Positions 1 to 64,000 of a stretch of 64,000 bases of DNA are shown here, piece after piece. The notes below the pieces were generated by a model, which was not told where the DNA came from, did no database searches, and saw nothing but the letters and a program-made list of their open reading frames with translations. The position numbers and the translations under genes are program-made. The stretch is from the IMG/VR virus record IMGVR_UViG_3300009177_000028, positions 62,001 to 126,000 of that record. One strand, 5' to 3'. Within the stretch, counting starts at the first letter, position 1. Every line of letters starts with the position of its first letter.

Positions 1-1
1 G

Positions 2-3000
2 TATAATTTTGCCGTCACAAGACTGTCTGACTCGGCAGCCCTTTGGAGCGGCAGCTTATCCAATGTGGTTACTGGCGATCAAGTTAAGCTACTATTGACT
101 ACTGGATCTCCATCAGTCGGAGACCAGGTTGTTATTGACTATACACTTACAATTAATAACTTCTCACAAATTGTCATCGACTACAATAAGGGTGATTACT
201 TTATTGATTATACTTACTTGGCCGATGAAATCATTGTTAGTTATGAGTACGGCGATAACGTATTAGATTTCAGACACAATAGAAATCTACCAGCCAATTC
301 AGAATACTATGTTTCATATAAGGCCGGGGCTTTAAGAGACGCTTTGTTAAAGAATTTTGGTACCTTGGTAAACGTTCCAGAGCTAGCAACATTTGATGTT
401 GACTTTAACCGTGAACGTTATCGCGATGCATTAACGGCCGCCCTTACATCATTCATTCAGGGGCCAACCGTTACGGCTATCAAAAATATCGGTAAAACCA
501 TTTCTCATATTGAGCCAGAAGTAATTGAATCGGCCTTCTTGAATTGGTCTTTGGGAAGTAGCTTGCTTTACCCAGAATCAGTTACTACTACAGGCGCCTA
601 TCAGCTACTACCGGGCAAGTTTGGTAACGGCGCACTTGTTAACTCTTCAGATCAAAGTATTAAGTTTCCAGTTAACTCTAACCTAAGACTAGAAGAAGGA
701 ACTTTTGAAACATGGATTGTTCCACAATGGGATGGTTTAGATAACGATACTAGATTGACCTTCACAGTTCTTAAAGACGGATATGCTATTGCCCCAAACA
801 ATATCTTTATTGGAGCCGCTGAGTATCACCCAGATAGTAATGTTTTCTCTATAGACAAAAGAGGTAACGTAGGTGGCACCCCAAATACCAATAAAGATGG
901 TGTCTTTATTTATTACGATAAGGATATCTCTGGAAGCTTCTTCCGTTGGTATGTTGAAGTCATAGACGGATACGTTAGCCCAGGTAGTTCAACCTATCAA
1001 TTCACAATCTCATCAACTGGTAGCTTCTACGACAGTAAGAGTATGGTTCTACCAAAGCCATCTAACCTAAGCATCTTTACGGGCGCTAGTAGCCTTAGAT
1101 TCACTATTACTGGAGGTTCTGGCGGTATTGATGAGGGAGTTACCTTCGTTTCAGATACCGAACATTATCTATTGGATTTTGGAGAGACTCCATCTAAAAA
1201 TAGATTATCCATTTACAAAGATGTAAGTGGATACATGAACTTCCGTGTATTTGACCGTGAAAAGGCCGCCTCTGTTGTTAGCGCCGATGTCTCTGCCTGG
1301 CATGCTGGAGAGGCTCACCACGTAGCCGCTTCTTGGAAACTAAATACTATTAACGGACGAGATGAAATGCATCTCTTCATCGATGGATTTGAAGTTCCAA
1401 ATATTATTAAGTATGGGCAAAAGCTTCAACCATATCTTCATGAGAAATTTAGAACTGTCAACCCAGAAGAAATTGTAGGTTTGGTTGATCGTGACATTGT
1501 AGCTTCTGTCGATCTTCAGACAATTGCGGGCAACAATACAGTTACCTCTAGCCTTAATTTCAATACATATCAAATTTTCCCAGGAGATACAATCTTTATT
1601 GATGAGGTTGGTTTCTCTTTAACTGGCTATACAATTACTGGAGTTAGCGGGCAAACGTTAACTCTAAGCGCAAGTATGCCGGTTACTATGTCAAGCGGTC
1701 ACTTCTCAATTAATAGAACATCATTTACTGTTACTTCAGATATCGATGTCGCTCCAAATATTGCCGTTACTACCATCCATGCTTTGGTAGATGGATATTT
1801 GAATGGCACTGATATGTCAGGAAGTCTTGGCGGTAATACCGTTACCTCAGCCGGCTCCAATTTCGTAGCTGCTGGCGTTCTACCAGGTTACTTAGTTAGA
1901 ATTGATAATAACTCTTTGGACACTGCATATACCATTTTGTCGGTTGCAGCAAATACATTGACTATTAACACTACACTACCTATCAATTTCACGGGACAGA
2001 GTTTCCAGATTTACTCTAATGAAGAAGAGGAGATCCCAGGCGTCCGAGCCATTCGCCCAGCTTACTCAATCTTTAAGGATGGTTACTTTAATAACATTTT
2101 AACTATTTCAAATGATGTATATGCTAAGGATTTAATCCTAGTAAGAACATTAGGGTTAAACCATAGAAAAGTTAAGAGACAATATTATGTTTGGAGTACC
2201 GGTCAGGAAAACATTCTAATGACCAAGCTGCCACCTCCAATTTCTTTGGATGAAGCAACCATTAGAAAAGTAATCTTACCTTCCAGCCTAGTCGGCCCGT
2301 CTAACTCTACTCTTTCATTAGGAGTATTTACCTCCCCTAATTTCCCAGGAGTATGGTGCTCTAATTCTCAGTATGGAAGAACTCTAAGTGTTAATGTTGC
2401 AGGAAACAATGTAGATTTCTCTACGCCAGTTCAAGTAACTATTAATGGGCAAGTAGGCATCAATACTATTAATGAAACCATTTCTTTCACTGACTATGGT
2501 ATTAAAGATACGGTTAACCAATTTATCAAAGTAAATTATGTTAACGTAGTAGTTAAGCCAATTGTCAGCACTAAAAATGCACTTACCGTTGATGTAAAAG
2601 AAAAGTACACTATTACTTACAGTGAGTCTAGCGGAGAGGTACCAGTAGTTCGTTTCAGCTATCATATTGGTGGCGGCTATGGTCTTTATCAGGTCGGCAC
2701 TAATGCTGTTAGAGATGATAGCTTCTTGTTTAGCAATTTAGATAATACCAACTACCTAATAATTCACACCCCTGCTTCTGTAGCTGGATACTATCAGATT
2801 ACTGGTTTGTCTGAGGATAGACATACCATTTATGTTAACCCAACAACCGCAGCTACCACTTTACCCCTTCCAAGCTTTAGCAATGGAACATATCAAGTAC
2901 TTAACGTAAACTCTTACAGAAGCGGTTTGCAGAACGGGTACTTTACTTTCGAGGCCGCCAAGCTACCTTCTCAAGCCTATTTCCTTAGCCAAGGATTCTA

Positions 3001-4678
3001 TGAGCTAGAATACTTTACTTATACTAGTATCAAGTTTGATCCGGTTAATAGTAAAGCCTACTTGGGTACTGATTTTCATGGCCATCACCAGCTTAATGGT
3101 ATCATTGATCAAGTTAAGATCTATTCAAATATGTTGACGGACACTCGTATTGGTGAAACTATTCCAGCCAATCAACGATCTATTACAAAAGATTTTAACT
3201 CATTGAAGCCATTGGTAGTTGACAGTAATACTTTGGTCTTAATTGACTTTGATAGTTATCCATTTACTAATAGCGCCAATTACTATATTAATACTAATAA
3301 GAGTAAGGAACATTTCCAGTCTTCAGTAGTTATTAATGAAACTTTTGGAAATAGTTTGGTTATTCTAGATAAGCCAGTTCATTTAGAGAACAATGGTATT
3401 TTAGATACGCAGAAAGAAGGCACCATTGAATTCTGGGTCAACCCATTATTTGACACGGCCAATGACCCAACCGAGAAGTTCTACTTTGATGCTTTTGGAG
3501 CTGTGGTGACAGAAGCCGTAAGCGTCAATAGCACAGCAGTTAAAATTTCTGCCCCCGTCAGTCGAATTTTAAGCGTCAAGCTAAAGAGCGGTGACCCTCG
3601 CATCGATTACTTCGCAGGTGGAAAGATAGAAATTGATACCCAACACGCCACCCAAGAAGAAGTGACTAGTATCGGTACAGGAAGCGCTATTGTTACCAAA
3701 CCAATCTTACAGGTAGTAACAGTCAAGGTAGTAGGTGATTTTGTTGGCACTGATTATTTTGATGGTGGCTCTATTGGTAGTGATTTGAAAACTATCTATT
3801 TAGGCAGACCATTACCAGCCAGCAATTTACCATTAGTTGTTACCTATCAGACAACAGAAAACAAGAACGTTACCTTAAATACTCAAGTAATTAGGTTAAA
3901 TAAGAAACTACCATATCAGAACTCCCATGTTGTAGTTAACTACATTCCTAAGGGTCTTCAGGGAGATAGAATCTCTATCTTCAAAGATAGGGTGGGCTAC
4001 ATCAATTTTGCCATCTTTGCCTCAGGCACCAACTATGTGGTTAGGGCTCCAACTCGCTGGGCCAGAAACACTTGGCACAGAGTTAAGGCCAGCTACAAGA
4101 TCAATGGTGGAATTGGCGCCGATGAAATGAGATTGTTCTTAGACGGCTATGAGTATACGGATGTAACCTTTGGTTCTGGTACCGTATTCGGGCAGTATCC
4201 ATTTGTCTGGGGCTCAGCCATGCCGGGCGATGTTCCAGGAACTGACGGATATGGTTTGATGGAAACCATTAAATTCAAAGACTCAATCAATGATTTGTAC
4301 ATTGGGTCCGAGTTTTCTGGTCAATCCCCAATTTTTAGCTTAATAGATAATTTTAGAATCAGCAATGTTTCTAGACCTATCTATGCTCCATATGGAGAGC
4401 CAATAGACATCAACTTTAGTACCAATTTGAGCACCGTCATCCCAGTTACTCAGGACTTGTTCACTACATATCTAAGTGATTTCGATGAAATAATCTCTCT
4501 AAACGATGATTTTGCTATCTTAAAGAACAGGAAAACAGGACTATTTGATTTTTCAGTTAATATTTTAGATTCTTTTGGTATAGTAAAAGATAACATTAAG
4601 AGTCAAGAAGCATTAGAGAAGCTAATAAAGGTACTCAAGCCTGCTAACTCTAGGGTATTTATCCAGTATATTAGGTGA
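2..4678 (+). CDS. 5'-truncated giant baseplate-wedge/tail protein with LamG (concanavalin A-like) domains
   Basis: The frame is open from base 2 (YNFAVTRL...), so the GTG at 65 is not the true start. LamG-type motifs: EGTFETWIVP...HHVAASW...MHLFIDG...GIIDQVKIY and EGTIEFWVNP...WHRVKASY...MRLFLDG...IDNFRISN. The N-part RYRDALTAALTSFIQGPTVTAIK and C-terminal LEKLIKVLKPANSRVFIQY resemble P2 gpI/Mu gp48-type wedge motifs. Confidence 0.7.
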   Translation, partial: YNFAVTRLSDSAALWSGSLSNVVTGDQVKLLLTTGSPSVGDQVVIDYTLTINNFSQIVIDYNKGDYFIDYTYLADEIIVSYEYGDNVLDFRHNRNLPANSEYYVSYKAGALRDALLKNFGTLVNVPELATFDVDFNRERYRDALTAALTSFIQGPTVTAIKNIGKTISHIEPEVIESAFLNWSLGSSLLYPESVTTTGAYQLLPGKFGNGALVNSSDQSIKFPVNSNLRLEEGTFETWIVPQWDGLDNDTRLTFTVLKDGYAIAPNNIFIGAAEYHPDSNVFSIDKRGNVGGTPNTNKDGVFIYYDKDISGSFFRWYVEVIDGYVSPGSSTYQFTISSTGSFYDSKSMVLPKPSNLSIFTGASSLRFTITGGSGGIDEGVTFVSDTEHYLLDFGETPSKNRLSIYKDVSGYMNFRVFDREKAASVVSADVSAWHAGEAHHVAASWKLNTINGRDEMHLFIDGFEVPNIIKYGQKLQPYLHEKFRTVNPEEIVGLVDRDIVASVDLQTIAGNNTVTSSLNFNTYQIFPGDTIFIDEVGFSLTGYTITGVSGQTLTLSASMPVTMSSGHFSINRTSFTVTSDIDVAPNIAVTTIHALVDGYLNGTDMSGSLGGNTVTSAGSNFVAAGVLPGYLVRIDNNSLDTAYTILSVAANTLTINTTLPINFTGQSFQIYSNEEEEIPGVRAIRPAYSIFKDGYFNNILTISNDVYAKDLILVRTLGLNHRKVKRQYYVWSTGQENILMTKLPPPISLDEATIRKVILPSSLVGPSNSTLSLGVFTSPNFPGVWCSNSQYGRTLSVNVAGNNVDFSTPVQVTINGQVGINTINETISFTDYGIKDTVNQFIKVNYVNVVVKPIVSTKNALTVDVKEKYTITYSESSGEVPVVRFSYHIGGGYGLYQVGTNAVRDDSFLFSNLDNTNYLIIHTPASVAGYYQITGLSEDRHTIYVNPTTAATTLPLPSFSNGTYQVLNVNSYRSGLQNGYFTFEAAKLPSQAYFLSQGFYELEYFTYTSIKFDPVNSKAYLGTDFHGHHQLNGIIDQVKIYSNMLTDTRIGETIPANQRSITKDFNSLKPLVVDSNTLVLIDFDSYPFTNSANYYINTNKSKEHFQSSVVINETFGNSLVILDKPVHLENNGILDTQKEGTIEFWVNPLFDTANDPTEKFYFDAFGAVVTEAVSVNSTAVKISAPVSRILSVKLKSGDPRIDYFAGGKIEIDTQHATQEEVTSIGTGSAIVTKPILQVVTVKVVGDFVGTDYFDGGSIGSDLKTIYLGRPLPASNLPLVVTYQTTENKNVTLNTQVIRLNKKLPYQNSHVVVNYIPKGLQGDRISIFKDRVGYINFAIFASGTNYVVRAPTRWARNTWHRVKASYKINGGIGADEMRLFLDGYEYTDVTFGSGTVFGQYPFVWGSAMPGDVPGTDGYGLMETIKFKDSINDLYIGSEFSGQSPIFSLIDNFRISNVSRPIYAPYGEPIDINFSTNLSTVIPVTQDLFTTYLSDFDEIISLNDDFAILKNRKTGLFDFSVNILDSFGIVKDNIKSQEALEKLIKVLKPANSRVFIQYIR
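4642..4658 (+). promoter_or_regulatory. Candidate phage late promoter T(A/G)CTAA-N6-RGYAT
   Basis: TGCTAA-CTCTAG-GGTAT lies inside the 3' end of the upstream gene, ending 29 nt before the ATG at 4687, the same spacing as the copy at 30471. Confidence 0.4.
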
Positions 4679-4686
4679 GATAGAAT

Positions 4687-7600
4687 ATGACCAAACGCAC
4701 CCCCGTATCTGCCCAAAAGAATATTTGGTTCGATGCCCAACAGGTAGACGACTCAGACTTAACTTTAGAGCAAGATTTTAACGATACAGTTGAATCTGCC
4801 ACCATCAATAACCATGTTGGTACTGGTGTACTTCCAGAAGTTTTGGTTCAAAATGTGTTGTTTGACTCGGAGGATGTACAGGGTTTCTTGGACGGATTGG
4901 CCATTTCCCCTCAAAGTCAGCCAGCCGACAATAATCTAGGAAATCAACTAGAAATCACCCTAACTGGCTCACTAGCCGCTAGCCGCAAGGCAGTCAAGGT
5001 GGCCGTTATTGGTTTAGATTTCCAAAGCAATTTACAATACGAGACCTTTACTTTTAGGACTAATGAAGTTCAAGTTGGTCGTAAACACTTTGCCAAGCTT
5101 TTAGTTCTTCTATTTAACGATTTTATTGGCGACCCAGACTTATCCCTTAATTTGGGCGGTCATTTGGTTATCAGAGAAGCTCGCCCAATGTCTCTTTCCC
5201 GTGCCCCTATCATGGCTGCCCAGGACCAAGAGCCTAATCTATTTTTCAGAGACTTTTTTATTGATGGGTTTAGTACTTTAACCTCTCTACTTCAAAACGC
5301 ATTACCACTTTACAATATTGATGCGCTTGATCTTAGAACGGGTGATGTTGATAAGAAAATTTTACTTAATGGCGATGTAACTACCCAGATTGGTGAAAAG
5401 TTTTTAGCCACCACCAATAATATTCAGAAAATCACTTTACTTCTTTCTGTAAGAAACACTGAAGTTGGTTCGGAAACTGACCTTACTTGGAACGGCGACA
5501 TTATTCTAAGCATCTACCCACTTCAATCTAGCGTAGATTGTCCCGGTGATATTGCGCCAACTCTTCCAATTGACTTCTCTCCATCTAATATCCCTGTAGC
5601 TCAGGTAAGCACCAACTATGCTACCCTACTAGCTTCTGGTATTGTATTGGATTCTGTGCCACAACCTATTGACTTTGTCTTCAGTAATAGTCCAGTAGCG
5701 GGCGGCAACGTTCTTGAAACCGGAACCTACTATGCCTTAGCTCTTAAGAGAAGCGGTTCAGCCAATAAGTGCGATATTCTAATCGATGTTGGTAGCGCGC
5801 TAACAGAAGAATCAAGACTTACCACCTTTACCGGATCACTTTGGATTGATATCCTAGATGAGCAACTTTGGTTCCAGATTTGGACCGATGCAGCTAAGGT
5901 CTCAGATGGGCAGGCTTATGAGTCAGGTCATGGAATTATTGTTCCTAAGACCATTCAAGATTCATCTACTTTAACTACGACTGATTATTGTAAAGATGGA
6001 ATTCAGTTCGTAGGCAATAGCGTTTATCGTGCCGTTGTATCTGCCGTTACCGAAGAGAGCGTTCCTGTTCCAGATCAAAGAACTGGCAATCCAGTCTTGA
6101 CTCGTCAGCAATTCGTTCCTGATATCCAATTACTTAACAATATTGATATTGCCAATCTAGAGGTTGCCTCCGAACCGCTAATGTTAGGGGCAATTGCAGA
6201 TAAAAACAGAAAATTCTTTGATGCATTCTCCTCATTAATAAGTGCCAAGCTTTACAGCGCAACATTTGTTCAGGATGAATTGATTATTAAAATTATTGAT
6301 GATCCAACGGATACTACTCGTTACGATACATCTGTTGTAAGCTTGCAGAGCAATCTATTAAATGGTGATTTTATTGGTGCCAAGATTACACCTAATGCTA
6401 ATAACTCTACTATTGTTTACAGGATCGCTGACGCAAAGCTATGCACCTATATTTTAGGCGATGTTGACGGAGACGGCCTTATCACATTAGAGGATTTAGA
6501 TCTTCTAAACTCTTATTTGAATGTCGACTTAACTACAGGATTAGCGCTTAACAGTGTTGTTGTAACTGATGGTATTACTACTACTTATTCTAATGGTTAT
6601 CTAAATAAGATTCAACCATTCACCAATTTATTTAGCGTAGAATTCCAGCTTATTGACTCTGATGGTTATGTGGTTGCTTCCGGTACTGACGGAGTAATGA
6701 TTGCTAATCCAAATGATGAGCGTTTGGCCCAGTTTACCAGCGCTACAGTTTCCTTTAGTACTATCGTAGGTCTCAGTTCTTATACATTTATTATTAATGC
6801 ACCTGGCAACGATGCTAATCATGGTGGATTTGAAATCGTTAGCGTAGATTCTACTAGTGACGTTATTACTATTAGAAAAGTAATATTGAGTGGAGATTCC
6901 ATTAGTCAAATGCTTAGAGCAGATATTGACGGAGATTTCCATATCACTAATATCGATGGTTATTTACTACAAGAATATATTGATCGTGCAGTTTTAACTA
7001 CATCTCCAACAACCGTTTATCCGGCCCCATCTACCAACCCTTATACTAAGATTGGTAATACCTTCAATGTAATTAGATTCAAACTAGAACAATTCGTTGA
7101 TAGAACGGACGACTATACTTCTGTAGGCAGCGGAAGATCGGATGCAGTCCATCCGCGCCCAGATATGTTCATTGGAGATGGCTACTTCTCTAATCACGAC
7201 TTCGTAGCATCTCCAGTTCCTATTTTAATTCAAAAGCAATTGACTTGGGACGAATCGTTAATCGTAACGAATAACCATCCAAAATTGGTTCCAAGTATTT
7301 TCACCACCTTAACTGGCTTCGAAAAGAATGAATGTGAGTTAGATGGCATTAGCTGTAGCGTATATGGAATACCACCTGATTTTGATCCAGGTCGAGTAGA
7401 CTTCTTTGTACCAAATAATTTGATTATTGGTGAGGGCGGTGAAATTCAGAGACCAGACGGATATTTCTATAAGGTAGACTTCGAAGTAGGAACTATCGTA
7501 CTAGAAATTCCAGATGGATTGTTTGGGTCCGAAAGAACCATTAACATCCTTGATGATTTTATTTCTGACTACACTGGTCATGGCGTTACTCGTCTTGGCT

Positions 7601-8703
7601 TCCCAGCTATGAGATTTGCAGATTGCAGTTTCGTTCAAGCTGATGCATTAGCCAAAGACCAACTAAGATTCTCAGTATCTGTACAGTCATTTTCTCCAAA
7701 TACCAATGGATTAGATATTGACGGTTACGCTGGAGTTATCGTAGATGGTAAGATGGGTGTTTCTGTCGACTATGCTACCGGTTTATTGACTTTGAACTTT
7801 ACTAACCTATACCAAGATGCTGTTCTAGAAACTTTGAGTACCAAGGTTCAGGTCCATGTCTTCTTAAAGAAGGGTGGATTTAACAACAGACCACTATTCA
7901 TCGACTCAACTAAAGTTCAGAACATGTTGAAGCTGATCAGTGTCTTTAGCGGCGCCAATGTTGGAGGCCCATCCGCTCTAGTTCAACTAGAGGCAGATGT
8001 AAGTGGCATCTTACCTATCATCCACGGTGGTACTGGTCTAGATGCAGTTGGCCCATTCGGTACAGTCCTTACCAGCAATGGTAGCGGACTTAGTTACCAA
8101 TTCGTTAACAGTCTTCTAAACGTTATCTCATTCTCAACTGGAATTGCCTCTGCTGATAGAGTACCAAAAACAGATGGTTATGGATTCTTAGACCCAAGTT
8201 TCTACTACAAGAACCCAGTTTATATTTCCGCTGTGGCTGGAACATATTCCCATGACGGATACACGCCATCTACTATTGGTGCCTTCATGTTTAGGTTTGA
8301 TAATTATATTCTAGAAGGACTTGAGAGTATTAAATTAGAGTGCATTCTAGAGAGCACGAATGCTGCCAATACGGCGGGCATTCAGTTGTTCAACGTAAAT
8401 ACACATACCTACTTGAACTTAACCGGACCAAGTGCAGCTTTGACTACAACCAACGTCTCCGCAACCTTCTTGACATCCCAAGATATTAAGACTCAACTTT
8501 CTGCTGGTGCCACTAACTTCATTTATGAAATTCATTTGAACCTAAGTCCATCAGCTCCTGGTACTGATACCGCTATTTGCAAAATGGCTAGATTAGTAAT
8601 GACTTACAATAATCTAACCTTGAACGGATCCAGTGCAATTGCACCTCCAACGTCTCATAGCTACAACTTTGTACCGTTCTTGCCATCCCCAACCCCATCC
8701 TAA
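4687..8703 (+). CDS. Large virion/tail-associated protein with two dockerin-like EF-hand repeats
   Basis: 1338 aa. N-terminal WFDAQQVDDSDLTLEQ resembles phage tail-protein starts. Contains LGDVDGDGLITLEDLDLLNSYL and RADIDGDFHITNIDGYLLQEYI, plus the fibre motif LPIIHGGTG. Confidence 0.6.
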   Translation: MTKRTPVSAQKNIWFDAQQVDDSDLTLEQDFNDTVESATINNHVGTGVLPEVLVQNVLFDSEDVQGFLDGLAISPQSQPADNNLGNQLEITLTGSLAASRKAVKVAVIGLDFQSNLQYETFTFRTNEVQVGRKHFAKLLVLLFNDFIGDPDLSLNLGGHLVIREARPMSLSRAPIMAAQDQEPNLFFRDFFIDGFSTLTSLLQNALPLYNIDALDLRTGDVDKKILLNGDVTTQIGEKFLATTNNIQKITLLLSVRNTEVGSETDLTWNGDIILSIYPLQSSVDCPGDIAPTLPIDFSPSNIPVAQVSTNYATLLASGIVLDSVPQPIDFVFSNSPVAGGNVLETGTYYALALKRSGSANKCDILIDVGSALTEESRLTTFTGSLWIDILDEQLWFQIWTDAAKVSDGQAYESGHGIIVPKTIQDSSTLTTTDYCKDGIQFVGNSVYRAVVSAVTEESVPVPDQRTGNPVLTRQQFVPDIQLLNNIDIANLEVASEPLMLGAIADKNRKFFDAFSSLISAKLYSATFVQDELIIKIIDDPTDTTRYDTSVVSLQSNLLNGDFIGAKITPNANNSTIVYRIADAKLCTYILGDVDGDGLITLEDLDLLNSYLNVDLTTGLALNSVVVTDGITTTYSNGYLNKIQPFTNLFSVEFQLIDSDGYVVASGTDGVMIANPNDERLAQFTSATVSFSTIVGLSSYTFIINAPGNDANHGGFEIVSVDSTSDVITIRKVILSGDSISQMLRADIDGDFHITNIDGYLLQEYIDRAVLTTSPTTVYPAPSTNPYTKIGNTFNVIRFKLEQFVDRTDDYTSVGSGRSDAVHPRPDMFIGDGYFSNHDFVASPVPILIQKQLTWDESLIVTNNHPKLVPSIFTTLTGFEKNECELDGISCSVYGIPPDFDPGRVDFFVPNNLIIGEGGEIQRPDGYFYKVDFEVGTIVLEIPDGLFGSERTINILDDFISDYTGHGVTRLGFPAMRFADCSFVQADALAKDQLRFSVSVQSFSPNTNGLDIDGYAGVIVDGKMGVSVDYATGLLTLNFTNLYQDAVLETLSTKVQVHVFLKKGGFNNRPLFIDSTKVQNMLKLISVFSGANVGGPSALVQLEADVSGILPIIHGGTGLDAVGPFGTVLTSNGSGLSYQFVNSLLNVISFSTGIASADRVPKTDGYGFLDPSFYYKNPVYISAVAGTYSHDGYTPSTIGAFMFRFDNYILEGLESIKLECILESTNAANTAGIQLFNVNTHTYLNLTGPSAALTTTNVSATFLTSQDIKTQLSAGATNFIYEIHLNLSPSAPGTDTAICKMARLVMTYNNLTLNGSSAIAPPTSHSYNFVPFLPSPTPS

Positions 8704-8715
8704 TGAAATAGGGGC

Positions 8716-8743
8716 TTGACAAGTATTTTTGGCAATTTACATT
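8716..8743 (+). promoter_or_regulatory. Sigma-70-like promoter (TTGACA-16 nt-TACATT)
   Basis: Perfect -35 at 8716-8721 and a TAnnnT -10 at 8738-8743, placed directly after the structural genes and 7 nt before the ATG at 8750. Confidence 0.5.
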
Positions 8744-8749
8744 GCGAGC

Positions 8750-9439
8750 ATGCTTTATTTACGTAAACTTTTAAAGTTACCGAGTCCCGCTGACCTTGGG
8801 TGGTCAGAATACAATGCCTTACCTTCTAGAGAGTGGACGCCCGATTGTGAGGGGCCAACCTGGGAAGACTGGCACGTAGAGGTGAAGAAGCTTCACCCAA
8901 TCAAATACTTCATCGCTGAAACTATGGGCGATTTTCTTCGCTATAAAATTTGGCTGCGATTTACTCGTCCCTTTACTAAGGCGCATTACTGGTTTGTCTC
9001 GCATTTTATCCCGAGCCGCCGCTATCATATGCTCGACCTCAGGCAAGAAGGCGGCTATCGTTATGGCTGGAATGATGTGCCTGAGAAGATGCTTTATGCC
9101 ATGTTCAATTTGCTGGGAGAATATCTCAATAAAGAGGAGCCCCACGATTTAACCCAGTGGCACACACGTGAGGAGATCAATGCTGATGCTGGGCTGAAGG
9201 CTCAGCAGGATGCTATTGATGAAGCCCGTGCTATCTATGAATGGTGGATTGTGGGCAGGAAAACTGAGCAGCATAATCATGACCAAATGCAACATCTGTG
9301 GTGGTCGGCTAAGAAGGATAACCATCCTTTACAGGAAGAATACTGGAAAAAGCTCCGTCAGATGGATGATGACATGGAAACTAAGACTGATGAAATGATT
9401 GCTAGGCTAATGAAAATTAGACGAACTTTATGGACCTGA
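8750..9439 (+). CDS. Hypothetical protein (Trp-rich, helical)
   Basis: The track ORF begins at TTG 8729; the ATG at 8750 after the sigma-70-like promoter is the likelier start. No family recognised. Confidence 0.6.
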   Translation: MLYLRKLLKLPSPADLGWSEYNALPSREWTPDCEGPTWEDWHVEVKKLHPIKYFIAETMGDFLRYKIWLRFTRPFTKAHYWFVSHFIPSRRYHMLDLRQEGGYRYGWNDVPEKMLYAMFNLLGEYLNKEEPHDLTQWHTREEINADAGLKAQQDAIDEARAIYEWWIVGRKTEQHNHDQMQHLWWSAKKDNHPLQEEYWKKLRQMDDDMETKTDEMIARLMKIRRTLWT

Positions 9440-9452
9440 TATAGAAAGGTTC

Positions 9453-10577
9453 ATGAAGATATGTTGGTTTGGATTCCTAGGAAAAAATCATAGTTGGTCA
9501 ATTGTCGCTCAGAACATCTCTAGAGAATTAGTTAAATTAGGACATAAGGTTGATTTATTCTCTACTAATGGAGATTTACATTTCCCCGATGATCTAAGAC
9601 CTTATTTAAAGGGATTTGTTAAAGAGGGCGAACCTATTAGTATAGATATGTTAAACTCTAAACTAGAGGAAACATATGATATGCAATTATCATATACTGC
9701 ATTACGTAATTTCTGTAATTACTTTTTGCGTGGTGATAAGAATAGATTTGGTATTTGGAATTATGAAACTACAGTTCTTCCTAAAGCATTTGCTAAATAT
9801 GCTTTATGTGTAGATAAAGTTTGCCCTTCTTCCAATTTTTCAAAGAAGATTTTCACTGACAATGGAATGCCAGAAGATCGTCAAGCAATGATAGGGCACG
9901 GAATCCACCTTGATCGATTCCAAAATCTAGGTAAGTATCCATTAAAGACTACTAAAAAGTATAAAATACTTTGCAATATCGCGCAACCGCACCTTAGAAA
10001 GAATATTCCAGGTTTACTTAAGACTTGGGGTAAAGCCTTTACTAAGGCAGATGATGTCTGTTTGGTTCTTAAAATTTCTCGAAAGAGCCCTAATCCATTG
10101 TTTGATGTTCCCTTCAATGAGATTTTTAAAGCTTTCAAGGCCGAGTATAAAAATTGCGCTGAGATTGAAATAATCGATACTTTCATTACCGATATTGAAA
10201 CTCTATATAATTCTTGCGATGTAGTTTGGACTATGTCCCATGCAGAGTGTTTCTGGATGCCGGGCTTAGAAGGGTTTGCCGCTAATAAAGTAGTTGTTTC
10301 TCCCCGCTATGGTGGGCAACTTGATTTCATGAATGACGATAATTCAATTCTAATTGATGGTAAATTAATTAGGGCTGATAACCGAATGCAATATTGGGAG
10401 CCCTCTCCTTATGCTGCGGTGTTTGATCCCGACGTTAATCAAGCAGCGGCCAAATTGAAAGATTTGGTTAAGAACTATGACGATTATCTAAAAAAGTTTT
10501 CCCCTAAAATGCAAGAGATTTTGCCGGATTATTCCTGGACAAAAGTAGCTGAAAGGTTCGTGGCCCTATGTCAATGA
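9453..10577 (+). CDS. Glycosyltransferase family 4 (GT-B)
   Basis: N-terminal HSWSIVAQNISRELVKLGHKVDLF, RKNIPGLLKTW, and SHAECFWMPGLEGFAANKVVVSPRYGGQLDF matching the EGFGLPxLEA-type GT4 signature. Confidence 0.85.
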   Translation: MKICWFGFLGKNHSWSIVAQNISRELVKLGHKVDLFSTNGDLHFPDDLRPYLKGFVKEGEPISIDMLNSKLEETYDMQLSYTALRNFCNYFLRGDKNRFGIWNYETTVLPKAFAKYALCVDKVCPSSNFSKKIFTDNGMPEDRQAMIGHGIHLDRFQNLGKYPLKTTKKYKILCNIAQPHLRKNIPGLLKTWGKAFTKADDVCLVLKISRKSPNPLFDVPFNEIFKAFKAEYKNCAEIEIIDTFITDIETLYNSCDVVWTMSHAECFWMPGLEGFAANKVVVSPRYGGQLDFMNDDNSILIDGKLIRADNRMQYWEPSPYAAVFDPDVNQAAAKLKDLVKNYDDYLKKFSPKMQEILPDYSWTKVAERFVALCQ

Positions 10578-11308
10578 ACAAAGTATTAAGTATAGTTATT
10601 CCTGTGTGGAATAAGTTTAACTTCACCAGGTCATGTCTTAAAGACTTGACTCAGCTACCATCTGATCATGAAATTATTATCGTAGATAATGCTAGCACCG
10701 ACGAAACGCAATCCGTTTTGCAAGATGCTAAAGAAATTGTTTATCATCGAAATGAAGCCAATCTTGGATTCGCCAAAGCCTGTAACATCGGATATGGATT
10801 AGCCAGCGCTCCTAATATTTTGTTCCTCAATAATGACATCCGAGTTAGTTCCAATCATACTAACTGGACGGCTCCACTAATTGAAAAGTGCCCAGAAGGA
10901 CTGGTTGGTCCAACCATGGGGCAATTGGATAAGAATCTAAATTTCGTGCAAGAAGCTAATCGCATATTGCCAGGAAATTCCTACATGGGTGGTTGGTGTC
11001 TAGCCTCTAGTAGAGAGATCTGGTCTAAACTTTGGATTCCTCGTAGTGAAACCCGAGCCCAAACGGCTAGCCAGATTCAGCCCGGAGAAACAACCAAGGT
11101 CCCGCCTCAAATCTTCTCTGAAGAATTTGGCCTTGCCTATTTTGAAGATACTGATCTTTCTTTTAGGGCTAGGAAGCTTGGCATTCAAATGATTGTAGTA
11201 CCTATTCCAGTAGTTCATTTTGGTAAACAAACCAGTAAACAAATTAATACACACAAACTGTATACAGAAGCTAGACAAATCTTCGTTAAGAAGTGGAGCA
11301 AAGGATAA
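10574..11308 (+). CDS. Glycosyltransferase family 2 (GT-A)
   Basis: SIVIPVWN, IIIVDNASTD, NLGFAKACNIG, LFLNNDI, YFEDTDLSFRA. ATGA overlap with the GT4 stop suggests a start at 10574. Confidence 0.88.
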   Translation: MNKVLSIVIPVWNKFNFTRSCLKDLTQLPSDHEIIIVDNASTDETQSVLQDAKEIVYHRNEANLGFAKACNIGYGLASAPNILFLNNDIRVSSNHTNWTAPLIEKCPEGLVGPTMGQLDKNLNFVQEANRILPGNSYMGGWCLASSREIWSKLWIPRSETRAQTASQIQPGETTKVPPQIFSEEFGLAYFEDTDLSFRARKLGIQMIVVPIPVVHFGKQTSKQINTHKLYTEARQIFVKKWSKG

Positions 11309-12132
11309 TGCCTGAGGGAGTTGAAGTTAAGATTAGTGCAGATTTAATTGGTCCTTTAGTTATTGGTAAACAAGTTTCTATTTCATTACCCCACGGATCT
11401 GGTAGGTATAAATCATCTCCTCCAGAGGGGTATGTAGCATTTGATAAAACACTAGTTACACAATATGTAAAAGTGGTTGATGTTAAAACAAAAGGTAAAT
11501 TCATGTATTGGACATTTGATAATGGCTGGTACATGTTTTGTACTTTTGGGATGACGGGGCAGTGGTCTCCAGTTATGGGGAAACATCCTTGTTTTTCTTT
11601 TATATTTATTGATAATACACAAATGTTCTTCAATGATCCGCGCCATTTTGGTACGATCAAGTTTACCGCCAACCCAACTGAGGTGTCCAAAAAACTTGAG
11701 GAACTTGGATGGGATCCATTGAACCATGGTATGGAAGAACAATGGGTTAATTACGTGATCAATACGTTGGCACGTTCCACCAAACCAATTGGACAAGTGT
11801 TAATGGATCAGGGCGTTTTCGCAGGTGTAGGTAACTACATTCGTGCGGAGGCGTTATATCTAGCCAGGATGTCTCCGTGGCGCCAATCTAATACTTTGAA
11901 AAGGGATGAAATTCTTTCTTTGTGTCAGGCAATTGTAGATGTTATGAATGAGTCATACGCCCACCAAGGTGCCACCATTCTTACTTATAAAGATGCTTAT
12001 GGGGCTGAAGGTAAATATTCAAGTTGTTTTAAGGTATACGGCCAGAAAACAGATCCCCTCGGAAACAAAATCGTAAAAGAAAACACGCCGGAAGGTCGCG
12101 CCATTCACTGGTGCCCATCTGTACAAGTATAA
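11308..12132 (+). CDS. nei: Fpg/Nei-family DNA glycosylase/AP lyase with zincless finger
   Basis: Start MPEGVEV (catalytic Pro2/Glu3) at 11308, KGKFMYW, FGMTGQW, DPRHFGT, H2TH motif LMDQGVFAGVGNYIRAEALY, and C-terminal VYGQKTDPLGN...GRAIHWCPSVQ lacking the first Cys pair. Confidence 0.92.
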   Translation: MPEGVEVKISADLIGPLVIGKQVSISLPHGSGRYKSSPPEGYVAFDKTLVTQYVKVVDVKTKGKFMYWTFDNGWYMFCTFGMTGQWSPVMGKHPCFSFIFIDNTQMFFNDPRHFGTIKFTANPTEVSKKLEELGWDPLNHGMEEQWVNYVINTLARSTKPIGQVLMDQGVFAGVGNYIRAEALYLARMSPWRQSNTLKRDEILSLCQAIVDVMNESYAHQGATILTYKDAYGAEGKYSSCFKVYGQKTDPLGNKIVKENTPEGRAIHWCPSVQV

Positions 12133-12142
12133 AGGTATCACC

Positions 12143-13120
12143 ATGTCTCCACTCGCTAAAAAAATTCTCATCGCATTAGGAGTTATTGTTACTCTTGGTG
12201 CACTAGGTTTCATAATTTATCGCCAAGAACAAATCTCCCAAAGACAATTAGCCATTGAAACGGGGATGGTTTCTCAGAAGCAGCTTTTGGACGGCATTGT
12301 TCGTAGCCAGGCCACTTGGACAACCAAAGAAGATCTAGAAAAGCTGGCCAAAGCTAATGACATCAACCTGCAAACGATCAAAGATGATTTGGCCAAATTG
12401 CATGCAGATGTAACTTCAATCAATATCGCGGTTACTACCAGCAATGGACAGCATGGAACCAACATTCCAACTAAGCCGGGCCCGGTAGTGAATCCAAACC
12501 CAATCGATCCTTCCAATCCGGATCCATATGGTTACATGAAGCAACAGCAGACATTGGCGCTTAATGAAGATTTTGGAACTGTTAAGGTTCCAATCGGATC
12601 AGTTGGATTTAGTGCGTGGCAAAAAGAACCTTGGAATTATGATATCAAGGCCAGAGAATATAAGTCCTCTACAGTAGTTGGAGTTGACGAGAATCAAAGG
12701 CAATACTATTATAATAAGTTTACTGTTAAAGTAGATGATAAAGAATATACATTACCAATTAAGAGCGCTACTACAGAGCAGATCTATCCAGAGGCTAAGT
12801 TTAGTTGGTGGAATCCTAGATTGTATCTAGGAGTAGATGGTGAAGTGGGTCTCAGCCCTGTCAAGGGGGAGGTAGCGCCCTCAGTGGGTCTCCAGGTGAT
12901 GTCCTATGGTAGATACAAGAATCAACCAGATTTCTCTATTTTACAGGTAGGTGTAGGATATGGTATCAATAGCCAAAGGCCGCAAGTTTCTGTAATGCCA
13001 TTTTCATATAATGTTGGTAAACCAGTACCTTTAATTAATAACACTTATGTTGGACCGGTTATATCTGTCGGTACCGATGCAAATGTTTATGTCGGTGGTG
13101 GTATTAGAGTAGGATTGTAA
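12143..13120 (+). CDS. Membrane-anchored hypothetical protein (N-terminal TM, coiled coil, beta-rich C-terminus)
   Basis: KKILIALGVIVTLGALGFIIYR signal anchor, a heptad-like middle, and a C-terminus of amphipathic beta strands ending YVGGGIRVGL. Confidence 0.6.
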   Translation: MSPLAKKILIALGVIVTLGALGFIIYRQEQISQRQLAIETGMVSQKQLLDGIVRSQATWTTKEDLEKLAKANDINLQTIKDDLAKLHADVTSINIAVTTSNGQHGTNIPTKPGPVVNPNPIDPSNPDPYGYMKQQQTLALNEDFGTVKVPIGSVGFSAWQKEPWNYDIKAREYKSSTVVGVDENQRQYYYNKFTVKVDDKEYTLPIKSATTEQIYPEAKFSWWNPRLYLGVDGEVGLSPVKGEVAPSVGLQVMSYGRYKNQPDFSILQVGVGYGINSQRPQVSVMPFSYNVGKPVPLINNTYVGPVISVGTDANVYVGGGIRVGL

Positions 13121-13122
13121 GA

Positions 13123-13953
13123 ATGCTTTATCTTTTCACGCTAACTTGGAATGCATGCGACAAATTAACTAAATTAAAAGATTCTCTTTTGCCAGCTTTA
13201 GATGGAATTGATTACACTTGGCTGATTAAGGATAATGCCTCTAAAGATGATACGGTAGCCATATCATCTGCCTGGGGAGATAAGGTCAAGGTTATTCCAT
13301 ATAAGAATAATTTGCAGAATTTTTCTGCCGGTATGAATTATCTTTTTAGTGAAGCTTCTCCAGCAGACAATGATTTAGTGATGCTTCTTAATAATGACGT
13401 TATTATTAATGATAAGCGCTCAATCAAAAACATGGTTGAAGTTATCAAGAAAGATGATGAAGTTGGGGCTGTTGGATGCAGGTTATTGTATACTGATACG
13501 GAGAATCTACAGCATGCGGGAGTTGTTTTTGATAACCGCTACAGAATGCCAACTCATTTCAGAGCTGGCGAAAAGACAGACGCTAATGCTGAGAAGAACC
13601 GTCTCTTCCAAGTTGTTACAGGCGCTGTGCTTGTGACTAAAGCTGAGTACTTTAAAAATGCCTGTGAAAATAATAAGTCGGGCCATAGGGGAATGGACGA
13701 AAGTTATCATTGGGCCTTTGATGATGTAGACTTGTGTTTATCTATCAATTACAATATGCAAAAGAAAATTGTCTATTGTGGAGATACTAATATCTTTCAT
13801 GAAGAGAGCGCCTCTCTTAAAAAGAATCCGGCCAACAGACTGTTCATGGCCCATAACACCAATTACTTGAAAACCAAGTGGGCATCTCGTTTTGTGCTAG
13901 ATGCTAATGAATATAAACAGAGTCCATCTTATAACCTTTATAAGGGCAAATAA
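13123..13953 (+). CDS. Glycosyltransferase family 2 (GT-A)
   Basis: IKDNASKD, NFSAGMN, LLNNDV, VGAVGCRLLY...LQHAGV, VTGAVLV, FDDVDLCL, HEESAS. Confidence 0.85.
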   Translation: MLYLFTLTWNACDKLTKLKDSLLPALDGIDYTWLIKDNASKDDTVAISSAWGDKVKVIPYKNNLQNFSAGMNYLFSEASPADNDLVMLLNNDVIINDKRSIKNMVEVIKKDDEVGAVGCRLLYTDTENLQHAGVVFDNRYRMPTHFRAGEKTDANAEKNRLFQVVTGAVLVTKAEYFKNACENNKSGHRGMDESYHWAFDDVDLCLSINYNMQKKIVYCGDTNIFHEESASLKKNPANRLFMAHNTNYLKTKWASRFVLDANEYKQSPSYNLYKGK

Positions 13954-14903
13954 TGACAAAAGTTTTGTTAACCGGAACATGTGGATTTATCTTTAGCAAC
14001 TTGATTCGTAAAGCCATTTACGAGAAGCAGCCATACTCTTTTGTTAGTGTTGATAAAGTAAATGGTAACGCCAACGTTCTTTACTCACATAAGAACCACG
14101 TGTTCCATTTGGCCGATATTCGAGATCAACATATTATGGACAAAATTTTTCAATTTGAACGTCCTGATATCGTTATTCATGGAGCGGCCGAAAGCTTTGT
14201 TGACTATTCGCTAACTGATCCTAATGCCTTTGTCACCTCCAATGTATTAGGCACCCAAGTACTGATTAATGCCTCAGTCAAACATGGGGTAAAGAAATTC
14301 ATTTACATCTCTACGGATGAAGTCTATGGCCAGCTAACCAATGAATCTGATGCGGCCTGGACCGAAGAATCGCCTCTCAATCCCAGGAACCCCTATTCGG
14401 CTTCTAAAGCGGCCGGCGAGCTAATGGTCCAGGCGGCCTACCACTCTCACGGGCTAATTTATAACATTACTAGAAGCTCTAATAACTATGGTCCCCGCCA
14501 GACTCCAGAGAAGCTGATTCCAAAGGCCATTAAGTGCGTTATGCAGGGTCAGAAAATCCCTATTTACGGTCAGGGGCTACAGGTCAGAGATTGGACCCAT
14601 GTATTTGATAACTGTGGGGCCCTTTTGACAGTTTTGAACCAGGGCAAGCCAAATGAAATATACAATATTTCAGCCAACCAAGAGCTACCTAATATAGAGG
14701 TAATTCAAAAAATTTGCAATGAAATGGGAAAGGGTCACGACCTGATTTCTTTTATTGATGACCCTCGTAAAGGACATGATTTTAGATATTCAATTGATTC
14801 TTCTAAAATTAGAGAATTGGGATGGAAACCAGCATATAGATTCAAAGAGGGAATAGCGGATACTGTTGAATGGTATCAAATGAATCAATGGTTTTTGAAG
14901 TGA
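13953..14903 (+). CDS. rmlB: dTDP-glucose 4,6-dehydratase-like extended SDR
   Basis: IHGAAESFVDYS, NVLGTQVL, ISTDEVYG, PRNPYSASK (YxxxK), SNNYGPRQTPEKLIP, YGQGLQVRDW, GHDFRYSIDSSKI. The Rossmann motif reads GTCGFIF instead of GxxGxxG. Confidence 0.88.
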   Translation: MTKVLLTGTCGFIFSNLIRKAIYEKQPYSFVSVDKVNGNANVLYSHKNHVFHLADIRDQHIMDKIFQFERPDIVIHGAAESFVDYSLTDPNAFVTSNVLGTQVLINASVKHGVKKFIYISTDEVYGQLTNESDAAWTEESPLNPRNPYSASKAAGELMVQAAYHSHGLIYNITRSSNNYGPRQTPEKLIPKAIKCVMQGQKIPIYGQGLQVRDWTHVFDNCGALLTVLNQGKPNEIYNISANQELPNIEVIQKICNEMGKGHDLISFIDDPRKGHDFRYSIDSSKIRELGWKPAYRFKEGIADTVEWYQMNQWFLK

Positions 14904-14909
14904 TATAGT
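14901..14909 (+). promoter_or_regulatory. Extended -10-like element TGATATAGT
   Basis: The TGnTATA motif recurs just after upstream stops at 9437, 14901, 39229 (TGATATAAT) and 43173, each time shortly before an RBS/ATG. Confidence 0.35.
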
Positions 14910-14926
14910 AGTCTTAAGGAGATAGA

Positions 14927-16288
14927 ATGTCCGCAACATCCAAAACAGAAGAAACGACACCCGAGAACGTGGTGGATGATGTTTCAAAATTAGAAGTTAA
15001 AAAAGAAGACGTAGTTGATCCAAGTGTATTAGCTGCCCTAAAAGCGAAAAGTCAAGCCAAACAACAGGAGAGTAAGATGGCCGCCAAAATTGTATCGAGA
15101 AGAGAAAGAAGTTTAGCCCTTGGAATTGTGGGTTCAGGCCAAGCCGGATCCAGACTAGCCGAGGCGTTTTACAAGTTGGCCTATGATGCCGTCGTTATCA
15201 ACACTGCTATGCAGGACTTGAAGTTTATTGATATCCCAGATTCCAACAAGCTACTTCTAGAGTACGGCTTAGGTGGAGCTGCTAAAGAAGTTGAAATTGG
15301 TAAGGCTGCCGCTGAAACGCATCGTGGCGAAATCCTCCAACTCATTAACGACAAACTAGCTGGTAGCCAAGTTAATCTATTGTGTCTCAGCTTAGGCGGT
15401 GGTTCTGGAGCAGGCTCCTGTGAAACCCTAGTAGACCTTATGTCTAATCTAGGAAAACCATTGGTTGTCATGACCGTTCTTCCAATGGATACTGAGGACG
15501 CCCAGACCAAGGCTAATGCGCTTGAGACGCTTTCTAAGCTTGCTAAGCTAACCCAGACTAAGAAGGTTAATAACCTAATCGTAGTTGATAATGCTAAGAT
15601 TGAAGCAATTTATTCAAGTGTAAGTCAAGTAGACTTCTACGGAGTAGCTAACAAAGCAATCGTAGAAACTATTGACGTATTTAATACACTTTCCTCCATG
15701 CCATCTTCTGTCAAAGGTCTTGACCCGATGGAGTGGGGAAAGTTGTTCACCGATGGTGAAGGTCTCACGGTTTATGGTGAGCTAACTATCGATAATTTTT
15801 CTGAGGAAACAGCTATTGCAGAAGCCGTGGTGAATAACCTAAATGGCAACTTGTTAGCTGGTGGATTTGACCTCAAGCAATCCAGATACGTTGGTGTTAT
15901 CATCGCTGCAAACAAAGAAGTTTGGAGCAAGATCCCAAGCTCTAGTATTACTTATGCTATGGCAATGGTTAATGATCAGTGTGGAACTCCAAGAGGAGTA
16001 TTTAAGGGTATCTACACCATAGATACTCCAGATCCAGTTGTCAAGGTCTACTCTATGTTTGCTGGTTTGGGACTACCGGACTCTCGTGTTGCTCAGCTTC
16101 GTAAGGATGCGCAAGAACACATGCAAACAGTCAAGGGTAAAGATGAGGGCCGTAATTTGAGCTTGAATCTAGATACTGGCACTAATGAAACTATTTCTGC
16201 GGCCCAGAAGGTTAAGGACAAGATTGCTGCCAAATCTTCCGCCTTCGGTAAGTTGGTTGGTGGTGTTGTTGATAGGAGAAAGCCATGA
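14927..16288 (+). CDS. Tubulin/FtsZ-family GTPase (TubZ/CetZ/PhuZ-like)
   Basis: T1 loop GSGQAGSRLA, INTAMQDL, GGAAKEVEIG, signature loop LSLGGGSGAG, VDNAK, T7-like LDPMEW. AGGAG RBS before 14927. A second possible start is at MAAKIV. Confidence 0.9.
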   Translation: MSATSKTEETTPENVVDDVSKLEVKKEDVVDPSVLAALKAKSQAKQQESKMAAKIVSRRERSLALGIVGSGQAGSRLAEAFYKLAYDAVVINTAMQDLKFIDIPDSNKLLLEYGLGGAAKEVEIGKAAAETHRGEILQLINDKLAGSQVNLLCLSLGGGSGAGSCETLVDLMSNLGKPLVVMTVLPMDTEDAQTKANALETLSKLAKLTQTKKVNNLIVVDNAKIEAIYSSVSQVDFYGVANKAIVETIDVFNTLSSMPSSVKGLDPMEWGKLFTDGEGLTVYGELTIDNFSEETAIAEAVVNNLNGNLLAGGFDLKQSRYVGVIIAANKEVWSKIPSSSITYAMAMVNDQCGTPRGVFKGIYTIDTPDPVVKVYSMFAGLGLPDSRVAQLRKDAQEHMQTVKGKDEGRNLSLNLDTGTNETISAAQKVKDKIAAKSSAFGKLVGGVVDRRKP

Positions 16289-16500
16289 GCTATAAAGAAA
16301 GATTAGCTAAAAGAACAGCCTTGTTTAGTTTGAAGACTTATCTCTTGAAAAAGGCACAAAAGAGAGCTGATTTGCTTCAATATCGAGCTGCCAAGAAAAA
16401 TGGCACGCTTGATTCCCATGCGGGTCATACCCATGAGGAAGACCATCTTCACGTTCACGAAGATGAGTTATCAGAAGCTCCAGCCGATCAGAATCCATAA
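16285..16500 (+). CDS. Small protein with basic N-half and His/acidic C-half
   Basis: ATGA-coupled to the tubulin gene. K/R-rich first 40 aa, then SHAGHTHEEDHLHVHEDE. Confidence 0.55.
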   Translation: MSYKERLAKRTALFSLKTYLLKKAQKRADLLQYRAAKKNGTLDSHAGHTHEEDHLHVHEDELSEAPADQNP

Positions 16501-16507
16501 TATAAAT

Positions 16508-16559
16508 TGTCGAGAAAAAGGTACTAGATATATATGATTTAGTACACTTTAACTCGGCA
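16508..16559. repeat. Imperfect inverted repeat in the intergenic gap before the helicase
   Basis: TGTCGAG...AAAG.GTACTA-(13 nt)-TAGTAC.CTTT...CTCGGCA. The core GTACTA (16521-26) and TAGTAC (16540-45) are exact reverse complements. Confidence 0.4.
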
Positions 16560-16564
16560 GTTCT

Positions 16565-18085
16565 ATGACCAAAATTCTGGTAAAAGGTAACACATCACAA
16601 ATCACTGAAGAGACAGATGCTAACCACGTTCTTGCGTTGGATAAGCACCTGTCTTTTTACGTTCAGGGAGCAGAGCACACTGCGGCCTTCAGAGGATTTT
16701 TCAATCGAGATGGAGACTTTGTCAAGTGGGACGGATTTAAAAAACTTCTAACCCCAACATTACAGTTTCCTACTGGACTATTAGAAAGAGTAAAAGATTT
16801 CTATAAAGATGCTAACAAGCCTATTGAGGTTGTTGATAAAAGACCAGCCAAATCTCTCGGCCAAGAGAGGTTTATTTTAGATAATTTAAAGAAATTAGAT
16901 AAAAATCCGTACCCCTATCAATTGGAAATTCTCGATGTCATTGACAAAAATGATCGAGGAATTATAAAGGTAGCGACAGGTGGAGGTAAGAGTCTTATCG
17001 CAGCGCTAATTGCTGCAAAATTGGGTAAGAAAACTATTATCTATGTAATTGGAAAAGATTTGCTCTACCAATTTCATGATTTTTTCTCAGCCGTCTTTGA
17101 TGAAAAAATTGGAATCATTGGTGACGGTAAATGTGACATTCAAGATATCAACATCGCCAGCATCTGGACCATTGGCCAAGCTATTGGCATGGATAAGAAG
17201 AGCATCCTGCTTGATGGAGATGATGACGAAGAGGCAGTAAGCAAGAATAAATACGTAGACATTCTTAAGATGTTGAAAGACGCTAGAGTTCACATCATTG
17301 ATGAATGCCACATGTCTGCTTGCGAAACCATTCAACAGGTTTTCAAAACTGCTAAGGCCGAACATCTATATGGGTTAAGCGGCTCTCCTTGGAGAGATGA
17401 TGGTGCCGACCTTCTTATTGAGTCTGTCCTTGGTAAATACATTGTTAACATTTCTGCTTCCTATTTGATTGAGCGAGACTTTTTAGCACAAGCCTTAATT
17501 AGATTTAGAGTTGTCCCACCCTACCCTTATGAGATAGATAGAGTTTATCCATCTGTTTACAAAAAGTATGTGGTTGAAAATGATGCTCGTAACGGTCTAG
17601 TACTAGAAGGTGCCAGGACACTAGTTGAAAAGGGATATCAAACATTAGTATTATTCAGCAGCTTAAAGCACGGTAAGATTTTATATGATCTATTTAAGCA
17701 ACACATGAAATGTGCTATCTTAGATGGGTCTAATTCTAAAGAAGAGCGTGAGCAAGTTAAAAAAGATTTATTAGAACACAAAATTGATTGTGTTTTAGCC
17801 TCTAAAATCTTTGATATAGGCGTTGACATTCCCAGTTTGTCTGGCCTTGTCATCGCATGCGGTGGAAAGTCAACGGTCAAAGCGTTGCAGAGAGTCGGCA
17901 GAGTTATCCGCAAGTATCCAGGTAAGAAGTTTGCGGTTGTTATTGACTTTATCGATCAAGCACCATTTTTAGATAACCACTCTAAAGTAAGATACAAGAT
18001 CTATAAGTCGGAAGAAGGGTTTGACGTATCATGGCCAATGCCAAAAAAGCAAAAGAAAAAATCGAAGAAACAGGAGGAGAACTAA
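16565..18085 (+). CDS. Superfamily 2 DExH helicase (UvsW/XPB-like)
   Basis: PYPYQ, Walker A ATGGGKS, DECH, GLSGSP, IFDIGVDIPSL, LQRVGRVIR. Confidence 0.9.
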   Translation: MTKILVKGNTSQITEETDANHVLALDKHLSFYVQGAEHTAAFRGFFNRDGDFVKWDGFKKLLTPTLQFPTGLLERVKDFYKDANKPIEVVDKRPAKSLGQERFILDNLKKLDKNPYPYQLEILDVIDKNDRGIIKVATGGGKSLIAALIAAKLGKKTIIYVIGKDLLYQFHDFFSAVFDEKIGIIGDGKCDIQDINIASIWTIGQAIGMDKKSILLDGDDDEEAVSKNKYVDILKMLKDARVHIIDECHMSACETIQQVFKTAKAEHLYGLSGSPWRDDGADLLIESVLGKYIVNISASYLIERDFLAQALIRFRVVPPYPYEIDRVYPSVYKKYVVENDARNGLVLEGARTLVEKGYQTLVLFSSLKHGKILYDLFKQHMKCAILDGSNSKEEREQVKKDLLEHKIDCVLASKIFDIGVDIPSLSGLVIACGGKSTVKALQRVGRVIRKYPGKKFAVVIDFIDQAPFLDNHSKVRYKIYKSEEGFDVSWPMPKKQKKKSKKQEEN

Positions 18086-18648
18086 CTAATATTCCTAATG
18101 AGAAATATAAGAAGTTCTTCGATAAGTTTGCTGAGGTTGAAACATTGGAGGTAGAACAGTGGAAGACTGCTCACCTCCTTGGTTATTTCTGTAAGAAGTA
18201 CCAAGAGGTTTACAATGAACCCTATCCATGGAAGTTCAATAACCCAAGCCCTGCCAAATGCTTTGAGGTGTGGCAAATTAATACATTGGTTGCCCGTCTC
18301 TCGGCCAACCCCAAGATCCTCAAAGACTACATCGACTGGGCTTATACTAATTTGGTGCCCAAGGCAAAGCGTAGGCTAACCTCCATCTCCTTCATGACCA
18401 AAGATGAAATTGTTATTGGTTACAAAATGAATGTTCTTTTGGCGGGTAAGAAGAATCTAAATGTGGATCGCTCTACACCGCTTCCTAATCAGTTTCAAAC
18501 CGTTTTTCAAGAGATTGGTATCTTCGCTACCAACTATGGCGATTTGGCCTTCCTAGCTCAAATGGAGCAGACTCCCGAGATGGAGCTAGCTTTCCAGAAG
18601 CTGGGCGAATTAGGTTTTGATAAAGATATCCTTGGGAGGATAGTATGA
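18031..18648 (+). CDS. Hypothetical protein, possible replisome-organiser/initiator-like
   Basis: 205 aa, overlapping the helicase end by 55 nt, upstream of the DnaC/DnaB genes. The helical core LKDYIDWAY...LTSISF loosely resembles initiator C-terminal domains (inference). Confidence 0.5.
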   Translation: MANAKKAKEKIEETGGELTNIPNEKYKKFFDKFAEVETLEVEQWKTAHLLGYFCKKYQEVYNEPYPWKFNNPSPAKCFEVWQINTLVARLSANPKILKDYIDWAYTNLVPKAKRRLTSISFMTKDEIVIGYKMNVLLAGKKNLNVDRSTPLPNQFQTVFQEIGIFATNYGDLAFLAQMEQTPEMELAFQKLGELGFDKDILGRIV

Positions 18649-19046
18649 AGTTTGTAACATTTGAAGATCTACGTAATCATCAGAATTTTGAATATGTAGA
18701 GACCAACTGTCTAGCTGAAGGATTCAGGCAAGCAAGACCCTGCCAGATGAATATGATTTGGTCAAACATGGCCAATCTGGAGAAAGACGCCACTCAATTC
18801 GCTTTAGAACATGGTTGGGATCCAGAATCAATATTGGTTCTGTATGATCCCCCTAAAACCGAAGAAGAGAGAGAAGCAATAGCTAAAGAAACCGCTCGCC
18901 AAATTGCTGAAGATCCAGACTGGGATGATATCCAAATTGGATATGTTCCTGATGATCAAGTAATTGCCTCTTTGTATAAAGATATGACTATTGTTGATTT
19001 AATCAATGCTATAATGGCCCCATCACGATCAAAGGCGTCCCCATGA
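18645..19046 (+). CDS. Hypothetical protein
   Basis: ATGA-coupled within the replication operon. Confidence 0.6.
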   Translation: MKFVTFEDLRNHQNFEYVETNCLAEGFRQARPCQMNMIWSNMANLEKDATQFALEHGWDPESILVLYDPPKTEEEREAIAKETARQIAEDPDWDDIQIGYVPDDQVIASLYKDMTIVDLINAIMAPSRSKASP

Positions 19047-19480
19047 CTCCGCAAGTTGGCCAGCATGTAAAATGTATTCTCCGTAATGGAGCTATTGCTG
19101 AAGGTATCGTTGAAGAATGGTACAATAATATTGTGCAATTGAAATCTTTAGATGGTGAAAGTGCTTTAATTATCACTCATCCGTCCGAAGATATAATGCT
19201 GATCAAAGTTTTTCTGGAAAAGGCGGTTGAGCCTGAGTCCGAAGGGGAAGATCTTCCTAGTGAAGAAGATGTAAAAAACTTCGCAAGTAGTTTTGATAAT
19301 CCTCCAGTAGATTATGAGAAACCAGATGAGCTTAAAAGTCTGGCTCAGCTCCGAATTGAGTATGCCAAGCAAGAGCGAAAAATAATCGCTGAAAAACTAA
19401 AAGAACATCGCCCTAGCATTCCAGGGCCAGGAAAGGTTCAATATGGATACCCAGGACTTGGTAAGAAGCCGCGCACTTAA
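19043..19480 (+). CDS. Hypothetical protein
   Basis: ATGA-coupled. Small beta N-domain, acidic linker and basic tail. Confidence 0.6.
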   Translation: MTPQVGQHVKCILRNGAIAEGIVEEWYNNIVQLKSLDGESALIITHPSEDIMLIKVFLEKAVEPESEGEDLPSEEDVKNFASSFDNPPVDYEKPDELKSLAQLRIEYAKQERKIIAEKLKEHRPSIPGPGKVQYGYPGLGKKPRT

Positions 19481-20150
19481 TAACATCCCTCCTCGTAAGC
19501 TGAAGGAAGCTCTCTCTTCTATTGAGCAGAGTGAAGAGCCCTTGGAAAACAAACATGTTAAATTGATTGCTATCAATCGATATGCAGAGAGCAATATTCC
19601 AATTGAGTACTGGACTCTCAAAATGGAAAGGGATTTTAAGGGCGACTCTAGGTTACTAGCTAAGTACAGCGAGTATACTCAGGACATTAAAAACTCCTAC
19701 ATTACTGGATCTTCCATTTGTTTCGCTGGTGGCCATGGCCTTGGAAAAACCATGACAATAACCTGCATTTTAAAGAAAGCAAGTCAAAAGGGCTTTACCT
19801 GTCTATATACGACATTGAGCGATATAGTTAGTGTCCTGACGCAAGGTGGCGGGGAAGATAAGTTCTTGGCCCGTCGTGAGTTGGCGTTGGTTGATTTTCT
19901 AGCTATTGATGAATTCGATCCACGCTTCATGCCATCTGAGAATGCGGCTGACTTGTATGCTCGTAGCTTAGAGAGTGTCTTTAGAACTAGAAGTCAAAAC
20001 AAACTTCCCACCTTAATGGGAACGAACAGTCCCAACCCAATTGAAAGTTTCAGCGGCCCACTCAAGGCTAGTATTGATTCCTTAATGAAGGGTTACTTGA
20101 AAGTATTTTCGGTAGCGCCAGGTAAAGACTTTAGAAAGGAAAGGGCTTAA
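19443..20150 (+). CDS. dnaC: DnaC/IstB-like AAA+ helicase loader
   Basis: IPIEYW, Walker A GGHGLGKT, Walker B FLAIDEFD, FRTRSQNKLPTLMGTN; directly upstream of DnaB. Confidence 0.82.
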   Translation: MDTQDLVRSRALNNIPPRKLKEALSSIEQSEEPLENKHVKLIAINRYAESNIPIEYWTLKMERDFKGDSRLLAKYSEYTQDIKNSYITGSSICFAGGHGLGKTMTITCILKKASQKGFTCLYTTLSDIVSVLTQGGGEDKFLARRELALVDFLAIDEFDPRFMPSENAADLYARSLESVFRTRSQNKLPTLMGTNSPNPIESFSGPLKASIDSLMKGYLKVFSVAPGKDFRKERA

Positions 20151-21556
20151 TGAGCAACGATCTAGATTTAGTTATCCTAAAGACCCTGGTTACCAATAAG
20201 AAGCACGCGCTTGATTTTGCCAATGAGTGTGACACTAAACTTTTCTCCACTGAAACCTGGAACTTCGCTAATTTAGCCGTAGGTTACATCAGGACTTATA
20301 AAGAACTACCTACTCAAAGAGTAATGGTAGAGAAGCTATCTAAAGGTGGCAATGACAAACTAATTGATTACGTCAAAAAGGTTTGGGGTCAGCTTGATAC
20401 CGTCAACTATAATGATCGAGAATATAAGCACGACCTAGAGTTAATCAAGAAGCGCTTCGCTGAAAAGCAAATCTCTTCCATTAGAGACACCCTAACGAAG
20501 TTTGAACCCGGTTCGATGGATGTAACCAAAGCCATCGGAGAAATGCAGAAGACGGTTCAGTCTATTAAGTCTCTCAATCAAGTTAAGGCTTATGAGAGAA
20601 AGACGCTAAAAGAAGCCATTCCCATTTTTAGGGATGAATATAATGCTAAGATGGAAGACCCTCATTTCGATCAGGGTATCCGCACTGGCTACTCCTATTT
20701 TGATAACGTCACTGATGGTTGTCGACCAGGAGAATTGATTCTTATTGGCGGTGAGTCTGGAGCTGGTAAGTCCATGTTGCTTATGAACATGGCCGTTCAG
20801 ATGTGGTTACAAAACAACACTCTTGATATGACCGATAATTTTGGTCCCGGTCAAAGTGTCTTGTATTTCTCTTTGGAAATGCCATTCAAACCATGTTTGA
20901 ATCGCGTATTATCTAGACTGTCTGGTAATCCTTCCAAGAAGATTAGAAATGCCTCTTTGAATGTTGATGAGGCAGAGAAGCTAAAGAAGTCGCTTAGGTT
21001 TATCAAAAACTATCCTCACCAGTTTGAGATTGTAGATATTCCTCGTGGAGCTACCATGGAAAGCATGGAGCTTATTTTTGAGGAAGCTAAGGCTCATTAT
21101 GATCCTAAGATTATCGTTATCGACTATCTTGGTCTTATGAGTTACGAAGGTCCGGAAATGGACGACTGGTTGAAGCTGGGTAAGATTGCGGAGAAGATCC
21201 ACGAGTTCGCTCGTGTTCATGGTCTTATCGTTCTGAGCGCTATTCAGTTGAATCGTGGTAAGGGTGGCAAAGATGCTGAGGATAAGATTGGTCTTCACCG
21301 TATTGGTCGTTCCGCTCTAATTATGCAGAATGCTAACATTGGTATTCAGATTGAAACCCGTCCCAATGAGAAGTCCTACCCTGATATGTTTTACCACCTT
21401 ATCAAAAACCGTGACGGTGAATTGGGTAAGGGTAAGCTCATCAAAAATCTGGCTGCTGGTACCCTAATTGACGAAAAAGTTGAAGAAGACCCTACTACTT
21501 TTGAAATGAGAGATCCTGACGATATTTCGGCAAAGATTGAATTATTAGACATATAA
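20150..21556 (+). CDS. dnaB: Replicative DNA helicase DnaB-like
   Basis: GIRTGY, GGESGAGKS, FSLEM, IVIDYLGLM, AIQLNR, LIKNRDGELG. No intein seen. Confidence 0.92.
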   Translation: MSNDLDLVILKTLVTNKKHALDFANECDTKLFSTETWNFANLAVGYIRTYKELPTQRVMVEKLSKGGNDKLIDYVKKVWGQLDTVNYNDREYKHDLELIKKRFAEKQISSIRDTLTKFEPGSMDVTKAIGEMQKTVQSIKSLNQVKAYERKTLKEAIPIFRDEYNAKMEDPHFDQGIRTGYSYFDNVTDGCRPGELILIGGESGAGKSMLLMNMAVQMWLQNNTLDMTDNFGPGQSVLYFSLEMPFKPCLNRVLSRLSGNPSKKIRNASLNVDEAEKLKKSLRFIKNYPHQFEIVDIPRGATMESMELIFEEAKAHYDPKIIVIDYLGLMSYEGPEMDDWLKLGKIAEKIHEFARVHGLIVLSAIQLNRGKGGKDAEDKIGLHRIGRSALIMQNANIGIQIETRPNEKSYPDMFYHLIKNRDGELGKGKLIKNLAAGTLIDEKVEEDPTTFEMRDPDDISAKIELLDI

Positions 21557-21567
21557 TAGGGGCCAAA

Positions 21568-21744
21568 ATGCAGGACAAAGTAGTTGCCGAAGCTGTTAGA
21601 ATTGAATACGAGGAAAAGACGGGAAAACTGTATATTGTCTTCGAAGTAACAGATGAAAAATATAAACAAGATCTCAAAAAGAATTGGACTAAAGATATAG
21701 AATATCGACTAATTGATAAATCTTTAGTAGAGGCCAGTAAATGA
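21568..21744 (+). CDS. Small hypothetical protein (58 aa, not in ORF track)
   Basis: My translation: MQDKVVAEAVRIEYEEKTGKLYIVFEVTDEKYKQDLKKNWTKDIEYRLIDKSLVEASK. It fills the gap after dnaB and its stop overlaps the next ATG (ATGA). Confidence 0.65.
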   Translation: MQDKVVAEAVRIEYEEKTGKLYIVFEVTDEKYKQDLKKNWTKDIEYRLIDKSLVEASK

Positions 21745-21992
21745 ACCACGATTTTATTATAATTACATCTAGTGGTCAGATCTGCCAACGTCAAGATATA
21801 CTAACAGTCCAGGCTCAGGGAGCTACCGGGAACGCAAGTTGTGGCGGAGCTTTATCCTTGTATTCTGGAACTGGTAATTCTAAAAATTCACTTTGCAAGG
21901 TTTCTAGAATAAGGAAAAGGAAATGCCAACTTACGAACATCGTTGTGACACCTGTAAGCATGAATGGGAAGATAGCTACTCCATCAAAGTAG
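21741..21992 (+). CDS. Short ORF carrying a fibre-like motif (possible remnant)
   Basis: ATGA-coupled. LTVQAQGATGNASCGGALSLYSGTG resembles LTLKSQGAVGVGGNLILQSGTG in the 30516 fibre. It overlaps the next gene by 70 nt. Confidence 0.35.
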   Translation: MNHDFIIITSSGQICQRQDILTVQAQGATGNASCGGALSLYSGTGNSKNSLCKVSRIRKRKCQLTNIVVTPVSMNGKIATPSK

Positions 21993-22234
21993 ATCCTCCT
22001 AAGGCTTGCCCAGAATGTCAGGCTGAGACTGTTACCAGATTAATTTCTTTAGGCGGTAAAGGCGTCGTAGAACTAACTGGTCAAGACCTGATTGATAAGG
22101 TCAAGTCTGACGCTAATAAGCTAAAGAAAGATGCTGCTGCCAAAGAAAAAGTCTATGCCAATTTGTTGGGAGAGCAGAAGTATCAAGACTTGCAAACTAG
22201 AATGGATAAGCAGAAGCGCGAGAAACGTAGATGA
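21923..22234 (+). CDS. FmdB-family zinc-ribbon protein
   Basis: MPTYEHRCDTC...CPECQAETVTRLIS, with a good RBS. Confidence 0.8.
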   Translation: MPTYEHRCDTCKHEWEDSYSIKVDPPKACPECQAETVTRLISLGGKGVVELTGQDLIDKVKSDANKLKKDAAAKEKVYANLLGEQKYQDLQTRMDKQKREKRR

Positions 22235-22449
22235 GTGAAGCTACTTTAAACGCAAGGCTACTAATAGCTAACCACACCCTAAAGGTTCTTCTTTCTCAAA
22301 TTAGTCAAATTGAGGCTGACCAAAAAATGTCATCAAATGAAAAACTTTCTCAAATTAAAAAGATTAGAGAAGAAATTACAAAAGTTGGCACAGAAATTGA
22401 CAGCATAAAAAGAGAATTTACATTACTTAATTCCTATAGCATTAATTAA
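22231..22449 (+). CDS. Small coiled-coil hypothetical protein
   Basis: ATGA-coupled, heptad-like 72 aa. Confidence 0.55.
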   Translation: MSEATLNARLLIANHTLKVLLSQISQIEADQKMSSNEKLSQIKKIREEITKVGTEIDSIKREFTLLNSYSIN

Positions 22450-22457
22450 GGATAATT

Positions 22458-22649
22458 ATGCCAACCTACACCTATCGATGTGAAGTGCACGGAGAATTTG
22501 AGGAAGTGCACTCCATAAAAGAGCAATTAGAAGAATGCCCTAAGTGCCAAGAAGAAGGCAAAGAACCACAAAAAGTGACTAGACTCATTTCAGGTGGCGG
22601 CGGCTTTATTCTTCAGGGGTCTGGTTGGGCCCGCGACAATTACAGTTGA
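22458..22649 (+). CDS. FmdB-family zinc-ribbon protein (second copy)
   Basis: MPTYTYRCEVH...CPKC...RLISGGGGFILQGSGWARDNY. Confidence 0.82.
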   Translation: MPTYTYRCEVHGEFEEVHSIKEQLEECPKCQEEGKEPQKVTRLISGGGGFILQGSGWARDNYS

Positions 22650-22653
22650 TGCC

Positions 22654-22809
22654 ATGCCGAAAAAAACTAAAAGTAACGATGGTCGAAAACAGAAACTCAT
22701 CCAAGTGGTTGAGTTGTTGAAATTCGTTCTCACTTTAGATGACGAAGAGATTATGAAGTCCACAATCGAGTCTGTAATCGAACTTTTAGAAGAAGAAAAC
22801 GGTAAATGA
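22654..22809 (+). CDS. Small hypothetical protein
   Basis: The ATG at 22654 (MPKKTKS...) avoids overlap with the upstream Zn ribbon; 51 aa, helical. Confidence 0.5.
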   Translation: MPKKTKSNDGRKQKLIQVVELLKFVLTLDDEEIMKSTIESVIELLEEENGK

Positions 22810-22902
22810 ATTCACTGCTTTGCATTGTTATGAATCTATATTTGTGTCATCGTATCAATAATACAGTATTGTAAATACTTTCGACTTTAAGTGAGAAAAA
22901 GC

Positions 22903-23532
22903 ATGTTGACAGAACAAGAAGCGCAAGACCTTATGACCAAATTGATCGACCTCAGAGGACAAGTAAAAGAGTCTGGGGATCCAAAGATCACCACCGAGTT
23001 GAAGAAGCACGAAAAGATTTGCATGGAGAAATTCCGTTATTTGGTAACCATGAAGACTGGTCGTTACAAGGCTTTCAGCAATTACGATGATTTGAATCAA
23101 GAGGGATTCGAAGCCTTAGTGAAGGCAATGAATAACTACAACCCAAAGAAGGGATCTTTCTTTTGGTGGGCACACAAGTATATTGACACTCGCATTTCTC
23201 GAAGTGCCAATCTACACACCACCATTAGATATCCATTGAAGGTTGCTAAGAATAACACTCCACACAAGGAGTCTGTTATGCCTTTGCTAATTGAAGAGAG
23301 ATACTGCCCAGATAAGGAGCTTGAGGAAGTTCAATCTACCCAAGCAATCTATGATGCAGTGTCACTTCTTTCTAAGGAACAAAAAGAAGTAATCAATCTA
23401 GCATTTGGATTTGACGGCGACAAGCCAATGTCCATCAACAAGATATGTAAGAAACTCAGCATATCGCGATTAAGCTGTATTAAGACTATCAACAGCGCTC
23501 TTTCCACTATGAAAGAGAACATCAAAATATAA
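22903..23532 (+). CDS. RNA polymerase sigma-70-family sigma factor
   Basis: Region 2 YDDLNQEGFEALVKAMNNYNPKKGSFFWWA and region 4 HTH LSKEQKEVINLAFG...MSINKICKKLSISR. The track start is GTG 22891; an ATG lies at 22903. Confidence 0.88.
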   Translation: MLTEQEAQDLMTKLIDLRGQVKESGDPKITTELKKHEKICMEKFRYLVTMKTGRYKAFSNYDDLNQEGFEALVKAMNNYNPKKGSFFWWAHKYIDTRISRSANLHTTIRYPLKVAKNNTPHKESVMPLLIEERYCPDKELEEVQSTQAIYDAVSLLSKEQKEVINLAFGFDGDKPMSINKICKKLSISRLSCIKTINSALSTMKENIKI

Positions 23533-23553
23533 CCACTATCGTATGTAGTGGTT
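23531..23553 (+). terminator. Perfect 8-bp hairpin/palindrome between sigma gene and RNR (terminator or operator)
   Basis: AACCACTA-TCGTATG-TAGTGGTT at the sigma stop codon, with only a weak U-tract. Confidence 0.35.
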
Positions 23554-23594
23554 TCTAACGGATTTATTAACTTAATTCTCGTAAAGGACGAATT

Positions 23595-26114
23595 ATGCAG
23601 GGATACACTTATTCTCAGGTTTTAGAAGCATCAACAGAGTATTTTCAAGGTGACGAATTTGCAGCAAAAGTTTTTGTTGACAAATATGCTTTGCAGGACT
23701 CGAAGGGTGTATTCTTGGAGTTAACTCCGACAGATATGCATCATCGTTTGGCAAAGGAATTTGCCCGCATTGAGGCAAAGTATCCCAATCCACTAAGTGA
23801 GGAAACGATCTTTTCCCTGATTGATCGTTTTCGGTTTATTGTTCCGCAAGGCAGCCCTATGTCTGCTATTGGGAATAAATACCAACTTCAAAGTCTCTCC
23901 AATTGCTTTGTCATTCAAGGCGTTCATACAGATAAGCTAGACTCCTACGGTGGAATCATGCTTGCTGATCAAGAACTTGCCCAAATCATGAAGCGTCGTG
24001 GAGGCTGCGGCCTTGATATCTCTGGTATCCGACCTAAAGACGTACTTACTAATAATGCCGCCAGGACTACTGACGGCATTGCTGTTTTCATGGAACGATT
24101 TAGTAATACTTGTCGTGAAGTAGCTCAGAATGGTCGTAGAGGTGCAGAAATGCAAACCATTGATGCGAATCATCCCGAAGTAGAAACCTTCATCAATATT
24201 AAACGTGACCTAAAGAAAGTTACTGGAGCAAACATATCCCTCAAGCTTAGCGATGAGTTTATGAAGGCAGTTAAAAAGGGCGCAGACTATGATCTACGCT
24301 GGCCAGTTGATAAGCCTCCCGCTGAGGCGAAGGTCACGAAAAGAGTTAATGCAAAAGCTATTTGGGATCAAATCATTGAATCTGCTTGGGCATCTGCTGA
24401 ACCAGGACTTCTCTTTTGGGATACTGTGCGCAGCCAAACCCCTTCTGATATCTATGCTGCATTTGGTCACAAATCAATTTCTACAAATCCATGTGGGGAG
24501 ATTGTTCTTCCAGCCTACGATGCTTGCCGCCTATTGGTTTTGAATCTCTCATCTTATGTCAAAGAACCATTTACCAAGAAGGCTTCATTTGATTTTAAGA
24601 AATTCTCCGAGCATACCATCATAGCTCAGAGGCTAATGGATGACATCATCGATTTAGAGCTAGAGTGCATTGATAGAATTATGGCCAAGATTGAGGCCGA
24701 CCCCGAGCCAATCGAAGCTAAGCGGGTAGAGATTAATCTATGGACTAAGATTCGTGAAATGAATATCAGTGGTCGTAGAACCGGCCTTGGTATTACTGCC
24801 TTAGGCGACACTCTTGCTATGCTTGGAATTAAGTATGGTTCTAAAGAGTCTATTGGAATGACCTATAAGATCTATCGTGCGTTGGCCGTTGGCTCTCACA
24901 CGTCTTCTTGCATTATGGCCAAAGAACGCGGTGCCTTTCCCATCTTCGATTACAAGCTAGAAAAAGATCATGAATACCTCAATAGTATTTTTGAAGATTG
25001 TGGTAATGAAGTCAAGCGGATGTGGAAGAAGCATGGCAGAAGAAACATTGCCAATACTACCACTGCTCCAGCAGGATCAGTTTCTGCATTGACTCAAACT
25101 ACTTCCGGCATTGAGCCAGTCTTCATGCTTTCGTATGTTCGTCGTAAGAAGCACAATCCATCTGACAAGAATGCTCGCGTTGACTTTGTTGATGCAATGG
25201 GAGATTCCTGGCAAGAGTTTACTGTTTACCATCATGGCGTCAAGAGATGGATGGATGCAACTGGTGAAACTGATTTAAAGCTTTCTCCATATTGGGGAGC
25301 TACATCTGGTGAAATTGATTGGGTAGCCTCAGTTGATATTCAGGCTGCTGCACAAAAGTCTATTGATCATAGTATTAGCAAGACGTGTAATTTGCCAGAA
25401 GATGCAACCAAAGACATGGTCTCTCAGGTTTACATGAGAGCATGGGAATCAGGCTGCAAGGGCTTTACCGTTTATCGTGATAAATGTCGTGACGGTGTAT
25501 TGATTAGTTCAAGCGAATCAAAAAAGAAGAGCACTGAAGACGGCCGCCCTGCTGAGATTGAAATTGTCATGGCGCCCAAACGTCCCACTGAACTTCCTTG
25601 CGAAATTAAAAAGGTCAAAATTAATGGTGAAGCTTGGACTATCTTTGTGGGTATGTTCAATGGCAAACCATATGAAGTCTTCGGTGGACTATCCAAGTAC
25701 GTAGATATTCCAAATAAATTCAAGATGGGTAAAATTGCTAAGAATGGAAAAGTAGACGGCCTTACCACTTATAATTTAAAAATTGGTGAAGGTGAAGATG
25801 AAATGACCATCAAAGATATTGCTAATGTTTTCGAGAACGCAAACTTTGGCGCATTCACCCGTACTATTTCTTTGGCCTTGCGTCATGGGACTCCGGTTCA
25901 ATATGTAGCCGAACAATTACTTAAAGACAAACATTCTGATGTTACTTCTTTTTCTAAAGTAGTCGCCAGGGTTTTAAAGCAATATATTCAAGATGGAACT
26001 AAAACAACTATGGAAAGGAAATGCCCTAATCCAGAATGTCCTAATCCAATAAATTCTTTTATTTACGAGGAAAAGTGCATTAAATGCGTAAGTTGTGGTT
26101 GGAGCAAATGCTAA
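23595..26114 (+). CDS. nrdJ: Class II (adenosylcobalamin-dependent) ribonucleotide reductase with C-terminal Zn ribbon
   Basis: PQGSPM, LSNCFV, RRGAEM, TNPCGEI, RRTGLG, TTAPAGSVS, SGIEPVF, GCKGFTVYRDKCR, terminal CPNPEC...CVSC. No intein, and no adjacent beta subunit. Confidence 0.9.
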   Translation: MQGYTYSQVLEASTEYFQGDEFAAKVFVDKYALQDSKGVFLELTPTDMHHRLAKEFARIEAKYPNPLSEETIFSLIDRFRFIVPQGSPMSAIGNKYQLQSLSNCFVIQGVHTDKLDSYGGIMLADQELAQIMKRRGGCGLDISGIRPKDVLTNNAARTTDGIAVFMERFSNTCREVAQNGRRGAEMQTIDANHPEVETFINIKRDLKKVTGANISLKLSDEFMKAVKKGADYDLRWPVDKPPAEAKVTKRVNAKAIWDQIIESAWASAEPGLLFWDTVRSQTPSDIYAAFGHKSISTNPCGEIVLPAYDACRLLVLNLSSYVKEPFTKKASFDFKKFSEHTIIAQRLMDDIIDLELECIDRIMAKIEADPEPIEAKRVEINLWTKIREMNISGRRTGLGITALGDTLAMLGIKYGSKESIGMTYKIYRALAVGSHTSSCIMAKERGAFPIFDYKLEKDHEYLNSIFEDCGNEVKRMWKKHGRRNIANTTTAPAGSVSALTQTTSGIEPVFMLSYVRRKKHNPSDKNARVDFVDAMGDSWQEFTVYHHGVKRWMDATGETDLKLSPYWGATSGEIDWVASVDIQAAAQKSIDHSISKTCNLPEDATKDMVSQVYMRAWESGCKGFTVYRDKCRDGVLISSSESKKKSTEDGRPAEIEIVMAPKRPTELPCEIKKVKINGEAWTIFVGMFNGKPYEVFGGLSKYVDIPNKFKMGKIAKNGKVDGLTTYNLKIGEGEDEMTIKDIANVFENANFGAFTRTISLALRHGTPVQYVAEQLLKDKHSDVTSFSKVVARVLKQYIQDGTKTTMERKCPNPECPNPINSFIYEEKCIKCVSCGWSKC

Positions 26115-26115
26115 T

Positions 26116-26132
26116 TACTAATTAAGTAGCAT
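26116..26132 (+). promoter_or_regulatory. Candidate phage late promoter
   Basis: TACTAA-TTAAGT-AGCAT just after the nrdJ stop. Confidence 0.45.
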
Positions 26133-26142
26133 TAATTTGGAA

Positions 26143-26520
26143 ATGAAAGCCACAATACTTCTCAATCACAGTGAGAACACCAGGCGAGTGGAGGATGAGG
26201 AAAAAACTCGTTTTCTACGTAATATTCTTGAGCTAATGGGTGTGCCCATTCAAGAATTTTGGCCTTCGGATGAGCCCTTATCTGTTGAACAAAGAATAAA
26301 ATTGAGAAACATCCTAGCTACTTACAGTGTCCAGGTTATAGATGACTTGGACGGCCATATGCAAGTGTATGTGGAAAACGAAAAAGTGGCCGAGTGGTTT
26401 AAGTGTACCTATAAACTCAAAAGGGATCTACGTGAATTAGATCCAAGGAAACAATTGTACCTTGAAATGGAAGTTAATTGTTGGTCCCTTTTCGAAGAAG
26501 CAGAACAAGAGACAGAATGA
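26143..26520 (+). CDS. Hypothetical protein
   Basis: The track start is TTG 26137; an ATG lies at 26143. ATGA-coupled to phoH. Confidence 0.6.
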   Translation: MKATILLNHSENTRRVEDEEKTRFLRNILELMGVPIQEFWPSDEPLSVEQRIKLRNILATYSVQVIDDLDGHMQVYVENEKVAEWFKCTYKLKRDLRELDPRKQLYLEMEVNCWSLFEEAEQETE

Positions 26521-27827
26521 GAAAAACCTACGTATTCGACACATCTACTTTAATTTATGACCCATGTGCCTGGAAACAGTTTCCAAATAGTGATGTAGTT
26601 ATTCCAATTGCCGTTCTTAATGAATTAGATAAATTAAAGAAGCAATCTGGTGAAGCCGGCCGAAATGCTAGAGTATGTGTTAGATTGTTAGACGAGCTTA
26701 GCGATAAACTAGATATTACTACAGGCGTAGTTGTAGATAATGATACACTAGTAAAGATTGACGCTACCTATCGTGATATGAGCGAACCAGCTTATGCAGG
26801 GTTTGGTGATCCAGAATATGGTGATACTCAAATTCTAGGCTGTGCCCTTGCTAACTGGCAAGAACACCCAGATCATGACGTTACGCTAGTTAGCAATGAC
26901 ATCAATCTGCGTGTTAAAGCCAAGTCTAGGGGTATGGATGCCGCTCCACATGATGGTCAGCGCTATTCCCTTAGCGACCTATATGCTGGTCTTCAAGTTA
27001 TTGAACATGAAGAGGCTGGTCTTGATTTACTACAACTTGGCTACATAGACCCAAGAGGCTACGGATTCAAGCTTAACCCAAATGAATGTGTTTTGTTTGA
27101 AGACTCTGGTGGTAATGGTGTAGCTATGGGACGTTTGGTCGCCCCTGATAAATTGAAGCTGCTTAGAAAAGTTTACCCTTGGGGTATCTCAAGCCGTAAC
27201 AAGGAACAGGCTTTTGCTATGGACCTTATCATGGATAAGAATGTTGACTTGGTTACTTTAATTGGTCGAGCTGGAACCGGTAAGAGTTTAATTGTATTAG
27301 CTGCTGCTCTTGAACTAGTTATCAGTAAAAGAGAATATGAGAAATTCATTATCTATAGACCAATTCAACCAGTAGGAAATGATATTGGATATCTTCCAGG
27401 AACAATGGAAGAGAAGCTAGCCCCATGGTTCCAAGCTATTATGGATAATTTTGAACTCCTATTTGGTAACAAAGTAGGTGGAGACTGGAAACGTGATTTA
27501 GAAATGTTCCAAAAGAAGGGACGAATTGAAATGGAAGCTATTACCTATATTAGAGGTAGAAGTATTCCAAATGCAATTATTCTAATTGACGAATGCCAGA
27601 ACCTATCAAAAGAAGAGGTTAAAACCATCCTAACTCGTGCTGGTGAAAACACTAAAATTATCTTGACTGGTGATATAGAGCAAATCGACAATTCTTTATT
27701 GGATGCAACCAGTAACGGATTAACGCATGTAATTGAAAAATTTAAAGACTCAGAACTGGCAGGTCATATTACCTTTACCCAGGGCGAGCGCAGTAAGCTA
27801 GCCTCTAAAGCAGCCGAAATTTTGTAA
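26517..27827 (+). CDS. phoH: PIN-domain + PhoH-like ATPase (PhoH2/YlaK type)
   Basis: PIN: YVFDTSTLIYDP, VLNELDKLK, DTQIL, LVSNDINLRVKA. PhoH: GRAGTGKS, IGYLPG, YIRGRS, IDECQN, TRAGENTK, GDIEQID. Confidence 0.92.
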   Translation: MRKTYVFDTSTLIYDPCAWKQFPNSDVVIPIAVLNELDKLKKQSGEAGRNARVCVRLLDELSDKLDITTGVVVDNDTLVKIDATYRDMSEPAYAGFGDPEYGDTQILGCALANWQEHPDHDVTLVSNDINLRVKAKSRGMDAAPHDGQRYSLSDLYAGLQVIEHEEAGLDLLQLGYIDPRGYGFKLNPNECVLFEDSGGNGVAMGRLVAPDKLKLLRKVYPWGISSRNKEQAFAMDLIMDKNVDLVTLIGRAGTGKSLIVLAAALELVISKREYEKFIIYRPIQPVGNDIGYLPGTMEEKLAPWFQAIMDNFELLFGNKVGGDWKRDLEMFQKKGRIEMEAITYIRGRSIPNAIILIDECQNLSKEEVKTILTRAGENTKIILTGDIEQIDNSLLDATSNGLTHVIEKFKDSELAGHITFTQGERSKLASKAAEIL

Positions 27828-27836
27828 GGAGTTTCT

Positions 27837-28151
27837 ATGAGCAAAGTTAAAGAACTTAAGGAAGTTAAAGAAGTTAGTGCACCAGTAGCTGTCGAAGTCC
27901 CAGCGCCTCCAGCTCCATCAGCTAAGCTATTAGATGTAGATAGAATGGCTTTGGAGTTAGCTAAGTCCAAGAGACAAACCGCTTTGGCAGAAGCTAAGAC
28001 CGCCTTGGCCAATAACGAAAATGCTGAACTTGCCTATAAGTATGTTGTTCTTCAGCTATACATGAAGTACGGCCTAACTGAGCGTGATGCAATTAGCGAG
28101 GCTGGAGACATCATCAAGGATGGTGCCGTTCAACAGCCACCGAGCCAATAA
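27837..28151 (+). CDS. Hypothetical coiled-coil protein
   Basis: AGGAG RBS and an Ala-rich helix. Confidence 0.6.
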   Translation: MSKVKELKEVKEVSAPVAVEVPAPPAPSAKLLDVDRMALELAKSKRQTALAEAKTALANNENAELAYKYVVLQLYMKYGLTERDAISEAGDIIKDGAVQQPPSQ

Positions 28152-28402
28152 TGGATTTAAAAGAATTAGTTGATCTCATTACTATCAGGCAGTATGTAGT
28201 TAATTCAACTGCTAATCCTGCTATTGATAGAGCAACCGTTAATTATATGAACGGGGCACTTCTAATGATCGATAGAAAGATTGTTGGTTTGTTGCAAAGC
28301 GATGAGTTCAAAGATTACATTGAATATCAGGATGTAAAAAAGGCTATACAAGATGTAGCCCGTTTAACTGATATTAAATCCGGAATTCGACACAAACTAT
28401 AA
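28151..28402 (+). CDS. Hypothetical protein
   Basis: Stop/start-coupled (TAATG) in the operon. Confidence 0.6.
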   Translation: MDLKELVDLITIRQYVVNSTANPAIDRATVNYMNGALLMIDRKIVGLLQSDEFKDYIEYQDVKKAIQDVARLTDIKSGIRHKL

Positions 28403-28424
28403 TTCCTCATTAAGGGTAAGTAAA

Positions 28425-29225
28425 ATGAGAATGACAGATAAGAATCCATTTGCCTCTAACAATTTGGTTAAGCTCAAGGATCAAGATTGGTTAGAAAAGC
28501 AAAGGGTGGCTGGTAAGATTGCTGCTCAAACTCTTTTGTTACTTCAAAGATTAGTCGAGGGAAATACATTTCATTCTACTAACACTCTCAGTCAGGTAGC
28601 AGAACAATACATTCTAGAGGCCGGTGGGACGCCAACCTTCAAAGGTTATAAAGGCTTTCCAGCGGCCGTTTGTATTTCTGTGAACAAACAATTGGTTCAT
28701 GGTATCCCAGATGATACCGTACTTGATCATGGAGACTTAGTCTCATTTGACTTAGGGGTCACTTATGAGGGTGCTATTGCCGACACTGCCATCACTTGTA
28801 TTTTCGGTCAGCCCAAATCTGAGCGACATGTAGAATTGGTTAAAGCAACCGAAGAAGCTTTAATGAAAGGTATTGAGGCAGTAGCTGTAGGAAAGAAAAT
28901 TGGTGCCATTGGTAACGCCATCTATAGATACTCTAAAGGTAAAAACTTTGGGGTCATCAATAATTATGGTGGCCACGGGTTAGATTGGAATATTCCGCAC
29001 GCATCACCCTTCATAGCTAATAAGGCTGACCCAGAGGAAGGTATTAGAATCCAACCCGGACTAGCAATTGCAATTGAGCCCATGTTAGTTATTGGTTCTA
29101 CCAACACCAAGGTTTTAAGTGATGGGTGGACTGTGGTAACGGATGATCTTGGGGCCCATTTTGAGCATTCAATTTACGTTCATGAGGATCGTGTAGAAAT
29201 CATTACTGATAGGAGTGGTTTGTAA
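28425..29225 (+). CDS. map: Methionine aminopeptidase type I
   Basis: CISVN..VHGIP, SFDLG, ADTAIT, GGHG, IEPM, AHFEHSI; all five metal ligands (D, D, H, E, E) are present. Confidence 0.95.
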   Translation: MRMTDKNPFASNNLVKLKDQDWLEKQRVAGKIAAQTLLLLQRLVEGNTFHSTNTLSQVAEQYILEAGGTPTFKGYKGFPAAVCISVNKQLVHGIPDDTVLDHGDLVSFDLGVTYEGAIADTAITCIFGQPKSERHVELVKATEEALMKGIEAVAVGKKIGAIGNAIYRYSKGKNFGVINNYGGHGLDWNIPHASPFIANKADPEEGIRIQPGLAIAIEPMLVIGSTNTKVLSDGWTVVTDDLGAHFEHSIYVHEDRVEIITDRSGL

Positions 29226-29440
29226 TGTTTATCGGATTACTTAAGACAAAAGACAATCAGGTTGCTAGAGAGCATGACACCTTCGAAGATGCTTTAAGCT
29301 CTCTTAATCGTAGAATAGATGAGCACCCTCCAGGATCTATTAAAGAAGCTTTAATTCTTGAAGAGACTGAGTACTTAGATGATCAGTTCCCAGATTTTGA
29401 TTCGTGTAGGCTTGTTGCCAGTTTAAGGACTTGTCGATGA
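29225..29440 (+). CDS. Hypothetical protein
   Basis: TAATG-coupled, 71 aa. Confidence 0.5.
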   Translation: MFIGLLKTKDNQVAREHDTFEDALSSLNRRIDEHPPGSIKEALILEETEYLDDQFPDFDSCRLVASLRTCR

Positions 29441-29610
29441 AAGTGGAATTTGAAGATAAAAGCTACATTGAGTGTCGTCGTTCTGATAATCCAGGAAAGA
29501 TAATTATTTCTATCTCGGCCAAGGATTACCAAAATCCCCTCAAACGCATTATTAACACGGTTGAGATTACTACTGAGCAATTTAAGCAATTGATGTCTGA
29601 GGTGTTGTGA
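29437..29610 (+). CDS. Small hypothetical protein (57 aa, not in ORF track)
   Basis: My translation: MKVEFEDKSYIECRRSDNPGKIIISISAKDYQNPLKRIINTVEITTEQFKQLMSEVL. Overlap-coupled at both ends. Confidence 0.6.
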   Translation: MKVEFEDKSYIECRRSDNPGKIIISISAKDYQNPLKRIINTVEITTEQFKQLMSEVL

Positions 29611-29918
29611 TGGAAGTCTCCCAGCGAATTGAGAAGATGCTGGCTCCTTACGGGTTTGAGATTGCTCGGAAATTCTTTGATTCATTTAACATTTATCATT
29701 TTGTCGACAAATTCGCTAACGTTCAAAAGGGATCTTGTATTAGGTTGAGAGTTGATGGTCGTGAATACGGTTTTGACGATCCCAATACCTATGCTTTTCA
29801 AATTGAAAAGGGTAACCCCTATCATGGCCCTAAGTGTTATGTGGTAACGTTCCGCAATACTGAAGATGAACTAATTAATAAATTTGAAAGATTCATTAAA
29901 ATGAAGGCATTCCTATGA
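29607..29918 (+). CDS. Hypothetical protein
   Basis: Overlap-coupled (GTGA/ATGA) in the operon. Confidence 0.55.
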   Translation: MMEVSQRIEKMLAPYGFEIARKFFDSFNIYHFVDKFANVQKGSCIRLRVDGREYGFDDPNTYAFQIEKGNPYHGPKCYVVTFRNTEDELINKFERFIKMKAFL

Positions 29919-30466
29919 AAGTGTATTTTGTTGGAGCGCATAGTACTGGTAAGACTACCTGCGCCCGCTATGTTTCCGAAAAATATAAATTACCCATGAT
30001 TACTGAAGTGGCCAGAGCTGTTTTATCAGAAAAGGAATTGCACCTGGATTCCCTACGATACGACATGAATTTGGTTGATGACTATCAGACTGCTATTTTC
30101 CAACGTCAGCTAGACGAAGAGTCAAAATACAGGGATTTTGTCTCAGATAGAAGTTTTGATTGTTTGGCCTATGCCGCCCAACATGCTCGCATTCTTTCTG
30201 CCCTAATGAAGTCCGGGGAGCTACCCGACTATATTACCAAATTGCAGTCTCCAGATTCATTTATATTCTTCGTTCGACCGTCCAAGGCCACCCTCAAGGC
30301 AGACGGGGTCCGAGAATCTATAAATTGGGACGGTGTCATTTCCATTGATTCTATGGTCAAGTTTATGTTAGAAATGTGGAACCTGAGGTATTTTCAGATT
30401 AATATAGATAATATGCAGGAAAGAATTAGGTTAATTGACGCCGTCTTAACCCTGCATAAAAGCTAG
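29915..30466 (+). CDS. P-loop NTPase, NadR/AAA_28-like nucleotide kinase
   Basis: FVGAHSTGKTT, ITEVAR, FVSDRSFDCLAY. Confidence 0.78.
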   Translation: MKVYFVGAHSTGKTTCARYVSEKYKLPMITEVARAVLSEKELHLDSLRYDMNLVDDYQTAIFQRQLDEESKYRDFVSDRSFDCLAYAAQHARILSALMKSGELPDYITKLQSPDSFIFFVRPSKATLKADGVRESINWDGVISIDSMVKFMLEMWNLRYFQINIDNMQERIRLIDAVLTLHKS

Positions 30467-30470
30467 AATA

Positions 30471-30487
30471 TACTAAAATTTTGGTAT
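30471..30487 (+). promoter_or_regulatory. Candidate phage late promoter
   Basis: TACTAAAATTTTGGTAT, 29 nt before the fibre ATG. 30469-30487 matches the reverse complement of 61451-61469 at 18 of 19 nt. Confidence 0.55.
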
Positions 30488-30515
30488 TCCTTTGAGTTTT
30501 ACTTCAAGGGGATAT

Positions 30516-33500
30516 ATGTCTAGCATTTTAACACCAGGATATTTGAGATGGGATGGGACTAAGTACATCCTAGACCATGATGTAGAAATTGTGGGCGCTA
30601 CTGGTTCAGCCGGACCCCAAGGTCCAACCGGACTTCAGGGATCGCCTGGTATTGGCGTAGGCGCGTCTGCAACCGGCGACATTTCAGGTATTTATCCTGG
30701 CCCGATGTCAGTTATTGGTTTAACTGGCGTTTCCAATGTTGTTAATTTTGCTACTGGAGCTACCAACCCAACCATTGGGCAAGCCTCTACGGCTAATGCC
30801 TCAGGCCAACCCCTGACCCTAAAATCACAAGGAGCTGTTGGCGTTGGAGGAAATCTTATCCTACAAAGCGGTACGGGTTCGGTTGGAGGTTCGGTTCAAT
30901 TTCTAAATGGCAATACCACGGCCGGGTCTTTTGATCCTAACGGAATATTAAAAATTGGAGTTAACTCTACTTCTAGTGCTACCATTTATGGTACCCTAGT
31001 ACACCCTTCGTTTAACCAAGCCGGTAGTGTAAATGATTCTTTATATTCATTTAGCTCTTCATCTTTTGGAAACGCTATTCGAGTATTCTCTAGTGCTTCG
31101 GCCAATAGAGCCATGTTTGAAGCTGCTAATACAGCAAGCGGTGCAAGCGCTACCATTTCATTAAGAATGATCGCCGGTGGACCAACTGAAGCGGTTACCC
31201 AATTTCAGGGAAATGGCGTCCTAGAGCAAGCAGGCGCCGCCACCTCTGCTTTGGTCTTTTCTAAACTTGTAGGAGACGGCACTGGTAGGGGTACAACTGG
31301 CAGAATTTACCAGTCAGGTGCTTGGGCCATTGGAGACAATGCCATCAATGATACTTCTGCCGAAGCTCAAGCTGGTTTGACTGGTGCAGTCATCAATCTT
31401 AGCCCCGCTACTGGTTCATTCACCAGCGTAGCTACTCAAGCGCTTAATTTTAACATTGCCGGCTCTCATCATATTCAAGGCGGTACAGATGTTAGATTTG
31501 ATGTTGGCACTAATCTTGCTGGTTACTTCGACTCTAATAGAGTATTAAGGGCCGGACTAAGTGCTTCAACTAATATTTCTACTTTTGGCGGATCTTTAAA
31601 CGAACCTGGCAATGGAATTTATGCTTACAATGCTTCAGGATTTAACACTATTATTAGTGCTTCTGGTGCAGCAGCATCTGAAGGGCAAGTTCTAATTCTA
31701 AATACCTCTGCTGGAGCTTCTCTTACTACTGGATTGAGATTGATTGGAGCCGGCGCCTCTAACGGTAATACTGAATGGATTAGTAACGGAGTGGTTGAGC
31801 ATGTAGGTTCAGCTACATCTGCTCTTGTTATTTCCAGTTTGTTAGGAGATGGAACTGGCCGTTCAACCCCTGCTAAATTTTATAGATCGGGTGCAGTAAA
31901 CATTGGTAGTGCTGCAAACAATAATACATCTACGTTAGCTCAGGCCGGGTTAACTGGGCCAGTGCTTAATATCAGTCCAACCACTGGCGGCACTATGACA
32001 AGTGCGGCTAATCAAGCACTGAATTTCAACGTTGCCGGCTCTCACCATATTCAGGGAAATACAGACGTTAGATTTGATGTTGGATCCACCTTAGCTGGTT
32101 ACTTCGATAATAACAGGGCATTTAGAACAGGTCCAAATGCTTCTACTAGCGTCACCGTTACAACTTCACAGGTTGTACCAGATGCAAATACAGGATTGTA
32201 TATTAACAATACATCCAACTTTGCGCAGGCTGGCGTTTATTCTGGTTTGTCAACGGGCGCAGCTTACTTAGATTTATTTAATACATCTGGTGGAGCAGCC
32301 GGTACAACAGGCATAAGAATTTTAGGGTATGGTCCTTCTGCTTCTCCTGCCACATTAGCTGGAAACTCATTATTTAGTCAGGTTGGATCTGCAACCTCTT
32401 GTATGATTTTTGGATCTACATTACCTGATGGTACCAGCTTTTTCAATCTAGGAAGAATGTATAGAGTTGGGCCATGGACTATTGGAGAGGCCACTAATAA
32501 CGACACCTCCGCTGAAGCTCAAGCAGGATTGACTGGTCCATTATTAAACATCAGTACCACTACTGGCGGCGTTATGACCAGTACTGCTAACCAAGCGTTA
32601 CTATTTAACGTCAACGGAGCCGCTCACCTTCAGGGTCATACAGATGTTAGATTTGATATTGCTGCTAACTTAGCCGGTTATTTCGATAGCAGCAGTAGAT
32701 TTAGAGTTGGTCCTAGCGCTACCTCTACTGCAACATTGTACGGAGCTAGCCGTCCAACCGCACAAGATTATGTTTATGGATTTTCCAATGCTACCAGCAT
32801 GGGTGGTGTTTTCATCACTAATGCTGCTGCCGAAACTGGATATCTAAAAGTAGCCAACACCTCTGCCGGTGGAAGTGCGACCGTAGGTCTAACACTATTT
32901 GGAGCAGGTGCCACATTCCCAGTTACACAATACCAAGGAAATTCAGCTATTGAGCACACTGGCGCAGCAGGCTCTTCTATTGTGTTCTCACAATCAGCAG
33001 GAGATGGAACTGGATTTGGAGTTATGGAAAGACTCTACAGATCTGGCGCTTTGGCTCTTGGTGATACCGCAACTAACAATACATCTACATTAGCCCAAGC
33101 AGGATTGACTGGCCCACTACTAAACATCAGCACTACTACTGGTGGTTCTATGACGAGCGCCGCCAATCAGATGTTGTTGTTCAACGTCAACGGTTCAGCG
33201 CACCTTCAAGGTAATGCCGATGTTAGATTTGACGTTGGAGCCACTATTGCTGGCTATTTCGATGGCAACAGAACTTTCAGAGATGGTCCATTGGCTACCA
33301 CTGCCGCAACTGTTGAAGGAACTTCTTATCCTATTGCCACTGTCAGCAACTACGCTAACAGCAGCGCTAATAACCTAAATATCTTTAATACAACTGGTAC
33401 GGCCGCCAATGCAACCGTCCACGTTTCTAACAACAACGCTGGAACTACTGCTAACTCTGGACTAAAGATTGTGGCTGGTGGACCAACTACTGCCATTACT

Positions 33501-34151
33501 GCATGGCAAAACAACGGAGTTGTGGAACAAACTGGTAGTGCAACTTCCGGATTAATCCTATCTAGCGTATTGGGCGATGGAACTAACAGAGTTACCACTG
33601 GCCGTATTTGGCAGTCGGGTGCTTGGGCTATCGGCGATAACGCAACTAACAACACCTCTTCTGCTGCACAAGCTGGTTTGACCGGAGCGCTTATCAATCT
33701 AACTACTGTTTCTGCTGGCTCCGTAACTAGCGCTGCTAACCAGGCTGTTATTTTTAATAATGCCGGCACGCTTAATCTACAGGGTAACACGGGCCTTAAC
33801 TTTGTAGTTGGAACTGCTACTCTTAGCAATCTAACTTCTTCTAAGTTTGTTACGAGTGTGGGTAGAAGAATTAAAGTAACTACCACTACTTCTTCGCCAT
33901 ATACTGTGCTTACTACAGACGAAGTTGTTTCTATTGGAACATTTGCTGCTCCATTTACGGTAAATCTACCAGCCAGCCCAACCACTGGAGATATATATAC
34001 AATTAAAGATGCCAATGGTGGCGCCACAGCTAACAATATTACAGTTTCAGGAAATGGAAATAATATTGATGCCGCCGCAACAGCTACAATCAGTACAAAC
34101 TACGGAACACTTACTGTTGTCTACAACGGAACCAAATGGATCAGTATATAA
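30516..34151 (+). CDS. Long fibre-like virion protein with short collagen stretch and five ~192-aa repeats
   Basis: (Gxy)7 GATGSAGPQGPTGLQGSPGIG, five AQAGLTG...NQA..FN..G..H.QG.TDVRFD repeats, and a C-terminal PFTVNLPASP..GDIYTIKDANG...TLTVVYNGTKW module common in tail fibres. The track start is TTG 30492. Confidence 0.75.
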   Translation: MSSILTPGYLRWDGTKYILDHDVEIVGATGSAGPQGPTGLQGSPGIGVGASATGDISGIYPGPMSVIGLTGVSNVVNFATGATNPTIGQASTANASGQPLTLKSQGAVGVGGNLILQSGTGSVGGSVQFLNGNTTAGSFDPNGILKIGVNSTSSATIYGTLVHPSFNQAGSVNDSLYSFSSSSFGNAIRVFSSASANRAMFEAANTASGASATISLRMIAGGPTEAVTQFQGNGVLEQAGAATSALVFSKLVGDGTGRGTTGRIYQSGAWAIGDNAINDTSAEAQAGLTGAVINLSPATGSFTSVATQALNFNIAGSHHIQGGTDVRFDVGTNLAGYFDSNRVLRAGLSASTNISTFGGSLNEPGNGIYAYNASGFNTIISASGAAASEGQVLILNTSAGASLTTGLRLIGAGASNGNTEWISNGVVEHVGSATSALVISSLLGDGTGRSTPAKFYRSGAVNIGSAANNNTSTLAQAGLTGPVLNISPTTGGTMTSAANQALNFNVAGSHHIQGNTDVRFDVGSTLAGYFDNNRAFRTGPNASTSVTVTTSQVVPDANTGLYINNTSNFAQAGVYSGLSTGAAYLDLFNTSGGAAGTTGIRILGYGPSASPATLAGNSLFSQVGSATSCMIFGSTLPDGTSFFNLGRMYRVGPWTIGEATNNDTSAEAQAGLTGPLLNISTTTGGVMTSTANQALLFNVNGAAHLQGHTDVRFDIAANLAGYFDSSSRFRVGPSATSTATLYGASRPTAQDYVYGFSNATSMGGVFITNAAAETGYLKVANTSAGGSATVGLTLFGAGATFPVTQYQGNSAIEHTGAAGSSIVFSQSAGDGTGFGVMERLYRSGALALGDTATNNTSTLAQAGLTGPLLNISTTTGGSMTSAANQMLLFNVNGSAHLQGNADVRFDVGATIAGYFDGNRTFRDGPLATTAATVEGTSYPIATVSNYANSSANNLNIFNTTGTAANATVHVSNNNAGTTANSGLKIVAGGPTTAITAWQNNGVVEQTGSATSGLILSSVLGDGTNRVTTGRIWQSGAWAIGDNATNNTSSAAQAGLTGALINLTTVSAGSVTSAANQAVIFNNAGTLNLQGNTGLNFVVGTATLSNLTSSKFVTSVGRRIKVTTTTSSPYTVLTTDEVVSIGTFAAPFTVNLPASPTTGDIYTIKDANGGATANNITVSGNGNNIDAAATATISTNYGTLTVVYNGTKWISI
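31300..33790 (+). repeat. Five tandem intragenic repeats, period 573-579 nt
   Basis: QAGLTG codons start at 31368, 31941, 32520, 33096 and 33669. Confidence 0.85.
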
Positions 34152-34160
34152 AGGCTTTGA

Positions 34161-37100
34161 ATGACAACCAAATATCCTTCCCAGATAGACACTAATTCTA
34201 CTTTACCTCGTGCGGTTGATTTAGTAACACCAGTTAAAGCAGCAATTGTTAATGATCTAATTGAAGCAATTATAACAATTGAAAATGAATTAGGTGTAAA
34301 GCCAAGTGCTACCTATGCCACTGTTAGGGCGCGCTTAGATACCCTAGAAGGTATTCTTGGTAATTTACAAGTAATTGAATTAGATAAAGATCTAGGTGGC
34401 ACTTTAGAAGAGCCTTTAGTTGTCGGAATTCAGGGTAGACCAGTTTCTTCTGCGGCCCCTATTCCGGGAGAAGTTCTTGTTTGGAACGGTATTGCGTGGG
34501 CACCTGCACCAGGACCATCAGCCGTAATTACTTTTGGCGGAGATCTTTCCGGTAGCCCAGCCATTCAAACTGTTATCGGAATTCAGGGAAGGCCAGTTGC
34601 TTCTACAGCTCCAACTACAGGCCAAGCGCTTGTCTGGGGAGGCTCTTCTTGGGCCCCTGGAACAGTAAGCGGAGGTGGTGGTGGGCCAACTGGACCAGCA
34701 GGCGGAGACTTGGACGGATATTATCCAAATCCAGTAGTCAAACAATCTACTTATCCATCTTTCACAGTTTTTGGAACTGAATTGGCCTTTACTGGCGGTC
34801 AAGCCACAGAAGGTTTTGATCTTCCAGCTACTGATGCCCAACGTATTGGAACGACTACTACCGACAACGTTGCTAAAGTAATGAATTCAGTAACTCCAGA
34901 AGATACTCAATTGATTAGGGTTATGTCTGAAATTGGCGCCACTGATGGCGCGGGTGGCGCTGCCTGGTTCTTACTTAAAGGTGTTTGGGTTCGTAGCGGC
35001 AATCAATTAATTGCTATCAAAGAACCAACGGTAGTTGATCAGTCAGCTACCCTAGATGCTCTTACCTGGACTGCTCAATTAGTTGCCAATGGTTCTGCTA
35101 TTGAAACTCAAGTTAGTGGAGAAAATGGCAAGACTATTCAATGGTCTCTTTTGAGAGAGTGGTTAGAAGTTGCAGGAATTGGTGGAGGCGGCGGTGGCGG
35201 AAATTCATGTCCAGCAACTCCGTTCTCCCAACCTAACAGCATAGCATTTGATGGAACCTATCTATGGGTTACGGACAAAGATAGCCCTATTTTAACAAAA
35301 ATTGATCCCTTTGCTGAGGCGCCAATTGTTGTTAAAACTTTTGATTTATCTCAATATGGTAGAGTTTCTTTACAAGTAAGAGATGCAACTTTTGAGTCAC
35401 CAATTAAAATTACTGTTGCCGGGGCGCACGGACTTACTACTGGTGACCAAGTCAATGTTTCTGCTGTTAGCGGAAATACTGCGGCTAACGGAACTTGGTC
35501 CATTACTGTTGTTGATACCACTTCGTTTACATTGGACTCTTCAACAGGAAATGGATTTTATACAAGTGGTGGAAAGGTTTTAGCCGGACCAATTACCAAT
35601 GCTCGTCATGTTACCATGAGTCCAAATAATGGAATTATTGTTTCCTGTATGGATAGTGGCTTGGTTGCATTTATCGATCCATTAACTGATACTGTTTATC
35701 AAGTCTCTAGCGTTAATAATCCTGGTGAAACTGGAAAGGTTCAATGGGCTTATGGACATACAACTGGAGAAGTGTTTGCCATTAAAACTGGTGCTAATGG
35801 TGGATTTTCTAGCTCTATTAAACCTCTGTTTAGCGGGCAACCAGAATATCCTGCACCTGCCAATGGGTTTATATCTCAGTGCCATTTAGAAACATTAACA
35901 TATGGCGCAGGCTATTTGTGGGCCAGTGGTGGCGCTCAAAACGGAATACCAGCGTCACCTATTTTTAGATTAGACATAGATGTGTTTAGTCCAAATGTTG
36001 GAACATGGACAACGCATGTTAACAATCAAAATGCTAATATTTGGGGAGTACATTTTGCATTTGGTAGCGTTTGGGCAAGCACTTATGGTAGGAAAGTATT
36101 TAGATATGATCCTGCTACTTTTCCATCAGACCCAATAGTAATAGATCTTGGAAATCCAGCTAATGGTACGGCAGAAATGTGGGATGACGGAACCTATCTA
36201 TGGGTGACAGATATTAATTTTCATGGCCAATCATTCTTATATAAGATTGATCCTAATACAAACACATCTACTGGCCCATTCTTTACCGTTTCTTCTGGTG
36301 GTACTGGCGGTATTACTTATGATGGAACTAACATCTGGGCCTGCGCCCGTAATGGAGCCTATCCAAGTGTGTTTAAGGTGGATACAACAGTTGGTTCTGA
36401 AGAAGTTCTAACCTATTATCCTCCTCCATTTAATGAACCAGTTTCATTAACATACGATGGTACCCATCTATGGGCAAGTGATGCTGGAATTGGAAGCATC
36501 TTCAAAATTGTTACTGACGAAAATGTTCAACCATGTCCAGGATGTTCACGAGTCATTAATCTTTCTTCTTATGGATTAAGTAAAATTCGTGAAATTAGAA
36601 ATCATAATGGAATTATTTATGCCTGTGGTCATGATAGCAATAAAATTGTTCTAGTAGATGCTACTACAGAACAAGTTGTTGGTGTTTGTACATTAGGACA
36701 AAGAGTTAGATCAGTTACATTTGATAATTCAGGTAATTATTGGGTAGCAACTTTCAGTAGTGGTACTCTAAATTTCTCAAATATCTACAAAATATCCATT
36801 GCCGCCACTTTGTCTGCCTTCCCTGGGGAACCAACTCCACTATTAAATGTTCCACTAAGTCACCACGTAGAAAATATAACTTTTGGCGGGGGTTTCTTGT
36901 GGTTGGGTAGCGGTGGTTTCCAAAACTTCTGGTCTGTCGAAGAACAAGATCTTGGTACTACTGCCTCATTGACTACAATCGATGGAAACACCGCCACACT
37001 TAGTGGAATCACCGGGGCCGACCCAGGATGGGTAGGTGGACGTGTACGTGTCTTGTTAACTAATTGTGCAGTTGCAAACAATAATGCCGAATTTACTGTT

Positions 37101-38015
37101 TCACAATATGTTAACTCTAGTACTGTTGTTTTGTTTAACACAAATACTATTAGTCCAGTTACTGATGGAAACAATGGTAGCATTGTCGCTAGACTTTCAA
37201 GATTTAATGCTGAGCCATTAATGAGACTTGATCCAAATAATATTAGGAAAGGAACGGGCGCTTCAATTGTTGTTAGCGGACTAAATAATCAAGTGGTTAC
37301 AATTAGCGGCCTAAGTGGAATGACAAATGCAGATGTTGGTTTAACTATCAGCATTCGTAATGCTACTGGAACCTTTTTTGGTGGATTTAATAACAATACC
37401 TTTTTTAAGATTAGAAGCGTTACTAATGCTACCACCGTAGTTACCAGTTTAGGTAGCCACAATAGCGGTAAGTATCCAACATACAATGGTGGTGGATGGC
37501 AGCCTGTAACCGATGCCAATAATGGGAATTTAGACTGGACTATTATTACTAGTCACAATGCCTACGATCCGGATAATGGATATGTTTTTGAAGCTTACTA
37601 TGATGATTTGACTGGCAGTGTCTGGGCAGGTAACGGATTCCATGGAGTTCAGAGATGGGATCCTAATAATTTCCACCCACTACCAAACACTTTCCCATTA
37701 CCAACTAACCCAATAACCATCTTAAGCCCAACTAATATAAATGCTTTCCAGGGACAGGTAACTAACGATGGTCAGTATGTTTGGACCACAGGCGGATATA
37801 GCGGAGGCCATTCGGTCGTACGTGTTGATCCGGCCACCAATCAAATTGTAGCTGAATTGTTAACACCAGTTCCAGCTTGGTCAGATGGCGTAGCCTATGA
37901 CGGTAAATATATATGGTTTACCACTCGTGATGGCTCGGAAAATGGTGCGCTCAACCGCGTAAGTATTACGCCGGGTAGCGAAACAATTAATTTTAGATTA
38001 AAGGCAAAAGACTAA
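34161..38015 (+). CDS. Fibre/spike-like virion protein with beta-propeller (xDGxxLW) repeats
   Basis: Shared N-module YPSQID...LP...ELGVKPS..YATVRARLD, GGDL.G...V.GIQGRPV repeats, and FDGTYLWVTD/YDGTNIWA/YDGTHLWA/YDGKYIWF blades. One 'module Y' copy. Confidence 0.7.
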   Translation: MTTKYPSQIDTNSTLPRAVDLVTPVKAAIVNDLIEAIITIENELGVKPSATYATVRARLDTLEGILGNLQVIELDKDLGGTLEEPLVVGIQGRPVSSAAPIPGEVLVWNGIAWAPAPGPSAVITFGGDLSGSPAIQTVIGIQGRPVASTAPTTGQALVWGGSSWAPGTVSGGGGGPTGPAGGDLDGYYPNPVVKQSTYPSFTVFGTELAFTGGQATEGFDLPATDAQRIGTTTTDNVAKVMNSVTPEDTQLIRVMSEIGATDGAGGAAWFLLKGVWVRSGNQLIAIKEPTVVDQSATLDALTWTAQLVANGSAIETQVSGENGKTIQWSLLREWLEVAGIGGGGGGGNSCPATPFSQPNSIAFDGTYLWVTDKDSPILTKIDPFAEAPIVVKTFDLSQYGRVSLQVRDATFESPIKITVAGAHGLTTGDQVNVSAVSGNTAANGTWSITVVDTTSFTLDSSTGNGFYTSGGKVLAGPITNARHVTMSPNNGIIVSCMDSGLVAFIDPLTDTVYQVSSVNNPGETGKVQWAYGHTTGEVFAIKTGANGGFSSSIKPLFSGQPEYPAPANGFISQCHLETLTYGAGYLWASGGAQNGIPASPIFRLDIDVFSPNVGTWTTHVNNQNANIWGVHFAFGSVWASTYGRKVFRYDPATFPSDPIVIDLGNPANGTAEMWDDGTYLWVTDINFHGQSFLYKIDPNTNTSTGPFFTVSSGGTGGITYDGTNIWACARNGAYPSVFKVDTTVGSEEVLTYYPPPFNEPVSLTYDGTHLWASDAGIGSIFKIVTDENVQPCPGCSRVINLSSYGLSKIREIRNHNGIIYACGHDSNKIVLVDATTEQVVGVCTLGQRVRSVTFDNSGNYWVATFSSGTLNFSNIYKISIAATLSAFPGEPTPLLNVPLSHHVENITFGGGFLWLGSGGFQNFWSVEEQDLGTTASLTTIDGNTATLSGITGADPGWVGGRVRVLLTNCAVANNNAEFTVSQYVNSSTVVLFNTNTISPVTDGNNGSIVARLSRFNAEPLMRLDPNNIRKGTGASIVVSGLNNQVVTISGLSGMTNADVGLTISIRNATGTFFGGFNNNTFFKIRSVTNATTVVTSLGSHNSGKYPTYNGGGWQPVTDANNGNLDWTIITSHNAYDPDNGYVFEAYYDDLTGSVWAGNGFHGVQRWDPNNFHPLPNTFPLPTNPITILSPTNINAFQGQVTNDGQYVWTTGGYSGGHSVVRVDPATNQIVAELLTPVPAWSDGVAYDGKYIWFTTRDGSENGALNRVSITPGSETINFRLKAKD

Positions 38016-38017
38016 TA

Positions 38018-38034
38018 TACTATTTTCCTAGTAT
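38018..38034 (+). promoter_or_regulatory. Candidate phage late promoter
   Basis: TACTAT-TTTCCT-AGTAT in the intergenic gap, 26 nt before the ATG at 38060. Confidence 0.4.
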
Positions 38035-38059
38035 ATAAGACACAACTCAGGGGTAACAT

Positions 38060-38539
38060 ATGAAATCGTTGAAGAAAATAGCTGAACTTGCTAGTAAATT
38101 TGAAAATAAGCTATCTAAAGTGGGTCAGGCGCCACCTCCAGATACAAATCAGGCTAAAGAAGCCCCAGACTTTTTCTTCGGAACTGGATATGCCCTAACA
38201 AATTTTCAAGGTTCTTTAGGTAAAATAGAACAGGATGGTAATAAAGTTTTCGGAGACAAATCTGTAGCTAAAATTCTAGCAGATTTCTTCAATAAAACCA
38301 GCACCAATGCTTCTGTAACTTTGGGTGTAGAAGTTGTTCCTGGTAAAGGTGCTCAGTGGGTACTTAACATTACTCCGGCCGCCATTAAGGGAGCTATCGC
38401 AAAAGAACTTGACGCCCAATTTACCAGGTTAGTTGGTAAGTCAATGGTTGATGCTGCTAAGGAAGCTGATGCTGCCGCTAAGAAAGGCGCAAAAGTTGAG
38501 GGTGTAACCAAGAAGACCATCGTAGACAAAGGCGTTTAA
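38060..38539 (+). CDS. Hypothetical protein
   Basis: 159 aa, Lys/Ala-rich; no family recognised. Confidence 0.65.
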   Translation: MKSLKKIAELASKFENKLSKVGQAPPPDTNQAKEAPDFFFGTGYALTNFQGSLGKIEQDGNKVFGDKSVAKILADFFNKTSTNASVTLGVEVVPGKGAQWVLNITPAAIKGAIAKELDAQFTRLVGKSMVDAAKEADAAAKKGAKVEGVTKKTIVDKGV

Positions 38540-38558
38540 AAATATGTAGGGAGGTACA

Positions 38559-39212
38559 ATGTCATTTCAAGATTTAGTAACAGCAGCTCAAAAATACTTC
38601 CCGGACTTACAAATTAAATATAAAGACCAATCATGGTTTATGAAATTAGTTGGAACTTTATTGTTCTTTAACAAAGCTTTCATGACCAACTATACAACTA
38701 CTATTGGGTCTCAAGTATATTTCCCAACTGAATCATTTGTTAAAACAAGACCCGTTTCGGCTGCTGTGATTCTACTTCATGAATTAGTTCATATTAAAGA
38801 TGCCCACAAGATTAGTAAACCACTCTTTGGTGCTCTTTATTTATCTCCACAAATATTCGCTCTTTTGTGCTTGCCCCTCTTTCTAGTTAGTTGGAAGATT
38901 GCTTTGCCATTGGTTCTGCTTTTTGCTTCTCCCATTCCATCTTATTTTAGAATGTATTTTGAGAAAAGAGCATATCTTACTTCCCTATATTCCATTTATA
39001 GATTAAGTAAAAAATTAAACTTCAAACCATTACTAGCCTCTCAAGAGAAAGATTTCCTAAGTCAATTTAAGGGTTCTTTCTACTATTTCATGTGGCCCTT
39101 CGGCAACCTTCAAAAAGAATTTGATGATGCTGTAGCCAAGATTCAAGCTGATCAGAGACCTTTTGAGGACCCAGTCTTCGATATTATTGATGATTTGATT
39201 ACTCAGGTATAA
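38559..39212 (+). CDS. Putative membrane-associated zinc metallopeptidase (HExxH)
   Basis: VILLHELVHIKD, a hydrophobic hairpin, then YFEKRAY (candidate third ligand Glu). GGAGG RBS. Confidence 0.6.
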   Translation: MSFQDLVTAAQKYFPDLQIKYKDQSWFMKLVGTLLFFNKAFMTNYTTTIGSQVYFPTESFVKTRPVSAAVILLHELVHIKDAHKISKPLFGALYLSPQIFALLCLPLFLVSWKIALPLVLLFASPIPSYFRMYFEKRAYLTSLYSIYRLSKKLNFKPLLASQEKDFLSQFKGSFYYFMWPFGNLQKEFDDAVAKIQADQRPFEDPVFDIIDDLITQV

Positions 39213-39268
39213 AGTATTATTTTCAGGCTGATATAATATCCGTTACAGTTAACTGGCTAGGATATTGC

Positions 39269-40480
39269 ATGAGTAATTTTGACGTTGGTATTATTGGAGC
39301 AGGTGTGGCTGGCGCGTTCGCCACCATGAAGATGGCAAAAGATCATAAGAATGTTAAAACTATTCTTTTTGATTTAGGCCGTCCACCTATGAAACGTAGA
39401 AGGCAACTAGAAGGCTGGTTAGGTTGTTTACCTAATAGTGACGGCAAGTTGTATCTTAGTGATATGGATAAAGTTTCTGATCTTGTGGGCACTCGTAAAG
39501 CGAAGGCGGCCCACAATTGGTTTAATAAAGCTTTATCTAATGTCGGTACCTTTAAGACCACCAAGGATCGTTCGCCATCTGTTGCGGCTGAAAAGCGTCT
39601 AAAAAAGATAGGCTATGATGTATCTTTAAATGATTATGTCCAAATCTACCCTAAGGATATCCATGCCCTCTCTAAATACATGTCCGAGTTTATTGAGGAA
39701 TATAAGAACATAACCTACAGTTTTGACAACGAAGTTAAAAAGATCTACAAACAAAAGAATTTGTTTGTTATTGTCACCGAAGGTCAAGAATACCGTTGCA
39801 AAAAACTTATCATTGCCGTTGGCCGTAGTGGCTGGCGATGGGCCAAAGAGCTTTATAGTAGCTTTGGAATCGTAGACAATAACGATATTGCTAAGTTTGG
39901 TATTAGAATTGAAATAAACGCTTCAGTAATGAAGGACTTTAACAAATCTAATTGCACATTGATAAAGGGCGAAGAAGTTGAGGCGGGCCCGTTCTCTTGG
40001 TATGGTACAGTTATTCCAGAAGATCATCTGGATTTAGCTATTTCTGCTTTCCGTTCTAATGAAAATAGATGGAAGAGTGATAAGGTATCTTTCTCGCTTA
40101 TTGGTAGTAGACCATTTGCTGAAAATGGTTTTGAACAAACAGATAGAATTGGTAAATTAACTTTTGTTCTATCTAATGATAGAATCATTAAGGAAAGAGT
40201 CTCTCATATTTTGACGGGTAAGAGTAAGATATCTATTATCCCTGAGTATGATTGGTTGAAGGGAACCATTTCTGAATTAGCTACAGCTATTCCCGAGATC
40301 CTTACTAAGGGGTACTACCATGTTCCTACCATCACTCCAATGGCACCTAAGATAAACATCGGCTCTAATTTAGAAACTGAAATCGAAGGAATGTTTGTAG
40401 TTGGTGAAAGTGCAGGAATTCACGGTATATTATCAGCAGCTACAATGGGAATCATCGCAGCCGATAATGTATGTAAATGA
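39269..40480 (+). CDS. FAD-dependent oxidoreductase (COG2509/HI0933-like)
   Basis: GIIGAGVAG dinucleotide fold, NSDGKL, IIAVGRSG, C-terminal GMFVVGESAGIHGILSAATMGIIAA. Confidence 0.78.
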   Translation: MSNFDVGIIGAGVAGAFATMKMAKDHKNVKTILFDLGRPPMKRRRQLEGWLGCLPNSDGKLYLSDMDKVSDLVGTRKAKAAHNWFNKALSNVGTFKTTKDRSPSVAAEKRLKKIGYDVSLNDYVQIYPKDIHALSKYMSEFIEEYKNITYSFDNEVKKIYKQKNLFVIVTEGQEYRCKKLIIAVGRSGWRWAKELYSSFGIVDNNDIAKFGIRIEINASVMKDFNKSNCTLIKGEEVEAGPFSWYGTVIPEDHLDLAISAFRSNENRWKSDKVSFSLIGSRPFAENGFEQTDRIGKLTFVLSNDRIIKERVSHILTGKSKISIIPEYDWLKGTISELATAIPEILTKGYYHVPTITPMAPKINIGSNLETEIEGMFVVGESAGIHGILSAATMGIIAADNVCK

Positions 40481-40487
40481 GAATAAC

Positions 40488-40901
40488 ATGTCCAATCCAA
40501 AACCACCCACAGAGACTAGTACAGTTACCCCAGTAACAGAAGAATTCAAGGATCAGAATCAAAAATACAATCTTAGTAAATTTGAATTTGATTTATATCA
40601 TGAAGAGTATGATGTTGCTGAGAAAGTAATTAGAGTTAAAAGAGTTTCGATGCCTAACAAAGGTGAAAAGTGGAAAGTGATGACTGATAATAAAGTTATT
40701 TTTGTTATCGAGGGTACCAAGGTCTCCAAGAAAGAAAGAGAATTTCTTGAAACTGTGGAAGGCTTTAATTTTATTTTAGCTCAGGCCAAAGTTGGGATAA
40801 AATCATTAAATAGCTTTCGAGTAGAACTTAAAAAATTTATCGACAAAAAAGCAGCAGATAGCAAGCCGCCAACCAAGAAGCCCAAAAGATCTAAAAAATA
40901 A
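40488..40901 (+). CDS. Hypothetical protein with basic tail
   Basis: The ATG at 40488 avoids overlap with the flavoprotein gene; Lys-rich C-terminus. Confidence 0.6.
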   Translation: MSNPKPPTETSTVTPVTEEFKDQNQKYNLSKFEFDLYHEEYDVAEKVIRVKRVSMPNKGEKWKVMTDNKVIFVIEGTKVSKKEREFLETVEGFNFILAQAKVGIKSLNSFRVELKKFIDKKAADSKPPTKKPKRSKK

Positions 40902-40907
40902 CCCGAC

Positions 40908-40935
40908 TTGACATTACTCTTTGAGTGACTATCTT
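40908..40935 (+). promoter_or_regulatory. Sigma-70-like promoter (TTGACA-16 nt-TATCTT)
   Basis: Intergenic. Same 16-nt spacing as the promoter at 8716, followed by a GAGGT RBS and the ATG at 40965. Confidence 0.55.
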
Positions 40936-40964
40936 GAGCGAACGACAACCACTCAGAGGTATTT

Positions 40965-41564
40965 ATGGATTACGTAATTTATGTAGCGGACGTTGAAACG
41001 ACTGGTTTGGATAACCGAATCAATGACGTGATTGAATTGTCTTTGCATCGCATGACAGATGATGTGCAAAAGACCTGGTGTATCAAACCATTCAACCCTG
41101 ATGCTATCGATCCTGATTCCTTGCGTATCAATGGCCATAAACGAGAAGACCTCTTACACCAGACCAAAGAAGGTCGTGAAAGATACCTCGATCCAGTAAA
41201 GCTCATTGTAGAGATTGAAAATTGGACCATGGAAGATGGGGCTCCAACAGCTAATAGAATTTTGGCTGGCCAGAACGTTGGGTTCGATGTTGGCTTCCTA
41301 GAACAAATGTGGATCAAAGCTAAGGCGAGAGACTCTTTTCCTTTTAGCGTCAAGCGTCAGCTAGATACCATGCAGATTGAGTTCTTTATGGATTTGTGCC
41401 GAGGGAAGTTTGCAGAAGGCTACAGTCTGAATAACTTAAGCAAAAAGTATGGCCTTAAGAACGAAAAAGCCCATACAGCAGCGGCTGACGTGAAGGTTAC
41501 CAAAGACGTTCTTTTGAAGCAAATTGATGTATTTAAGAAAGCGCTTGATTTAATTAAAGAATGA
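40965..41564 (+). CDS. DEDDh 3'-5' exonuclease (DnaQ-like)
   Basis: ExoI VADVETTG, ExoII GQNVGFD, ExoIII AHTAAAD. Confidence 0.9.
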   Translation: MDYVIYVADVETTGLDNRINDVIELSLHRMTDDVQKTWCIKPFNPDAIDPDSLRINGHKREDLLHQTKEGRERYLDPVKLIVEIENWTMEDGAPTANRILAGQNVGFDVGFLEQMWIKAKARDSFPFSVKRQLDTMQIEFFMDLCRGKFAEGYSLNNLSKKYGLKNEKAHTAAADVKVTKDVLLKQIDVFKKALDLIKE

Positions 41565-42541
41565 AGATCCTGTATGCAGCATCTGAGAATGAGAATGCTA
41601 AAATACAGCTTTCTCGATTCATGAAAGCAATAGAGGGGAAGCCCTATGTTGTTAAGGTGGCTGCTTACCAAAAATCTAGTCCACTAATTAATATTGATTG
41701 GACTTTGGATTGTCTTAAAAACATTTTCAAACCAGATTTACTATCATTAGATAATGATAATTTTGTCACCTATTTTGAGCAGGTTAAATACTTTAATCCT
41801 GATCTTATAATTAGTGATATGGAGTATTATACTTCACACATTGCTAATGTATTAGGTACGACTCTTTGGCAATGTAGTTCTTCAATTATCAATTTTGCAT
41901 TAACCTATCAGTATAAATATGACCTAGGTATTTTTAAGAGATATGCGTACCTTTTTAACAAAAATTCGCAACATATCCAGAGACTCATTAATGTCATGGA
42001 TAATTCAAATTGCAATCTATTGTATAGTCATTTCGGAGATTGTCAGAATCCTCCAGAAATTAAGCCCGAGTTTGAGTGGGTGCGCCCCTATCATCAGGTA
42101 GGTAAGACATCGATCCCTTGCCAGCATAATGTAGTCGCTGGAATGCTCAAGGGAAATAAAAACATTCTAACGCTATTAAAACAATATCCGGACTCGGTCA
42201 GTTTCATGGAATTCTTGGGTGAAACATATCCTAATCCTATAGTGAAGGATATAAGGAACGAGGCAGAGTACTTCTGTAATCTTAGAAATTCTAATCTATT
42301 CGTTTGTGAGGGACAGACTAGTTTCCTGGCAGACGCTTTTTATAATAACAAGCACACCGCAGTGTTCATCAACCATGACGATCCGGAGTGTGTGTTAAAT
42401 AGTGTTATTTCAGAAAAGCTTAATTTGAGTACATCTATATTTCAATCTTTTGAGGATCTTAATCCGCTAATGAAATTAAATGTACCCACTGTTATAAACG
42501 AGAAGGTTAAATTTTTACATGAGAGAATTGAGGATCTATGA
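41561..42541 (+). CDS. Divergent GT-B glycosyltransferase-like protein (MJ1255-like)
   Basis: MKILYAAS, PDLIISDMEYYTSHIANVLG, LFVCEGQTSFLADAFYNNK align with MJ1255/GT28-type motifs. Confidence 0.55.
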   Translation: MKILYAASENENAKIQLSRFMKAIEGKPYVVKVAAYQKSSPLINIDWTLDCLKNIFKPDLLSLDNDNFVTYFEQVKYFNPDLIISDMEYYTSHIANVLGTTLWQCSSSIINFALTYQYKYDLGIFKRYAYLFNKNSQHIQRLINVMDNSNCNLLYSHFGDCQNPPEIKPEFEWVRPYHQVGKTSIPCQHNVVAGMLKGNKNILTLLKQYPDSVSFMEFLGETYPNPIVKDIRNEAEYFCNLRNSNLFVCEGQTSFLADAFYNNKHTAVFINHDDPECVLNSVISEKLNLSTSIFQSFEDLNPLMKLNVPTVINEKVKFLHERIEDL

Positions 42542-43158
42542 ATCAGAAATATATATGTTTAGACATTGGTAACGTGTTGTGTAATGTTGCCACTGCCCCA
42601 TTTTTAGAGACTCTCTCCGAGACCTTCAACGTTACCATTCCCGAAGCTCACCGTTTTTTGAAGAGATTCCAACAAATTCACGACCTTGGCTACACCACCA
42701 TGGAAGATGAATTAAAAGACAAGTTTGGGGCCAAATCGCCGGGCATCATTAAAAAACTAGTCGAAGCATGGAACGCTTCGGTTACGCCATGCATGCCAAT
42801 GATTGATAGACTCAACCATCTTAGAGAAAAACAAGGGTTGCAGGTAGCTCTCCTGTCTAATATAGGCGTGGAACACGCTGCTATGATGGAAGATAAGTTA
42901 AAACATGGTGGGTTCTTCCCAGGGGCCGTCAAGCACTTTAGCTGCTTCGTAGGGGCCCGCAAGCCATCTATGGTCTATTACCAAAGCTTCTTGTTTCAGT
43001 ATCCTGAATTTAAGGGCTGTCTATATGTGGATGATCTTCAAGAGAACCTAAATGCCTCAAAACAATTTGGATTTAAAACCTTTTGGTTATCCCTAGAGGA
43101 GCCTGATATCGAGCAGAAAATCCAAGAGTTAGAGGTAGAAATTGTCATGAGATCCTAA
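42538..43158 (+). CDS. HAD-superfamily phosphatase (YihX-like)
   Basis: Motif I LDIGNVL, II LLSN, III RKP, IV YVDD...N. Confidence 0.85.
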   Translation: MNQKYICLDIGNVLCNVATAPFLETLSETFNVTIPEAHRFLKRFQQIHDLGYTTMEDELKDKFGAKSPGIIKKLVEAWNASVTPCMPMIDRLNHLREKQGLQVALLSNIGVEHAAMMEDKLKHGGFFPGAVKHFSCFVGARKPSMVYYQSFLFQYPEFKGCLYVDDLQENLNASKQFGFKTFWLSLEEPDIEQKIQELEVEIVMRS

Positions 43159-43213
43159 ACCTAGGATACAGTTGATATATTGATTACGTAGAGCCAGATA
43201 TAAAGGATATAAT

Positions 43214-43687
43214 ATGACTAACAGATTTCAACCTCAAGGCAAAACCAAGCTCATCAAGGGAAGTATTCTAGCTCCAGAAAATGCTGGACTTCGCTTTGTT
43301 CTTAGCGTGAACAATCTAGCTGGCAAGCCTGACAACAACCCACTTTATCCAGTTTTTGAGAAGAAGTGGAAGAAGGTTAGAGAAGAGGCAAGAGGCTGGT
43401 ATGCAACCAAGACTGGCGCCTATAAGCTTGGAGCAATTAATGAAACGGCCGTTCAGAGCGACACTTGGGTCATTCATATGCTTTGCCAAGATGAGTCTCA
43501 ACAGACTGATGTTGCCGGACTAGAAAAGTGCCTTAAAGAAGTCTGTAAGAAGGCTAAGTACGAGCACGCTACTGTCCATGTATCTACTTTGTTAACTAAT
43601 GCGGTTCCAGAGATTACTGACCTGTTGAAGACCCAGCTAGTTGAAGAGGGTGTGAGCGTTTACTTTTACGACGAACCTGGCACTTAA
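43214..43687 (+). CDS. Degenerate macrodomain-like protein (Poa1p/DarG-like fold)
   Basis: KLIKGSIL, YKLGAI, WVIHMLCQ, LEKCLKEV, TVHV...VSVYFY follow the macro-fold pattern, but the GCG phosphate loop is missing. Confidence 0.55.
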   Translation: MTNRFQPQGKTKLIKGSILAPENAGLRFVLSVNNLAGKPDNNPLYPVFEKKWKKVREEARGWYATKTGAYKLGAINETAVQSDTWVIHMLCQDESQQTDVAGLEKCLKEVCKKAKYEHATVHVSTLLTNAVPEITDLLKTQLVEEGVSVYFYDEPGT

Positions 43688-43701
43688 TTTTCAATAATTG
43701 C

Positions 43702-43718
43702 TAACAATAATTTAGCAT
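43702..43718 (+). promoter_or_regulatory. Candidate phage late promoter (variant)
   Basis: TAACAA-TAATTT-AGCAT, 7 nt before the ATG at 43725. Confidence 0.35.
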
Positions 43719-43724
43719 TCTTGA

Positions 43725-44111
43725 ATGACGCAACTCAAACCGGGCGATCGTGTGAATTGTCGCGTAAAGCAGAATACTATTGTAAGCCCGTATAAAGAGT
43801 GTGACAGTATTACTACTTTTGAGATTGTGTCTACTGATAAATACGGCTATTATTTATATGTACCTCCATATATTATGTTGAAGGGAACTGTTAAAGCTGA
43901 TAGATATCAATGTAAACGGCTGGAAATTAATAAGAAGTTTCTAGACTGTGATATTATTTTTATTCAATCTAGTATGATCTGTAAGGTTCACTCTATTTTA
44001 GATGGAATGAGCTGTCCTAAATGCCATGAGTTTTATGAGATGGCGTCCCCTAATCAAGATGACGGGACTTTTATTTGCTGGTCCTGCCGTAATTATCCGC
44101 CATATCGTTAA
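43725..44111 (+). CDS. Hypothetical protein with C-terminal CxxC...CxxC zinc finger
   Basis: SH3/KOW-like start LKPGDRV; CPKC...CWSC. Confidence 0.6.
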   Translation: MTQLKPGDRVNCRVKQNTIVSPYKECDSITTFEIVSTDKYGYYLYVPPYIMLKGTVKADRYQCKRLEINKKFLDCDIIFIQSSMICKVHSILDGMSCPKCHEFYEMASPNQDDGTFICWSCRNYPPYR

Positions 44112-44125
44112 TTAGGTATAGTACT

Positions 44126-44890
44126 ATGGCAATCTACGGTGAAGATACAGATATTGAGAAGCTTCTTAGCGGAGTTAAAAGCCTTTTCCAGCAGAAAAGT
44201 CCTGCTACCCAATCGGCTAAACCAAGCTCGCCCGCAGCCAATCCTGCACCTAGCGGGCCTGTCACCCCTGGTGCTTTTCAATGCCCAATTAAGGGTACCT
44301 GGCACAACTTAGGCGGGTTTGATCCTGGTATGGTTAGATATGATGGTCGTGTAGGCCATAAGGGCGTAGACATGAGCGCGCCCGCTGGAACCCCTATCTA
44401 TTCTTTTGGCCCTGGGGTTGTTACTACTGTTGGTACTGACGGTAGAGGTGGTAATATTGCTGTTATCAACCATGGAAACAACGTTACCACTTACTATGCT
44501 CATATGGCATCAGTCAAAGTTTTCAAGGGCGATAAAGTGGATACAGATACCATGATTGGTACTGTTGGAAATACTGGAAATGCCGGCAATCCAAATGACC
44601 CACTTAAGACGCAAGAGGGTGGAAGAACCTGGCCCCATCTTCATTTCGAAGTAAAAGAGCACGGCACTCAGGTGGATCCGGCCCGCTTCTTTAGCGTTCC
44701 TAAATATGATCCAGCTTTCGCAAAAAATCCAGGCAAGTATCAAAAATTCTGGTTATCAGATGACGCCAAACAAGAAGCTCAGTCTTTTAGTATGAAAGAT
44801 CATGTTCAACAAAAGTGTGTAGCTTTCAGTGCAAAGGTTGATGCTCTTTTGAAATACACTTATCAATTTACTAAATTAGTATCTAAATAA
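44126..44890 (+). CDS. M23-family metallopeptidase (peptidoglycan hydrolase)
   Basis: HKGVD (HxxxD), GTPIYS, YYAHM, GTVGNTG, HLHFEV (HxH). Confidence 0.92.
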   Translation: MAIYGEDTDIEKLLSGVKSLFQQKSPATQSAKPSSPAANPAPSGPVTPGAFQCPIKGTWHNLGGFDPGMVRYDGRVGHKGVDMSAPAGTPIYSFGPGVVTTVGTDGRGGNIAVINHGNNVTTYYAHMASVKVFKGDKVDTDTMIGTVGNTGNAGNPNDPLKTQEGGRTWPHLHFEVKEHGTQVDPARFFSVPKYDPAFAKNPGKYQKFWLSDDAKQEAQSFSMKDHVQQKCVAFSAKVDALLKYTYQFTKLVSK

Positions 44891-45214
44891 TTATCGATCT
44901 ATCCAGCTTGCAACTAGTGTAATATTCTCTAAGCTATGTCCACTGGGAGGATCAAACAATGGTGCACCCATCGAGTGCCAGACCTCATATCGTTGAGTGC
45001 TTGTATTATAGCCTTGCATTTTATAATAATAATTAAACCCAGTTGTAATATGTATAGTTGTATTTAGGTCTGCTACTGAAGTAAACGGTATGCTGTCATT
45101 GGCTACAAGAAAATCAGTTACATCTTGCTCGCCCCATGAACTGCTGGCCTGGCCAGTATAACCTGCAAAGTGTATTGAGTTAAGTATTGTAGTTTGATCG
45201 GTTATTGTAGACAT
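44891..45214 (-). CDS. Small virion-type protein, class C (YYKxxGY motif)
   Basis: YYYKMQGYNTSTQRYEVW...SLENITLVASW is paralogous to the C-terminus of 48948-49517. Confidence 0.7.
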   Translation of the reverse strand: MSTITDQTTILNSIHFAGYTGQASSSWGEQDVTDFLVANDSIPFTSVADLNTTIHITTGFNYYYKMQGYNTSTQRYEVWHSMGAPLFDPPSGHSLENITLVASWIDR

Positions 45215-45221
45215 TATAGCC

Positions 45222-47651
45222 TTATGGTGTTAGACCGCTAGCGCCGTTCCACTGCAAATATATTCCGTTTTGTAAATGGATAAAACGTGGACAACCATTA
45301 TCTATTCCAGTAGTAACGGCACCACCGGTTGACATAACGCCGGTACCGCTTGTACATCCTGTAAATTGGGTTGCATTAGTGCCAGTATAGTTTACTAAAG
45401 AAACTCCGGTACTGGTAGTTACATAAATAGAACCGCTAGTAGGAAAGCCCGTAGTAGAAACAACGTTGATCGTTGCTTGCGGAAGTGTTGCTCCGTTAGA
45501 ACCAGATGCAATTGTTGTTGCTCCAACAAAAACTCCATTGCCCGTAGAGCCATTTAAAGTGAAAGTGGTGCTATTAATGACAGTAATAACCCAGGTTCCA
45601 TTAGCGGCGGTATTACCTAGTACCCCAGAAATAGTTACTACCTGACCAGTAACTAAAGCATTAGCTACGCCGGTAGTTATTTGAATGGGAGAAGCATTGG
45701 TTGCAGCGGTAATGGTACGTGTAGTAACTTCTTCTGTGCTTAAAGTAAAGGTACCAAAATTAGTTCTACCATTTCTTGTAATAGGAGCGAGGCCCATGAA
45801 TCTTTGATTATATGCAAATGGTGGATTAGAACCGGCTGTTAATGCAATTTCTGTAGCGATCCCTCCCCATATTTCTACCGGTAATATTTCGGTTGTTCCA
45901 GTAAATGGAGAATCTCCAGCATTAGCAGATAATAATGGATTAGTCGCTGAAGTTCCATCTAAATTAGCCCAACTACTTAAAGCACAAAAATCTGGTATTC
46001 CATTTTTAAAGGTAAACCCTACATTATTTGTTACTCCAGTTCTTAATATAATTGCGCCGAAATCGGTGTTTGGGGCGCCTGCGTAGCAGAATAATCTCTC
46101 TACATTTAAAGTTGGTAGTGGTGTTGGTTCACTATCTGGAAGTCCAAACATAATAAATCCATTATTAGTGCCGCCTAATGTTCTGGTGTATACGACAACA
46201 TACTGTCCAGACGATTCTGCTGCCATCGTAATACGACTGGCAGTAGTAGGGTGACCTCCACCTGTAATTAGGTTGCCGTAAGCGGTAGTTACTAAAGGAT
46301 CAATATCAAAAAACAAAGCTACATGATTGTGCGACCCACCGACTATAAAATCTCCATAACCATCAGCATTAAATCCTGTTGTAATAGAAACTAGTGGTAA
46401 AGATGAAATTGTTGGTTCAACAGCTAATCTAACTTGCCAGCCAATTGAGTGTGGACTTTGAAGAGTAATCCTGCTAACCTGAGTGACGCTGTCACCTGGA
46501 TACCCAGAAATTCTAACGCTACCGCCACCACCATATGTACCATTTCCGGTAGACCCGTTTAGTGCAAACGTGCTAGCAGTAAGTGGAGTCACGGTCCAAA
46601 CACCATTAGCTGCTGTGTTGCCAGTAATTCCAGAAATGACAACTTTTTGACCAACAGAGTAAGATGGATTTGGAGTAATTACAATTGGGCTAGCATTAGT
46701 TGCACCAGTAATTGTAAAAGAGTTATTCACAAAAGTTGACATAAAATTGGAGGCGGTTGTTTCAATTTCATACAACCACCAATTAATTGAATTGATAGTT
46801 TCAACTGGAGGGTTTTCGGTTGATCGGTAATCAAGAACATATCTATTTAGATTGCTAACTGCTCCACCTGTGGACATAGTTCCAGACCCGCCAGAGCACC
46901 CTGTAAATTGAGTAGCGTTAGTATTAGTGTAAGTAACTGCAAATGAGCCGGTGCTAGTTGTTACGAAGATAGTTCCACTGGTTGGGAAACCAGTAGTAGA
47001 TACTACGTTGATGGTAGATTGTGGCAAAGATTGACCGTTAGATCCTGAAGCGATAGTAGTGTTATTACCAACGTTAATAGCTGTAATTTTAAAGCAACCA
47101 GAATTTTTTGTTGGAAATGAAGTACTTTTCATCACAAACATTTTGCCAACGTCACCTGCAACAACTTTTCTTTTCTGTATTGGAATAGAAACTTCTTTTT
47201 CTACACCCGCTCCAAAATTGATACCAGTACCATATCCATCTGTAGTTAATCCAGATGTATAGAACATTCCTGTGCTTACCGTACCGCCAGTAGTAAAAGC
47301 TCCATTGCCAGCAGATCCTGATAGTGTGAATGTGTTGGCGCCAGTTACGTCAATTACCCAAGTTCCGTTTGCGGCTGTATTTCCGCCTACGCTTGCAAGA
47401 AAAACTGACTGCCTATTAGCTAAACCATGGGCCGTAGAGGTTGTAATTTGAATTGGCGTAGTATTACTAGCGGCAGTAACGGTTAAAGAATTTGCTACTG
47501 TATCTAGATTCCATCCCATGCTACCTACGATGGAATACCCTAGGACCCTGTACAAAAAGATAGACAATTCATACAAGAGTGGCGTATGGAATTTGCTGGT
47601 AGCATATCCGGTATTCGCTGCATTGTAATCTCTTGAAACAAATATTGTCAT
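45222..47651 (-). CDS. Virion-type scaffold protein class B3 with five plug-in modules
   Basis: B scaffold (RDY, SIFL.RVL, DVGK..V.KS...NSG.F, VLDYR, RITLQSPHS.GWQVR, GDSPFT..TE.LP, GRTNFG, HLQNGIY..W.G) with 3 module Y and 2 module X. Confidence 0.72.
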   Translation of the reverse strand: MTIFVSRDYNAANTGYATSKFHTPLLYELSIFLYRVLGYSIVGSMGWNLDTVANSLTVTAASNTTPIQITTSTAHGLANRQSVFLASVGGNTAANGTWVIDVTGANTFTLSGSAGNGAFTTGGTVSTGMFYTSGLTTDGYGTGINFGAGVEKEVSIPIQKRKVVAGDVGKMFVMKSTSFPTKNSGCFKITAINVGNNTTIASGSNGQSLPQSTINVVSTTGFPTSGTIFVTTSTGSFAVTYTNTNATQFTGCSGGSGTMSTGGAVSNLNRYVLDYRSTENPPVETINSINWWLYEIETTASNFMSTFVNNSFTITGATNASPIVITPNPSYSVGQKVVISGITGNTAANGVWTVTPLTASTFALNGSTGNGTYGGGGSVRISGYPGDSVTQVSRITLQSPHSIGWQVRLAVEPTISSLPLVSITTGFNADGYGDFIVGGSHNHVALFFDIDPLVTTAYGNLITGGGHPTTASRITMAAESSGQYVVVYTRTLGGTNNGFIMFGLPDSEPTPLPTLNVERLFCYAGAPNTDFGAIILRTGVTNNVGFTFKNGIPDFCALSSWANLDGTSATNPLLSANAGDSPFTGTTEILPVEIWGGIATEIALTAGSNPPFAYNQRFMGLAPITRNGRTNFGTFTLSTEEVTTRTITAATNASPIQITTGVANALVTGQVVTISGVLGNTAANGTWVITVINSTTFTLNGSTGNGVFVGATTIASGSNGATLPQATINVVSTTGFPTSGSIYVTTSTGVSLVNYTGTNATQFTGCTSGTGVMSTGGAVTTGIDNGCPRFIHLQNGIYLQWNGASGLTP

Positions 47652-48938
47652 TTAGGTGCCTAAAGGTAGAAGATTGTACGGCATTATAGATCCATCCCAG
47701 GGCCATAATACACCGTTACCTACGTGTATAAATTCTCCATTATCACCCACTAAATGAAAGTTGGGAACGTTGGTGCTCGTGAATGCTATTCTAGTTAATT
47801 TGGCTCTAGCTAAAGAGTATTGGCCAGCGGTAGAAATTGAAGATATTAATGCGTCTGAATAAATTATTTTACCGGTTCTAATTTGTGTTCCTAAAAGACC
47901 TGATAAATTTGGACCAACAGTGTACAGCGTCCCGGTAACACCATCTCCAACGAAATTTTTAGTCATTAATTGGCAAGTTCTAGTGGTCCCATCGAACCCG
48001 GCCATAGCAAAACTAGTGCTATGAGAGTCGGTACCTACAGCGGCTGTTAAATTATTACCGCCAACCATCATGGTTAGTGGGTTCGTATCTTGCGCTTGAG
48101 TATAGAACCTTTGAGGAACAAGCACATAGAAATATAGCCCTGCTGCTGCGTTAGAATTTGGAGATCTAATGTGTCCTAGAAGAAAATCAGTATCACCTAT
48201 TAGCGTGATATTGCCTATATTTCCCGCAGTGGTTCCAGTGAAATTGACTGTTGAGGCGGTAACTCTTTCAGTGATGGTGGTACCTGTAAAGGCGCTGCCA
48301 GTCCAAGTGCCCGGTGGAGATCCAACTACCCCAAACTGTCCGAATGGAGTGGAAGAGCCTCTTAGCAACATTTGAAATTGACTGCTGGCTTGGCCCGTGT
48401 TGACGCCAGAGGCGCCCGATAAAGTTCCTACCCAATAATTACCGCTAGCAATGCCTAACTGAGAAGCTGCGACGACATCTATTACTCTATAGTTGAGAGC
48501 TGAACGAGAAGTTAAATTATTTTTAAGTGTAGTAATATCTCTTGTCCCGCCACTAAATACGGATAGTTGTAATTGAGTTTGTGTTGGCACCCCGATAATT
48601 CTATAAATAGAATTATCTGTGCTATCTGGATCAGTGGTAGACCAAATAGTGATGTGCTTACCAATCATTGTTGAGTTAAAGTTGGCGGATGGAGAATTAA
48701 AATTAATTCCAAGATCCGAAGTTACCCCATCACTGCCTGTTGCCAATACCGAAGCACCTTCAAAAAAACCGGCTGGCGCGCTAGTTGGTGTGGCGGGCAT
48801 TCCACCTGGAGTGGTTAGAGAGGATGTTCCATTTATACAATATCCCCAGAACTCATAACAAATTCTTAGGAAGATAGGAATGTCCCTTCCATTAGTTCCT
48901 GTAATATACTGTAATGCTCTTAGATATTTTCTAGCCAT
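47652..48938 (-). CDS. Virion-type scaffold protein class A3 (no plug-in modules)
   Basis: A scaffold: YEFWGYCINGT, INYRV.D, NTGQASSQ, GQYSLAR.KL, GEFIH.GNG..WPWDG. Confidence 0.72.
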   Translation of the reverse strand: MARKYLRALQYITGTNGRDIPIFLRICYEFWGYCINGTSSLTTPGGMPATPTSAPAGFFEGASVLATGSDGVTSDLGINFNSPSANFNSTMIGKHITIWSTTDPDSTDNSIYRIIGVPTQTQLQLSVFSGGTRDITTLKNNLTSRSALNYRVIDVVAASQLGIASGNYWVGTLSGASGVNTGQASSQFQMLLRGSSTPFGQFGVVGSPPGTWTGSAFTGTTITERVTASTVNFTGTTAGNIGNITLIGDTDFLLGHIRSPNSNAAAGLYFYVLVPQRFYTQAQDTNPLTMMVGGNNLTAAVGTDSHSTSFAMAGFDGTTRTCQLMTKNFVGDGVTGTLYTVGPNLSGLLGTQIRTGKIIYSDALISSISTAGQYSLARAKLTRIAFTSTNVPNFHLVGDNGEFIHVGNGVLWPWDGSIMPYNLLPLGT

Positions 48939-48947
48939 ATTATTCCT

Positions 48948-49517
48948 TTATTGAATCCATCGCCCTACAATAGTTATATTGTCTAATGAATTGGTGCTTG
49001 GGGCGGTCTTATATACATCATTTTCCACATTTGGCGGATTACGATTAGGATCAAATAACTCTGGTCGACCAGTAATATTCTCAACAATAACCCAAGTTTC
49101 ATATTGTTGTGTTGATGTATTATATCCTCTAAGTTTGTAATAGATCCTTTGATCTTTTGGATGATCAATAACGGAATCAATGTCTACATCTTCTTCTGAA
49201 CGATTTTCAAGAAGTTGAATGCCTGCAAAATTAGTTGTGTATCCTGCATATGGTGAATTAACAAAGCTAGCAACAACAATGAAAGAGTTTTCAGTGGCGG
49301 CAAAATTAGTTGTGTATCCTGCATACGGAGAGTTATTAAAAAATGCAAGTGTACTTTGCATATCAAAACCTCCCCAATTAAGAAAATTTCCTTGGAAACG
49401 CCCATCTGTAAAATGTAAATTAACAACAGTAGTGTACCCATCCCACTTCGCTACAGATCCGAAATCGGGCGTATCCAACATTATTTGTGTTGCTGATAAA
49501 ATTTGACCTACTGCCAT
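48948..49517 (-). CDS. Small virion-type protein, class C, with internal 25-aa duplication
   Basis: NSPYAGYTTNFA twice; IYYKLRGYNTSTQQYETW...SLDNITIVGRW. Confidence 0.7.
   Translation of the reverse strand: MAVGQILSATQIMLDTPDFGSVAKWDGYTTVVNLHFTDGRFQGNFLNWGGFDMQSTLAFFNNSPYAGYTTNFAATENSFIVVASFVNSPYAGYTTNFAGIQLLENRSEEDVDIDSVIDHPKDQRIYYKLRGYNTSTQQYETWVIVENITGRPELFDPNRNPPNVENDVYKTAPSTNSLDNITIVGRWIQ
49225..49325. repeat. Perfect 26-nt direct repeat, 75-nt period
   Basis: GCAAAATTAGTTGTGTATCCTGCATA at 49225-49250 and 49300-49325. Confidence 0.9.
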
Positions 49518-49526
49518 TGATTATCC

Positions 49527-51806
49527 TTATGGTACTACCGCTGGCCCATTCCAAGGTATGTAGATTCCTCTTCTCATATGTTGAAAAGATGATCCTCTTA
49601 ATACTGTTCCGCCAGCGGTAAAAGCTCCATTTCCAGTCGTTCCATTTAATGTAAACTGAGTATTGTTAATCACTGTAACTACGAAAGTTCCATTGGCTGC
49701 CGTATTTCCACCAACTCCACTAATTGCCACCGTTTGACCGGTTACCAGCGTATTAGTAGCGGTAGTTGTGATTTGAATTGGAGAAACTCCATTTCCACTA
49801 GTAGTTGAAACGCTCCAGCTTGCCGAGTCAGTTGTCAATGTATAATCACCAAAATTAGTTCTTCCATTCTTGATGAATGGAAGCGTGCCCATTGCCTTAG
49901 GATAAAACGGATAGCTAATTGAGTTTGTAATATCGTGCCAAGTATTTACTACGCCAGCCACCAAATCGACTGGTAAAAGTTCGGTTGATGAAGTAAATGG
50001 AGAGTCTCCGGCCGAGCCATCAAACATTGGGCTAGCTCCCTGTACAACACCACTTAAATAAGTTAGAGAGGATGGAGAGCAAGAAATAGGTACCCACTTA
50101 AATGCCGCTCCCTGAATAGAGACAGTAACATAATGTCCAACAAACAAACTTACATCGTTAGTTCTTCCATTTCCTAAGTTGTTACTAGCCCCATTACCTA
50201 ATGCATATAGTCTTTCAACATTATCCAATGGGAGTGGCGCTGGCTCATTATCCGGAATTCCAAAGGTCAAATAAAATGATGGGGGAGAACCTGCATTCAG
50301 TGGCCTTCTGGCAAAAATATGAAAACTTTGTCCAGTGTCATCTCCAATTAGCGTCATTCTAAATTGTGGGCCTGCACCAGCATTATCACCACATCCCGTA
50401 GAAGTATTGAAGAGGGCGCTAGAAGTATCGTAATACAATGCGCCATGCAAATGTCGACCACCTACTGGAAAATCTCCGGCAGAGTTTCCAGCAAACCCAG
50501 GGGCGAATGTTATTAAAGCTGTGTTAAAATTGCTGTTAGAATCTGTAGCAGTTTCATTGCAAATTCTTACTTGGTACCCCGTAGAATGTGGGCTTTGTAA
50601 TATGATTCTTGGAGTAGTTGATGTTCCGTAACCACGATAACCAGTTCCACCGTTATTGGCGCCCTGTGTTGGACAATTAATATCTTTATCATAAAGATAC
50701 CATGGAACTGTATCAGTATTTTCTACTAGTGCTAAATCGCCATTTCCTCTATAATCTACTACAAATTTGTTTTGATTATAGATTGGCTCACCAGTAGCTA
50801 ATGTGCCGGTGCCACTGGAACAACCTGTAAATGCGATCTGAGTAACCGCTCCACCAGTAGACATAGTTCCTGTTCCACCGGAACAACCAGTGAACTGCGT
50901 ACCACCAGACGTGCTGGTGTAAGTCACCGTTTGGGCACCTGCGCTCGTGGTAACTGTAATGGTTCCGCTGCCCAAGAATCCAGCAGTAGAGGCAACGTTA
51001 ATAGTGCCTTGTGGAAGAACTTGTCCGTTTGAACCGGCAGCAATAGTTGTGCTAGCATTCTGTGTTCCGGTATAGTTAATTGTTTGAATATTATTGCTTG
51101 AAAAAACCGTGCCACCAGTAAACATAGATCCGGCACCGCCTGTACACCCAGTGAATTGAGTACCAGCGTTTAATCCTGTATAAGTGATTGTTTGACTTCC
51201 TGTTGTTGACAATAAAATTATTGATCCTGAATTTGGGAACCCCGTGGTAGAGGCTACGTTAATGGTGCCAGTTGGTAGCGCTACGCCATTGGAGCCAGAT
51301 GCAACGGTGGTGTTAGGTCCAGCAAAAAAACTTCCGCTGGCTGGAAATCCAGAAACTGAAGCTGCATAAATGGTTGCCGTAGGTAAAGATACAGCATTCG
51401 AGCCCGCTGCTACGGTTGTAGTATTACCTTGCTGCAATGCGGTAATTAAAAACAATCCAGAGTTTCTATAAGGATAAAGGGGGCTTTTAAGAACTAAAAT
51501 TCTGCCGATATCAGCAGAGATAACCCCTCTAACAGAAACTGGTATTGAAACTTCAATTGCAGCGCCGTTGTTAGCAATACCGGCTTTATTACCTACTGGG
51601 AAAGTTGGAGTATTAGCCGTGGGTGTAGTGTCGCCTGTTGCAAATAATAATTGTCCAACAGCGTTTATGTTATAATTAGTATCTCCAACATATGTGAAAC
51701 TCAAAATTCTTCTTAAGAAAATAGATGACACATAGGAATTAATCCATGGCCTATTTCCTGTAGTTACGTTTTGTGTGAGATAATCTCGGCAAAGATGAAC
51801 AACCAT
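49527..51806 (-). CDS. Virion-type scaffold protein class B2 with three nested module X and one module Y
   Basis: B scaffold closely paralogous to 53400-54851 (VGDTNYNIN, RI.LQSPHSTG.QVRIC, GDDTGQ, NEPAPLP, QGASPMFD, QH.RRG.YIPW.GP). Confidence 0.72.
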   Translation of the reverse strand: MVVHLCRDYLTQNVTTGNRPWINSYVSSIFLRRILSFTYVGDTNYNINAVGQLLFATGDTTPTANTPTFPVGNKAGIANNGAAIEVSIPVSVRGVISADIGRILVLKSPLYPYRNSGLFLITALQQGNTTTVAAGSNAVSLPTATIYAASVSGFPASGSFFAGPNTTVASGSNGVALPTGTINVASTTGFPNSGSIILLSTTGSQTITYTGLNAGTQFTGCTGGAGSMFTGGTVFSSNNIQTINYTGTQNASTTIAAGSNGQVLPQGTINVASTAGFLGSGTITVTTSAGAQTVTYTSTSGGTQFTGCSGGTGTMSTGGAVTQIAFTGCSSGTGTLATGEPIYNQNKFVVDYRGNGDLALVENTDTVPWYLYDKDINCPTQGANNGGTGYRGYGTSTTPRIILQSPHSTGYQVRICNETATDSNSNFNTALITFAPGFAGNSAGDFPVGGRHLHGALYYDTSSALFNTSTGCGDNAGAGPQFRMTLIGDDTGQSFHIFARRPLNAGSPPSFYLTFGIPDNEPAPLPLDNVERLYALGNGASNNLGNGRTNDVSLFVGHYVTVSIQGAAFKWVPISCSPSSLTYLSGVVQGASPMFDGSAGDSPFTSSTELLPVDLVAGVVNTWHDITNSISYPFYPKAMGTLPFIKNGRTNFGDYTLTTDSASWSVSTTSGNGVSPIQITTTATNTLVTGQTVAISGVGGNTAANGTFVVTVINNTQFTLNGTTGNGAFTAGGTVLRGSSFQHMRRGIYIPWNGPAVVP

Positions 51807-53145
51807 ATTAAAACCTTTAGAATGGAAACAGTGTGTACGGTAAAACGGTTTTATCCCAAGGTAATGCAGCTCCCTGAGATATTAATATAAAGTCTCCGTT
51901 TGAACTAAACCTAGTAAATTGTGGCATAAACACGTTAGCAAATCTTGCATTTCTCAATCTCACTCTAGCTAGTGAATATTGGCCGACAACTCCTGGCAGG
52001 GTTAAGAATCCTGGTGAATTAAGTAGATTTCCAGTGAACGGATTGGCCCCAGCCCTAAAATCACTTAAAGAATTGCCTGGAGGATTAGCTATATTGGGAA
52101 CAGTAGAACTAGCATTTCCATCTCCAATTAATGCTTTCACTGACGTTCTATATCCTCTAGCAACACCATCCGCTGCCTTCATTACAAATCCACCACCGTA
52201 TCCGGTACTAGTACTTGTTGTAGTAAATTGGGGAGAGACGTTGCCTCCTTGTATTTCTATTGCAATTGGATTAAGATCTTGAGATTGAGCATATAACCTA
52301 TCAGGTATTTCCATGTGGATATGAAATCCGCTACCATTAGGATTTCCAGTATCTTTGCTGTGGCATATTATATAGCTTCTATCGCCCCACATATTAATGG
52401 ACATAGTTCCGCTCGACCCGCCTGCGTTTGTTAAAGCTGGTCCCGTTACAACTCCTGTGCCATCAGTGAATGCTGAGCCGTTCCAGGTCCCACCAGGAGA
52501 AATATTGTAATTCCATCTACCTGTTGGGATACCACCACCCTGATCATTCATAATAATTTGTATTTGAGAGGTGGCTTGACCAGCATTTATACCCGTTGGA
52601 TCAAACTGGAAAACAAGATAGTTACCATTATTTGTTGCTCCTGATGTTTTACCAGCATCTCCCATATCAACTACTCTATAGTTAATTGATGATCTAGAAG
52701 TAAATGATGGTTTATATCCATCTGGTGGGCTCGGGGTACCACCATTATTTACATTAATAACAATATTATTAGTTGACTTAAAAGCTATTATATTATAAAT
52801 CGAATCTTCTGTACTATTAGATCCAGGTTTCCAAGTTACTAGTTGTTTACCAACCATATTAGAGGTAAATGGAATAGTAGAAGCCGAAAAGAAATCACTA
52901 TAACCGTCAGTTCTAAATATTGTTGTTGGATTAGTATATCCATCAGAGCCCATTGCATTGATTCTGTTACTAGTTACGTTGTTTCCAGTAGACATGGTAC
53001 CCGTTCCACCAGTACATCCAGTAAATTGGGTGCCAGCATTTAAACCAGTATAAGCAACGGTCTGCGTTCCAGTGCTCGTATATACGAAAATGGTTCCGCT
53101 GGTTGGAAAGTTAGTAGTAGAGGCAACGTTAATAGTGCCTTGTGG
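50985..53145. repeat. Identical 30-nt segment shared by module X copies in two genes
   Basis: AGTAGAGGCAACGTTAATAGTGCCTTGTGG at 50985-51014 and 53116-53145. Confidence 0.85.
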
Positions 53146-53385
53146 TAAAGAGACTCCGTTTGAACCTGCCGCAATAGTAGTTGCTATTCCAGTAAAATTT
53201 GCCGGAAAATTAGATGGTGTAGTAGAGGCGAACCCACCTGGAGTGTTAAGTGATGAAGTTCCATTACAGCAGAATCCAAAAAACTCATACATAAATTTAA
53301 AAGCAAAGACCGGCCCGGCCCCGGAATTGCCTCCGCCAACAATGCCGCCCGTAAATATAAGACCTCTTACAAATTTATTTGCCAT
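51817..53385 (-). CDS. Virion-type scaffold protein class A2 with one module X
   Basis: YEFFGFCCNGT, VGK.LV.WKP.SNS.EDSIY, INYRVVDM, GQYSLARVRL, GDFI.I.QG..LPWD. Confidence 0.72.
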   Translation of the reverse strand: MANKFVRGLIFTGGIVGGGNSGAGPVFAFKFMYEFFGFCCNGTSSLNTPGGFASTTPSNFPANFTGIATTIAAGSNGVSLPQGTINVASTTNFPTSGTIFVYTSTGTQTVAYTGLNAGTQFTGCTGGTGTMSTGNNVTSNRINAMGSDGYTNPTTIFRTDGYSDFFSASTIPFTSNMVGKQLVTWKPGSNSTEDSIYNIIAFKSTNNIVINVNNGGTPSPPDGYKPSFTSRSSINYRVVDMGDAGKTSGATNNGNYLVFQFDPTGINAGQATSQIQIIMNDQGGGIPTGRWNYNISPGGTWNGSAFTDGTGVVTGPALTNAGGSSGTMSINMWGDRSYIICHSKDTGNPNGSGFHIHMEIPDRLYAQSQDLNPIAIEIQGGNVSPQFTTTSTSTGYGGGFVMKAADGVARGYRTSVKALIGDGNASSTVPNIANPPGNSLSDFRAGANPFTGNLLNSPGFLTLPGVVGQYSLARVRLRNARFANVFMPQFTRFSSNGDFILISQGAALPWDKTVLPYTLFPF

Positions 53386-53399
53386 TCACTTCTCCAAAA

Positions 53400-54851
53400 T
53401 TATGGTATGATATTAGGCCCAGCCCAAGGGATATACAAGCCTCTTCTTAAATGCTGATAAGCTCTTCCATTTTCTGTAGTCGGAGAAAAATCTCCAAAGT
53501 TAGTTCTCCCTGAGCGGAGATGTGGAATAGTTCCCATTGGTCTTGGTGAATAAGGATACACTTGAACAGTTTGGTTTCCATATGATGAAAGAGTTCCTTG
53601 TACCAAGTCTATTGGTAATAATTCTGTTGCATTGGTAAATGGGGAGTCCCCTCCGTTGCTGTCAAACATCGGACTTGCTCCTTGCGCAACTCCCGTTACA
53701 TAGGTCCAAAAAGAGGCTGCAAGTTGAACTGGGACACCGAAAGTTGTCGCACTCATTCCTTGGGCGGCGCCTCGTGATAAGAAGAAGCTATTAGCTGGGG
53801 AACCTAACATTTGAAATAAAGCCCCATCATTAACTGATCTACTACCGAAACCATCGTCTCCAGTAAAACCTGAACCTAACACAAATAATCTGGCTACAGT
53901 GTTAACTGGTAATGGCGCTGGCTCATTTTCAGCCAATCCAAAAGTTACAATATTAGAGTCTGGTTGGGTTGCATTACCGGGACGCCTACCATATACGGTA
54001 ACCCCTTGTCCAGTGTCATCTCCTACCATGGTTATTCTAAATTGAACTCCAGAAGTTCCTCCGTCCCCAAATCCAGGAGCACCTCCGAGATAAATTGTAC
54101 TACTACTATTAAACCACATTGGAGCATGGAAGTGTTGTCCGAATGCCGGAAAATCTCCTGCGGCTGTTCCACCAAATCCTGGAGCAACAGTCATACGAGG
54201 ACAATTTCTATTGCTAAGGTTACTGGCATAAGAGCCGCTTCCCTCATTACAAATTCTTACTTGCCATCCTGTAGAGTGTGGACTTTGAAGAACAATTCTT
54301 GGAGTATTAGAAGTAAGATCACTTAAATATTCAGCGCTTGTTTTAGTATTGCTACCACCGCTAGTTGGACAGTTTAGATCTTTTTCATATATGTACCAAG
54401 CAATACTATCGGCAGCTTCTACTGGAGGAGGATCTCCTAAAGTTCTATAATCAATAACATAAGAATTTGTACTAGTTTCAAATCCAAGAATCAAAAAAAT
54501 TCCTGAATTATAGCGTGGAAAAGCTGTACTTCTAAGTACCAATAATCTACCGATATCAGCAGAAGTTACTGTTCTTACAGATACAGGAATAGAAACATAA
54601 AATTCTTTTTGTGCTCCCAAGTTAATTCCAGCTTTGCTGCCCGTTGCAAAAGTAGGCGTTCCCGTGGGAGTAGAATCACCAGTCGCAATTAATAAAGTGC
54701 CTATAGAATTAATATTGTAGTTAGTATCACCAACATAAGAATATAACAACACTCTTCTTAGAAAGATACTTAACAAGTAAGTATAAATAAACTCTCTATT
54801 TGAGTTTGTAATATTTTGTGTTTGATAGTCTCTGAGTAAATGTATCGCCAT
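53400..54851 (-). CDS. Virion-type scaffold protein class B1 (no plug-in modules)
   Basis: Minimal B scaffold, 483 aa; aligns by eye with B2 and B3 across its length. Confidence 0.72.
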   Translation of the reverse strand: MAIHLLRDYQTQNITNSNREFIYTYLLSIFLRRVLLYSYVGDTNYNINSIGTLLIATGDSTPTGTPTFATGSKAGINLGAQKEFYVSIPVSVRTVTSADIGRLLVLRSTAFPRYNSGIFLILGFETSTNSYVIDYRTLGDPPPVEAADSIAWYIYEKDLNCPTSGGSNTKTSAEYLSDLTSNTPRIVLQSPHSTGWQVRICNEGSGSYASNLSNRNCPRMTVAPGFGGTAAGDFPAFGQHFHAPMWFNSSSTIYLGGAPGFGDGGTSGVQFRITMVGDDTGQGVTVYGRRPGNATQPDSNIVTFGLAENEPAPLPVNTVARLFVLGSGFTGDDGFGSRSVNDGALFQMLGSPANSFFLSRGAAQGMSATTFGVPVQLAASFWTYVTGVAQGASPMFDSNGGDSPFTNATELLPIDLVQGTLSSYGNQTVQVYPYSPRPMGTIPHLRSGRTNFGDFSPTTENGRAYQHLRRGLYIPWAGPNIIP

Positions 54852-54860
54852 ATTTCCTCG

Positions 54861-56411
54861 TTAGGCTCCGTAGAATAGAATTTGGTTTACATAAATGGTA
54901 TTATCCCAAGGCCAGCAAATTCCATTTTGTAATTGGATAAATTCTCCATTTAATCCGATTCTATGATTCTTTGGTACGTGTGTTCCGGTAAATTTTACTG
55001 TTCTTAATTTAACTCTAGCCAACTGATATTGATTTGTAACTCCGGGAAGACACAATAGTCCATCTGAAATCGGAATTGTACCAGCAGTTGTATTATAACC
55101 AATTTTATAATCAGTTAAGTTTTGTCCGAAAACGTCAGGGGTACCATCACCTCTTAAAGCTTTAACTAAAGTTCTATAAGATCTTGCTGTCGTGGAGTCT
55201 CCAGAATGGGTGCGCATGACAAATCCACCACCATAGCTTGCAGTAGTGCTTGAAGTATATACGCTGCCAGTGTTAAATGTGTGACCCATAAAAGCTACGG
55301 GATGAAGATCTGCTCCTTGAGGATATAATCTTGTTGGAATTTCAAAGTGAAAACTGCTGTGTAAATTAGCTTGAAACAAATCTTGCTCTCTAATATGAGC
55401 AATTAGAAATGTTTTATCTCCAATCATAGTTACCGCAGTTTGTCCACTAGTATATGCTTGACTGGTATTTGGGTTATAACTAAACAGACATTGATAACCA
55501 TCATTCTGGAATCCGTTATAAACAGTTCCACTGTTTGCGGTATAAGTGCCGTTACCTGTAGAGCCAGTCAATGTAAATGTAGTAGATCCAGTTACAGTCA
55601 CGAGCCATTGGCCGTTAGCCGCAGTATTACCTAAAGCTCCAACAATATTAACGGTTTGAGCGGTTGTGAAGTTATGAGGTGAAGCTGTAGTGCATGCTAT
55701 CGGGGAGGCGTTGGTTGCAGCAGTAATTGTTAAAGGTACACCTGACCAAGAGCCGGTTCCTGAAATGCCGACTCCTAGGGTGGCGCTGGTGTTTGTGCCA
55801 AGATTAGCTATTTGAATCTGTGAATTTGCTTGTCCAGGGTTAATGCTTGGAGCATCAGTTTGCAGGATCATAAAATTTCCATTGCCAGCCGATGTTGCTA
55901 AGGCATCTGATCCCGTTTCCATATCTACAACCCTATAAACAACACCAGAACGTGCATTCATAGAAGGGTGTTTGGTAGTCGGGTTAGGAAACCCTCCAGT
56001 ATTGATATTAACAATAATTTGATTGCTAGAAACAACCCTACTAATTATATACATAGAGTCTTCAGAACTATTAGAATTTGGCACCCACATGACTAGCATT
56101 TTACCAGCCATAGTTGGGCTAAAAGGCGCTGATGAAGTAGTGGTAAATAAGCAATCTCCGCTAACTAAATCTCCGCTGACTGCAACATGTGATCCATCAG
56201 TGCCTGAAGCCATTAAACTGGTTCCACCAGTAAAATTGGTAGGAAGAACGGTGCCGTTATTAGATGCAAATCCGCCAGGAATTGTTGGGGAAGCGGTTCC
56301 GTTAATACAAAACCCCCAAAATTCATACGTCCATTTCATTCTCCAAGCAACACCTCTGCCTCCGGCGTTTGCGTTGGGATAGACCATTCCTCGAATAAAT
56401 TTCATACCCAT
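54861..56411 (-). CDS. Virion-type scaffold protein class A1 with one module Y
   Basis: YEFWGFCINGT, YRVVDM, INPGQANSQ, NQYQLARVKL, GEFIQLQNG.CWPWD. Confidence 0.72.
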   Translation of the reverse strand: MGMKFIRGMVYPNANAGGRGVAWRMKWTYEFWGFCINGTASPTIPGGFASNNGTVLPTNFTGGTSLMASGTDGSHVAVSGDLVSGDCLFTTTSSAPFSPTMAGKMLVMWVPNSNSSEDSMYIISRVVSSNQIIVNINTGGFPNPTTKHPSMNARSGVVYRVVDMETGSDALATSAGNGNFMILQTDAPSINPGQANSQIQIANLGTNTSATLGVGISGTGSWSGVPLTITAATNASPIACTTASPHNFTTAQTVNIVGALGNTAANGQWLVTVTGSTTFTLTGSTGNGTYTANSGTVYNGFQNDGYQCLFSYNPNTSQAYTSGQTAVTMIGDKTFLIAHIREQDLFQANLHSSFHFEIPTRLYPQGADLHPVAFMGHTFNTGSVYTSSTTASYGGGFVMRTHSGDSTTARSYRTLVKALRGDGTPDVFGQNLTDYKIGYNTTAGTIPISDGLLCLPGVTNQYQLARVKLRTVKFTGTHVPKNHRIGLNGEFIQLQNGICWPWDNTIYVNQILFYGA

Positions 56412-56435
56412 TTAGATCTCCAAACTATTGCTTAA

Positions 56436-56452
56436 ATACCTAAATATTCGGT
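56436..56452 (-). promoter_or_regulatory. Candidate phage late promoter (variant)
   Basis: Minus strand ACCGAA-TATTTA-GGTAT in the largest internal gap of the array, 25 nt before the A1 ATG. Confidence 0.35.
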
Positions 56453-56456
56453 GATG

Positions 56457-57965
56457 TTACGAGTACCAAGTATCTAAAACTTCTGGAATAGAATATGGGC
56501 CGCCGCATGGGAAAGCTGGCGCATTTGCTAATGAAATTTGCGTATCTACCCAAACAACAGCCTGCGGAGGATCGCATGAAGTATCATACGCTCTTAATTT
56601 ATAATATTGGGTTAAAGTGGATAAGTTTAGTGGTAGAGTGCCGGTTCGATAAATTGTTTTAAAATAGTCCAAAGATCTAACAACATTGGCAATTCTCAAA
56701 TCTTGCACACTAAAATTAGCTTCTTCTTTAGTTGGTGAAGAGGTAACTAAATAAAGCGGGGTAGCTCCGATTACCAAAGCGCCCGGATTTGCACTAGTTG
56801 CGGTAAAAATTAATCTTGTATTAGCTGCCGGAATAACAGTTGAGTTGCTAAAAACTGTAGTTTTTCCGCCAGCAGCGCTTTGAATGCCGATTGAAACTGT
56901 GTTACTTGATGTTGATGTAGTATATAAGGTTTCAAATGTAGTTGACCCTTCAAAAAATTTAATTTCTGCATTAAGGGTGCCACCGGCCAATGAATTCATA
57001 CGCCATTCAATTACAAAAGTTCTGTTGGGGGAAGATCCCACTGTTGTGGTAAAAATTCCCAAACCAGTTCCGCTAGTGGTTGTGTCTCTTTCACAAACGT
57101 TAATGGTTGCCCCAAGTGAGGAGTTTGGTAAGCTAAAATTAAATGCATTTGTAGCTTGTCCGAATTCCACGAACCCATTTGATGAAGCATTAACAGAAGT
57201 ATATGTTATTCCCCATACGGTTACTGGAAATGGTAAAGCAACAGTAGTCATTACTTCATCGCCATGGTTTCCAATATCTGTTACACCAGAAACATAAGTT
57301 CCAGTAGAAGATGTAATGGCGTAACTAACGTCATTATAAAGTACATAAGGCCCCGGCATAGTCGTGCTTTGTAACTGGGCGGCACCGTTGTAAGTTAATA
57401 GTAAACATCCATTTAGATAAGATCTCATGGCGGTCCCATCATGCGTAAACCCTATGTGACACCATTGATGTAATGGAATCGGGAAATCGGTAACTGTTTT
57501 ACTTGTTTGTGCAGTTGGTGAGGTAGCACATCCAAAATAAACATCTTGCCCGCTGTTACCAGAACCATTAGAGACTTCCCAAGAAAAGAATGGGGCAGCC
57601 CATGTATTTGTTGTTGTGTGCTGTCTAAATAGTTTTTTAACGAATTGTTGAAAATTACTATTATTAAGATAGCTTCGTAAATTAACCCAAAATGAAATAG
57701 TAAATGGTGGTTGTGTATTTATATTTTCTGCACCAAAAATATAGTTTCTGGTGGCCGAAGCGCCAGAAGGATAGTTACCAGCTCCAGGGAAATATGGGCA
57801 GTTACCACCAAATACCCCCGTGCCTGTTCTGATTATTGTACCACTAACAGATAGATCCGTAGACGCACTTCCGGCTAATATACTTCCGGTGTTTTTGTAA
57901 ACTCCAGAGGTCTCATCTAGAAGCCATACGTAGCCATCATTTGTATCGGGTGGTATTCTTGCCAT
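56457..57965 (-). CDS. LamG-domain virion-type protein with inserted NIDO-like domain and class C tail
   Basis: FTISFWVNL...WCHIGFTHDG..MRSYLNG...VQDLRIANVVR. Insert ALPFPVTVWGITY.SV.ASSNG...GSSPNRTFVIEW. Tail YYKLRAYD. Confidence 0.7.
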   Translation of the reverse strand: MARIPPDTNDGYVWLLDETSGVYKNTGSILAGSASTDLSVSGTIIRTGTGVFGGNCPYFPGAGNYPSGASATRNYIFGAENINTQPPFTISFWVNLRSYLNNSNFQQFVKKLFRQHTTTNTWAAPFFSWEVSNGSGNSGQDVYFGCATSPTAQTSKTVTDFPIPLHQWCHIGFTHDGTAMRSYLNGCLLLTYNGAAQLQSTTMPGPYVLYNDVSYAITSSTGTYVSGVTDIGNHGDEVMTTVALPFPVTVWGITYTSVNASSNGFVEFGQATNAFNFSLPNSSLGATINVCERDTTTSGTGLGIFTTTVGSSPNRTFVIEWRMNSLAGGTLNAEIKFFEGSTTFETLYTTSTSSNTVSIGIQSAAGGKTTVFSNSTVIPAANTRLIFTATSANPGALVIGATPLYLVTSSPTKEEANFSVQDLRIANVVRSLDYFKTIYRTGTLPLNLSTLTQYYKLRAYDTSCDPPQAVVWVDTQISLANAPAFPCGGPYSIPEVLDTWYS

Positions 57966-57975
57966 ATATTTTTAG

Positions 57976-59439
57976 TTAGGTTACGCTAACTACTCCCATT
58001 TGAATAAATTGTCCATCGTATGGTTGAACAGGATTGGTTATTCCTGATATACTGTAAGGCGGATTAGCGCCAGAGTTTCTAATTTCTACGCTATCAATAG
58101 ATAAAGCGGTTAGCGTAATAGTTGCGCCCCCATTCATTTGAATAATTTTAGTATAATCTATCGGGTAAACTACAGTTTGTCCCGATGTTCCTCTATTAAG
58201 ATAAAAAGTTTGGGCCGGGCTGGACACGTCTAACTGATAAATATTCCAGTTATCAGCAGCCGGAGTGCCTCCTGTCTGGAAATATGCTCCATCATTAGTT
58301 CCACCAGTATAGGTTTTTTGTTCAATTACCCCTCTAAATCGTAACGTAACATTATATAGTGTCACGGTAGATCCTGGAAGAACAGTAGAAACGGTAGTAG
58401 AGGCGGTGGTAGAACAGGCCACACTATTAACATTTCCGGTGTTAGGTAATAACCAAGTTAATCCATTTAAAGCATCAGTAACAGTTGTTGGTGTACTATT
58501 TTGAAATCCTAGGACTCCCCATTTTTCTAATACTTCAATGGGGCCTAAAGTAGCAAGAGTGCCACAGGGTATAGTTGCTCCAGTATAATTAATGCCGGTA
58601 GAAACCCAATAAATTGGGGAGGGAGGCGAGCAAGCATTATCATAAGCTCTTAATTTATAATATGTGGTAAAAGGGATCCCAGATCCTGAAGTTGTCATTG
58701 CTTGTCTATAGATATTTTGAAAATATGACTGTGGACGAGCAACGTTGGCTATTCTGATATCACATATAGAGCTGGCGCACTCTTCAGGGTTACCTGATCC
58801 GGATGGAATTGCTCCAAAAAACCATGGACCATGAGTACCGTAGTTAATAGCTCCGGTTGCCGCTGTTTGCCCAACCAAATTACCATTTAAATATCCATAT
58901 TGAAATGATCCATCATATACTAATCCTATATGACACCATTGATTTAGTGGAATATTATTATTTGCGTCTAACACCATTCCACCACCCGTCGCAGTTGCCG
59001 CAAACAAGTCGAAGGCGGTAGGCTGACTGGTATACTGTCTTGTTTGCAAACCTATTTGTCCAAATACTGAGGACCAGTTTCCGGCTGTATGTTGTTTGGT
59101 AAATGGGTGTTGTGTAAAACCCGTAGTATTATAGTTTCTAAGATAATACCAAAAAGAGAAAGTAACAGGAGATTGCGGCTCAACGTTATTGGCGCCAGAA
59201 ATAAAATTGCGCGGAGAGCCGCTATTATTTGCTGTAAATGTGACGCAGGTGTTTGCACCCATAGATGAGAACGGGCTTGGTTGCTGAAAATTTGCTATTC
59301 CTGAGAATGTAGCTAAATCAGAAACTGCATGTGAAATAGCAGATGGAGATGTAGACGAATTAATAAATGGGGCTGCCGTCTCATCTAGTTTCCATACTAC
59401 AATATCATTATTATCAGGATCAACTCTAATACCTGTCAT
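57976..59439 (-). CDS. LamG-domain virion-type protein with class C motif and extra C-terminal domain
   Basis: VTFSFWYYL...WCHIGLVYDG...YLNG...CDIRIANVARP..YF, then YYKLRAYDN. Confidence 0.7.
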   Translation of the reverse strand: MTGIRVDPDNNDIVVWKLDETAAPFINSSTSPSAISHAVSDLATFSGIANFQQPSPFSSMGANTCVTFTANNSGSPRNFISGANNVEPQSPVTFSFWYYLRNYNTTGFTQHPFTKQHTAGNWSSVFGQIGLQTRQYTSQPTAFDLFAATATGGGMVLDANNNIPLNQWCHIGLVYDGSFQYGYLNGNLVGQTAATGAINYGTHGPWFFGAIPSGSGNPEECASSICDIRIANVARPQSYFQNIYRQAMTTSGSGIPFTTYYKLRAYDNACSPPSPIYWVSTGINYTGATIPCGTLATLGPIEVLEKWGVLGFQNSTPTTVTDALNGLTWLLPNTGNVNSVACSTTASTTVSTVLPGSTVTLYNVTLRFRGVIEQKTYTGGTNDGAYFQTGGTPAADNWNIYQLDVSSPAQTFYLNRGTSGQTVVYPIDYTKIIQMNGGATITLTALSIDSVEIRNSGANPPYSISGITNPVQPYDGQFIQMGVVSVT

Positions 59440-59445
59440 TTGTCC

Positions 59446-60156
59446 TCAAGTCTGAAATCCATTATGGTAAATATTAGCAAAATATGATTGTGGTCTAACA
59501 ACATTGGCTACTCTAATATCTTGAACCATAACCGGGGAGCCTTGCACCGTGCTAGATCCGGGAACACAACCAACATACCATTGTCCCCTATTACCCAATG
59601 TGCCATAATCAATGGTTCCAGAAAAATTACTAGAAACAACTAACCCGCCATTTATATACATTCTAAGTGTAGTGCCATCCCAAGTTCCGCCAATATGACA
59701 CCACCTACCAACTGGCAGATAATTATTTGTAGATGGCGTTCTTACGAACTGTAAAGTTCCATTAAGGGTAATATACAAATCTAATTGTCCATCACTTGTG
59801 TTGAGTAATTGAAATCCAAATGTTAAAAAGGGGCTTGACAAACCATTCAAAAAATACTGTTTATTAAAAATTTCAGCAAAATAGTTAGTATATCTTCTTA
59901 AGAAAACCCATCCAGATAAGCTAATGTTGGGGGTAACTAATACATCATTATCTCCACCGGCCCCATCATGATTTGATGAAATATAAGATGATGGAATGTA
60001 AATACAGTCACCTAGCAACCCCTGTGCTCCAGAGATTGGGTTACCATAATCTGTCCAATCTGCTGAGGCTGCTGTTCCGGTATTGGTATGAGTACCAGGA
60101 CCATCATTCAGAAATAAGACAAGAACATCATTTGCATCTGGGTCTACTCTAGCCAT
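59446..60156 (-). CDS. Single LamG-domain virion-type protein
   Basis: ISLSGWVFL...WCHIGGTWDGTTLRMYING...VQDIRVANVVRPQSYF. N-terminus RVDPD.ND is shared with its two neighbours. Confidence 0.75.
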   Translation of the reverse strand: MARVDPDANDVLVLFLNDGPGTHTNTGTAASADWTDYGNPISGAQGLLGDCIYIPSSYISSNHDGAGGDNDVLVTPNISLSGWVFLRRYTNYFAEIFNKQYFLNGLSSPFLTFGFQLLNTSDGQLDLYITLNGTLQFVRTPSTNNYLPVGRWCHIGGTWDGTTLRMYINGGLVVSSNFSGTIDYGTLGNRGQWYVGCVPGSSTVQGSPVMVQDIRVANVVRPQSYFANIYHNGFQT

Positions 60157-60162
60157 TTATCC

Positions 60163-61407
60163 TCACGCATATGTTACTTGTACTCTAGCATTGCTACAGA
60201 TAACTCTATCTGTTACCGAGCCACCCGTCTTCCAAAGTCTAACTTCATATCTACTAGTTACATCATTTCTTAAATGTCCATTGGATGAACCGATAGTCAT
60301 AACAGCAGAGTACTCCGTTGTAGTAGTATTGGTAAAATGAAATTGTGAATTTGTTACTACAACATTATGTGTAGTATCAAATAAGTGAACATATCCATCA
60401 AAAGATGGGGCCGAAATTTCAACGTCAGCCATAAATTTAACAGTTCTTACTCTACCATCTGATAAGGCAGTTGGATACTTAGTCATGTCAATGAATCTTC
60501 CGCCTATTCCTGCTGGCGTAGTAAATCCATTTAAAACAACTCCGGTAACAAATTGAATATCATTTGGTAAAGCTAACGGCTGCAAGGCGCTAACTACAAT
60601 TGGAAGACTGTAAGTAATTTCAATTCTAGCATTTCTACAAATTACTTGATCATTTGTTCCACCGCCTGTTAGATAAATCTGAACTTCGTACATGGTATCA
60701 TCACAGGCATCATCACGAATGTATCCATCAGTTGTTCCTGATTCGATAATGGCGCTCAATTCTACTGAGGCTAAACTGCTTGTTGATAATGTCGAATTTA
60801 AAATAATTACATTGTGAGTAATATCTTTAATTTGAACAAATCCGACAGTTGCAGAATTAGTTACTTCTAAATCTGCTTTGAATGTCATTGTTCTGTTTCT
60901 GCCATCTGGATAGCTGGCTGGATACAATTCGGTGTCAATCTGACGCGCTCCTACACGAGTAGGATTAGAAGTATTTGCGTAACCGTCACCAGATAAGAAG
61001 CCGATATCGTTCGGTAAAACAACAGAAGTTGGCAAAACGTTCAAAACGATATTGCTCAAAGTCTGAGGAATCCAGGCGATACCGCTCCAAGCAATAACCT
61101 GATTAACGGTTGGTGCGTTATCTGCTAGTGGTCTGCCTTGAAGGCCGACGACTCGACCATTAGAAAGAGTGCCACTTAGGTCTCCGCCCAAATTATTAAT
61201 TTGAATAGCGGTGATTCTGGCATCCATATCATCCAAACGGGCCCTGACGGTGGTGTAGGATCCGCTAGGCTTGACACCTAACTCAGCTTCAATAGCGATG
61301 ATAGCATTGCGTAATCTGTTAACCGTATCGCCCATGACGGGAGTGGAATCATCCGTCACAAGAGGTAAGGTAGCGTTTGTATCTATCTGAGCTGGGTATT
61401 TTGACAT
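60163..61407 (-). CDS. Virion-type protein with shared N-terminal attachment module and duplicated C-terminal domain
   Basis: MSKYPAQIDTN..LP...ELGVKPSGSYTTVRARLD and GGDLSG...GLQGRP, then two copies of LPNDI.F...YP....DGR.RT..F.AD.E...DITH/DTTHN...Y(E)V..Y/W..GG...D.VIC.NAR. Confidence 0.72.
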   Translation of the reverse strand: MSKYPAQIDTNATLPLVTDDSTPVMGDTVNRLRNAIIAIEAELGVKPSGSYTTVRARLDDMDARITAIQINNLGGDLSGTLSNGRVVGLQGRPLADNAPTVNQVIAWSGIAWIPQTLSNIVLNVLPTSVVLPNDIGFLSGDGYANTSNPTRVGARQIDTELYPASYPDGRNRTMTFKADLEVTNSATVGFVQIKDITHNVIILNSTLSTSSLASVELSAIIESGTTDGYIRDDACDDTMYEVQIYLTGGGTNDQVICRNARIEITYSLPIVVSALQPLALPNDIQFVTGVVLNGFTTPAGIGGRFIDMTKYPTALSDGRVRTVKFMADVEISAPSFDGYVHLFDTTHNVVVTNSQFHFTNTTTTEYSAVMTIGSSNGHLRNDVTSRYEVRLWKTGGSVTDRVICSNARVQVTYA

Positions 61408-61450
61408 GAAAAGCCTTAGATCTCTTGATGGTTTAAATTTTGCTGAAGAT

Positions 61451-61467
61451 ATGCCAAAATTTTAGTA
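61451..61467 (-). promoter_or_regulatory. Candidate phage late promoter driving the minus-strand array
   Basis: Reverse complement TACTAAAATTTTGGCAT in the divergent intergenic region; near-identical to the copy at 30471. Confidence 0.55.
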
Positions 61468-61539
61468 TAGTTAAGAGGTAAGAACCGCCTCAAAATCCGC
61501 AAAGAACTAAATGTTGCCAATAGGTTAAGGCTTATAAAT

Positions 61540-64000
61540 ATGTCCAATTATCCTTTCAGCCAAGACAATAACATCACCCTTCCTGGAGTTTCAGGAACTT
61601 CGGATGAAGATGTTGCTATTACCGCCCTTCGAGAGGCAGCATTTGCAATTGAAACAGAATTAGGCATCAAACCGAGCGGTATTTATACCGATGTTCGTGC
61701 CAGATTAGACATCCTAGAGTCCAGAATAAATGGATCAATTCCGTCTGGAGTCACCAACGATGGCTATATTCTTAGCCCATTACTTCTTTGGAATACTTCT
61801 TCAAACGTTACCCTATCCATCAGCGATGGTTATGGTGTTCCAACCGAAAATAGAATTAACGGCTCTCTATTTATGAGGGCTGACGGTTACGCCAATAATG
61901 AACTTTATGTTCGTAGAAGCGGAGCCTGGTATCCAATTCAAACAGATTTGTGGGTTGCAAGCGGAGATTTATCTGGAACTTATCTTTCCCAAACAGTTAT
62001 TGGCCTTCAGGGTAAATCACTTAATTCATCCTTAGCAACTATAAATACTTTTGGTTTATCTAGAGACGGCTACCATTTAACTTGGAATGCTTCAGGACAA
62101 TATTGGGAAGCTCAAACCGGATTTAAAGCTGCTGGTGACTTAGCAATTACCAATAGCCCACCTTGGGGAAGAACTAGCCAAGTAGTAGTTGGCCTTCAAA
62201 ACAAGGCCATTGCTCCGGCAGCTACAACGCCAAGTGACGGTGATGTATTAGTTTTTGAAACCACTGATAATCACTGGGAACCACAGCAACCAGCCGTAGT
62301 TTTTGGTGGGTCTGTGCTCGCTGGAGACGGCTACGTAACCAGAACCAATATTCGTTCTAACAAATTACTTCAATCACCTTCCGCCAATACTTCTAGCAAA
62401 GTTGGAATGGTTAACTTTGGCAGCCGCTCATCAGGTCTTACTGCCGGAACTACTGAAAACTATGCCGCCATTCTTAGCGGTGATAGACACGCAGCTAGCG
62501 GACTTTTCAGCCTAATTACCGGTGGTGATACCAACGTAGCTAGTGGTCAGTATGCCACGGTAATTAACGGAACCACCAATACAGCCAGCGCAAATTATTC
62601 TGTAGTTATGGATGGTTACAGTAATACGGCTTCTGGAATTCATTCCTACGTATTGAATGGTTCTGCTAACGCTCCAGCGGCTCTTTATTCTTCAGTTCTA
62701 AATGGTATTTCTAATACTATTTCTTCAACTTCTACTCATGCTGCCATTGGATTTGGTTCAAATAACCAAATTACTGGAGCAACCGCAACTTACACCCTAA
62801 TCATGGGTGGAAGCGGCAACCAAGCCTCAGCTCAGAACGTCTTCCTTGGAAATCCAACTGGAGCTACTGTTCAGTCTACTTATTCAACAGTCTTGACTGG
62901 TTTGAATAATTCCATAAACTCAACTTCTAATTTCTCTGCTATAATTAGCGGAAATACTAATACAGTATCTGGATCTTCTGGATTTGGTTTTATTGGAACT
63001 GGTAATAACATTACTGTTACTGGATTATATGCTACTGTTCTTAATGCAACGGTTGCTACTGCTAACGGTCTTCATAGCTTAGTTCTAAATGGTAATACTA
63101 ACTCTGTTACTGGAAGTTTCTCAACTATCGTCAACGGAAATAATAACACTATCAGCGGACCGATCGCTTATGGCACTATCTTGGACGGATACGGTAACTC
63201 AGTATCTGGTGCTGGCGGATTAGTTGACGGTTATAATAACACTGTCTCTGGTATTTGGTCAACCATTCTAAATGGAAACGGAAATAGTATTTCCTGTAGA
63301 AATAGCACCATTCTCAACGGATCTTCCAACTCAATGGATGCCGCCAGCTCAGAAAATACAATTCTGGTTGGTACCTCCAACGTTCTAACTGGAACCAACA
63401 ACACAGTAACTATCGGAAGTGGTAATACGTTAACAAACGTATCCAGTCACTTTGTTCTAGGTAGCTTCAATACCCATCAATCTAACTTCTCATTCACCAA
63501 TGGAAGTTTAAATACAAGTTTGTCCGGAGCAGCCTTCAATAGGATTTGGGGATCTTCTAATACCATTGGAACTAACGTTACGATCAACGGTATCTTTGGT
63601 AACTCTAATGCTCTTGGACCAACCAGCACCACTAGCAACAACTTCGTAGCAGGCTCTTCCAATATCGTTGACGGCTATGGTAACAGCACCGTTCTAGGCT
63701 CTACAAATATTGCCAACTCCAGCTTTGGATTAGTCCAAGGACAGTATGGTAAGTCAAGAATGTTTGGACAACAGGTCCACGCTAACTCCAGATTTACTGC
63801 CGGTAGAGTGGGTGAAGCTCAATGGTCTAGGATGGTATTGACCGGAAATGCAAACTCCGGTGCCTCTATTCCTCTTCTATTGCAGGACGCCGCCCCAACA
63901 CCAATTACCTTTGTAGATGGCTATTCTTATGATCTACAAATTCGTGTAATGGTAGTTAATACTTCACCAATTAGCCCTAACCCAGTGGTCCCAGCTAGAT
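61540..64000 (+). CDS. 3'-truncated fibre/adhesin-like virion protein with ~15-aa beta-roll repeats (not in ORF track)
   Basis: My translation is open from ATG 61540 to the window end: MSNYPFSQDNNITLP...ELGIKPSGIYTDVRARLD, GDL.G...V.GLQ repeats, then YAAILSGDRHAASG/LFSLITGGDTNVASG/QYATVINGTTNTASA repeats resembling YadA-head (Hep/Hag) beta-rolls. Confidence 0.8.
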   Translation, partial: MSNYPFSQDNNITLPGVSGTSDEDVAITALREAAFAIETELGIKPSGIYTDVRARLDILESRINGSIPSGVTNDGYILSPLLLWNTSSNVTLSISDGYGVPTENRINGSLFMRADGYANNELYVRRSGAWYPIQTDLWVASGDLSGTYLSQTVIGLQGKSLNSSLATINTFGLSRDGYHLTWNASGQYWEAQTGFKAAGDLAITNSPPWGRTSQVVVGLQNKAIAPAATTPSDGDVLVFETTDNHWEPQQPAVVFGGSVLAGDGYVTRTNIRSNKLLQSPSANTSSKVGMVNFGSRSSGLTAGTTENYAAILSGDRHAASGLFSLITGGDTNVASGQYATVINGTTNTASANYSVVMDGYSNTASGIHSYVLNGSANAPAALYSSVLNGISNTISSTSTHAAIGFGSNNQITGATATYTLIMGGSGNQASAQNVFLGNPTGATVQSTYSTVLTGLNNSINSTSNFSAIISGNTNTVSGSSGFGFIGTGNNITVTGLYATVLNATVATANGLHSLVLNGNTNSVTGSFSTIVNGNNNTISGPIAYGTILDGYGNSVSGAGGLVDGYNNTVSGIWSTILNGNGNSISCRNSTILNGSSNSMDAASSENTILVGTSNVLTGTNNTVTIGSGNTLTNVSSHFVLGSFNTHQSNFSFTNGSLNTSLSGAAFNRIWGSSNTIGTNVTINGIFGNSNALGPTSTTSNNFVAGSSNIVDGYGNSTVLGSTNIANSSFGLVQGQYGKSRMFGQQVHANSRFTAGRVGEAQWSRMVLTGNANSGASIPLLLQDAAPTPITFVDGYSYDLQIRVMVVNTSPISPNPVVPAR

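What the first reader, a model, noticed from the sequence alone, without database searches (positions are those of the whole stretch)
65..64000. DGY tripeptide marks virion-type proteins only: a candidate modification or assembly sequon
My manual count finds about 35 DGY in ~11,600 aa of structural-type ORFs: 6 in 2-4678, 7 in 4687-8703, 10 in 61540-end, 3 each in 60163 and 51817, 2 in 45222, and 1 each in 34161, 48948, 54861 and 56457. I found 0 in the roughly 40 non-structural ORFs (8750-30466, 38060-44890). The codons vary synonymously (GAY GGN TAY), so selection is on the protein, and the motif occurs in unrelated domains. Inference: it could be a Tyr O-glycosylation or other modification site for the phage's own glycosyltransferases, a maturation-protease site, or a docking motif. 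Tyr O-glycosylation is established in some S-layer proteins. Part of the excess could be ordinary beta-turn DG bias.
Basis: partly seen in the sequence, partly recalled or inferred. Interest (0 to 1): 0.75.

Follow-up and report, generated by a model that had tools for sequence, protein, structure and literature searches.

The report
DGY motif on huge-phage virion proteins
The tripeptide Asp-Gly-Tyr is far more common than chance allows on the outward-facing parts of this roughly 400-kb phage's particle proteins and keeps being re-invented at new positions in relatives, so selection wants the motif itself, although what reads it (an enzyme, a binding partner or only protein folding) is still unknown.

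Summary
There are 35 in-frame DGY in 11,694 aa of structural-type ORFs and none in 33 other ORFs. Expected counts are 2.0 from composition shuffles and 6.4 from dipeptide-preserving shuffles (z = 12.8).

In the whole 204-kb virus record, DGY is the most over-represented of all 8,000 tripeptides (102 observed vs 19.8 expected, p = 5e-39). Codons follow genome usage, so selection acts on the protein. The signal needs all three residues in order: NGY 3, DGF 3, EGY 0, other permutations 0-5.

About 90 related IMG/VR contigs (up to 480 kb) share the excess. DGY sites are conserved twice as well as average tripeptides. In two ortholog families DGY ranks first of about 2,400-2,900 tripeptides for independent new alignment positions.

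In the tail sheath, all 18 DGY positions lie outside the conserved core. Unrelated controls (T4, phage G, ordinary sheaths) show only a 1-3-fold excess.

The modification-sequon idea remains untested. Glycosyltransferase and dTDP-glucose dehydratase genes lie next to the DGY-richest genes, but a DGY-poor distant relative keeps homologous glycosyltransferases.

My leading reading, at about 0.45, is an exposed recognition motif. A purely structural hairpin idiom is the main rival, at about 0.3.

The parts
2..4678 (+). C-terminal 1,558 aa of a 2,390-aa virion (baseplate or fibre region) protein with a ConA/LamG-like domain. It has 6 DGY, at 776, 965, 1790, 2078, 4142 and 4244.
   Evidence: Orthologues in 14 relatives show 22 distinct DGY columns.
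4687..8703 (+). 1,338-aa virion protein with 7 DGY, at 6661, 6955, 7177, 7456, 7720, 8173 and 8254. All lie in the C-terminal half.
   Evidence: The family has 13 DGY columns, 5 of them present in only 1 or 2 of the 16 sequences.
34161..38015 (+). 1,284-aa Gly-rich fibre-like protein with an E1_FCCH-like domain. It has 1 DGY, at 34713.
45222..47651 (-). 809-aa fibre-like protein with an E1_FCCH-like domain. It has 2 DGY, at 47232 and 46356.
48948..49517 (-). 189-aa protein with 1 DGY near the N-terminus, at 49434.
51817..53385 (-). 522-aa Gly-rich fibre-like paralogue with 3 DGY, at 52936, 52900 and 52714.
54861..56411 (-). 516-aa fibre-like paralogue with 1 DGY, at 55494.
56457..57965 (-). 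502-aa protein with 1 DGY at residue 10, at 57930.
60163..61407 (-). 414-aa protein that shares an N-terminal module with the 34161 and 61471 ORFs. It has 3 DGY, at 60979, 60721 and 60391.
61471..64000 (+). First 843 aa of a 932-aa fibre protein with a left-handed beta-roll (LbR_Ice_bind). It has 10 DGY. 10 of its 11 DG and all 10 of its GY are DGY.
9453..14903 (+). Sugar-enzyme cluster directly downstream of the two DGY-richest genes. It holds a GT4-like gene (9453-10577, below the Pfam cut-off), GT2 (10568-11308), an Fpg/Nei DNA glycosylase (11293-12132), an unknown gene (12143-13120), GT2 (13123-13953), and a dTDP-glucose 4,6-dehydratase-like gene (13953-14903). It is a candidate writer only. 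No link to DGY is shown.
   Evidence: families. (syntenic in all relatives). (no terminator-like site before 16288). (a DGY-poor relative keeps homologous GTs).
8729..30466 (+). Replication and metabolism block used as the internal control, with 0 DGY among its DG dipeptides. It encodes tubulin, helicases, DnaB, a sigma-like protein, RNR, PIN-PhoH, M24 peptidase and others.

Best explanation
**What it is.** DGY is a real, ordered, protein-level short motif. It is kept and repeatedly re-created on the outward-facing accessory parts of the virion proteins of a clade of huge (about 340-480 kb) contractile-tailed phages.

**How it most likely works.** It is most likely an exposed recognition element. 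The Gly lets the chain turn at the end of one beta-strand. This presents the Asp carboxylate and the Tyr phenol together on the particle's outside, where a partner reads them.

Two kinds of partner fit the data:
- A late phage enzyme that modifies the Tyr, making DGY a sequon. Glycosylation from a dTDP-6-deoxyhexose pathway is the obvious candidate. My estimate is about 0.2-0.25.
- A ligand or partner protein, meaning many weak adhesion or docking contacts. My estimate is about 0.2-0.25.

**Shown.**
- The excess and its specificity for all three residues in order.
- The restriction to virion proteins and, in the sheath, to the non-core part.
- Above-average conservation.
- Recurrent independent gains.

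**Inferred.**
- That the sites are solvent-exposed. This rests on domain-level reasoning, because no coordinates were available.
- That something reads the motif.
- Which partner it is.
For: **Size of the excess.**
- 35 observed vs 6.4 +/- 2.2 under dipeptide-preserving shuffles.
- First of 8,000 tripeptides in the 204-kb record, p = 5e-39.

**Chemical and order specificity.**
- Y follows 35 of 97 DG but only 3 of 123 NG (p = 3e-11).
- D precedes 35 of 70 GY but only 3 of 62 GF (p = 2e-9).
- EGY is 0 of 12. D-x-Y has x = G in 35 cases and any other residue in 9.
- The five other orderings of D, G and Y occur 0-5 times.

**Restriction to virion proteins.**
- 0 of 34 DG in non-structural ORFs of the window are DGY (p = 7e-6).
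- In a complete 480-kb relative, 81 DGY cluster in the 260-400 kb structural block. About 8 lie in the remaining roughly 300 kb, Kelch proteins aside.

**Outer parts only.**
- All 18 DGY columns in 50 sheath orthologues lie at residues 59-618, none in the conserved core 630-940.
- In 17 distant giant sheaths, the N-terminal remainder has 26 DGY in 13,244 aa. The C-terminal 400 aa have 2 in 6,800 aa.
- The tube-initiator-like protein and neighbouring large proteins of 780, 1,692 and 683 aa have none.

**Selection.**
- DGY tripeptide identity across orthologues is 0.60-0.62, against 0.27 for all tripeptides.
- DGY ranks first of 2,914 and of 2,399 tripeptides for distinct alignment columns per expected occurrence. 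The values are 2.8 and 4.8, against medians of 0.27 and 0.54.
- Replacements are mostly whole-tripeptide swaps such as LGS, NGQ and TAT.

**Context and arrangement.**
- There is no extended context, and DGY windows are not homologous to each other.
- Tandem clusters 3-12 residues apart occur in N-terminal segments of small proteins.

**Clade-wide pattern and precedent.**
- 429 observed vs 84.9 expected in 77 sheath loci. Every one of 18 other loci shows a 4-9-fold excess.
- Precedent for phage-encoded virion glycosylation is as cited in PMC12619734.
Against: - There is no direct evidence of any modification or binding.
- Unrelated virion proteins show a weaker excess of the same kind. The T4 virion module has 10 vs 3.2 expected, and ordinary sheaths 14 vs 6.7. 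Part of the signal is therefore a general structural bias.
- In the confident parts of the AlphaFold models, DGY sits at strand ends and hairpin turns of well-folded domains, as a structural element would.
- Some DGY belong to fold repeats. Examples are Kelch blades, beta-roll turns, and an Ig-like domain conserved in distant sheaths.
- A DGY-poor distant relative keeps homologous GT4 and GT2 domains.
- Among 39 sheath representatives, DGY content is heterogeneous (p = 0.013). It does not cluster on the tree (11 changes vs 12.2 in shuffles), so no clean gain or loss of a 'reader' is visible.
- No Tyr-glycosylation sequon is known.
Confidence: 0.45

Rival explanations
1. DGY is a purely structural idiom. 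It is an Asp-Gly tight turn or bulge followed by a Tyr that starts the next strand, a hairpin cap that stabilises exposed beta-rich domains of long-lived extracellular particles. It was amplified in this clade because the clade carries very many such accessory domains. Nothing reads it.
For: - DGY lies at strand-turn boundaries in the confident model regions. Fragment residues 40-42 lie between two strands, and sheath residues 574-576 and 579-581 flank a hairpin.
- Hydrophobic residues often flank it: 36 of 102 before and 37 of 102 after.
- It is part of repeat units in Kelch, beta-roll and LamG-like strands.
- DGT is the next most common DGx.
- A 2-3-fold excess is also seen in T4 virion genes and ordinary sheaths.
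- The distribution over huge-phage sheaths is broad and patchy, without tree structure.
Against: - Structurally equivalent NGY and DGF are not enriched at all, at 3 each against 35.
- Non-virion proteins of the same phage, which also contain hairpins, have 0 of 34.
- A related lineage has 0 of 23.
- DGY ranks first of all tripeptides for independent gains.
- Tandem DGY clusters occur in Pro/Gly/Ser-rich N-terminal segments.
- Density is 5-18 times that of the control phages.
Confidence: 0.3
2. DGY is a maturation-protease cleavage site, as one of the reader's options proposed.
For: A prohead-protease-like domain protein exists in a complete relative.
Against: - There are up to 10 sites per protein. 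They lie inside conserved, confidently folded domains, including the sheath.
- The protease-domain protein and the neighbouring 1,758-aa protein have 31 DG and no DGY.
- Cutting fibres and sheath at these places would destroy them.
Confidence: 0.02
3. The signal is a composition, repeat, DNA-level or mutational artefact. This would mean a GC or codon effect, a hidden repeated domain, a DNA motif, or a trace of a diversity-generating retroelement.
For: - The structural proteins are Gly-rich, and some are paralogues with shared modules.
- A small double-DGY module is shared by five proteins.
Against: - Dipeptide-preserving shuffles give z = 12.8.
- Permutations of the same three residues are at background.
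- Codons follow genome usage, GGA is common at the Gly, and only 12 of 114 DNA hits are out of frame.
- DGY windows give 7 similar pairs, against 3-11 for random windows.
- Sites are depleted, not enriched, in the C-terminal 30% of proteins, which is where retroelement targets lie.
- No D enrichment occurs at -2 or -4, as a DxDxDG calcium loop would need.
Confidence: 0.01

Closest known systems
NX(S/T) sequons on the HMW1 adhesin, modified in the cytoplasm by the HMW1C/NGT glycosyltransferase. The gain of N-glycan sequons on viral surface proteins is a related case. This comparison rests on my own knowledge.
   Same: - A three-residue motif is scattered at dozens of sites over very large beta-rich surface proteins.
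- The motif is kept and gained as a unit.
- The candidate enzyme would act in the cytoplasm before release.
   Different: - The acceptor here would be Tyr (or Asp), not Asn.
- No GT41-type enzyme was looked for or found.
- No modification is shown.
Tyrosine O-glycosylation of S-layer proteins in Paenibacillus alvei and Thermoanaerobacter (PMC2943079).
   Same: Tyr is the acceptor on a surface-lattice protein, and rhamnose-containing glycans need a dTDP-6-deoxyhexose pathway.
   Different: - Those glycans are transferred outside the cytoplasm by an oligosaccharyltransferase.
- Only a few sites per protein are known.
- Virion proteins fold in the cytoplasm.
Glycosylation of mycobacteriophage capsid and tail-tube subunits by phage glycosyltransferases (Freeman et al. 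2023, as summarised in PMC12619734).
   Same: Phage-encoded glycosyltransferases modify exposed virion proteins.
   Different: - The sites there are at the C-termini of the two major subunits, as summarised in PMC12619734.
- They are not a scattered Tyr-centred tripeptide on some 30 proteins.
- That paper was not readable here.
The Bacteroidota general O-glycosylation motif D-(S/T)-(A/I/L/V/M/T). This comparison rests on my own knowledge; related papers were listed.
   Same: It is a three-residue motif starting with Asp that marks many surface proteins.
   Different: - The acceptor is the middle Ser or Thr.
- The process is periplasmic.
- The host of this phage is unknown.
Asp-Gly beta-turns with a G1 bulge, followed by a beta-branched or aromatic residue. 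This comparison rests on textbook knowledge of hairpin statistics.
   Same: DGY sits at strand-turn boundaries in the models, and DGT is the second commonest DGx.
   Different: The generic rule predicts NGY, DGF, DGV and DGI as well, in all protein classes. None of that is seen here.
His-x-His metal-binding repeats in the T4 long-tail-fibre tip. This comparison rests on my own knowledge.
   Same: It is a minimal motif repeated along fibre proteins whose meaning lies in side-chain chemistry rather than in fold.
   Different: Those repeats are regularly spaced on a trimer axis. DGY is irregularly spaced and also occurs in the sheath and in globular domains.

Membership tests
Protein glycosylation sequon (Tyr-linked, phage-encoded writer) | A glycan or other group is covalently attached at the motif. 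| not testable with these tools
   This needs mass spectrometry or a structure of virions or recombinant proteins.
Protein glycosylation sequon (Tyr-linked, phage-encoded writer) | A dedicated transferase and sugar-nucleotide supply are encoded and co-vary with the motif. | tested here: inconclusive
   - Two GT2 genes score above the Pfam cut-off. One GT4-like gene scores below it.
- A dTDP-glucose 4,6-dehydratase-like gene scores 356.6 bits against a cut-off of 365.1.
- The cluster is syntenic in all relatives.
- A DGY-poor relative keeps homologous GT4 and GT2 domains.
- The complex prediction gave no answer.
Protein glycosylation sequon (Tyr-linked, phage-encoded writer) | The motif is defined by exact residues, enriched on substrates only, and gained and lost as a unit. 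| tested here: met
Protein glycosylation sequon (Tyr-linked, phage-encoded writer) | The acceptor side chain is solvent-exposed. | tested here: inconclusive
   Only domain-level evidence is available. All sheath sites lie outside the conserved core. The models give secondary structure but no coordinates.
Generic beta-turn or hairpin structural motif | The motif is located at a strand-turn-strand junction. | tested here: met
   Four sites lie in confident model regions. The sample is small.
Generic beta-turn or hairpin structural motif | Conservative equivalents (Asn for Asp, Phe for Tyr) are similarly favoured. | tested here: not met
   NGY is 3 of 123 NG and DGF is 3 of 62 GF, against 35 DGY.
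Generic beta-turn or hairpin structural motif | The motif is present at a similar level in beta-containing proteins whatever their location or lineage. | tested here: not met
   - 0 of 34 DG in non-virion ORFs.
- 0 of 23 in the L132 lineage.
- T4 and phage G densities are 5-18 times lower.
Maturation-protease site | Sites lie at propeptide or domain boundaries of processed head or internal proteins. | tested here: not met
   Sites lie inside folded fibre and sheath domains. The protease-domain protein and its large neighbour have none.
DxDxDG-type calcium-binding loop | Asp or Asn at positions -2 and -4 relative to the DG. | tested here: not met
   No D or N enrichment occurs at -2 or -4 in 99 sites.
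Diversity-generating retroelement variable region | C-terminal location and codons derivable from AAY by adenine mutagenesis. | tested here: not met
   35 of 102 Gly codons are GGA. Sites are depleted in the C-terminal 30% of proteins.

The most novel reading that the evidence does not exclude
DGY is a three-residue sequon for cytoplasmic O-modification of tyrosine, most plausibly glycosylation with a 6-deoxyhexose-containing glycan. A late phage enzyme would write it onto the exposed accessory domains of some thirty virion proteins. New sites would be gained continually, as with glycan shields of animal viruses. The system would be shared by several lineages of huge phages.
Probability: 0.2. 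Interest if true: 0.85.

Novelty: new variant of a known kind. Interest (0 to 1): 0.68.

Why it matters
If something reads DGY, this would be the first short linear motif or sequon described for phage particles. It would also be the first Tyr-centred one. It marks the exposed surface of a large, uncultured clade of 340-480 kb phages.

Such a motif would predict, from sequence alone, which proteins and which loops are on the particle's outside. It would give a handle for finding the enzyme or partner by phylogenetic profiling. It would also bear on how huge phages coat, stabilise or stick their particles.

If the motif turns out to be purely structural, it is still an unusually strong and specific hairpin signal, and a useful one for annotating and designing beta-rich surface domains.

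Tried and rejected
**Searches that found nothing useful.**
- Megablast of 21.8 kb against cultured phages gave no match. tblastn of the sheath gave only remote hits to Eggerthella phage LE2-3 and Bacillus phage G. There is no annotated close relative.
- PHROGs gave no family for any of the 10 window structural proteins.
- The protein Atlas gave no function for the two unknown ORFs in the sugar cluster.
- PDB sequence searches of three large DGY-free proteins of the relative gave nothing usable. The capsid Pfam model found nothing either. The major capsid protein was not identified, so its DGY status is unknown.
- Literature searches for DGY with phage or glycosylation, for Tyr O-glycosylation in phages, and for virion glycosylation found no description of this motif. 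Freeman et al. 2023 is not held.

**Predictions that failed or said little.**
- The AlphaFold model of the C-terminal 719 aa of the 1,338-aa protein was poor, with mean pLDDT 45.6. Only one of its seven DGY lies in a confident region.
- The complex prediction of three glycosyltransferases with a DGY-rich 100-aa segment returned 'no answer'. It is evidence neither way.
- The promoter and terminator scan was at shuffle level.

**Corrections to my own analysis.**
- The first sheath alignment included three non-sheath ORFs. It was redone cleanly.

**Readings rejected.**
- A hidden repeated domain.
- A DNA motif.
- A calcium loop.
- A retroelement trace.
- A clean lineage on/off pattern.

Full report
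**What the window is**

The window is bases 62001-126000 of a 204,387-bp IMG/VR virus record that CheckV rates 48% complete. Relatives reach 433-481 kb at 97-100% completeness.

It is a contractile-tailed huge phage:
- The record encodes a 940-aa tail sheath, supported by PHROG and Pfam hits and by fold matches to the phi812, T4, P1 and Mu sheaths.
- It also encodes a tube-initiator-like protein.
- The window holds a TubZ-like tubulin, helicases, DnaB, a sigma-like protein, ribonucleotide reductase, PIN-PhoH and an M24 peptidase.
- No close cultured relative exists.

**The observation**

- There are 35 in-frame DGY in 17 structural-type ORFs (11,694 aa).
- There are none in 33 other ORFs (8,799 aa).
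- All 35 sites were verified at the DNA level.
- The non-structural stretches contain no DGY in any real reading frame.

**Is it more than chance?**

- Per-protein composition shuffles give 2.0 +/- 1.4.
The observed count is 35, so z = 12.8.
- Over the whole record, DGY is the most over-represented of all tripeptides. It has 102 observed vs 10.6 or 19.8 expected, p = 5e-39. The next, GGG, is at p = 3e-10.

**Level of selection**

- Codons at DGY mirror genome usage: GAT 67 / GAC 35; GGT 43, GGA 35, GGC 17, GGG 7; TAT 65 / TAC 37.
- The DNA pattern occurs 114 times on both strands, and 102 of these are the in-frame sites.
- Selection therefore acts on the protein.

**Specificity**

- Y follows 35 of 97 DG but only 3 of 123 NG (p = 3e-11).
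- D precedes 35 of 70 GY but only 3 of 62 GF (p = 2e-9).
- EGY is 0, and DGW is 0.
- D-x-Y has G in the middle 35 times and any other residue 9 times.
- The other five orderings of D, G and Y occur 0-5 times in the window's structural set. In clade loci they occur 38-124 times, against 429 for DGY.
- No flanking position is strongly constrained.
- Windows centred on DGY are no more similar to each other than random windows from the same proteins, at 7 vs 3-11 pairs with E < 1e-3.
- One small shared module does exist. It is a paired DGY ten residues apart, found in five proteins.

**Where the sites are**

Within the record, DGY concentrates at 3-70 kb and 107-132 kb, which are the sheath, baseplate and fibre regions. 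It is rare elsewhere.

Sites are depleted in the C-terminal 30% of proteins, at 15 of 102 (p = 5e-4). They often cluster near N-termini of small proteins, 3-12 residues apart.

In the sheath:
- The three DGY lie outside the conserved C-terminal core.
- In 50 sheath orthologues, D411-G412 are invariant and Y413 nearly so.
- There are 18 DGY columns in all. All lie at residues 59-618 and none in 630-940.
- By established knowledge of sheath architecture, the conserved core faces the tube and the extra domains face outward. This is an inference, not something measured here.

The tube-initiator-like protein and three neighbouring large proteins have no DGY.

The AlphaFold models place the four sites that fall in confident regions at strand ends or hairpin turns. 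No coordinates are returned, so per-residue exposure could not be computed.

**Relatives**

- Sixteen loci around the 1,338-aa protein (46-72% identity) and two around the 414-aa protein all show a 4-9-fold excess.
- Seventy-seven loci around the sheath pool to 429 DGY vs 84.9 expected. In the same pool NGY is 70 vs 84.5 and DGF is 154 vs 103.
- A complete 480-kb relative has 81 vs 28.9. Most lie in its 260-400 kb structural block. Eight more lie in two Kelch-repeat proteins, with about one DGY per blade in the larger one.

**Evolution of the sites**

- DGY tripeptides are identical in orthologues 60-62% of the time, against 27% for all tripeptides and about 23-33% for matched classes.
- New sites also keep appearing. 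DGY occupies 18, 22 and 13 distinct columns in the three ortholog families.
- In the sheath and the 2,390-aa families, DGY ranks first of 2,914 and of 2,399 tripeptides for columns per expected occurrence. The values are 2.8 and 4.8. The medians are 0.27 and 0.54, and the 99th percentiles 0.81 and 1.64.
- The third family fell just under the expectation threshold of that ranking. There DGY was fourth of 3,724 by raw number of columns.
- Alternatives at those columns are mostly unrelated tripeptides such as LGS, NGQ, TAT and NPS.

**Controls in unrelated phages**

| Protein set | DGY count | Density per 1,000 aa |
|---|---|---|
| Window structural set | 35 | 3.0 |
| T4 virion module | 10 vs 3.2 expected (7 in annotated genes) | 0.62 |
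| T4 long fibres | 1 in 5,434 aa | 0.18 |
| Two 40-kb stretches of phage G | 4 in 24,209 aa | 0.17 |

**Breadth beyond the clade**

A profile search of 1.84 billion representative proteins with the sheath alignment shows a gradient of 1.76, 1.18 and 0.55 DGY per 1,000 aa with falling score.
- Ordinary-size distant sheaths have 14 vs 6.7 expected.
- In 17 distant giant sheaths, the N-terminal remainder holds 26 DGY (P(Y|DG) = 0.27). The C-terminal 400 aa hold 2 (P(Y|DG) = 0.056).
- A mild excess is therefore general to virion proteins. The strong excess extends patchily to the accessory domains of other huge phages.
- Among 39 representatives the content is heterogeneous (p = 0.013) but not clustered on a core-domain tree.

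**The glycosyltransferase idea**

Directly downstream of the two DGY-richest genes, on the same strand and with almost no gaps, lie these genes:
- a GT4-like gene, below the family cut-off;
- two GT2 genes;
- an Fpg/Nei glycosylase;
- an unknown gene;
- a dTDP-glucose 4,6-dehydratase-like gene.

The cluster is syntenic in all relatives. No terminator-like site precedes 16288, although the scan is at shuffle level.

Against a link:
- A distant relative with the same glycosyltransferase-tubulin-helicase-DnaB layout carries homologous GT4 and GT2 domains, at 29% and 26% identity.
- That relative has 0 DGY among 23 DG in its sheath and two other large structural ORFs.
- Two other distant lineages have DGY-rich sheaths, at 5 of 9 and 4 of 7 DG.
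- A complex prediction of the three transferases with a DGY-rich segment returned no answer.
- Phage virion glycosylation has precedent (PMC12619734).

**Weighing the explanations**

Chance, composition, hidden repeats, DNA motifs, calcium loops and retroelement traces are excluded by the tests above. A protease site does not fit the positions.

Two serious readings remain:
- **A pure hairpin idiom.** This explains the strand-turn location, the fold-repeat cases and the mild excess in T4. It does not explain why Asn and Phe equivalents are not used, why the phage's own non-virion proteins have none, why density is 5-18 times that of controls, or why DGY leads all tripeptides in new gains.
- **A recognition element read by an enzyme or a partner.** This explains those points. 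It has no direct support, and it must sit on top of a structural baseline.

I put recognition at about 0.45, split roughly evenly between a modification sequon and binding or docking. I put the purely structural reading at about 0.3. The rest is left open.

Noticed in passing
window 14927-16288: A TubZ/PhuZ-like tubulin gene sits between the sugar cluster and the helicase genes. The order glycosyltransferase, tubulin, helicase, IstB-like ATPase, DnaB is kept even in a very distant relative (L132).
   Followed up: partly
window 11293-12132: An Fpg/Nei-type DNA glycosylase (152 bits to the fpg model, below its cut-off) is embedded inside the glycosyltransferase cluster and is conserved there in most relatives.
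   Followed up: no
window 30492-34151 and 34161-38015; record 33516-34265: GGG is the second most over-represented tripeptide, at 102 vs 51. Several structural ORFs are 12-14% Gly, and one 250-aa ORF of the record is 32% Gly with long Gly runs.
   Followed up: no
window 45222-60156 (minus strand) and 34161, 60163, 61471 ORFs: A dozen fibre-like genes form a mosaic paralogue family that swaps modules, including E1_FCCH-like domains. Three otherwise different proteins share a 110-aa N-terminal module at about 54% identity, as expected for a common attachment domain.
   Followed up: partly
record ORFs 126254, 18230, 14970, 126738 and window 61471 ORF (residue 199): A small module with two DGY ten residues apart is shared by five proteins. 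Its pattern is roughly P-x-DGY-x-L-x-W-x3-DGY-W.
   Followed up: partly
G001 98255-99550 and 74787-75716 (loci L110, L109): The complete relative has two Kelch-repeat beta-propeller proteins outside the structural block. The larger carries six DGY spaced roughly one per blade, and the smaller carries two. They are an exception to 'virion proteins only', unless they are themselves packaged.
   Followed up: partly
L025 (T4 75-125 kb): The T4 virion gene module shows a mild DGY excess of its own, at 10 vs 3.2 expected. The sites are in gp7, gp8, gp12, gp18, gp27 and gp28. The T4 long tail fibres show none.
   Followed up: partly
window 26478-27827, 28425-29225, 22891-23532: The replication block holds a PIN-PhoH fusion, an M24 (methionine-aminopeptidase-type) peptidase and a sigma-70 region-2-like protein.
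   Followed up: no
G001 and G002 (records of L014 and L003): IMG/VR labels the 481-kb and 433-kb relatives 'provirus', although CheckV rates them 100% and 97% complete. Whether host flanks are present was not examined.
   Followed up: no
record 40304-42643 and 53227-54897: Two large proteins of the tail and baseplate block (780 and 557 aa) contain no Asp-Gly dipeptide at all. So do their orthologues in the complete relative.
   Followed up: no

What the first reader, a model, noticed from the sequence alone, without database searches (positions are those of the whole stretch)
44891..56411. Triplicated A/B gene-pair array with plug-in modules: a combinatorial virion-surface system
In transcription order the genes read A1-B1-A2-B2-C-A3-B3-C. 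The A and B scaffolds are each conserved across three copies and share distant motifs (GK/R..V....NS..Y/F.I and a terminal H/Q...G...PW.G). Two ~65-aa modules are inserted at equivalent loops in variable number. Module X (TTIA.GSNG..LP..TINV.ST..FP.SG...YT....QFTGC.GG.G.M.TG) has 6 copies; module Y (ITAATNASPI...H.....V.I....GNTAANG.W.VTV...TFTL.GSTGNG) has 5 copies here and 1 in 34161. The loop between GRTNFG and the terminal H carries nothing in B1, Y in B2 and Y+X in B3. The loop after NSG.F.I carries nothing, three X, or one X. A3 is bare, A2 has X and A1 has Y. X copies in different genes share 30 identical nt, suggesting recent exchange. Inference: A/B heteromeric appendages are diversified by domain shuffling, with no reverse transcriptase or invertase in the window.
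Basis: partly seen in the sequence, partly recalled or inferred. Interest (0 to 1): 0.82.

Follow-up and report, generated by a model that had tools for sequence, protein, structure and literature searches.

The report
Six-gene phage arm with plug-in domains
A giant soil phage carries three pairs of related structural genes, probably building side arms on its tail, whose surface loops hold varying numbers of two small snap-in domains, one of them an undescribed, widespread domain that can sit inside copies of itself.

Summary
The minus strand of 44891-56411 reads A1-B1-A2-B2-C1-A3-B3-C2. A, B and C are each paralogue families. There are six X modules and five Y modules, plus one Y in gene 34161, all at the stated loops.

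New findings:
- A and B are homologous over their full length (hhalign 94%, E 1e-7).
- The three X in B2 are nested: one X is split by two complete X.
- Modules occupy a few fixed loops, three in A and four in B. One B2 loop holds 0-4 X in close relatives.
- Distant relatives carry bare 3A+3B arrays.
- X has no Pfam or PDB match but occurs in 2,271 protein clusters, mostly outside A/B.
- Y is an E1_FCCH-type barrel, a known outward-facing phage tail decoration.
- Predicted folds point to one virion-protein superfamily (phrog_687). A3 matches a JBD30 baseplate chain, most likely gp47. B1 matches 0305phi8-36 gp158/gp159 and a baseplate-adjacent ACP17 protein. In JBD30, three gp47/gp48 heterodimers form each lateral tail arm.

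Best reading: a tail or baseplate arm whose tiers are separately encoded and decorated by insertable domains.

"Recent exchange" and active shuffling are not supported. Module copies are saturated at synonymous sites and mostly inherited in place. Virion location and A:B pairing remain inferences.

The parts
54861..56411 (-). A1, 516 aa, A scaffold with one Y (DNA 55512-55736) inserted after the SP.G.W.G motif (A site 3)
53400..54851 (-). B1, 483 aa, bare B scaffold. AF2 model pLDDT 81, pTM 0.89
51817..53385 (-). A2, 522 aa, A scaffold with one X (DNA 52966-53187) inserted just before the conserved (A/M)xGSDG strand (A site 2)
49527..51806 (-). B2, 759 aa, B scaffold with a nested X array at the NSG.F.I hairpin (B site 2) and one Y (49593-49808) at the GRTNFG/QH hairpin (B site 4)
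50772..51422 (-). Nested X array inside B2. The outer X is in three pieces (51312-51422, 51054-51098, 50772-50840), interrupted by two complete X (51099-51311 and 50841-51053)
   Evidence: the spliced outer pieces match the X profile end to end (positions 2-69, 68 bits, E 1.5e-22), and only in that order. Same pattern in relatives and in unrelated proteins
48948..49517 (-). C1, 189 aa, small protein after B2. Carries the YYKLRGYN motif shared with C2, U1 and U2, and an internal 75-nt tandem duplication
47652..48938 (-). A3, 428 aa, bare A scaffold. AF2 model pLDDT 86, pTM 0.90. Best solved-structure match is JBD30 baseplate chain 8rk3_K
45222..47651 (-). B3, 809 aa, B scaffold with five modules: Y 47268-47486 (site 1), X 46854-47060 (site 2), Y 46515-46718 (site 3), Y 45507-45716 plus X 45309-45521 (site 4)
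44891..45214 (-). C2, 107 aa, paralogue of the C-terminal half of C1. Last gene of the operon, abutting the convergent M23 peptidase gene
56457..60156 (-). U1 (56457-57965), U2 (57976-59439), U3 (59446-60156): three paralogous Laminin_G_3 / ConA-like lectin-fold proteins directly upstream, same strand, syntenic in nearly all relatives
60163..61407 (-). U4, 414 aa, first gene of the block. Its N-terminal ~65-115 aa domain recurs in gene 34161-38015 and in the divergent gene starting at 61540
34161..38015 (+). 1284-aa protein with a U4-type N-terminal domain, one Y (35370-35585) and weak, below-cutoff beta-propeller-type Pfam matches. The sixth Y of the window
61540..64000 (+). Divergent gene running off the window (at least 820 aa) with a U4-type N-terminus and a beta-roll domain. 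Fibre- or spike-like

Best explanation
The block U4-U3-U2-U1-A1-B1-A2-B2-C1-A3-B3-C2 is most likely one late operon. It would encode a peripheral host-adhesion structure on the tail or baseplate of a huge soil phage. The source contig is 204 kb; relatives reach 490-498 kb.

Shown:
- A and B are ancient paralogues of one fold.
- Arrays of three A plus three B genes, always with A next to B, recur in two deeply diverged clades.
- In the window's clade a few fixed surface loops, three in A and four in B, have acquired small domains.
- Y is an E1_FCCH-type beta-barrel. X is a roughly 70-aa domain with no Pfam or PDB match. X can sit in a scaffold loop, in tandem, or inside loops of another X.
- The number of modules per loop changes between related phages by gain or loss of whole modules.

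Inferred:
- A and B are very divergent members of the virion-protein superfamily of JBD30 gp47/gp48 and 0305phi8-36 gp158-160 (phrog_687).
- As in JBD30, where three gp47/gp48 heterodimers stack into each lateral tail arm, A and B form 1:1 heterodimers. The three pairs would form three successive tiers of an arm. Here each tier has its own genes and so can be decorated differently.
- X and Y project outward as low-affinity binding or spacing modules that tune reach and avidity for the host surface. The lectin-fold U proteins and the small C proteins dock on the same structure through the shared YYKLR(A/G)Y(D/N) element.

Diversification is evolutionary, through indels of insertable domains. 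It is not programmed.
For: - Paralogy and tight packing.
- A-B homology: (94%, E 1.4e-7, 383 columns).
- Confident models: (pTM 0.89 and 0.90).
- Fold matches: A3 to JBD30 baseplate chain 8rk3_K, prob 0.99, E 0.017, TM 0.34/0.45. B1 to ACP17 387-aa protein E 2e-7, 0305phi8-36 gp159 E 2e-4, gp158 E 1e-2, MMDA13 'putative structural protein' and phage G gp371.
- JBD30 gp47 and gp48, and 0305phi8-36 gp158/159/160, all match phrog_687 over their full length. The two independent fold leads therefore converge.
- gp158-160 are three tandem paralogues, detected in virions by mass spectrometry, next to the baseplate genes.
- The ACP17 gene lies directly upstream of the gp25/gp6 wedge genes.
- JBD30 arms are three gp47/gp48 heterodimers with similar folds (PMC11445458). 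The same is inferred for phage Lydia (PMC11946847).
- 3A+3B arrays in distant bare relatives.
- Fixed insertion sites and variable occupancy.
- The FCCH domain is an outward-facing tail decoration (PMC13576161).
- Some X-bearing proteins elsewhere carry tail-fibre PHROGs or YadA_stalk.
- Neighbours are fibre-like: lectin-fold proteins, a beta-roll protein, a shared N-terminal domain.
- Atlas: A3 and B1 hit the same unnamed viral clusters of about 330-340 aa.
Against: - No sequence-level link to phrog_687. A and B hit no PHROG. Profile-profile comparisons with gp47/48/158-160 are not significant (E 0.013 and 0.6).
- The A3-JBD30 fold match is borderline (E 0.017, rmsd 8.6 A). B1 matches nothing in the PDB, although gp48 is there.
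- Assigning chain K to gp47 rests on length (317 against 318 aa). Assigning A7KUT2/3 to gp158/159 rests on an accession range recalled from memory plus exact lengths and adjacency.
- The ~490 kb relatives have 2 A + 3 B, which does not fit three strict pairs.
- No tail tube, sheath, baseplate hub or capsid gene lies in the window. In distant relatives the array follows helicase and PhoH genes.
- Nothing here shows that the proteins are in virions or that A binds B.
Confidence: 0.5

Rival explanations
1. A and B are virion proteins but not JBD30-like arms. They could be baseplate wedge or periphery subunits, tail-sheath or neck decorations, or capsid or head-fibre proteins. The 3+3 count would then reflect another symmetry requirement.
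For: - The fold matches show family, not position. 0305phi8-36 gp158-160 and ACP17 are myoviruses in which these proteins have no assigned place.
- PHROGs files phrog_687 under 'head and packaging'.
- Atlas feature hits include head-fibre clusters, at low scores.
- The class II arrays have 2A+3B.
Against: - The only member with a solved position forms lateral tail arms.
- Homologues in 0305phi8-36 and ACP17 sit in baseplate or fibre gene blocks.
- Neighbours here are lectin-fold and fibre-like proteins.
Confidence: 0.22
2. One reading: the array is an actively combinatorial system. Modules would be exchanged between genes frequently by recombination or gene conversion, generating within-population diversity.
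For: - One 30-nt identical run, with 84% identity over 69 nt, between A2-X and the third B2-X.
- Module number differs even between relatives whose B1 proteins are 77-83% identical.
Against: - All other module pairs share at most 17 identical nt. Third-codon identity at conserved residues is 0.31-0.58.
- For six of ten modules the best match is the positional orthologue in another genome.
- No long near-identical repeats, no inverted repeats, no RT or recombinase.
- The window locus is identical in the two collections, which hold the same contig, so nothing can be said about within-population variation.
Confidence: 0.07
3. The proteins are not virion parts. They would act inside the infected cell or on its surface, for example as a scaffold, superinfection-exclusion layer or secreted adhesin.
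For: - There is no direct virion evidence.
- In distant relatives the array follows helicase and PhoH genes.
- The window mixes replication and other genes.
Against: - Fold relatives are experimentally shown virion proteins.
- No signal peptide-like or membrane-spanning segment is evident in the N-termini (read by eye).
- X and Y occur in tail-fibre-type proteins and tail tube decorations.
Confidence: 0.08
4. X is not an autonomous globular domain. It would be a repeat unit, such as a propeller-blade-like or beta-solenoid element, and the 'nested' pieces would be parts of one larger repeat structure.
For: - The N-terminal half of X (positions 3-37) weakly resembles NHL-derived 'Pizza' propeller blades. 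Summed E is 5e-6, but each repeat scores only about 10 bits.
- Partial X hits are common.
Against: - Single isolated X copies occur in scaffold loops, in A2, in B3 and in the L014 B2.
- Partial pieces come in complementary pairs that flank a complete copy. Spliced in order they restore a full-length match; in the wrong order they do not.
- Break points cluster at three positions.
Confidence: 0.13

Closest known systems
Pseudomonas phage JBD30 tail-fibre (arm) proteins gp47/gp48 (PDB 8rk3; phrog_687); inferred also for phage Lydia gp67/gp68
   Same: - Two adjacent genes encode proteins of similar fold.
- Three heterodimers per arm matches the three A/B pairs here.
- The A3 model's best solved-structure match is a 317-residue chain of this baseplate, most likely gp47.
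   Different: - JBD30 uses one gene pair three times. Here, and in distant relatives, there are three diverged pairs.
- A and B are 430-480 aa bare, against 307-318 aa.
- No detectable sequence similarity.
- JBD30 proteins carry no inserted X or Y modules.
- JBD30 is a 37-kb siphophage; this is a huge phage.
Bacillus phage 0305phi8-36 gp158/gp159/gp160 (phrog_9130 and phrog_687); also Bacillus phage G gp371 and the Acidovorax phage ACP17 387-aa protein
   Same: - Fold matches of the B1 model.
- Tandem paralogues.
- Virion proteins by mass spectrometry, encoded beside baseplate and fibre genes (ACP17).
- Large or jumbo myoviruses.
   Different: - Three paralogues of one type rather than 3A+3B.
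- 267-293 aa, no inserted modules, position in the virion unknown.
- No sequence-level similarity.
E1_FCCH (PF16190) beta-barrel used as outward decoration of siphovirus tail tube proteins (gp39/gp13; PMC13576161)
   Same: - Y matches PF16190. B3 scores 45.1 bits and gene 34161 scores 33 bits, against a cut-off of 29.5.
- Small six-stranded barrel exposed on phage tails.
- In E1 enzymes the FCCH is itself an inserted domain (my own knowledge of Uba1 structures), so the fold tolerates insertion.
   Different: - Here Y is inserted into loops of another scaffold, up to three per protein and next to X, rather than fused at a terminus of a tube protein.
- The A1 and B2 copies fall below the Pfam cut-off on their own.
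Ig-like, FN3 and BACON-type accessory domains of phage structural proteins
   Same: Small, dispensable-looking beta domains. They are present or absent between close relatives and are thought to give weak surface adhesion (general knowledge, not tested here).
   Different: - X has no match to these families or to any Pfam model.
- X is inserted in loops and nests within itself.
- X is more conserved than its host scaffolds: 64-75% identity between clades whose scaffolds are about 45-55% identical.
Diversity-generating retroelements and invertible tail-fibre cassettes
   Same: All are ways of varying phage receptor-binding structures.
   Different: No RT, no template/variable repeat pair, no invertase and no inverted repeats. 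Variation here is the presence or absence of whole domains over evolutionary time.

Membership tests
phrog_687-type virion structural proteins (JBD30 gp47/gp48) | Significant match to the family HMM | tested here: not met
   No PHROG hit for any A or B at E<=0.01. gp47/gp48 score E 1e-101 and 5e-97, and gp158-160 score E 1e-6 to 1e-7, on the same model.
phrog_687-type virion structural proteins (JBD30 gp47/gp48) | Profile-profile similarity to gp47/gp48/gp158-160 | tested here: not met
   hhalign E 0.013 (prob 3.4%) for A and 0.6 for B (also 45, 46, 57-59, 79, 80). The top A alignments in four of five comparisons fall on one region (IGD.DF.I.H ... P.RLY..DPNP), which is suggestive only.
phrog_687-type virion structural proteins (JBD30 gp47/gp48) | Same fold as a solved or predicted member | tested here: inconclusive
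   A3 to 8rk3_K: prob 0.99, E 0.017, TM 0.34/0.45. B1 to gp159 E 2e-4 (TM 0.29/0.48) and gp158 E 1e-2. B1 has no PDB match. No direct superposition could be run.
phrog_687-type virion structural proteins (JBD30 gp47/gp48) | Adjacent paralogous genes | tested here: met
   A next to B in every array. A-B homology 94%, E 1.4e-7.
phrog_687-type virion structural proteins (JBD30 gp47/gp48) | 1:1 heterodimer, three dimers stacked per lateral arm, located on the baseplate | not testable with these tools
   No multimer prediction was available and no virion data exist. The gene count of 3A+3B in most arrays is compatible; 2A+3B in class II is not.
Pfam E1_FCCH (PF16190), for module Y | Whole-protein score above the gathering cut-off of 29.5 bits | tested here: met
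   B3 45.1 bits; gene 34161 33 bits. B2 (23.7) and A1 (16.7) are below the cut-off, but their Y copies are homologous to the B3 copies (jackhmmer E 1e-28 to 1e-37).
Diversity-generating retroelement or invertible cassette | Reverse transcriptase or invertase, plus near-identical template/variable or inverted repeats | tested here: not met
   No such Pfam domain in any window ORF of 100 aa or more. Direct repeats are at most 85% identical and there are no inverted repeats in 44000-62000.
Tail-fibre assembly chaperones, for C1/C2 | Match to a known chaperone family | tested here: not met
   No Pfam or PHROG hit. Instead C shares an 8-residue motif with the lectin-fold U1/U2 proteins.
NHL / beta-propeller repeat, for module X | Full-length match of the unit to a blade, and six or so blades closing a ring | tested here: not met
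   Only X positions 3-37 align, at about 10 bits per designed 'Pizza' blade. Single X copies occur alone in loops.

The most novel reading that the evidence does not exclude
This is a previously unrecognised architecture for phage host recognition. The JBD30-type arm of three stacked heterodimers would be 'unrolled' into six separately encoded paralogous subunits. Each subunit is a loop-display scaffold. Insertable domains (Y and the new, self-nesting X) are added as single, tandem or branched Russian-doll arrays, giving tier-specific, tunable avidity. X would be a large undescribed domain family (2,271 clusters) whose adjacent termini make it a general plug-in element of phage fibres.
Probability: 0.3. 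Interest if true: 0.75.

Novelty: new variant of a known kind. Interest (0 to 1): 0.6.

Why it matters
- It gives a structural lead (JBD30-type heterodimer arms) for gene families that are unannotated in the libraries searched here. These families are conserved in huge soil phages that have no cultured member.
- It suggests how one repeated dimer can evolve into position-specific subunits.
- It defines X, a widespread phage domain with no Pfam model and no structure. X's tolerance of insertion, even into itself, makes it a natural example of recursive domain insertion and a candidate scaffold for loop display.
- The 0-4 copy variation at a single loop between close relatives gives a tractable system to test whether accessory-domain number tunes adsorption.
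- None of this changes basic concepts of phage biology, and the key steps (virion location, A:B pairing, ligand) are still inferred.

Tried and rejected
- GenBank phage searches with the DNA and with the B1 and A3 proteins found nothing.
- PDB sequence searches with B1, A3 and B3 found nothing meaningful.
- PHROGs gave no hit for any A, B or C.
- Narrow A-versus-B profiles gave only a 41-column, 6.5% match. This was superseded by broad profiles.
- hhalign of A and B against JBD30 and 0305phi8-36 proteins, singly or as a profile, was not significant. HMM and BLAST tests against the ACP17 neighbours also failed.
- B1 against the PDB by fold gave nothing.
- A GTDB genome scan for hosts or prophages found no relative.
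- Flanking genes in distant relatives gave only helicase, PIN-PhoH and unknowns, with no BLAST link to the large window proteins.
- The U4 N-terminus against a tail-fibre N-terminus (phrog_8469-bearing P0258) showed no similarity.
- C against U beyond the 8-residue motif was not significant (iE 0.11).
- The promoter and terminator scan was not above chance.
- The Atlas search with X alone returned only unnamed viral clusters.
- A literature search for nested domain insertion in tail fibres found no paper.
- DGR or invertase mechanisms were rejected.
- Recent module exchange as the main process was rejected.

Full report
**1. The observation**

The minus strand of 44891-56411 holds eight tightly packed ORFs with gaps of 0-14 nt: A1 516 aa, B1 483, A2 522, B2 759, C1 189, A3 428, B3 809 and C2 107.

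All-against-all BLASTP confirms three paralogue families:
- A1/A2/A3: 29-31% identity, E 1e-52 to 1e-59.
- B1/B2/B3: E 1e-38 to 1e-105.
- C1/C2: E 2e-12.

An iterated profile search over all six-frame ORFs of the window finds X only in A2, B2 and B3. It finds Y only in A1, B2, B3 (three copies) and gene 34161-38015.

**2. Nested X**

The 'three X' of B2 are not tandem. One X is cut into three pieces (aa 129-165, 237-251, 323-345). Two complete X (166-236 and 252-322) sit in the gaps.

Spliced in order, the three pieces match the X profile from position 2 to 69 at 68 bits (E 1.5e-22). In swapped order they match only as fragments.

The same signature, an N-part, a full copy and a complementary C-part, fills the relatives. 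It also occurs in 14 of 145 unrelated X-bearing proteins. Break points cluster near profile positions 24, 30-40 and 50-52.

**3. A and B are one family; insertion sites are fixed**

Profiles built only from close relatives barely touch: 41 columns, 6.5%. Profiles that include distant relatives (alignments A5 and A6) align over 383 columns, almost end to end, at 94% probability and E 1.4e-7.

I aligned every A and B from a dozen loci to the scaffold HMMs.
- Insertions of 30 aa or more fall at three places in A:
  - after the N-terminal helix;
  - just before the (A/M)xGSDG strand;
  - after SP.G.W.G.
- They fall at four places in B:
  - just before ATG.KAGIN;
  - the hairpin after NSG.F.I;
  - the long loop before RI.LQSPH;
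  - the hairpin between GRTNFG and QH.RRG.

In the A-B alignment, the second A site and the first B site are the same position. In the AF2 models, the sites I could map by their flanking motifs (B sites 1-4, A site 2) lie between secondary-structure elements. I did not verify this at residue level for every site.

The same site can hold nothing, Y, X or an X array. The B site after NSG.F.I is empty in B1 here and holds Y in the B1 of the ~490 kb phages. It holds X arrays in B2.

**4. Relatives**

The window comes from a 204,387-bp viral contig (IMGVR_UViG_3300009177_000028 = Ga0105248_10000031).

B1 and A3 each have more than 100 homologues in metagenomes, all labelled 'hypothetical'. Host contigs reach 490-498 kb. 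None is in GenBank phages or in GTDB genomes.

Three layouts exist:
- **Class I**, the window and close kin: U4, three U, then A-B-A-B-C-A-B-C.
- **Class II**, the ~490 kb phages: U4, three U, then A (1255-1341 aa, carrying 3 Y and several complete plus many partial, nested X in one loop)-B-C-B-A-B-C.
- **A distant clade** (29-36% identity): completely bare scaffolds with no X, Y, C or U, as A-B-A-B-A-B or A-B-B-A-A-B.

Trees show that class II lacks A2 and B2 orthologues and has a duplicated B1 (support 0.97-1.0). They also show that the three A of the window's clade group together against the distant clade (0.995). The triplication was therefore either independent in the two clades or homogenised. 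B is unresolved.

The recurrence of three A plus three B, each A beside a B, is the strongest hint of a fixed stoichiometry.

**5. Module turnover**

Occupancy differs even among close relatives.
- The B2 hairpin after NSG.F.I holds a different number of X:

| X copies | Loci |
|---|---|
| 0 | L054 (B1 83% identical) |
| 1 | L014 |
| 2 | L016, L053 |
| 3 | window, L003 |
| 4 | L011, L015 |

- A3 is bare here but has Y+X in L003 and L015.
- A2 is bare in L016 and has two X in L053.

Yet the copies are old. Nucleotide identity between copies is 55-69%. Third-position identity at conserved residues is 0.31-0.58. The single 30-nt identical run (A2-X against the third B2-X) is the only long one.

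For six of the ten window modules the best match is the copy at the same site in another genome (74-89%). That exceeds any copy in the same genome. The other four (two X, two Y) show no clear positional orthologue.

The process is therefore occasional gain and loss of whole modules, with at most rare short conversion tracts. It is not ongoing shuffling. No RT, recombinase, template repeats or inverted repeats are present.

**6. What the modules are**

Y matches Pfam E1_FCCH above threshold in B3 and in gene 34161. A recent paper shows this barrel as an outward-facing decoration of siphovirus tail tubes (PMC13576161).

X has no Pfam hit and no PDB relative apart from a weak blade-like resemblance of its first half. 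An exhaustive profile search finds it in 2,271 representative clusters, 999 of them at E<=1e-10. A single protein can show up to 15 matched X stretches, counting partial pieces.
- 134 of the top 145 have no A or B scaffold.
- A few carry tail-fibre PHROGs or YadA_stalk.
- The consensus of 294 copies keeps a single Cys in FTGC in 90%.
- X is more conserved than its hosts. It is 64-75% identical between class I and II, where scaffolds are about 45-55% identical. This argues for a constrained function rather than a variable binding face.

**7. What the scaffolds are**

AF2 gives confident models: B1 pTM 0.89, A3 pTM 0.90.

A3's only meaningful PDB match is chain K of the JBD30 baseplate: prob 0.99, E 0.017, 296 columns. 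At 317 residues it fits gp47 (318 aa) and no other baseplate protein.

B1 has no PDB match. In BFVD it matches:
- an ACP17 protein, E 2e-7;
- A7KUT3 (E 2e-4) and A7KUT2 (E 1e-2);
- a Sphingomonas phage 'putative structural protein';
- phage G gp371.

I take the A7KU accessions to be Bacillus phage 0305phi8-36 entries, an accession range I recall from memory. By exact length and adjacency, A7KUT2 and A7KUT3 then correspond to its gp158 and gp159. These are virion proteins by mass spectrometry, encoded just after the baseplate hub, gpV and gpJ genes.

The ACP17 protein (CDS 33321-34484) lies just upstream of the gp25/gp6 wedge genes.

The two leads meet. JBD30 gp47 and gp48, and 0305phi8-36 gp158, gp159 and gp160, all match phrog_687 over their full length. 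gp158-160 are three tandem paralogues.

The JBD30 paper shows that gp47 and gp48 have similar folds and form heterodimers. Three heterodimers build each lateral arm that grips the type IV pilus (PMC11445458).

Sequence-level tests of this link all fail. Membership is therefore not shown; only a fold-level resemblance is.

**8. Context**

Upstream on the same strand are three paralogous lectin-fold (Laminin_G_3) proteins and U4. The N-terminal domain of U4 recurs in the 1284-aa Y-bearing protein at 34161 and in the divergent beta-roll protein at 61540. Sharing an N-terminal anchor in this way is what one would expect of several fibres attaching to one structure; that pattern comes from my general knowledge, not from a test here.

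C1, C2, U1 and U2 share the motif YYK[LM][RQ][AG]Y[DN]. It occurs nowhere else in the six-frame ORFs and is kept in relatives. I read C as a small docking or capping subunit rather than a chaperone; this is a weak inference.

Elsewhere the window encodes a PhuZ-like tubulin, helicases, RNR and PhoH, which fits a jumbo phage. It has no capsid, tube or sheath gene.

**9. Verdict**

- It is plausible about a virion-surface heteromer.
- It is wrong about recent or active exchange.

The system is best filed as a strongly elaborated variant of the heterodimeric tail-arm proteins known from JBD30, decorated by a known barrel (Y) and by an undescribed, self-nesting domain (X).

What is shown:
- paralogy;
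- A-B homology;
- fixed insertion sites;
- nesting of X;
- variable occupancy;
- the distribution of X.

What is inferred:
- virion location;
- A:B pairing;
- three-tier arms;
- an adhesive role for the modules.

Noticed in passing
window 14927-16288 (+): A 453-aa protein matches the phage tubulin PhuZ family (phrog_4733, E 1e-7). This fits a jumbo phage that may organise its replication compartment with a tubulin spindle.
   Followed up: no
window 9453-14903 (+) and 41561-42541 (+): A run of glycosyltransferases (phrog_2170, GtrB-like, Glycos_transf_2) and a nucleotide-sugar epimerase lies in the same window as very Thr/Ser/Asn/Gly-rich X and Y modules. Whether virion proteins are glycosylated is open.
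   Followed up: no
window 49215-49340 (-), inside C1: A 51-nt unit is repeated at 75-nt spacing (82% identical). It duplicates the peptide NSPYAGYTTNFA within C1.
   Followed up: no
window C1, C2, U1, U2; relatives L001-L026: The motif YYK[LM][RQ][AG]Y[DN] occurs exactly four times in the six-frame ORFs, only in these four proteins. It is conserved in C and U proteins of related loci, so it may be a shared docking element.
   Followed up: partly
L001, L006, L007, L021, L026 (class II, ~490 kb phages): The first A gene is 1255-1341 aa. A single loop carries 740-820 aa of X and Y, including several levels of X-in-X nesting. These arrays have 2 A and 3 B (A2/B2 lost, B1 duplicated), which the three-pair model does not explain.
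   Followed up: partly
L053 7541-8426: In a close relative (B1 77% identical) no gene was called where the three lectin-fold U genes between U4 and A1 would lie; only a 69-aa ORF and a gap remain. I did not scan that stretch with the U profile. If they are truly missing, the U trio is dispensable or replaceable.
   Followed up: no
L015 1074-2621: The A1 orthologue is split into 373-aa and 120-aa ORFs. This is a frameshift or stop, or an assembly error.
   Followed up: no
L033 (0305phi8-36) 17676-20200: gp158, gp159 and gp160 are three tandem paralogues (E 1e-12 to 1e-17). They belong to the same PHROG superfamily as JBD30 gp47/gp48. I did not find this link stated in the 0305phi8-36 paper I read (PMC2147016).
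   Followed up: partly
X profile positions 3-37: The first half of X resembles the blade of NHL-derived designed 'Pizza' propellers (AAGSN..LP....N......GT.YVT), at about 10 bits per blade. This is a lead to X's fold, or a coincidence of beta-hairpin sequence.
   Followed up: partly
X profile position 57 (FTGC): A single cysteine is conserved in 90% of 294 X copies from 139 diverse proteins. It could have a structural, metal-binding or covalent role.
   Followed up: no
window 60163-61407, 34161-34700, 61540-61740: One N-terminal domain of about 65-115 aa is shared by three otherwise different large proteins on both strands. In the 460-aa relatives of U4 part of it is duplicated internally.
   Followed up: partly
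window 11293-12132, 22891-23532, 28425-29225: The window also encodes an Fpg/Nei-type DNA glycosylase, a sigma-70 region-2-like protein and an M24 metallopeptidase. These are unusual accessory genes for a phage.
   Followed up: no
L043-L047 (distant relatives): The bare A/B arrays sit directly after a helicase and a PIN-PhoH gene. They are followed by conserved unknown proteins of about 160, 340, 830 and 1340 aa. In the window PhoH (26478-27827) lies 17 kb away on the other strand, so the neighbourhood has been rearranged.
   Followed up: partly

What the first reader, a model, noticed from the sequence alone, without database searches (positions are those of the whole stretch)
50790..51420. 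Matryoshka domain: module X inserted twice inside another copy of itself
In B2 one X copy is cut into three ordered pieces: TTVAAGSNAVSLPTATIYAASVSGFPASGSFFAG, then IQTINYTG, then IAFTGCSSGTGTLATG. A complete X copy sits in each gap. The reading frame and piece order are preserved, implying insertion into two hairpin loops to give a branched rather than beads-on-a-string structure. Each copy keeps one Cys (FTGC).
Basis: seen in the sequence. Interest (0 to 1): 0.65.

Follow-up and report, generated by a model that had tools for sequence, protein, structure and literature searches.

The report
Self-nested beta-barrel module, phage fibre protein
A tail-fibre-like protein of a huge soil phage carries a ~72-residue beta-barrel module with two more complete copies of the same module inserted into two of its loops, and relatives nest this module up to four levels deep, so it is a natural example of recursive domain insertion.

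Summary
In the 759-aa ORF window 49527-51806(-) ("B2"), residues 128-163, 240-247 and 324-344 together make one copy of a ~72-aa module X. Complete X copies fill the two gaps (164-239, 248-323). An HMM built without the split copy finds its pieces in the right order. The joined pieces score 59.9 bits as one domain, against at most 6.3 for shuffles. AlphaFold2 (pLDDT 88) gives the pieces the same strand series as the whole copies, and both gaps fall in predicted loops. I could not inspect coordinates, so the 3D identity of the split copy is inferred.

It is not an assembly artefact. An independent groundwater contig is collinear with 0 gaps, and 18 of 19 variant positions are synonymous.

X is a small beta-barrel of the phage decoration-domain class with no Pfam model. 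It occurs in about 2,300 protein clusters. The nest sits in one loop of a core that resembles the JBD30 lateral tail-fibre proteins (Z 16.8).

Self-nesting is a family habit: 82 of 120 homologues have it, at four recurrent loops, and P0010 is a true four-level doll. The likely role is branched surface display on a fibre, but this was not tested. I rate it a new variant of a known kind; SBHM nests in RNA polymerase are the nearest precedent.

The parts
49527..51806 (-). B2 gene, 759 aa (P0001): host protein that carries the nest
   Evidence: ORF list and translation. 583 homologues. AF2 pLDDT 86.7, pTM 0.82. The core matches JBD30 baseplate chain 8rk3_c, Z 16.8, 256 of 317 residues aligned.
51318..51425 (-). 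Outer X copy, piece 1 (aa 128-163): beta1, 3-10 turn, beta2, beta3
   Evidence: HMM positions 2-35, i-E 2.3e-8. Strands E129-132, E145-148 and E158-162. pLDDT about 88-91 in the nest-only model.
51090..51317 (-). Inner X copy 1 (aa 164-239), inserted in the beta3-beta4 hairpin of the outer copy
   Evidence: Full-length HMM hit, 130 bits. Barrel fold matches at Z 7-8.3.
51066..51089 (-). Outer X copy, piece 2 (aa 240-247, IQTINYTG): beta4
   Evidence: HMM positions 39-50 in the right order. Predicted strand E241-245. Contiguous with piece 3 in most relatives.
50838..51065 (-). Inner X copy 2 (aa 248-323), inserted in the beta5-beta6 loop of the outer copy
   Evidence: Full-length HMM hit, 121 bits. 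Sister to the copy at the same position in orthologue P0013, with weak support (0.57). Barrel matches at Z 7.5-7.7.
50775..50837 (-). Outer X copy, piece 3 (aa 324-344): beta6, FTGC/Gly-rich loop, beta7
   Evidence: HMM positions 56-74, i-E 0.0055. Strands E324-327 and E341-343.
49587..49832 (-). Second, unrelated inserted barrel Y (aa 659-740), E1 FCCH-like, near the C-terminus of B2
   Evidence: Pfam PF16190, E 5e-5, 23.7 bits, below the cut-off of 29.5. Structural match to E1 FCCH, Z 11.4, rmsd 1.8. Absent from paralogue B1.
52963..53187 (-). Single uninterrupted X copy in neighbouring gene A2 (aa 67-141 of the 522-aa ORF 51817-53385)
   Evidence: HMM hit of 135 bits. Groups with B2 inner copy 1 in the copy tree, support 0.88.
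46851..47066 (-). Single uninterrupted X copy in paralogue B3 (aa 196-267 of the 809-aa ORF 45222-47651), in the same host loop as the B2 nest
   Evidence: HMM hit of 100 bits. BLAST of B1 against B3 places it between B1 residues about 132 and 129-158.
45309..45521 (-). Second X copy in B3 (aa 711-781), near the C-terminus
   Evidence: HMM hit of 87 bits.
53400..54851 (-). B1, 483 aa: paralogue with the bare host loop (no X, no Y)
   Evidence: The host-site segment is 18 aa here against 235 aa in B2.

Best explanation
B2 is a structural, tail-fibre-type protein of a huge contractile-tailed phage. One surface loop of its conserved core (between about residues 125 and 345) carries a ~72-residue beta-barrel module, X.

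That X copy has itself received two further complete X copies. One sits in its beta3-beta4 hairpin and one in its beta5-beta6 loop. The chain leaves the outer barrel, builds a whole inner barrel, returns for one strand, leaves again for a second inner barrel, and returns to finish the outer barrel. The product is a three-barrel branched cluster on a single stalk.

The arrangement arose by in-frame insertion of module-coding DNA into loop-coding positions. The hairpin-1 split is old and is shared by a whole clade of orthologues. The second-loop insert is shared with orthologue P0013. Nest composition then varies quickly among related phages.

X can be inserted because it is itself a loop-insertion domain: its two ends must lie close together. 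It also tolerates interruption at four recurrent loops.

The likely role is outward-facing, multivalent display (adhesion or decoration) on a lateral fibre or baseplate-periphery protein.

Shown: the sequence architecture, its reality in nature, purifying selection, the predicted secondary structure, the fold class, and the family-wide recurrence. Inferred: the 3D assembly of the split barrel, the fibre location, and the binding function.
For: Sequence architecture and controls.

Structure prediction. AF2 of the full protein gives pLDDT 86.7 and pTM 0.82. AF2 of the nest alone (aa 118-352) gives pLDDT 88.4 and pTM 0.70 with no segment below 50. In both, the split copy has the same strand series as the whole copies, and both gaps lie between strands.

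Fold class. Both inner copies match small six-stranded barrels used as phage decoration or insertion domains: Mystique tail tube 9n71_B Z 8.3, JBD30 hub 8rk3_o Z 7.7, GP4 8jov_1 Z 7.7, P22 I-domain Z 6.0.

Host. The core matches JBD30 baseplate chain 8rk3_c at Z 16.8 over 256 of 317 residues, far above the next unrelated rows. JBD30 lateral fibres are gp47/gp48 heterodimers (PMC11445458).

Context. Neighbours are three LamG-domain proteins, FCCH-bearing paralogues and three tandem A-B gene pairs. The same synteny is seen in an independent contig. The genome also has a Baseplate_J ORF above the Pfam cut-off and a sheath-like ORF just below it (29.2 against 31.4 bits).

Reality in nature. A 6,515-bp contig from an independent groundwater study is collinear over window 49300-52300 with 8 substitutions and 0 gaps, and contigs from other studies bridge individual junctions. 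DNA copies are only 63-84% identical over 69 nt or less. 18 of 19 variant positions are synonymous.

Family habit. The insert at the host site is quantised at 18, ~90, ~161, ~226 and ~300-314 aa. 82 of 120 listed homologues are nested, and insertion points cluster at HMM positions ~19, ~26-27, ~34-43 and ~51-52. Complementarity of N- and C-pieces is 59 of 92 within 3 positions, against a mean of 19 (maximum 34) in shuffled pairings. All outer copies form one clade, support 0.94. About 20 of 143 unrelated X-bearing proteins also show clean X-in-X nests.
Against: No coordinates were available to me, so the outer barrel was never superimposed on the inner ones.

Piece 2 alone is too short to be significant, and pLDDT dips to 55-76 around it.

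Fold matches of X have Z of 8.3 or less, which the tool notes can reflect only a common arrangement.

The host assignment rests on one structural match without sequence support.

The A-B heterodimer test gave no verdict.

No binding or virion-location data exist, and the phage is uncultured.
Confidence: 0.8

Rival explanations
1. Beads on a string with decayed repeats. The three 'outer' pieces are leftovers of partly deleted tandem copies. They now serve only as linkers between two folded X barrels, and no discontinuous domain exists.
For: Truncated X variants lacking the first strand (x', starting at HMM ~9-20) are common in relatives. Piece 2 is only 8 residues and is not significant alone. 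pLDDT is lowest around it.
Against: The pieces are non-overlapping, ordered, and together cover HMM positions 2-74, with breaks only at predicted loops. All core residues are kept, including the FTGC and Gly-rich motif. The outer copies form a conserved orthologous clade at 45-69% whole-protein identity. N/C-piece complementarity across the family far exceeds shuffled pairings. AF2 places confident strands in all three pieces.
Confidence: 0.08
2. Assembly or repeat-collapse artefact. The nested order was created by mis-joining reads from separate X copies.
For: The genome is a short-read metagenome assembly. No long reads were available among the runs found.
Against: One contig from a different study and habitat is collinear across the whole gene with 0 gaps and its own SNPs, and contigs from three further studies bridge the junctions. 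The copies share no long exact DNA words, being 63-84% identical over 69 nt or less. The frame stays open. 18 of 19 variants are synonymous. Orthologue P0013 in a syntenic contig has the same second-loop insert.
Confidence: 0.02
3. Alternative packing. The pieces do fold, but not as a self-contained outer barrel. They might complement strands of the inner copies, or of a neighbouring subunit, by strand or domain swapping. The unit would then be a fused multi-barrel body, not a clean doll.
For: Truncated x' copies in relatives must obtain a missing strand from somewhere. Fibre proteins are oligomeric. I could not check contacts in the models.
Against: The inner copies are complete and need no extra strand. 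The AF2 strand pattern of the pieces mirrors that of a normal X. The lambda gpJ HDIV domain with its inserted sandwich aligns over model residues 14-214, which is compatible with a barrel that has an insert (PMC10721106).
Confidence: 0.1

Closest known systems
SBHM (sandwich-barrel hybrid motif) nests in the Si3 insertion of cyanobacterial RNA polymerase
   Same: Repeats of one small beta-domain family are not simply tandem. Several copies (SBHM-2 to -5) are built from distant parts of the chain because other copies lie inside them, and the whole array is itself an insertion in a host loop (PMC10895346).
   Different: The fold, protein and biology are unrelated: the transcription trigger loop rather than a phage fibre. 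Here the copies are much more alike (50-74% identity). The nesting is polymorphic among close relatives, uses four defined loops, and reaches four clean levels. The Foldseek hit to 8emb was noise-level, probability 0.01.
E1 FCCH-like barrels that decorate siphophage tail tubes (PF16190 class)
   Same: A six-stranded closed beta-barrel that faces outward on phage tail proteins (PMC13576161). The best structural hit of X is a domain (residues 104-179) of the phage Mystique tail-tube protein, Z 8.3. Module Y of B2 is a true FCCH-like barrel, Z 11.4.
   Different: X gives no Pfam hit at E of 1 or less, and profile-profile comparison of X against Y gives probability 0.3%. Self-nesting has not been described for FCCH barrels in the papers I read.
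JBD30 gp47/gp48 tail-fibre-forming proteins (host core only)
   Same: The B2 core aligns with a 317-residue JBD30 baseplate chain at Z 16.8. As in JBD30, two distantly similar gene families sit side by side, and here there are three pairs. JBD30 arms contain three heterodimers.
   Different: There is no sequence similarity. Which JBD30 protein chain c is was not verified. JBD30 proteins carry no X or Y inserts. JBD30 is a siphophage, whereas this genome has a Baseplate_J gene and a sheath-like ORF. Heterodimer formation is untested.
Insertion domains in phage structural proteins (P22 coat I-domain; beta-sandwich inside lambda gpJ HDIV)
   Same: Small beta-domains are dropped into loops of a structural core. 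P22 I-domain Z 6.0; gpJ 375-591 aligns over the nest, Z 7.2 (PMC10721106).
   Different: Those are single, heterologous insertions, not a module inserted into copies of itself.

Membership tests
Nested same-family domain insertion (discontinuous parent domain) | Parent-domain pieces are ordered, non-overlapping and jointly complete | tested here: met
   HMM positions 2-35, 39-50 and 56-74 in order. Joined score 59.9 bits as one domain, against 41.5 or less for other orders and 6.3 or less for shuffles.
Nested same-family domain insertion (discontinuous parent domain) | The inserts are complete, independently recognisable copies of the same family | tested here: met
   130-bit and 121-bit full-length hits. 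Both give the same barrel matches.
Nested same-family domain insertion (discontinuous parent domain) | Insertion points lie in loops of the parent fold | tested here: met
   DSSP of the AF2 models places the gaps between beta3 and beta4 and between beta5 and beta6. These are predictions, not experiment.
Nested same-family domain insertion (discontinuous parent domain) | The parent pieces pack into one domain superimposable on the inserts in 3D | not testable with these tools
   Model coordinates are not exposed, and an edited (joined) sequence may not be folded. Only strand pattern and pLDDT support it.
Pfam PF16190 E1_FCCH (for module X) | Sequence match to the family profile | tested here: not met
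   No hit over aa 128-344 at E of 1 or less. X profile against Y profile by hhalign gives probability 0.3%.
Pfam PF16190 E1_FCCH (for module Y, aa 659-740) | Sequence match above the gathering score, and the FCCH fold | tested here: inconclusive
   23.7 bits against a cut-off of 29.5. The fold match is strong: Z 11.4, rmsd 1.8 over 77 residues. Paralogue B3's copy passes at 45.1 bits.
Small six-stranded beta-barrel decoration domains of phage tails and capsids (for X) | Structural similarity over the whole domain | tested here: inconclusive
   Z 6-8.3, rmsd 2.2-2.8 over 66-74 residues, for both inner copies. The tool warns that Z below 8 may reflect only a common arrangement.
JBD30 gp47/gp48-like tail-fibre-forming proteins (for the B core) | Shared fold over most of the chain | tested here: met
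   8rk3_c Z 16.8, 256 of 317 residues aligned, model range 4-753. Foldseek 8rk3_G and 8rk3_K give TM by target of 0.46 and 0.41.
JBD30 gp47/gp48-like tail-fibre-forming proteins (for the B core) | Heterodimer with a paralogous partner encoded next door | tested here: inconclusive
   Three tandem A-B gene pairs. Complex prediction of A3 with B1 returned no verdict.
JBD30 gp47/gp48-like tail-fibre-forming proteins (for the B core) | Detectable sequence homology | tested here: not met
   A profile of 71 B-family sequences against all PDB chains gave nothing relevant. No PHROG or Pfam hit for the core.

The most novel reading that the evidence does not exclude
X is a naturally recursive building block: a barrel that tolerates whole copies of itself in at least four of its loops. 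Huge phages would then grow tree-like (dendritic) multi-barrel arrays of variable depth (one to four levels) and branching from a single loop of a fibre protein. They would reshuffle these arrays quickly between related phages, as a way of tuning reach or valency of host binding. If so, it is the clearest natural case of fractal domain architecture and a ready-made scaffold for domain-insertion engineering.
Probability: 0.4. Interest if true: 0.75.

Novelty: new variant of a known kind. Interest (0 to 1): 0.6.

Why it matters
Same-family domain nesting is rare; RNA polymerase SBHM arrays are the example I could document here.

This case has four useful properties:
- The module is short and highly conserved.
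- It nests in itself at four defined loops.
- It does so in two loops at once (this window) or four levels deep (P0010).
- It shows many intermediate forms in closely related phages: 0, 1, 2, 3 and 4 units at one host site.

That makes it a natural series for asking which loops of a barrel tolerate whole-domain insertion, how discontinuous domains fold, and how modular adhesins evolve in phage host-recognition proteins.

It also defines an unannotated domain family, with about 2,300 cluster representatives and no Pfam model. Linear domain annotators will mis-parse it as fragments.

Tried and rejected
- Phage GenBank collection: megablast of the locus and tblastn of B2 found nothing.
- PHROGs: no family for B2, A2, B1, A1 or most neighbours.
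- Pfam: nothing for X.
- Sequence search of a B-family profile against PDB: nothing relevant.
- Foldseek of the full model against PDB: only FCCH hits for the C-terminal module and weak JBD30 rows. The Si3 SBHM hit had probability 0.01 and is not evidence.
- ESM Atlas feature search of one X, and Atlas and BFVD shape searches of the nest: only unnamed viral proteins and multi-barrel cyanophage structural proteins, TM below 0.5, not decisive.
- Profile-profile comparison of X against the FCCH-like module Y: no relationship detectable.
- Cluster look-up for names of NCBI-sourced homologues: none carry a name.
- Complex prediction of A3 with B1 (neighbouring genes): no verdict, so no evidence either way.
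- Literature searches for a prior description of self-nested phage barrels found none. This is a limited library, so absence is weak.
Full report
OBSERVATION

The three quoted pieces are at aa 130-163, 240-247 and 324-339. These map to nt 51318-51419, 51066-51089 and 50790-50837. The gaps, aa 164-239 and 248-323, each hold a complete copy of the same ~72-76-aa module X. FTGC occurs once per copy.

When the two inner copies are removed in silico, the joined outer copy aligns end to end with contiguous copies. Its only gaps are exactly at the two insertion points.

An HMM built without the outer copy finds its pieces in the right order around the two full hits:
- Piece 1: HMM 2-35, i-E 2.3e-8.
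- Piece 2: HMM 39-50, not significant alone.
- Piece 3: HMM 56-74, i-E 0.0055.

The joined copy scores 59.9 bits, and 59.7 as one domain. Any other piece order gives a best single domain of 41.5 bits or less. 200 shuffles give at most 6.3 bits. The outer copy is the most diverged, at 50-55% identity. The other five copies in the window are 59-74% identical to each other.

The 204-kb genome holds six X copies in three genes: B2 has three, neighbour A2 has one, and paralogue B3 has two.

NOT AN ARTEFACT

The runs that hold this DNA come from rhizosphere, soil and groundwater metagenomes of several studies. One groundwater contig of 6,515 bp, from a study other than the possible source, is collinear over window 49300-52300 with 8 substitutions and no gaps. 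Shorter contigs from three more studies bridge the individual junctions.

The DNA copies are only 63-84% identical over at most 69 nt, so k-mer mis-joins are unlikely.

Of 19 distinct variant positions within the gene, 18 are synonymous. Seven of them lie inside the nest. The frame is therefore under purifying selection in natural populations. No long reads were available.

STRUCTURE

AlphaFold2 of the whole protein, with 71 homologues, gives pLDDT 86.7 and pTM 0.82. The nest alone (aa 118-352, 37 homologous segments) gives pLDDT 88.4 and pTM 0.70, with nothing below 50.

In both models each whole copy shows the same series: beta1, a 3-10 turn, beta2, beta3, beta4, beta5, beta6, beta7. The outer pieces show the same series in the same order:
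- E129-132, a turn, E145-148 and E158-162 in piece 1.
- E241-245 in piece 2.
- E324-327 and E341-343 in piece 3.

The first gap is the beta3-beta4 hairpin turn. The second is the beta5-beta6 loop. Two strand traversals separate these loops, so they should lie at the same end of the barrel. This is a topological inference.

Coordinates are not exposed by the tools and edited sequences may not be folded. I therefore could not superimpose the outer barrel on the inner ones. This is the main untested step.

FOLD CLASS OF X

An exhaustive structural search with the nest model aligns both inner copies to small beta-barrels, with rmsd 2.2-2.8 over 66-74 residues:
- Residues 104-179 of the phage Mystique tail-tube protein, Z 8.3.
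- JBD30 hub residues 478-560, Z 7.7.
- Phage GP4 8jov_1, Z 7.7.
- VP1 capsid protein, Z 7.5.
- P22 I-domain, Z 6.0.
- Depolymerase accessory domains.
- The N-terminal barrels of F1/V1 ATPases and HerA.
- EF-Tu/IF2 domain II.

These Z values are middling, so I claim a fold class, not homology.

Lambda gpJ 375-591 is an HDIV domain with an inserted beta-sandwich (PMC10721106). It aligns over model residues 14-214, which is compatible with a barrel carrying an insert.

X has no Pfam hit. It is not detectably related to the FCCH-like module Y in the same protein; hhalign gives probability 0.3%.

A profile of 35 X copies finds 2,338 cluster representatives at E of 1e-3 or less, and 1,083 at 1e-10 or less. 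These proteins range from 250 to 3,300 aa.

HOST AND CONTEXT

Paralogue B1 (483 aa, window 53400-54851) has the bare loop: 18 aa where B2 has 235. B3 has one uninterrupted X in the same loop. Some homologues carry the FCCH-like Y barrel there instead. This loop is therefore an insertion hot spot.

B2 also carries a Y barrel near its C-terminus. Pfam PF16190 gives E 5e-5, below the cut-off. The structural match to E1 FCCH has Z 11.4.

The B core matches one JBD30 baseplate chain of 317 residues at Z 16.8, with 256 residues aligned. This is well clear of all other non-barrel rows. In JBD30 the lateral fibres are three gp47/gp48 heterodimers with similar folds (PMC11445458). That chain c is gp47 or gp48 is my inference from chain length and copy number.

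The window encodes three tandem pairs of two distantly similar families: A3-B1, A2-B2 and A1-B3. They are preceded by three LamG-domain proteins. The same order is found on an independent JGI contig whose B2 orthologue is P0013.

The genome is an IMG/VR record estimated 48% complete. It has a Baseplate_J ORF above the Pfam cut-off and a sheath-like ORF just below it (29.2 against 31.4 bits), both just upstream of the window. Relatives lie on contigs of 470-498 kb. Elsewhere the window has PhuZ-like tubulin, helicases, RNR and PhoH. This is a huge, probably contractile-tailed phage, and the A-B cluster is most likely a fibre or baseplate-periphery module.

A FAMILY HABIT

Of the 120 proteins parsed (116 listed homologues, including the window's own B2 as P0005, plus the four window proteins), 33 have no X, 9 have only whole copies, 78 have two levels, 2 have three levels and 2 have four levels. 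Insertion points cluster at HMM positions ~19, ~26-27, ~34-43 and ~51-52. All of these are between predicted strands.

Insert length at the B2 host site is quantised: 18, ~90, ~161, ~226 and ~300-314 aa.

P0010 is a true four-level doll, and each level is split in a different loop. This can be read directly from alignment A2.

P0013 shares the second-loop insert of B2. In P0050 an X sits inside a Y barrel.

In 92 configurations of the form N-piece, whole copies, C-piece, the C-piece resumes within 3 HMM positions of where the N-piece stopped in 59 cases. Shuffled pairings give a mean of 19.4 and a maximum of 34. The sequences are related, so this is not a probability, but four separate insertion classes each show it.

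In a tree of 84 copies:
- All split outer copies at this host site form one clade (SH-like support 0.94).
- The B2 outer copy pairs with the P0013 outer copy (support 0.55, weak).
- B2 inner copy 2 pairs with the P0013 copy at the same position (support 0.57, weak).
- B2 inner copy 1 groups with the X of the neighbouring gene A2 (support 0.88).

With only 75 columns, fine branching is weak. The picture is an old hairpin-1 split, later gains, losses and exchanges of units, and a nest that varies among otherwise syntenic phages.

Clean X-in-X nests also occur in about 20 of 143 unrelated X-bearing proteins.

MECHANISM AND FUNCTION

Shown: the architecture, its conservation and its polymorphism.

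Inferred:
1. X is insertion-competent because its ends are close; it always sits in short host loops.
2. Nests arise by in-frame illegitimate recombination of module DNA into loop codons, and selection keeps only the loop sites that still fold. The events are too old for DNA junction signatures.
3. The three-barrel cluster projects from the fibre protein and increases reach or valency of a surface interaction.

The high conservation of X (mean column identity 61%) hints at a conserved ligand or strict folding constraints. I cannot tell which. The single conserved Cys is replaced in some outer copies (P0013, P0015 and their group), so it is not essential.

COMPARISON AND VERDICT

The nearest documented precedent is the SBHM array of cyanobacterial RNA polymerase Si3, where several copies are discontinuous because others lie within them (PMC10895346). 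Outward-facing FCCH barrels on siphophage tail tubes are the nearest functional analogue (PMC13576161). I found no description of a phage barrel that nests in itself, but the library searched is limited.

I rate this a new variant of a known kind. Confidence is 0.8 that the nested reading is right and about 0.5 for the display function. Interest is 0.6.

The A3-B1 complex prediction gave no verdict and is listed only under Tried and rejected.

Noticed in passing
window 49215-49340 (ORF 48948-49517, minus strand, 189 aa): A 75-nt (25-aa) tandem repeat. Contigs from three other metagenomes carry one extra unit here: a joint at 49335->49300 with 39 nt between. This is a copy-number polymorphism in the small gene between B2 and A1.
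   Followed up: partly
window 45222-56411, minus strand: Three tandem pairs of two distantly similar families: A3-B1, A2-B2 and A1-B3. Each carries a different load of X and Y barrels. The same order is seen on JGI contig L001. It recalls the three gp47/gp48 heterodimers of a JBD30 fibre arm.
   Followed up: partly
P0010 (841 aa, homologue on a 12.6-kb Logan contig), aa ~134-424: A true four-level nest, X(X(X(X))). Each level is split in a different loop: hairpin beta3-beta4, before beta2, and beta5-beta6. P0115 also reaches four levels.
   Followed up: partly
P0050 aa ~394-547: An X copy is inserted inside an FCCH-like Y barrel (heterologous nesting). P0070 has the same two modules in plain tandem.
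   Followed up: partly
P0092, P0095, P0096, P0105, P0109 and others, aa ~125-205: The same host loop that holds the X nest in B2 holds a single FCCH-like Y barrel in these homologues. The loop is a general insertion hot spot.
   Followed up: partly
homologues P0007-P0038 and P0047-P0094: Common truncated X variants (x') lack the first strand, starting at HMM ~9-20, and sit beside or inside whole copies. How they complete a barrel is unexplained.
   Followed up: no
window 14927-16288 (+): ORF with a weak PhuZ-type phage tubulin match (E 1.1e-7). Next to it are helicases, DnaB, RNR and PhoH.
   Followed up: no
window 61540-63999 (+) and 56457-60156 (-): An 820-aa (3'-open) protein with an ice-binding-type beta-roll (PF21300), and three paralogous LamG-domain proteins, flank the A-B cluster. 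Both are conserved in L001.
   Followed up: no
G000 whole record: IMG/VR linear record, CheckV completeness 48%. Relatives lie on 470-498-kb contigs, so the true genome is probably 0.4-0.5 Mb. A Baseplate_J ORF (1,370 aa) and a sheath-like ORF lie just upstream of the window.
   Followed up: partly
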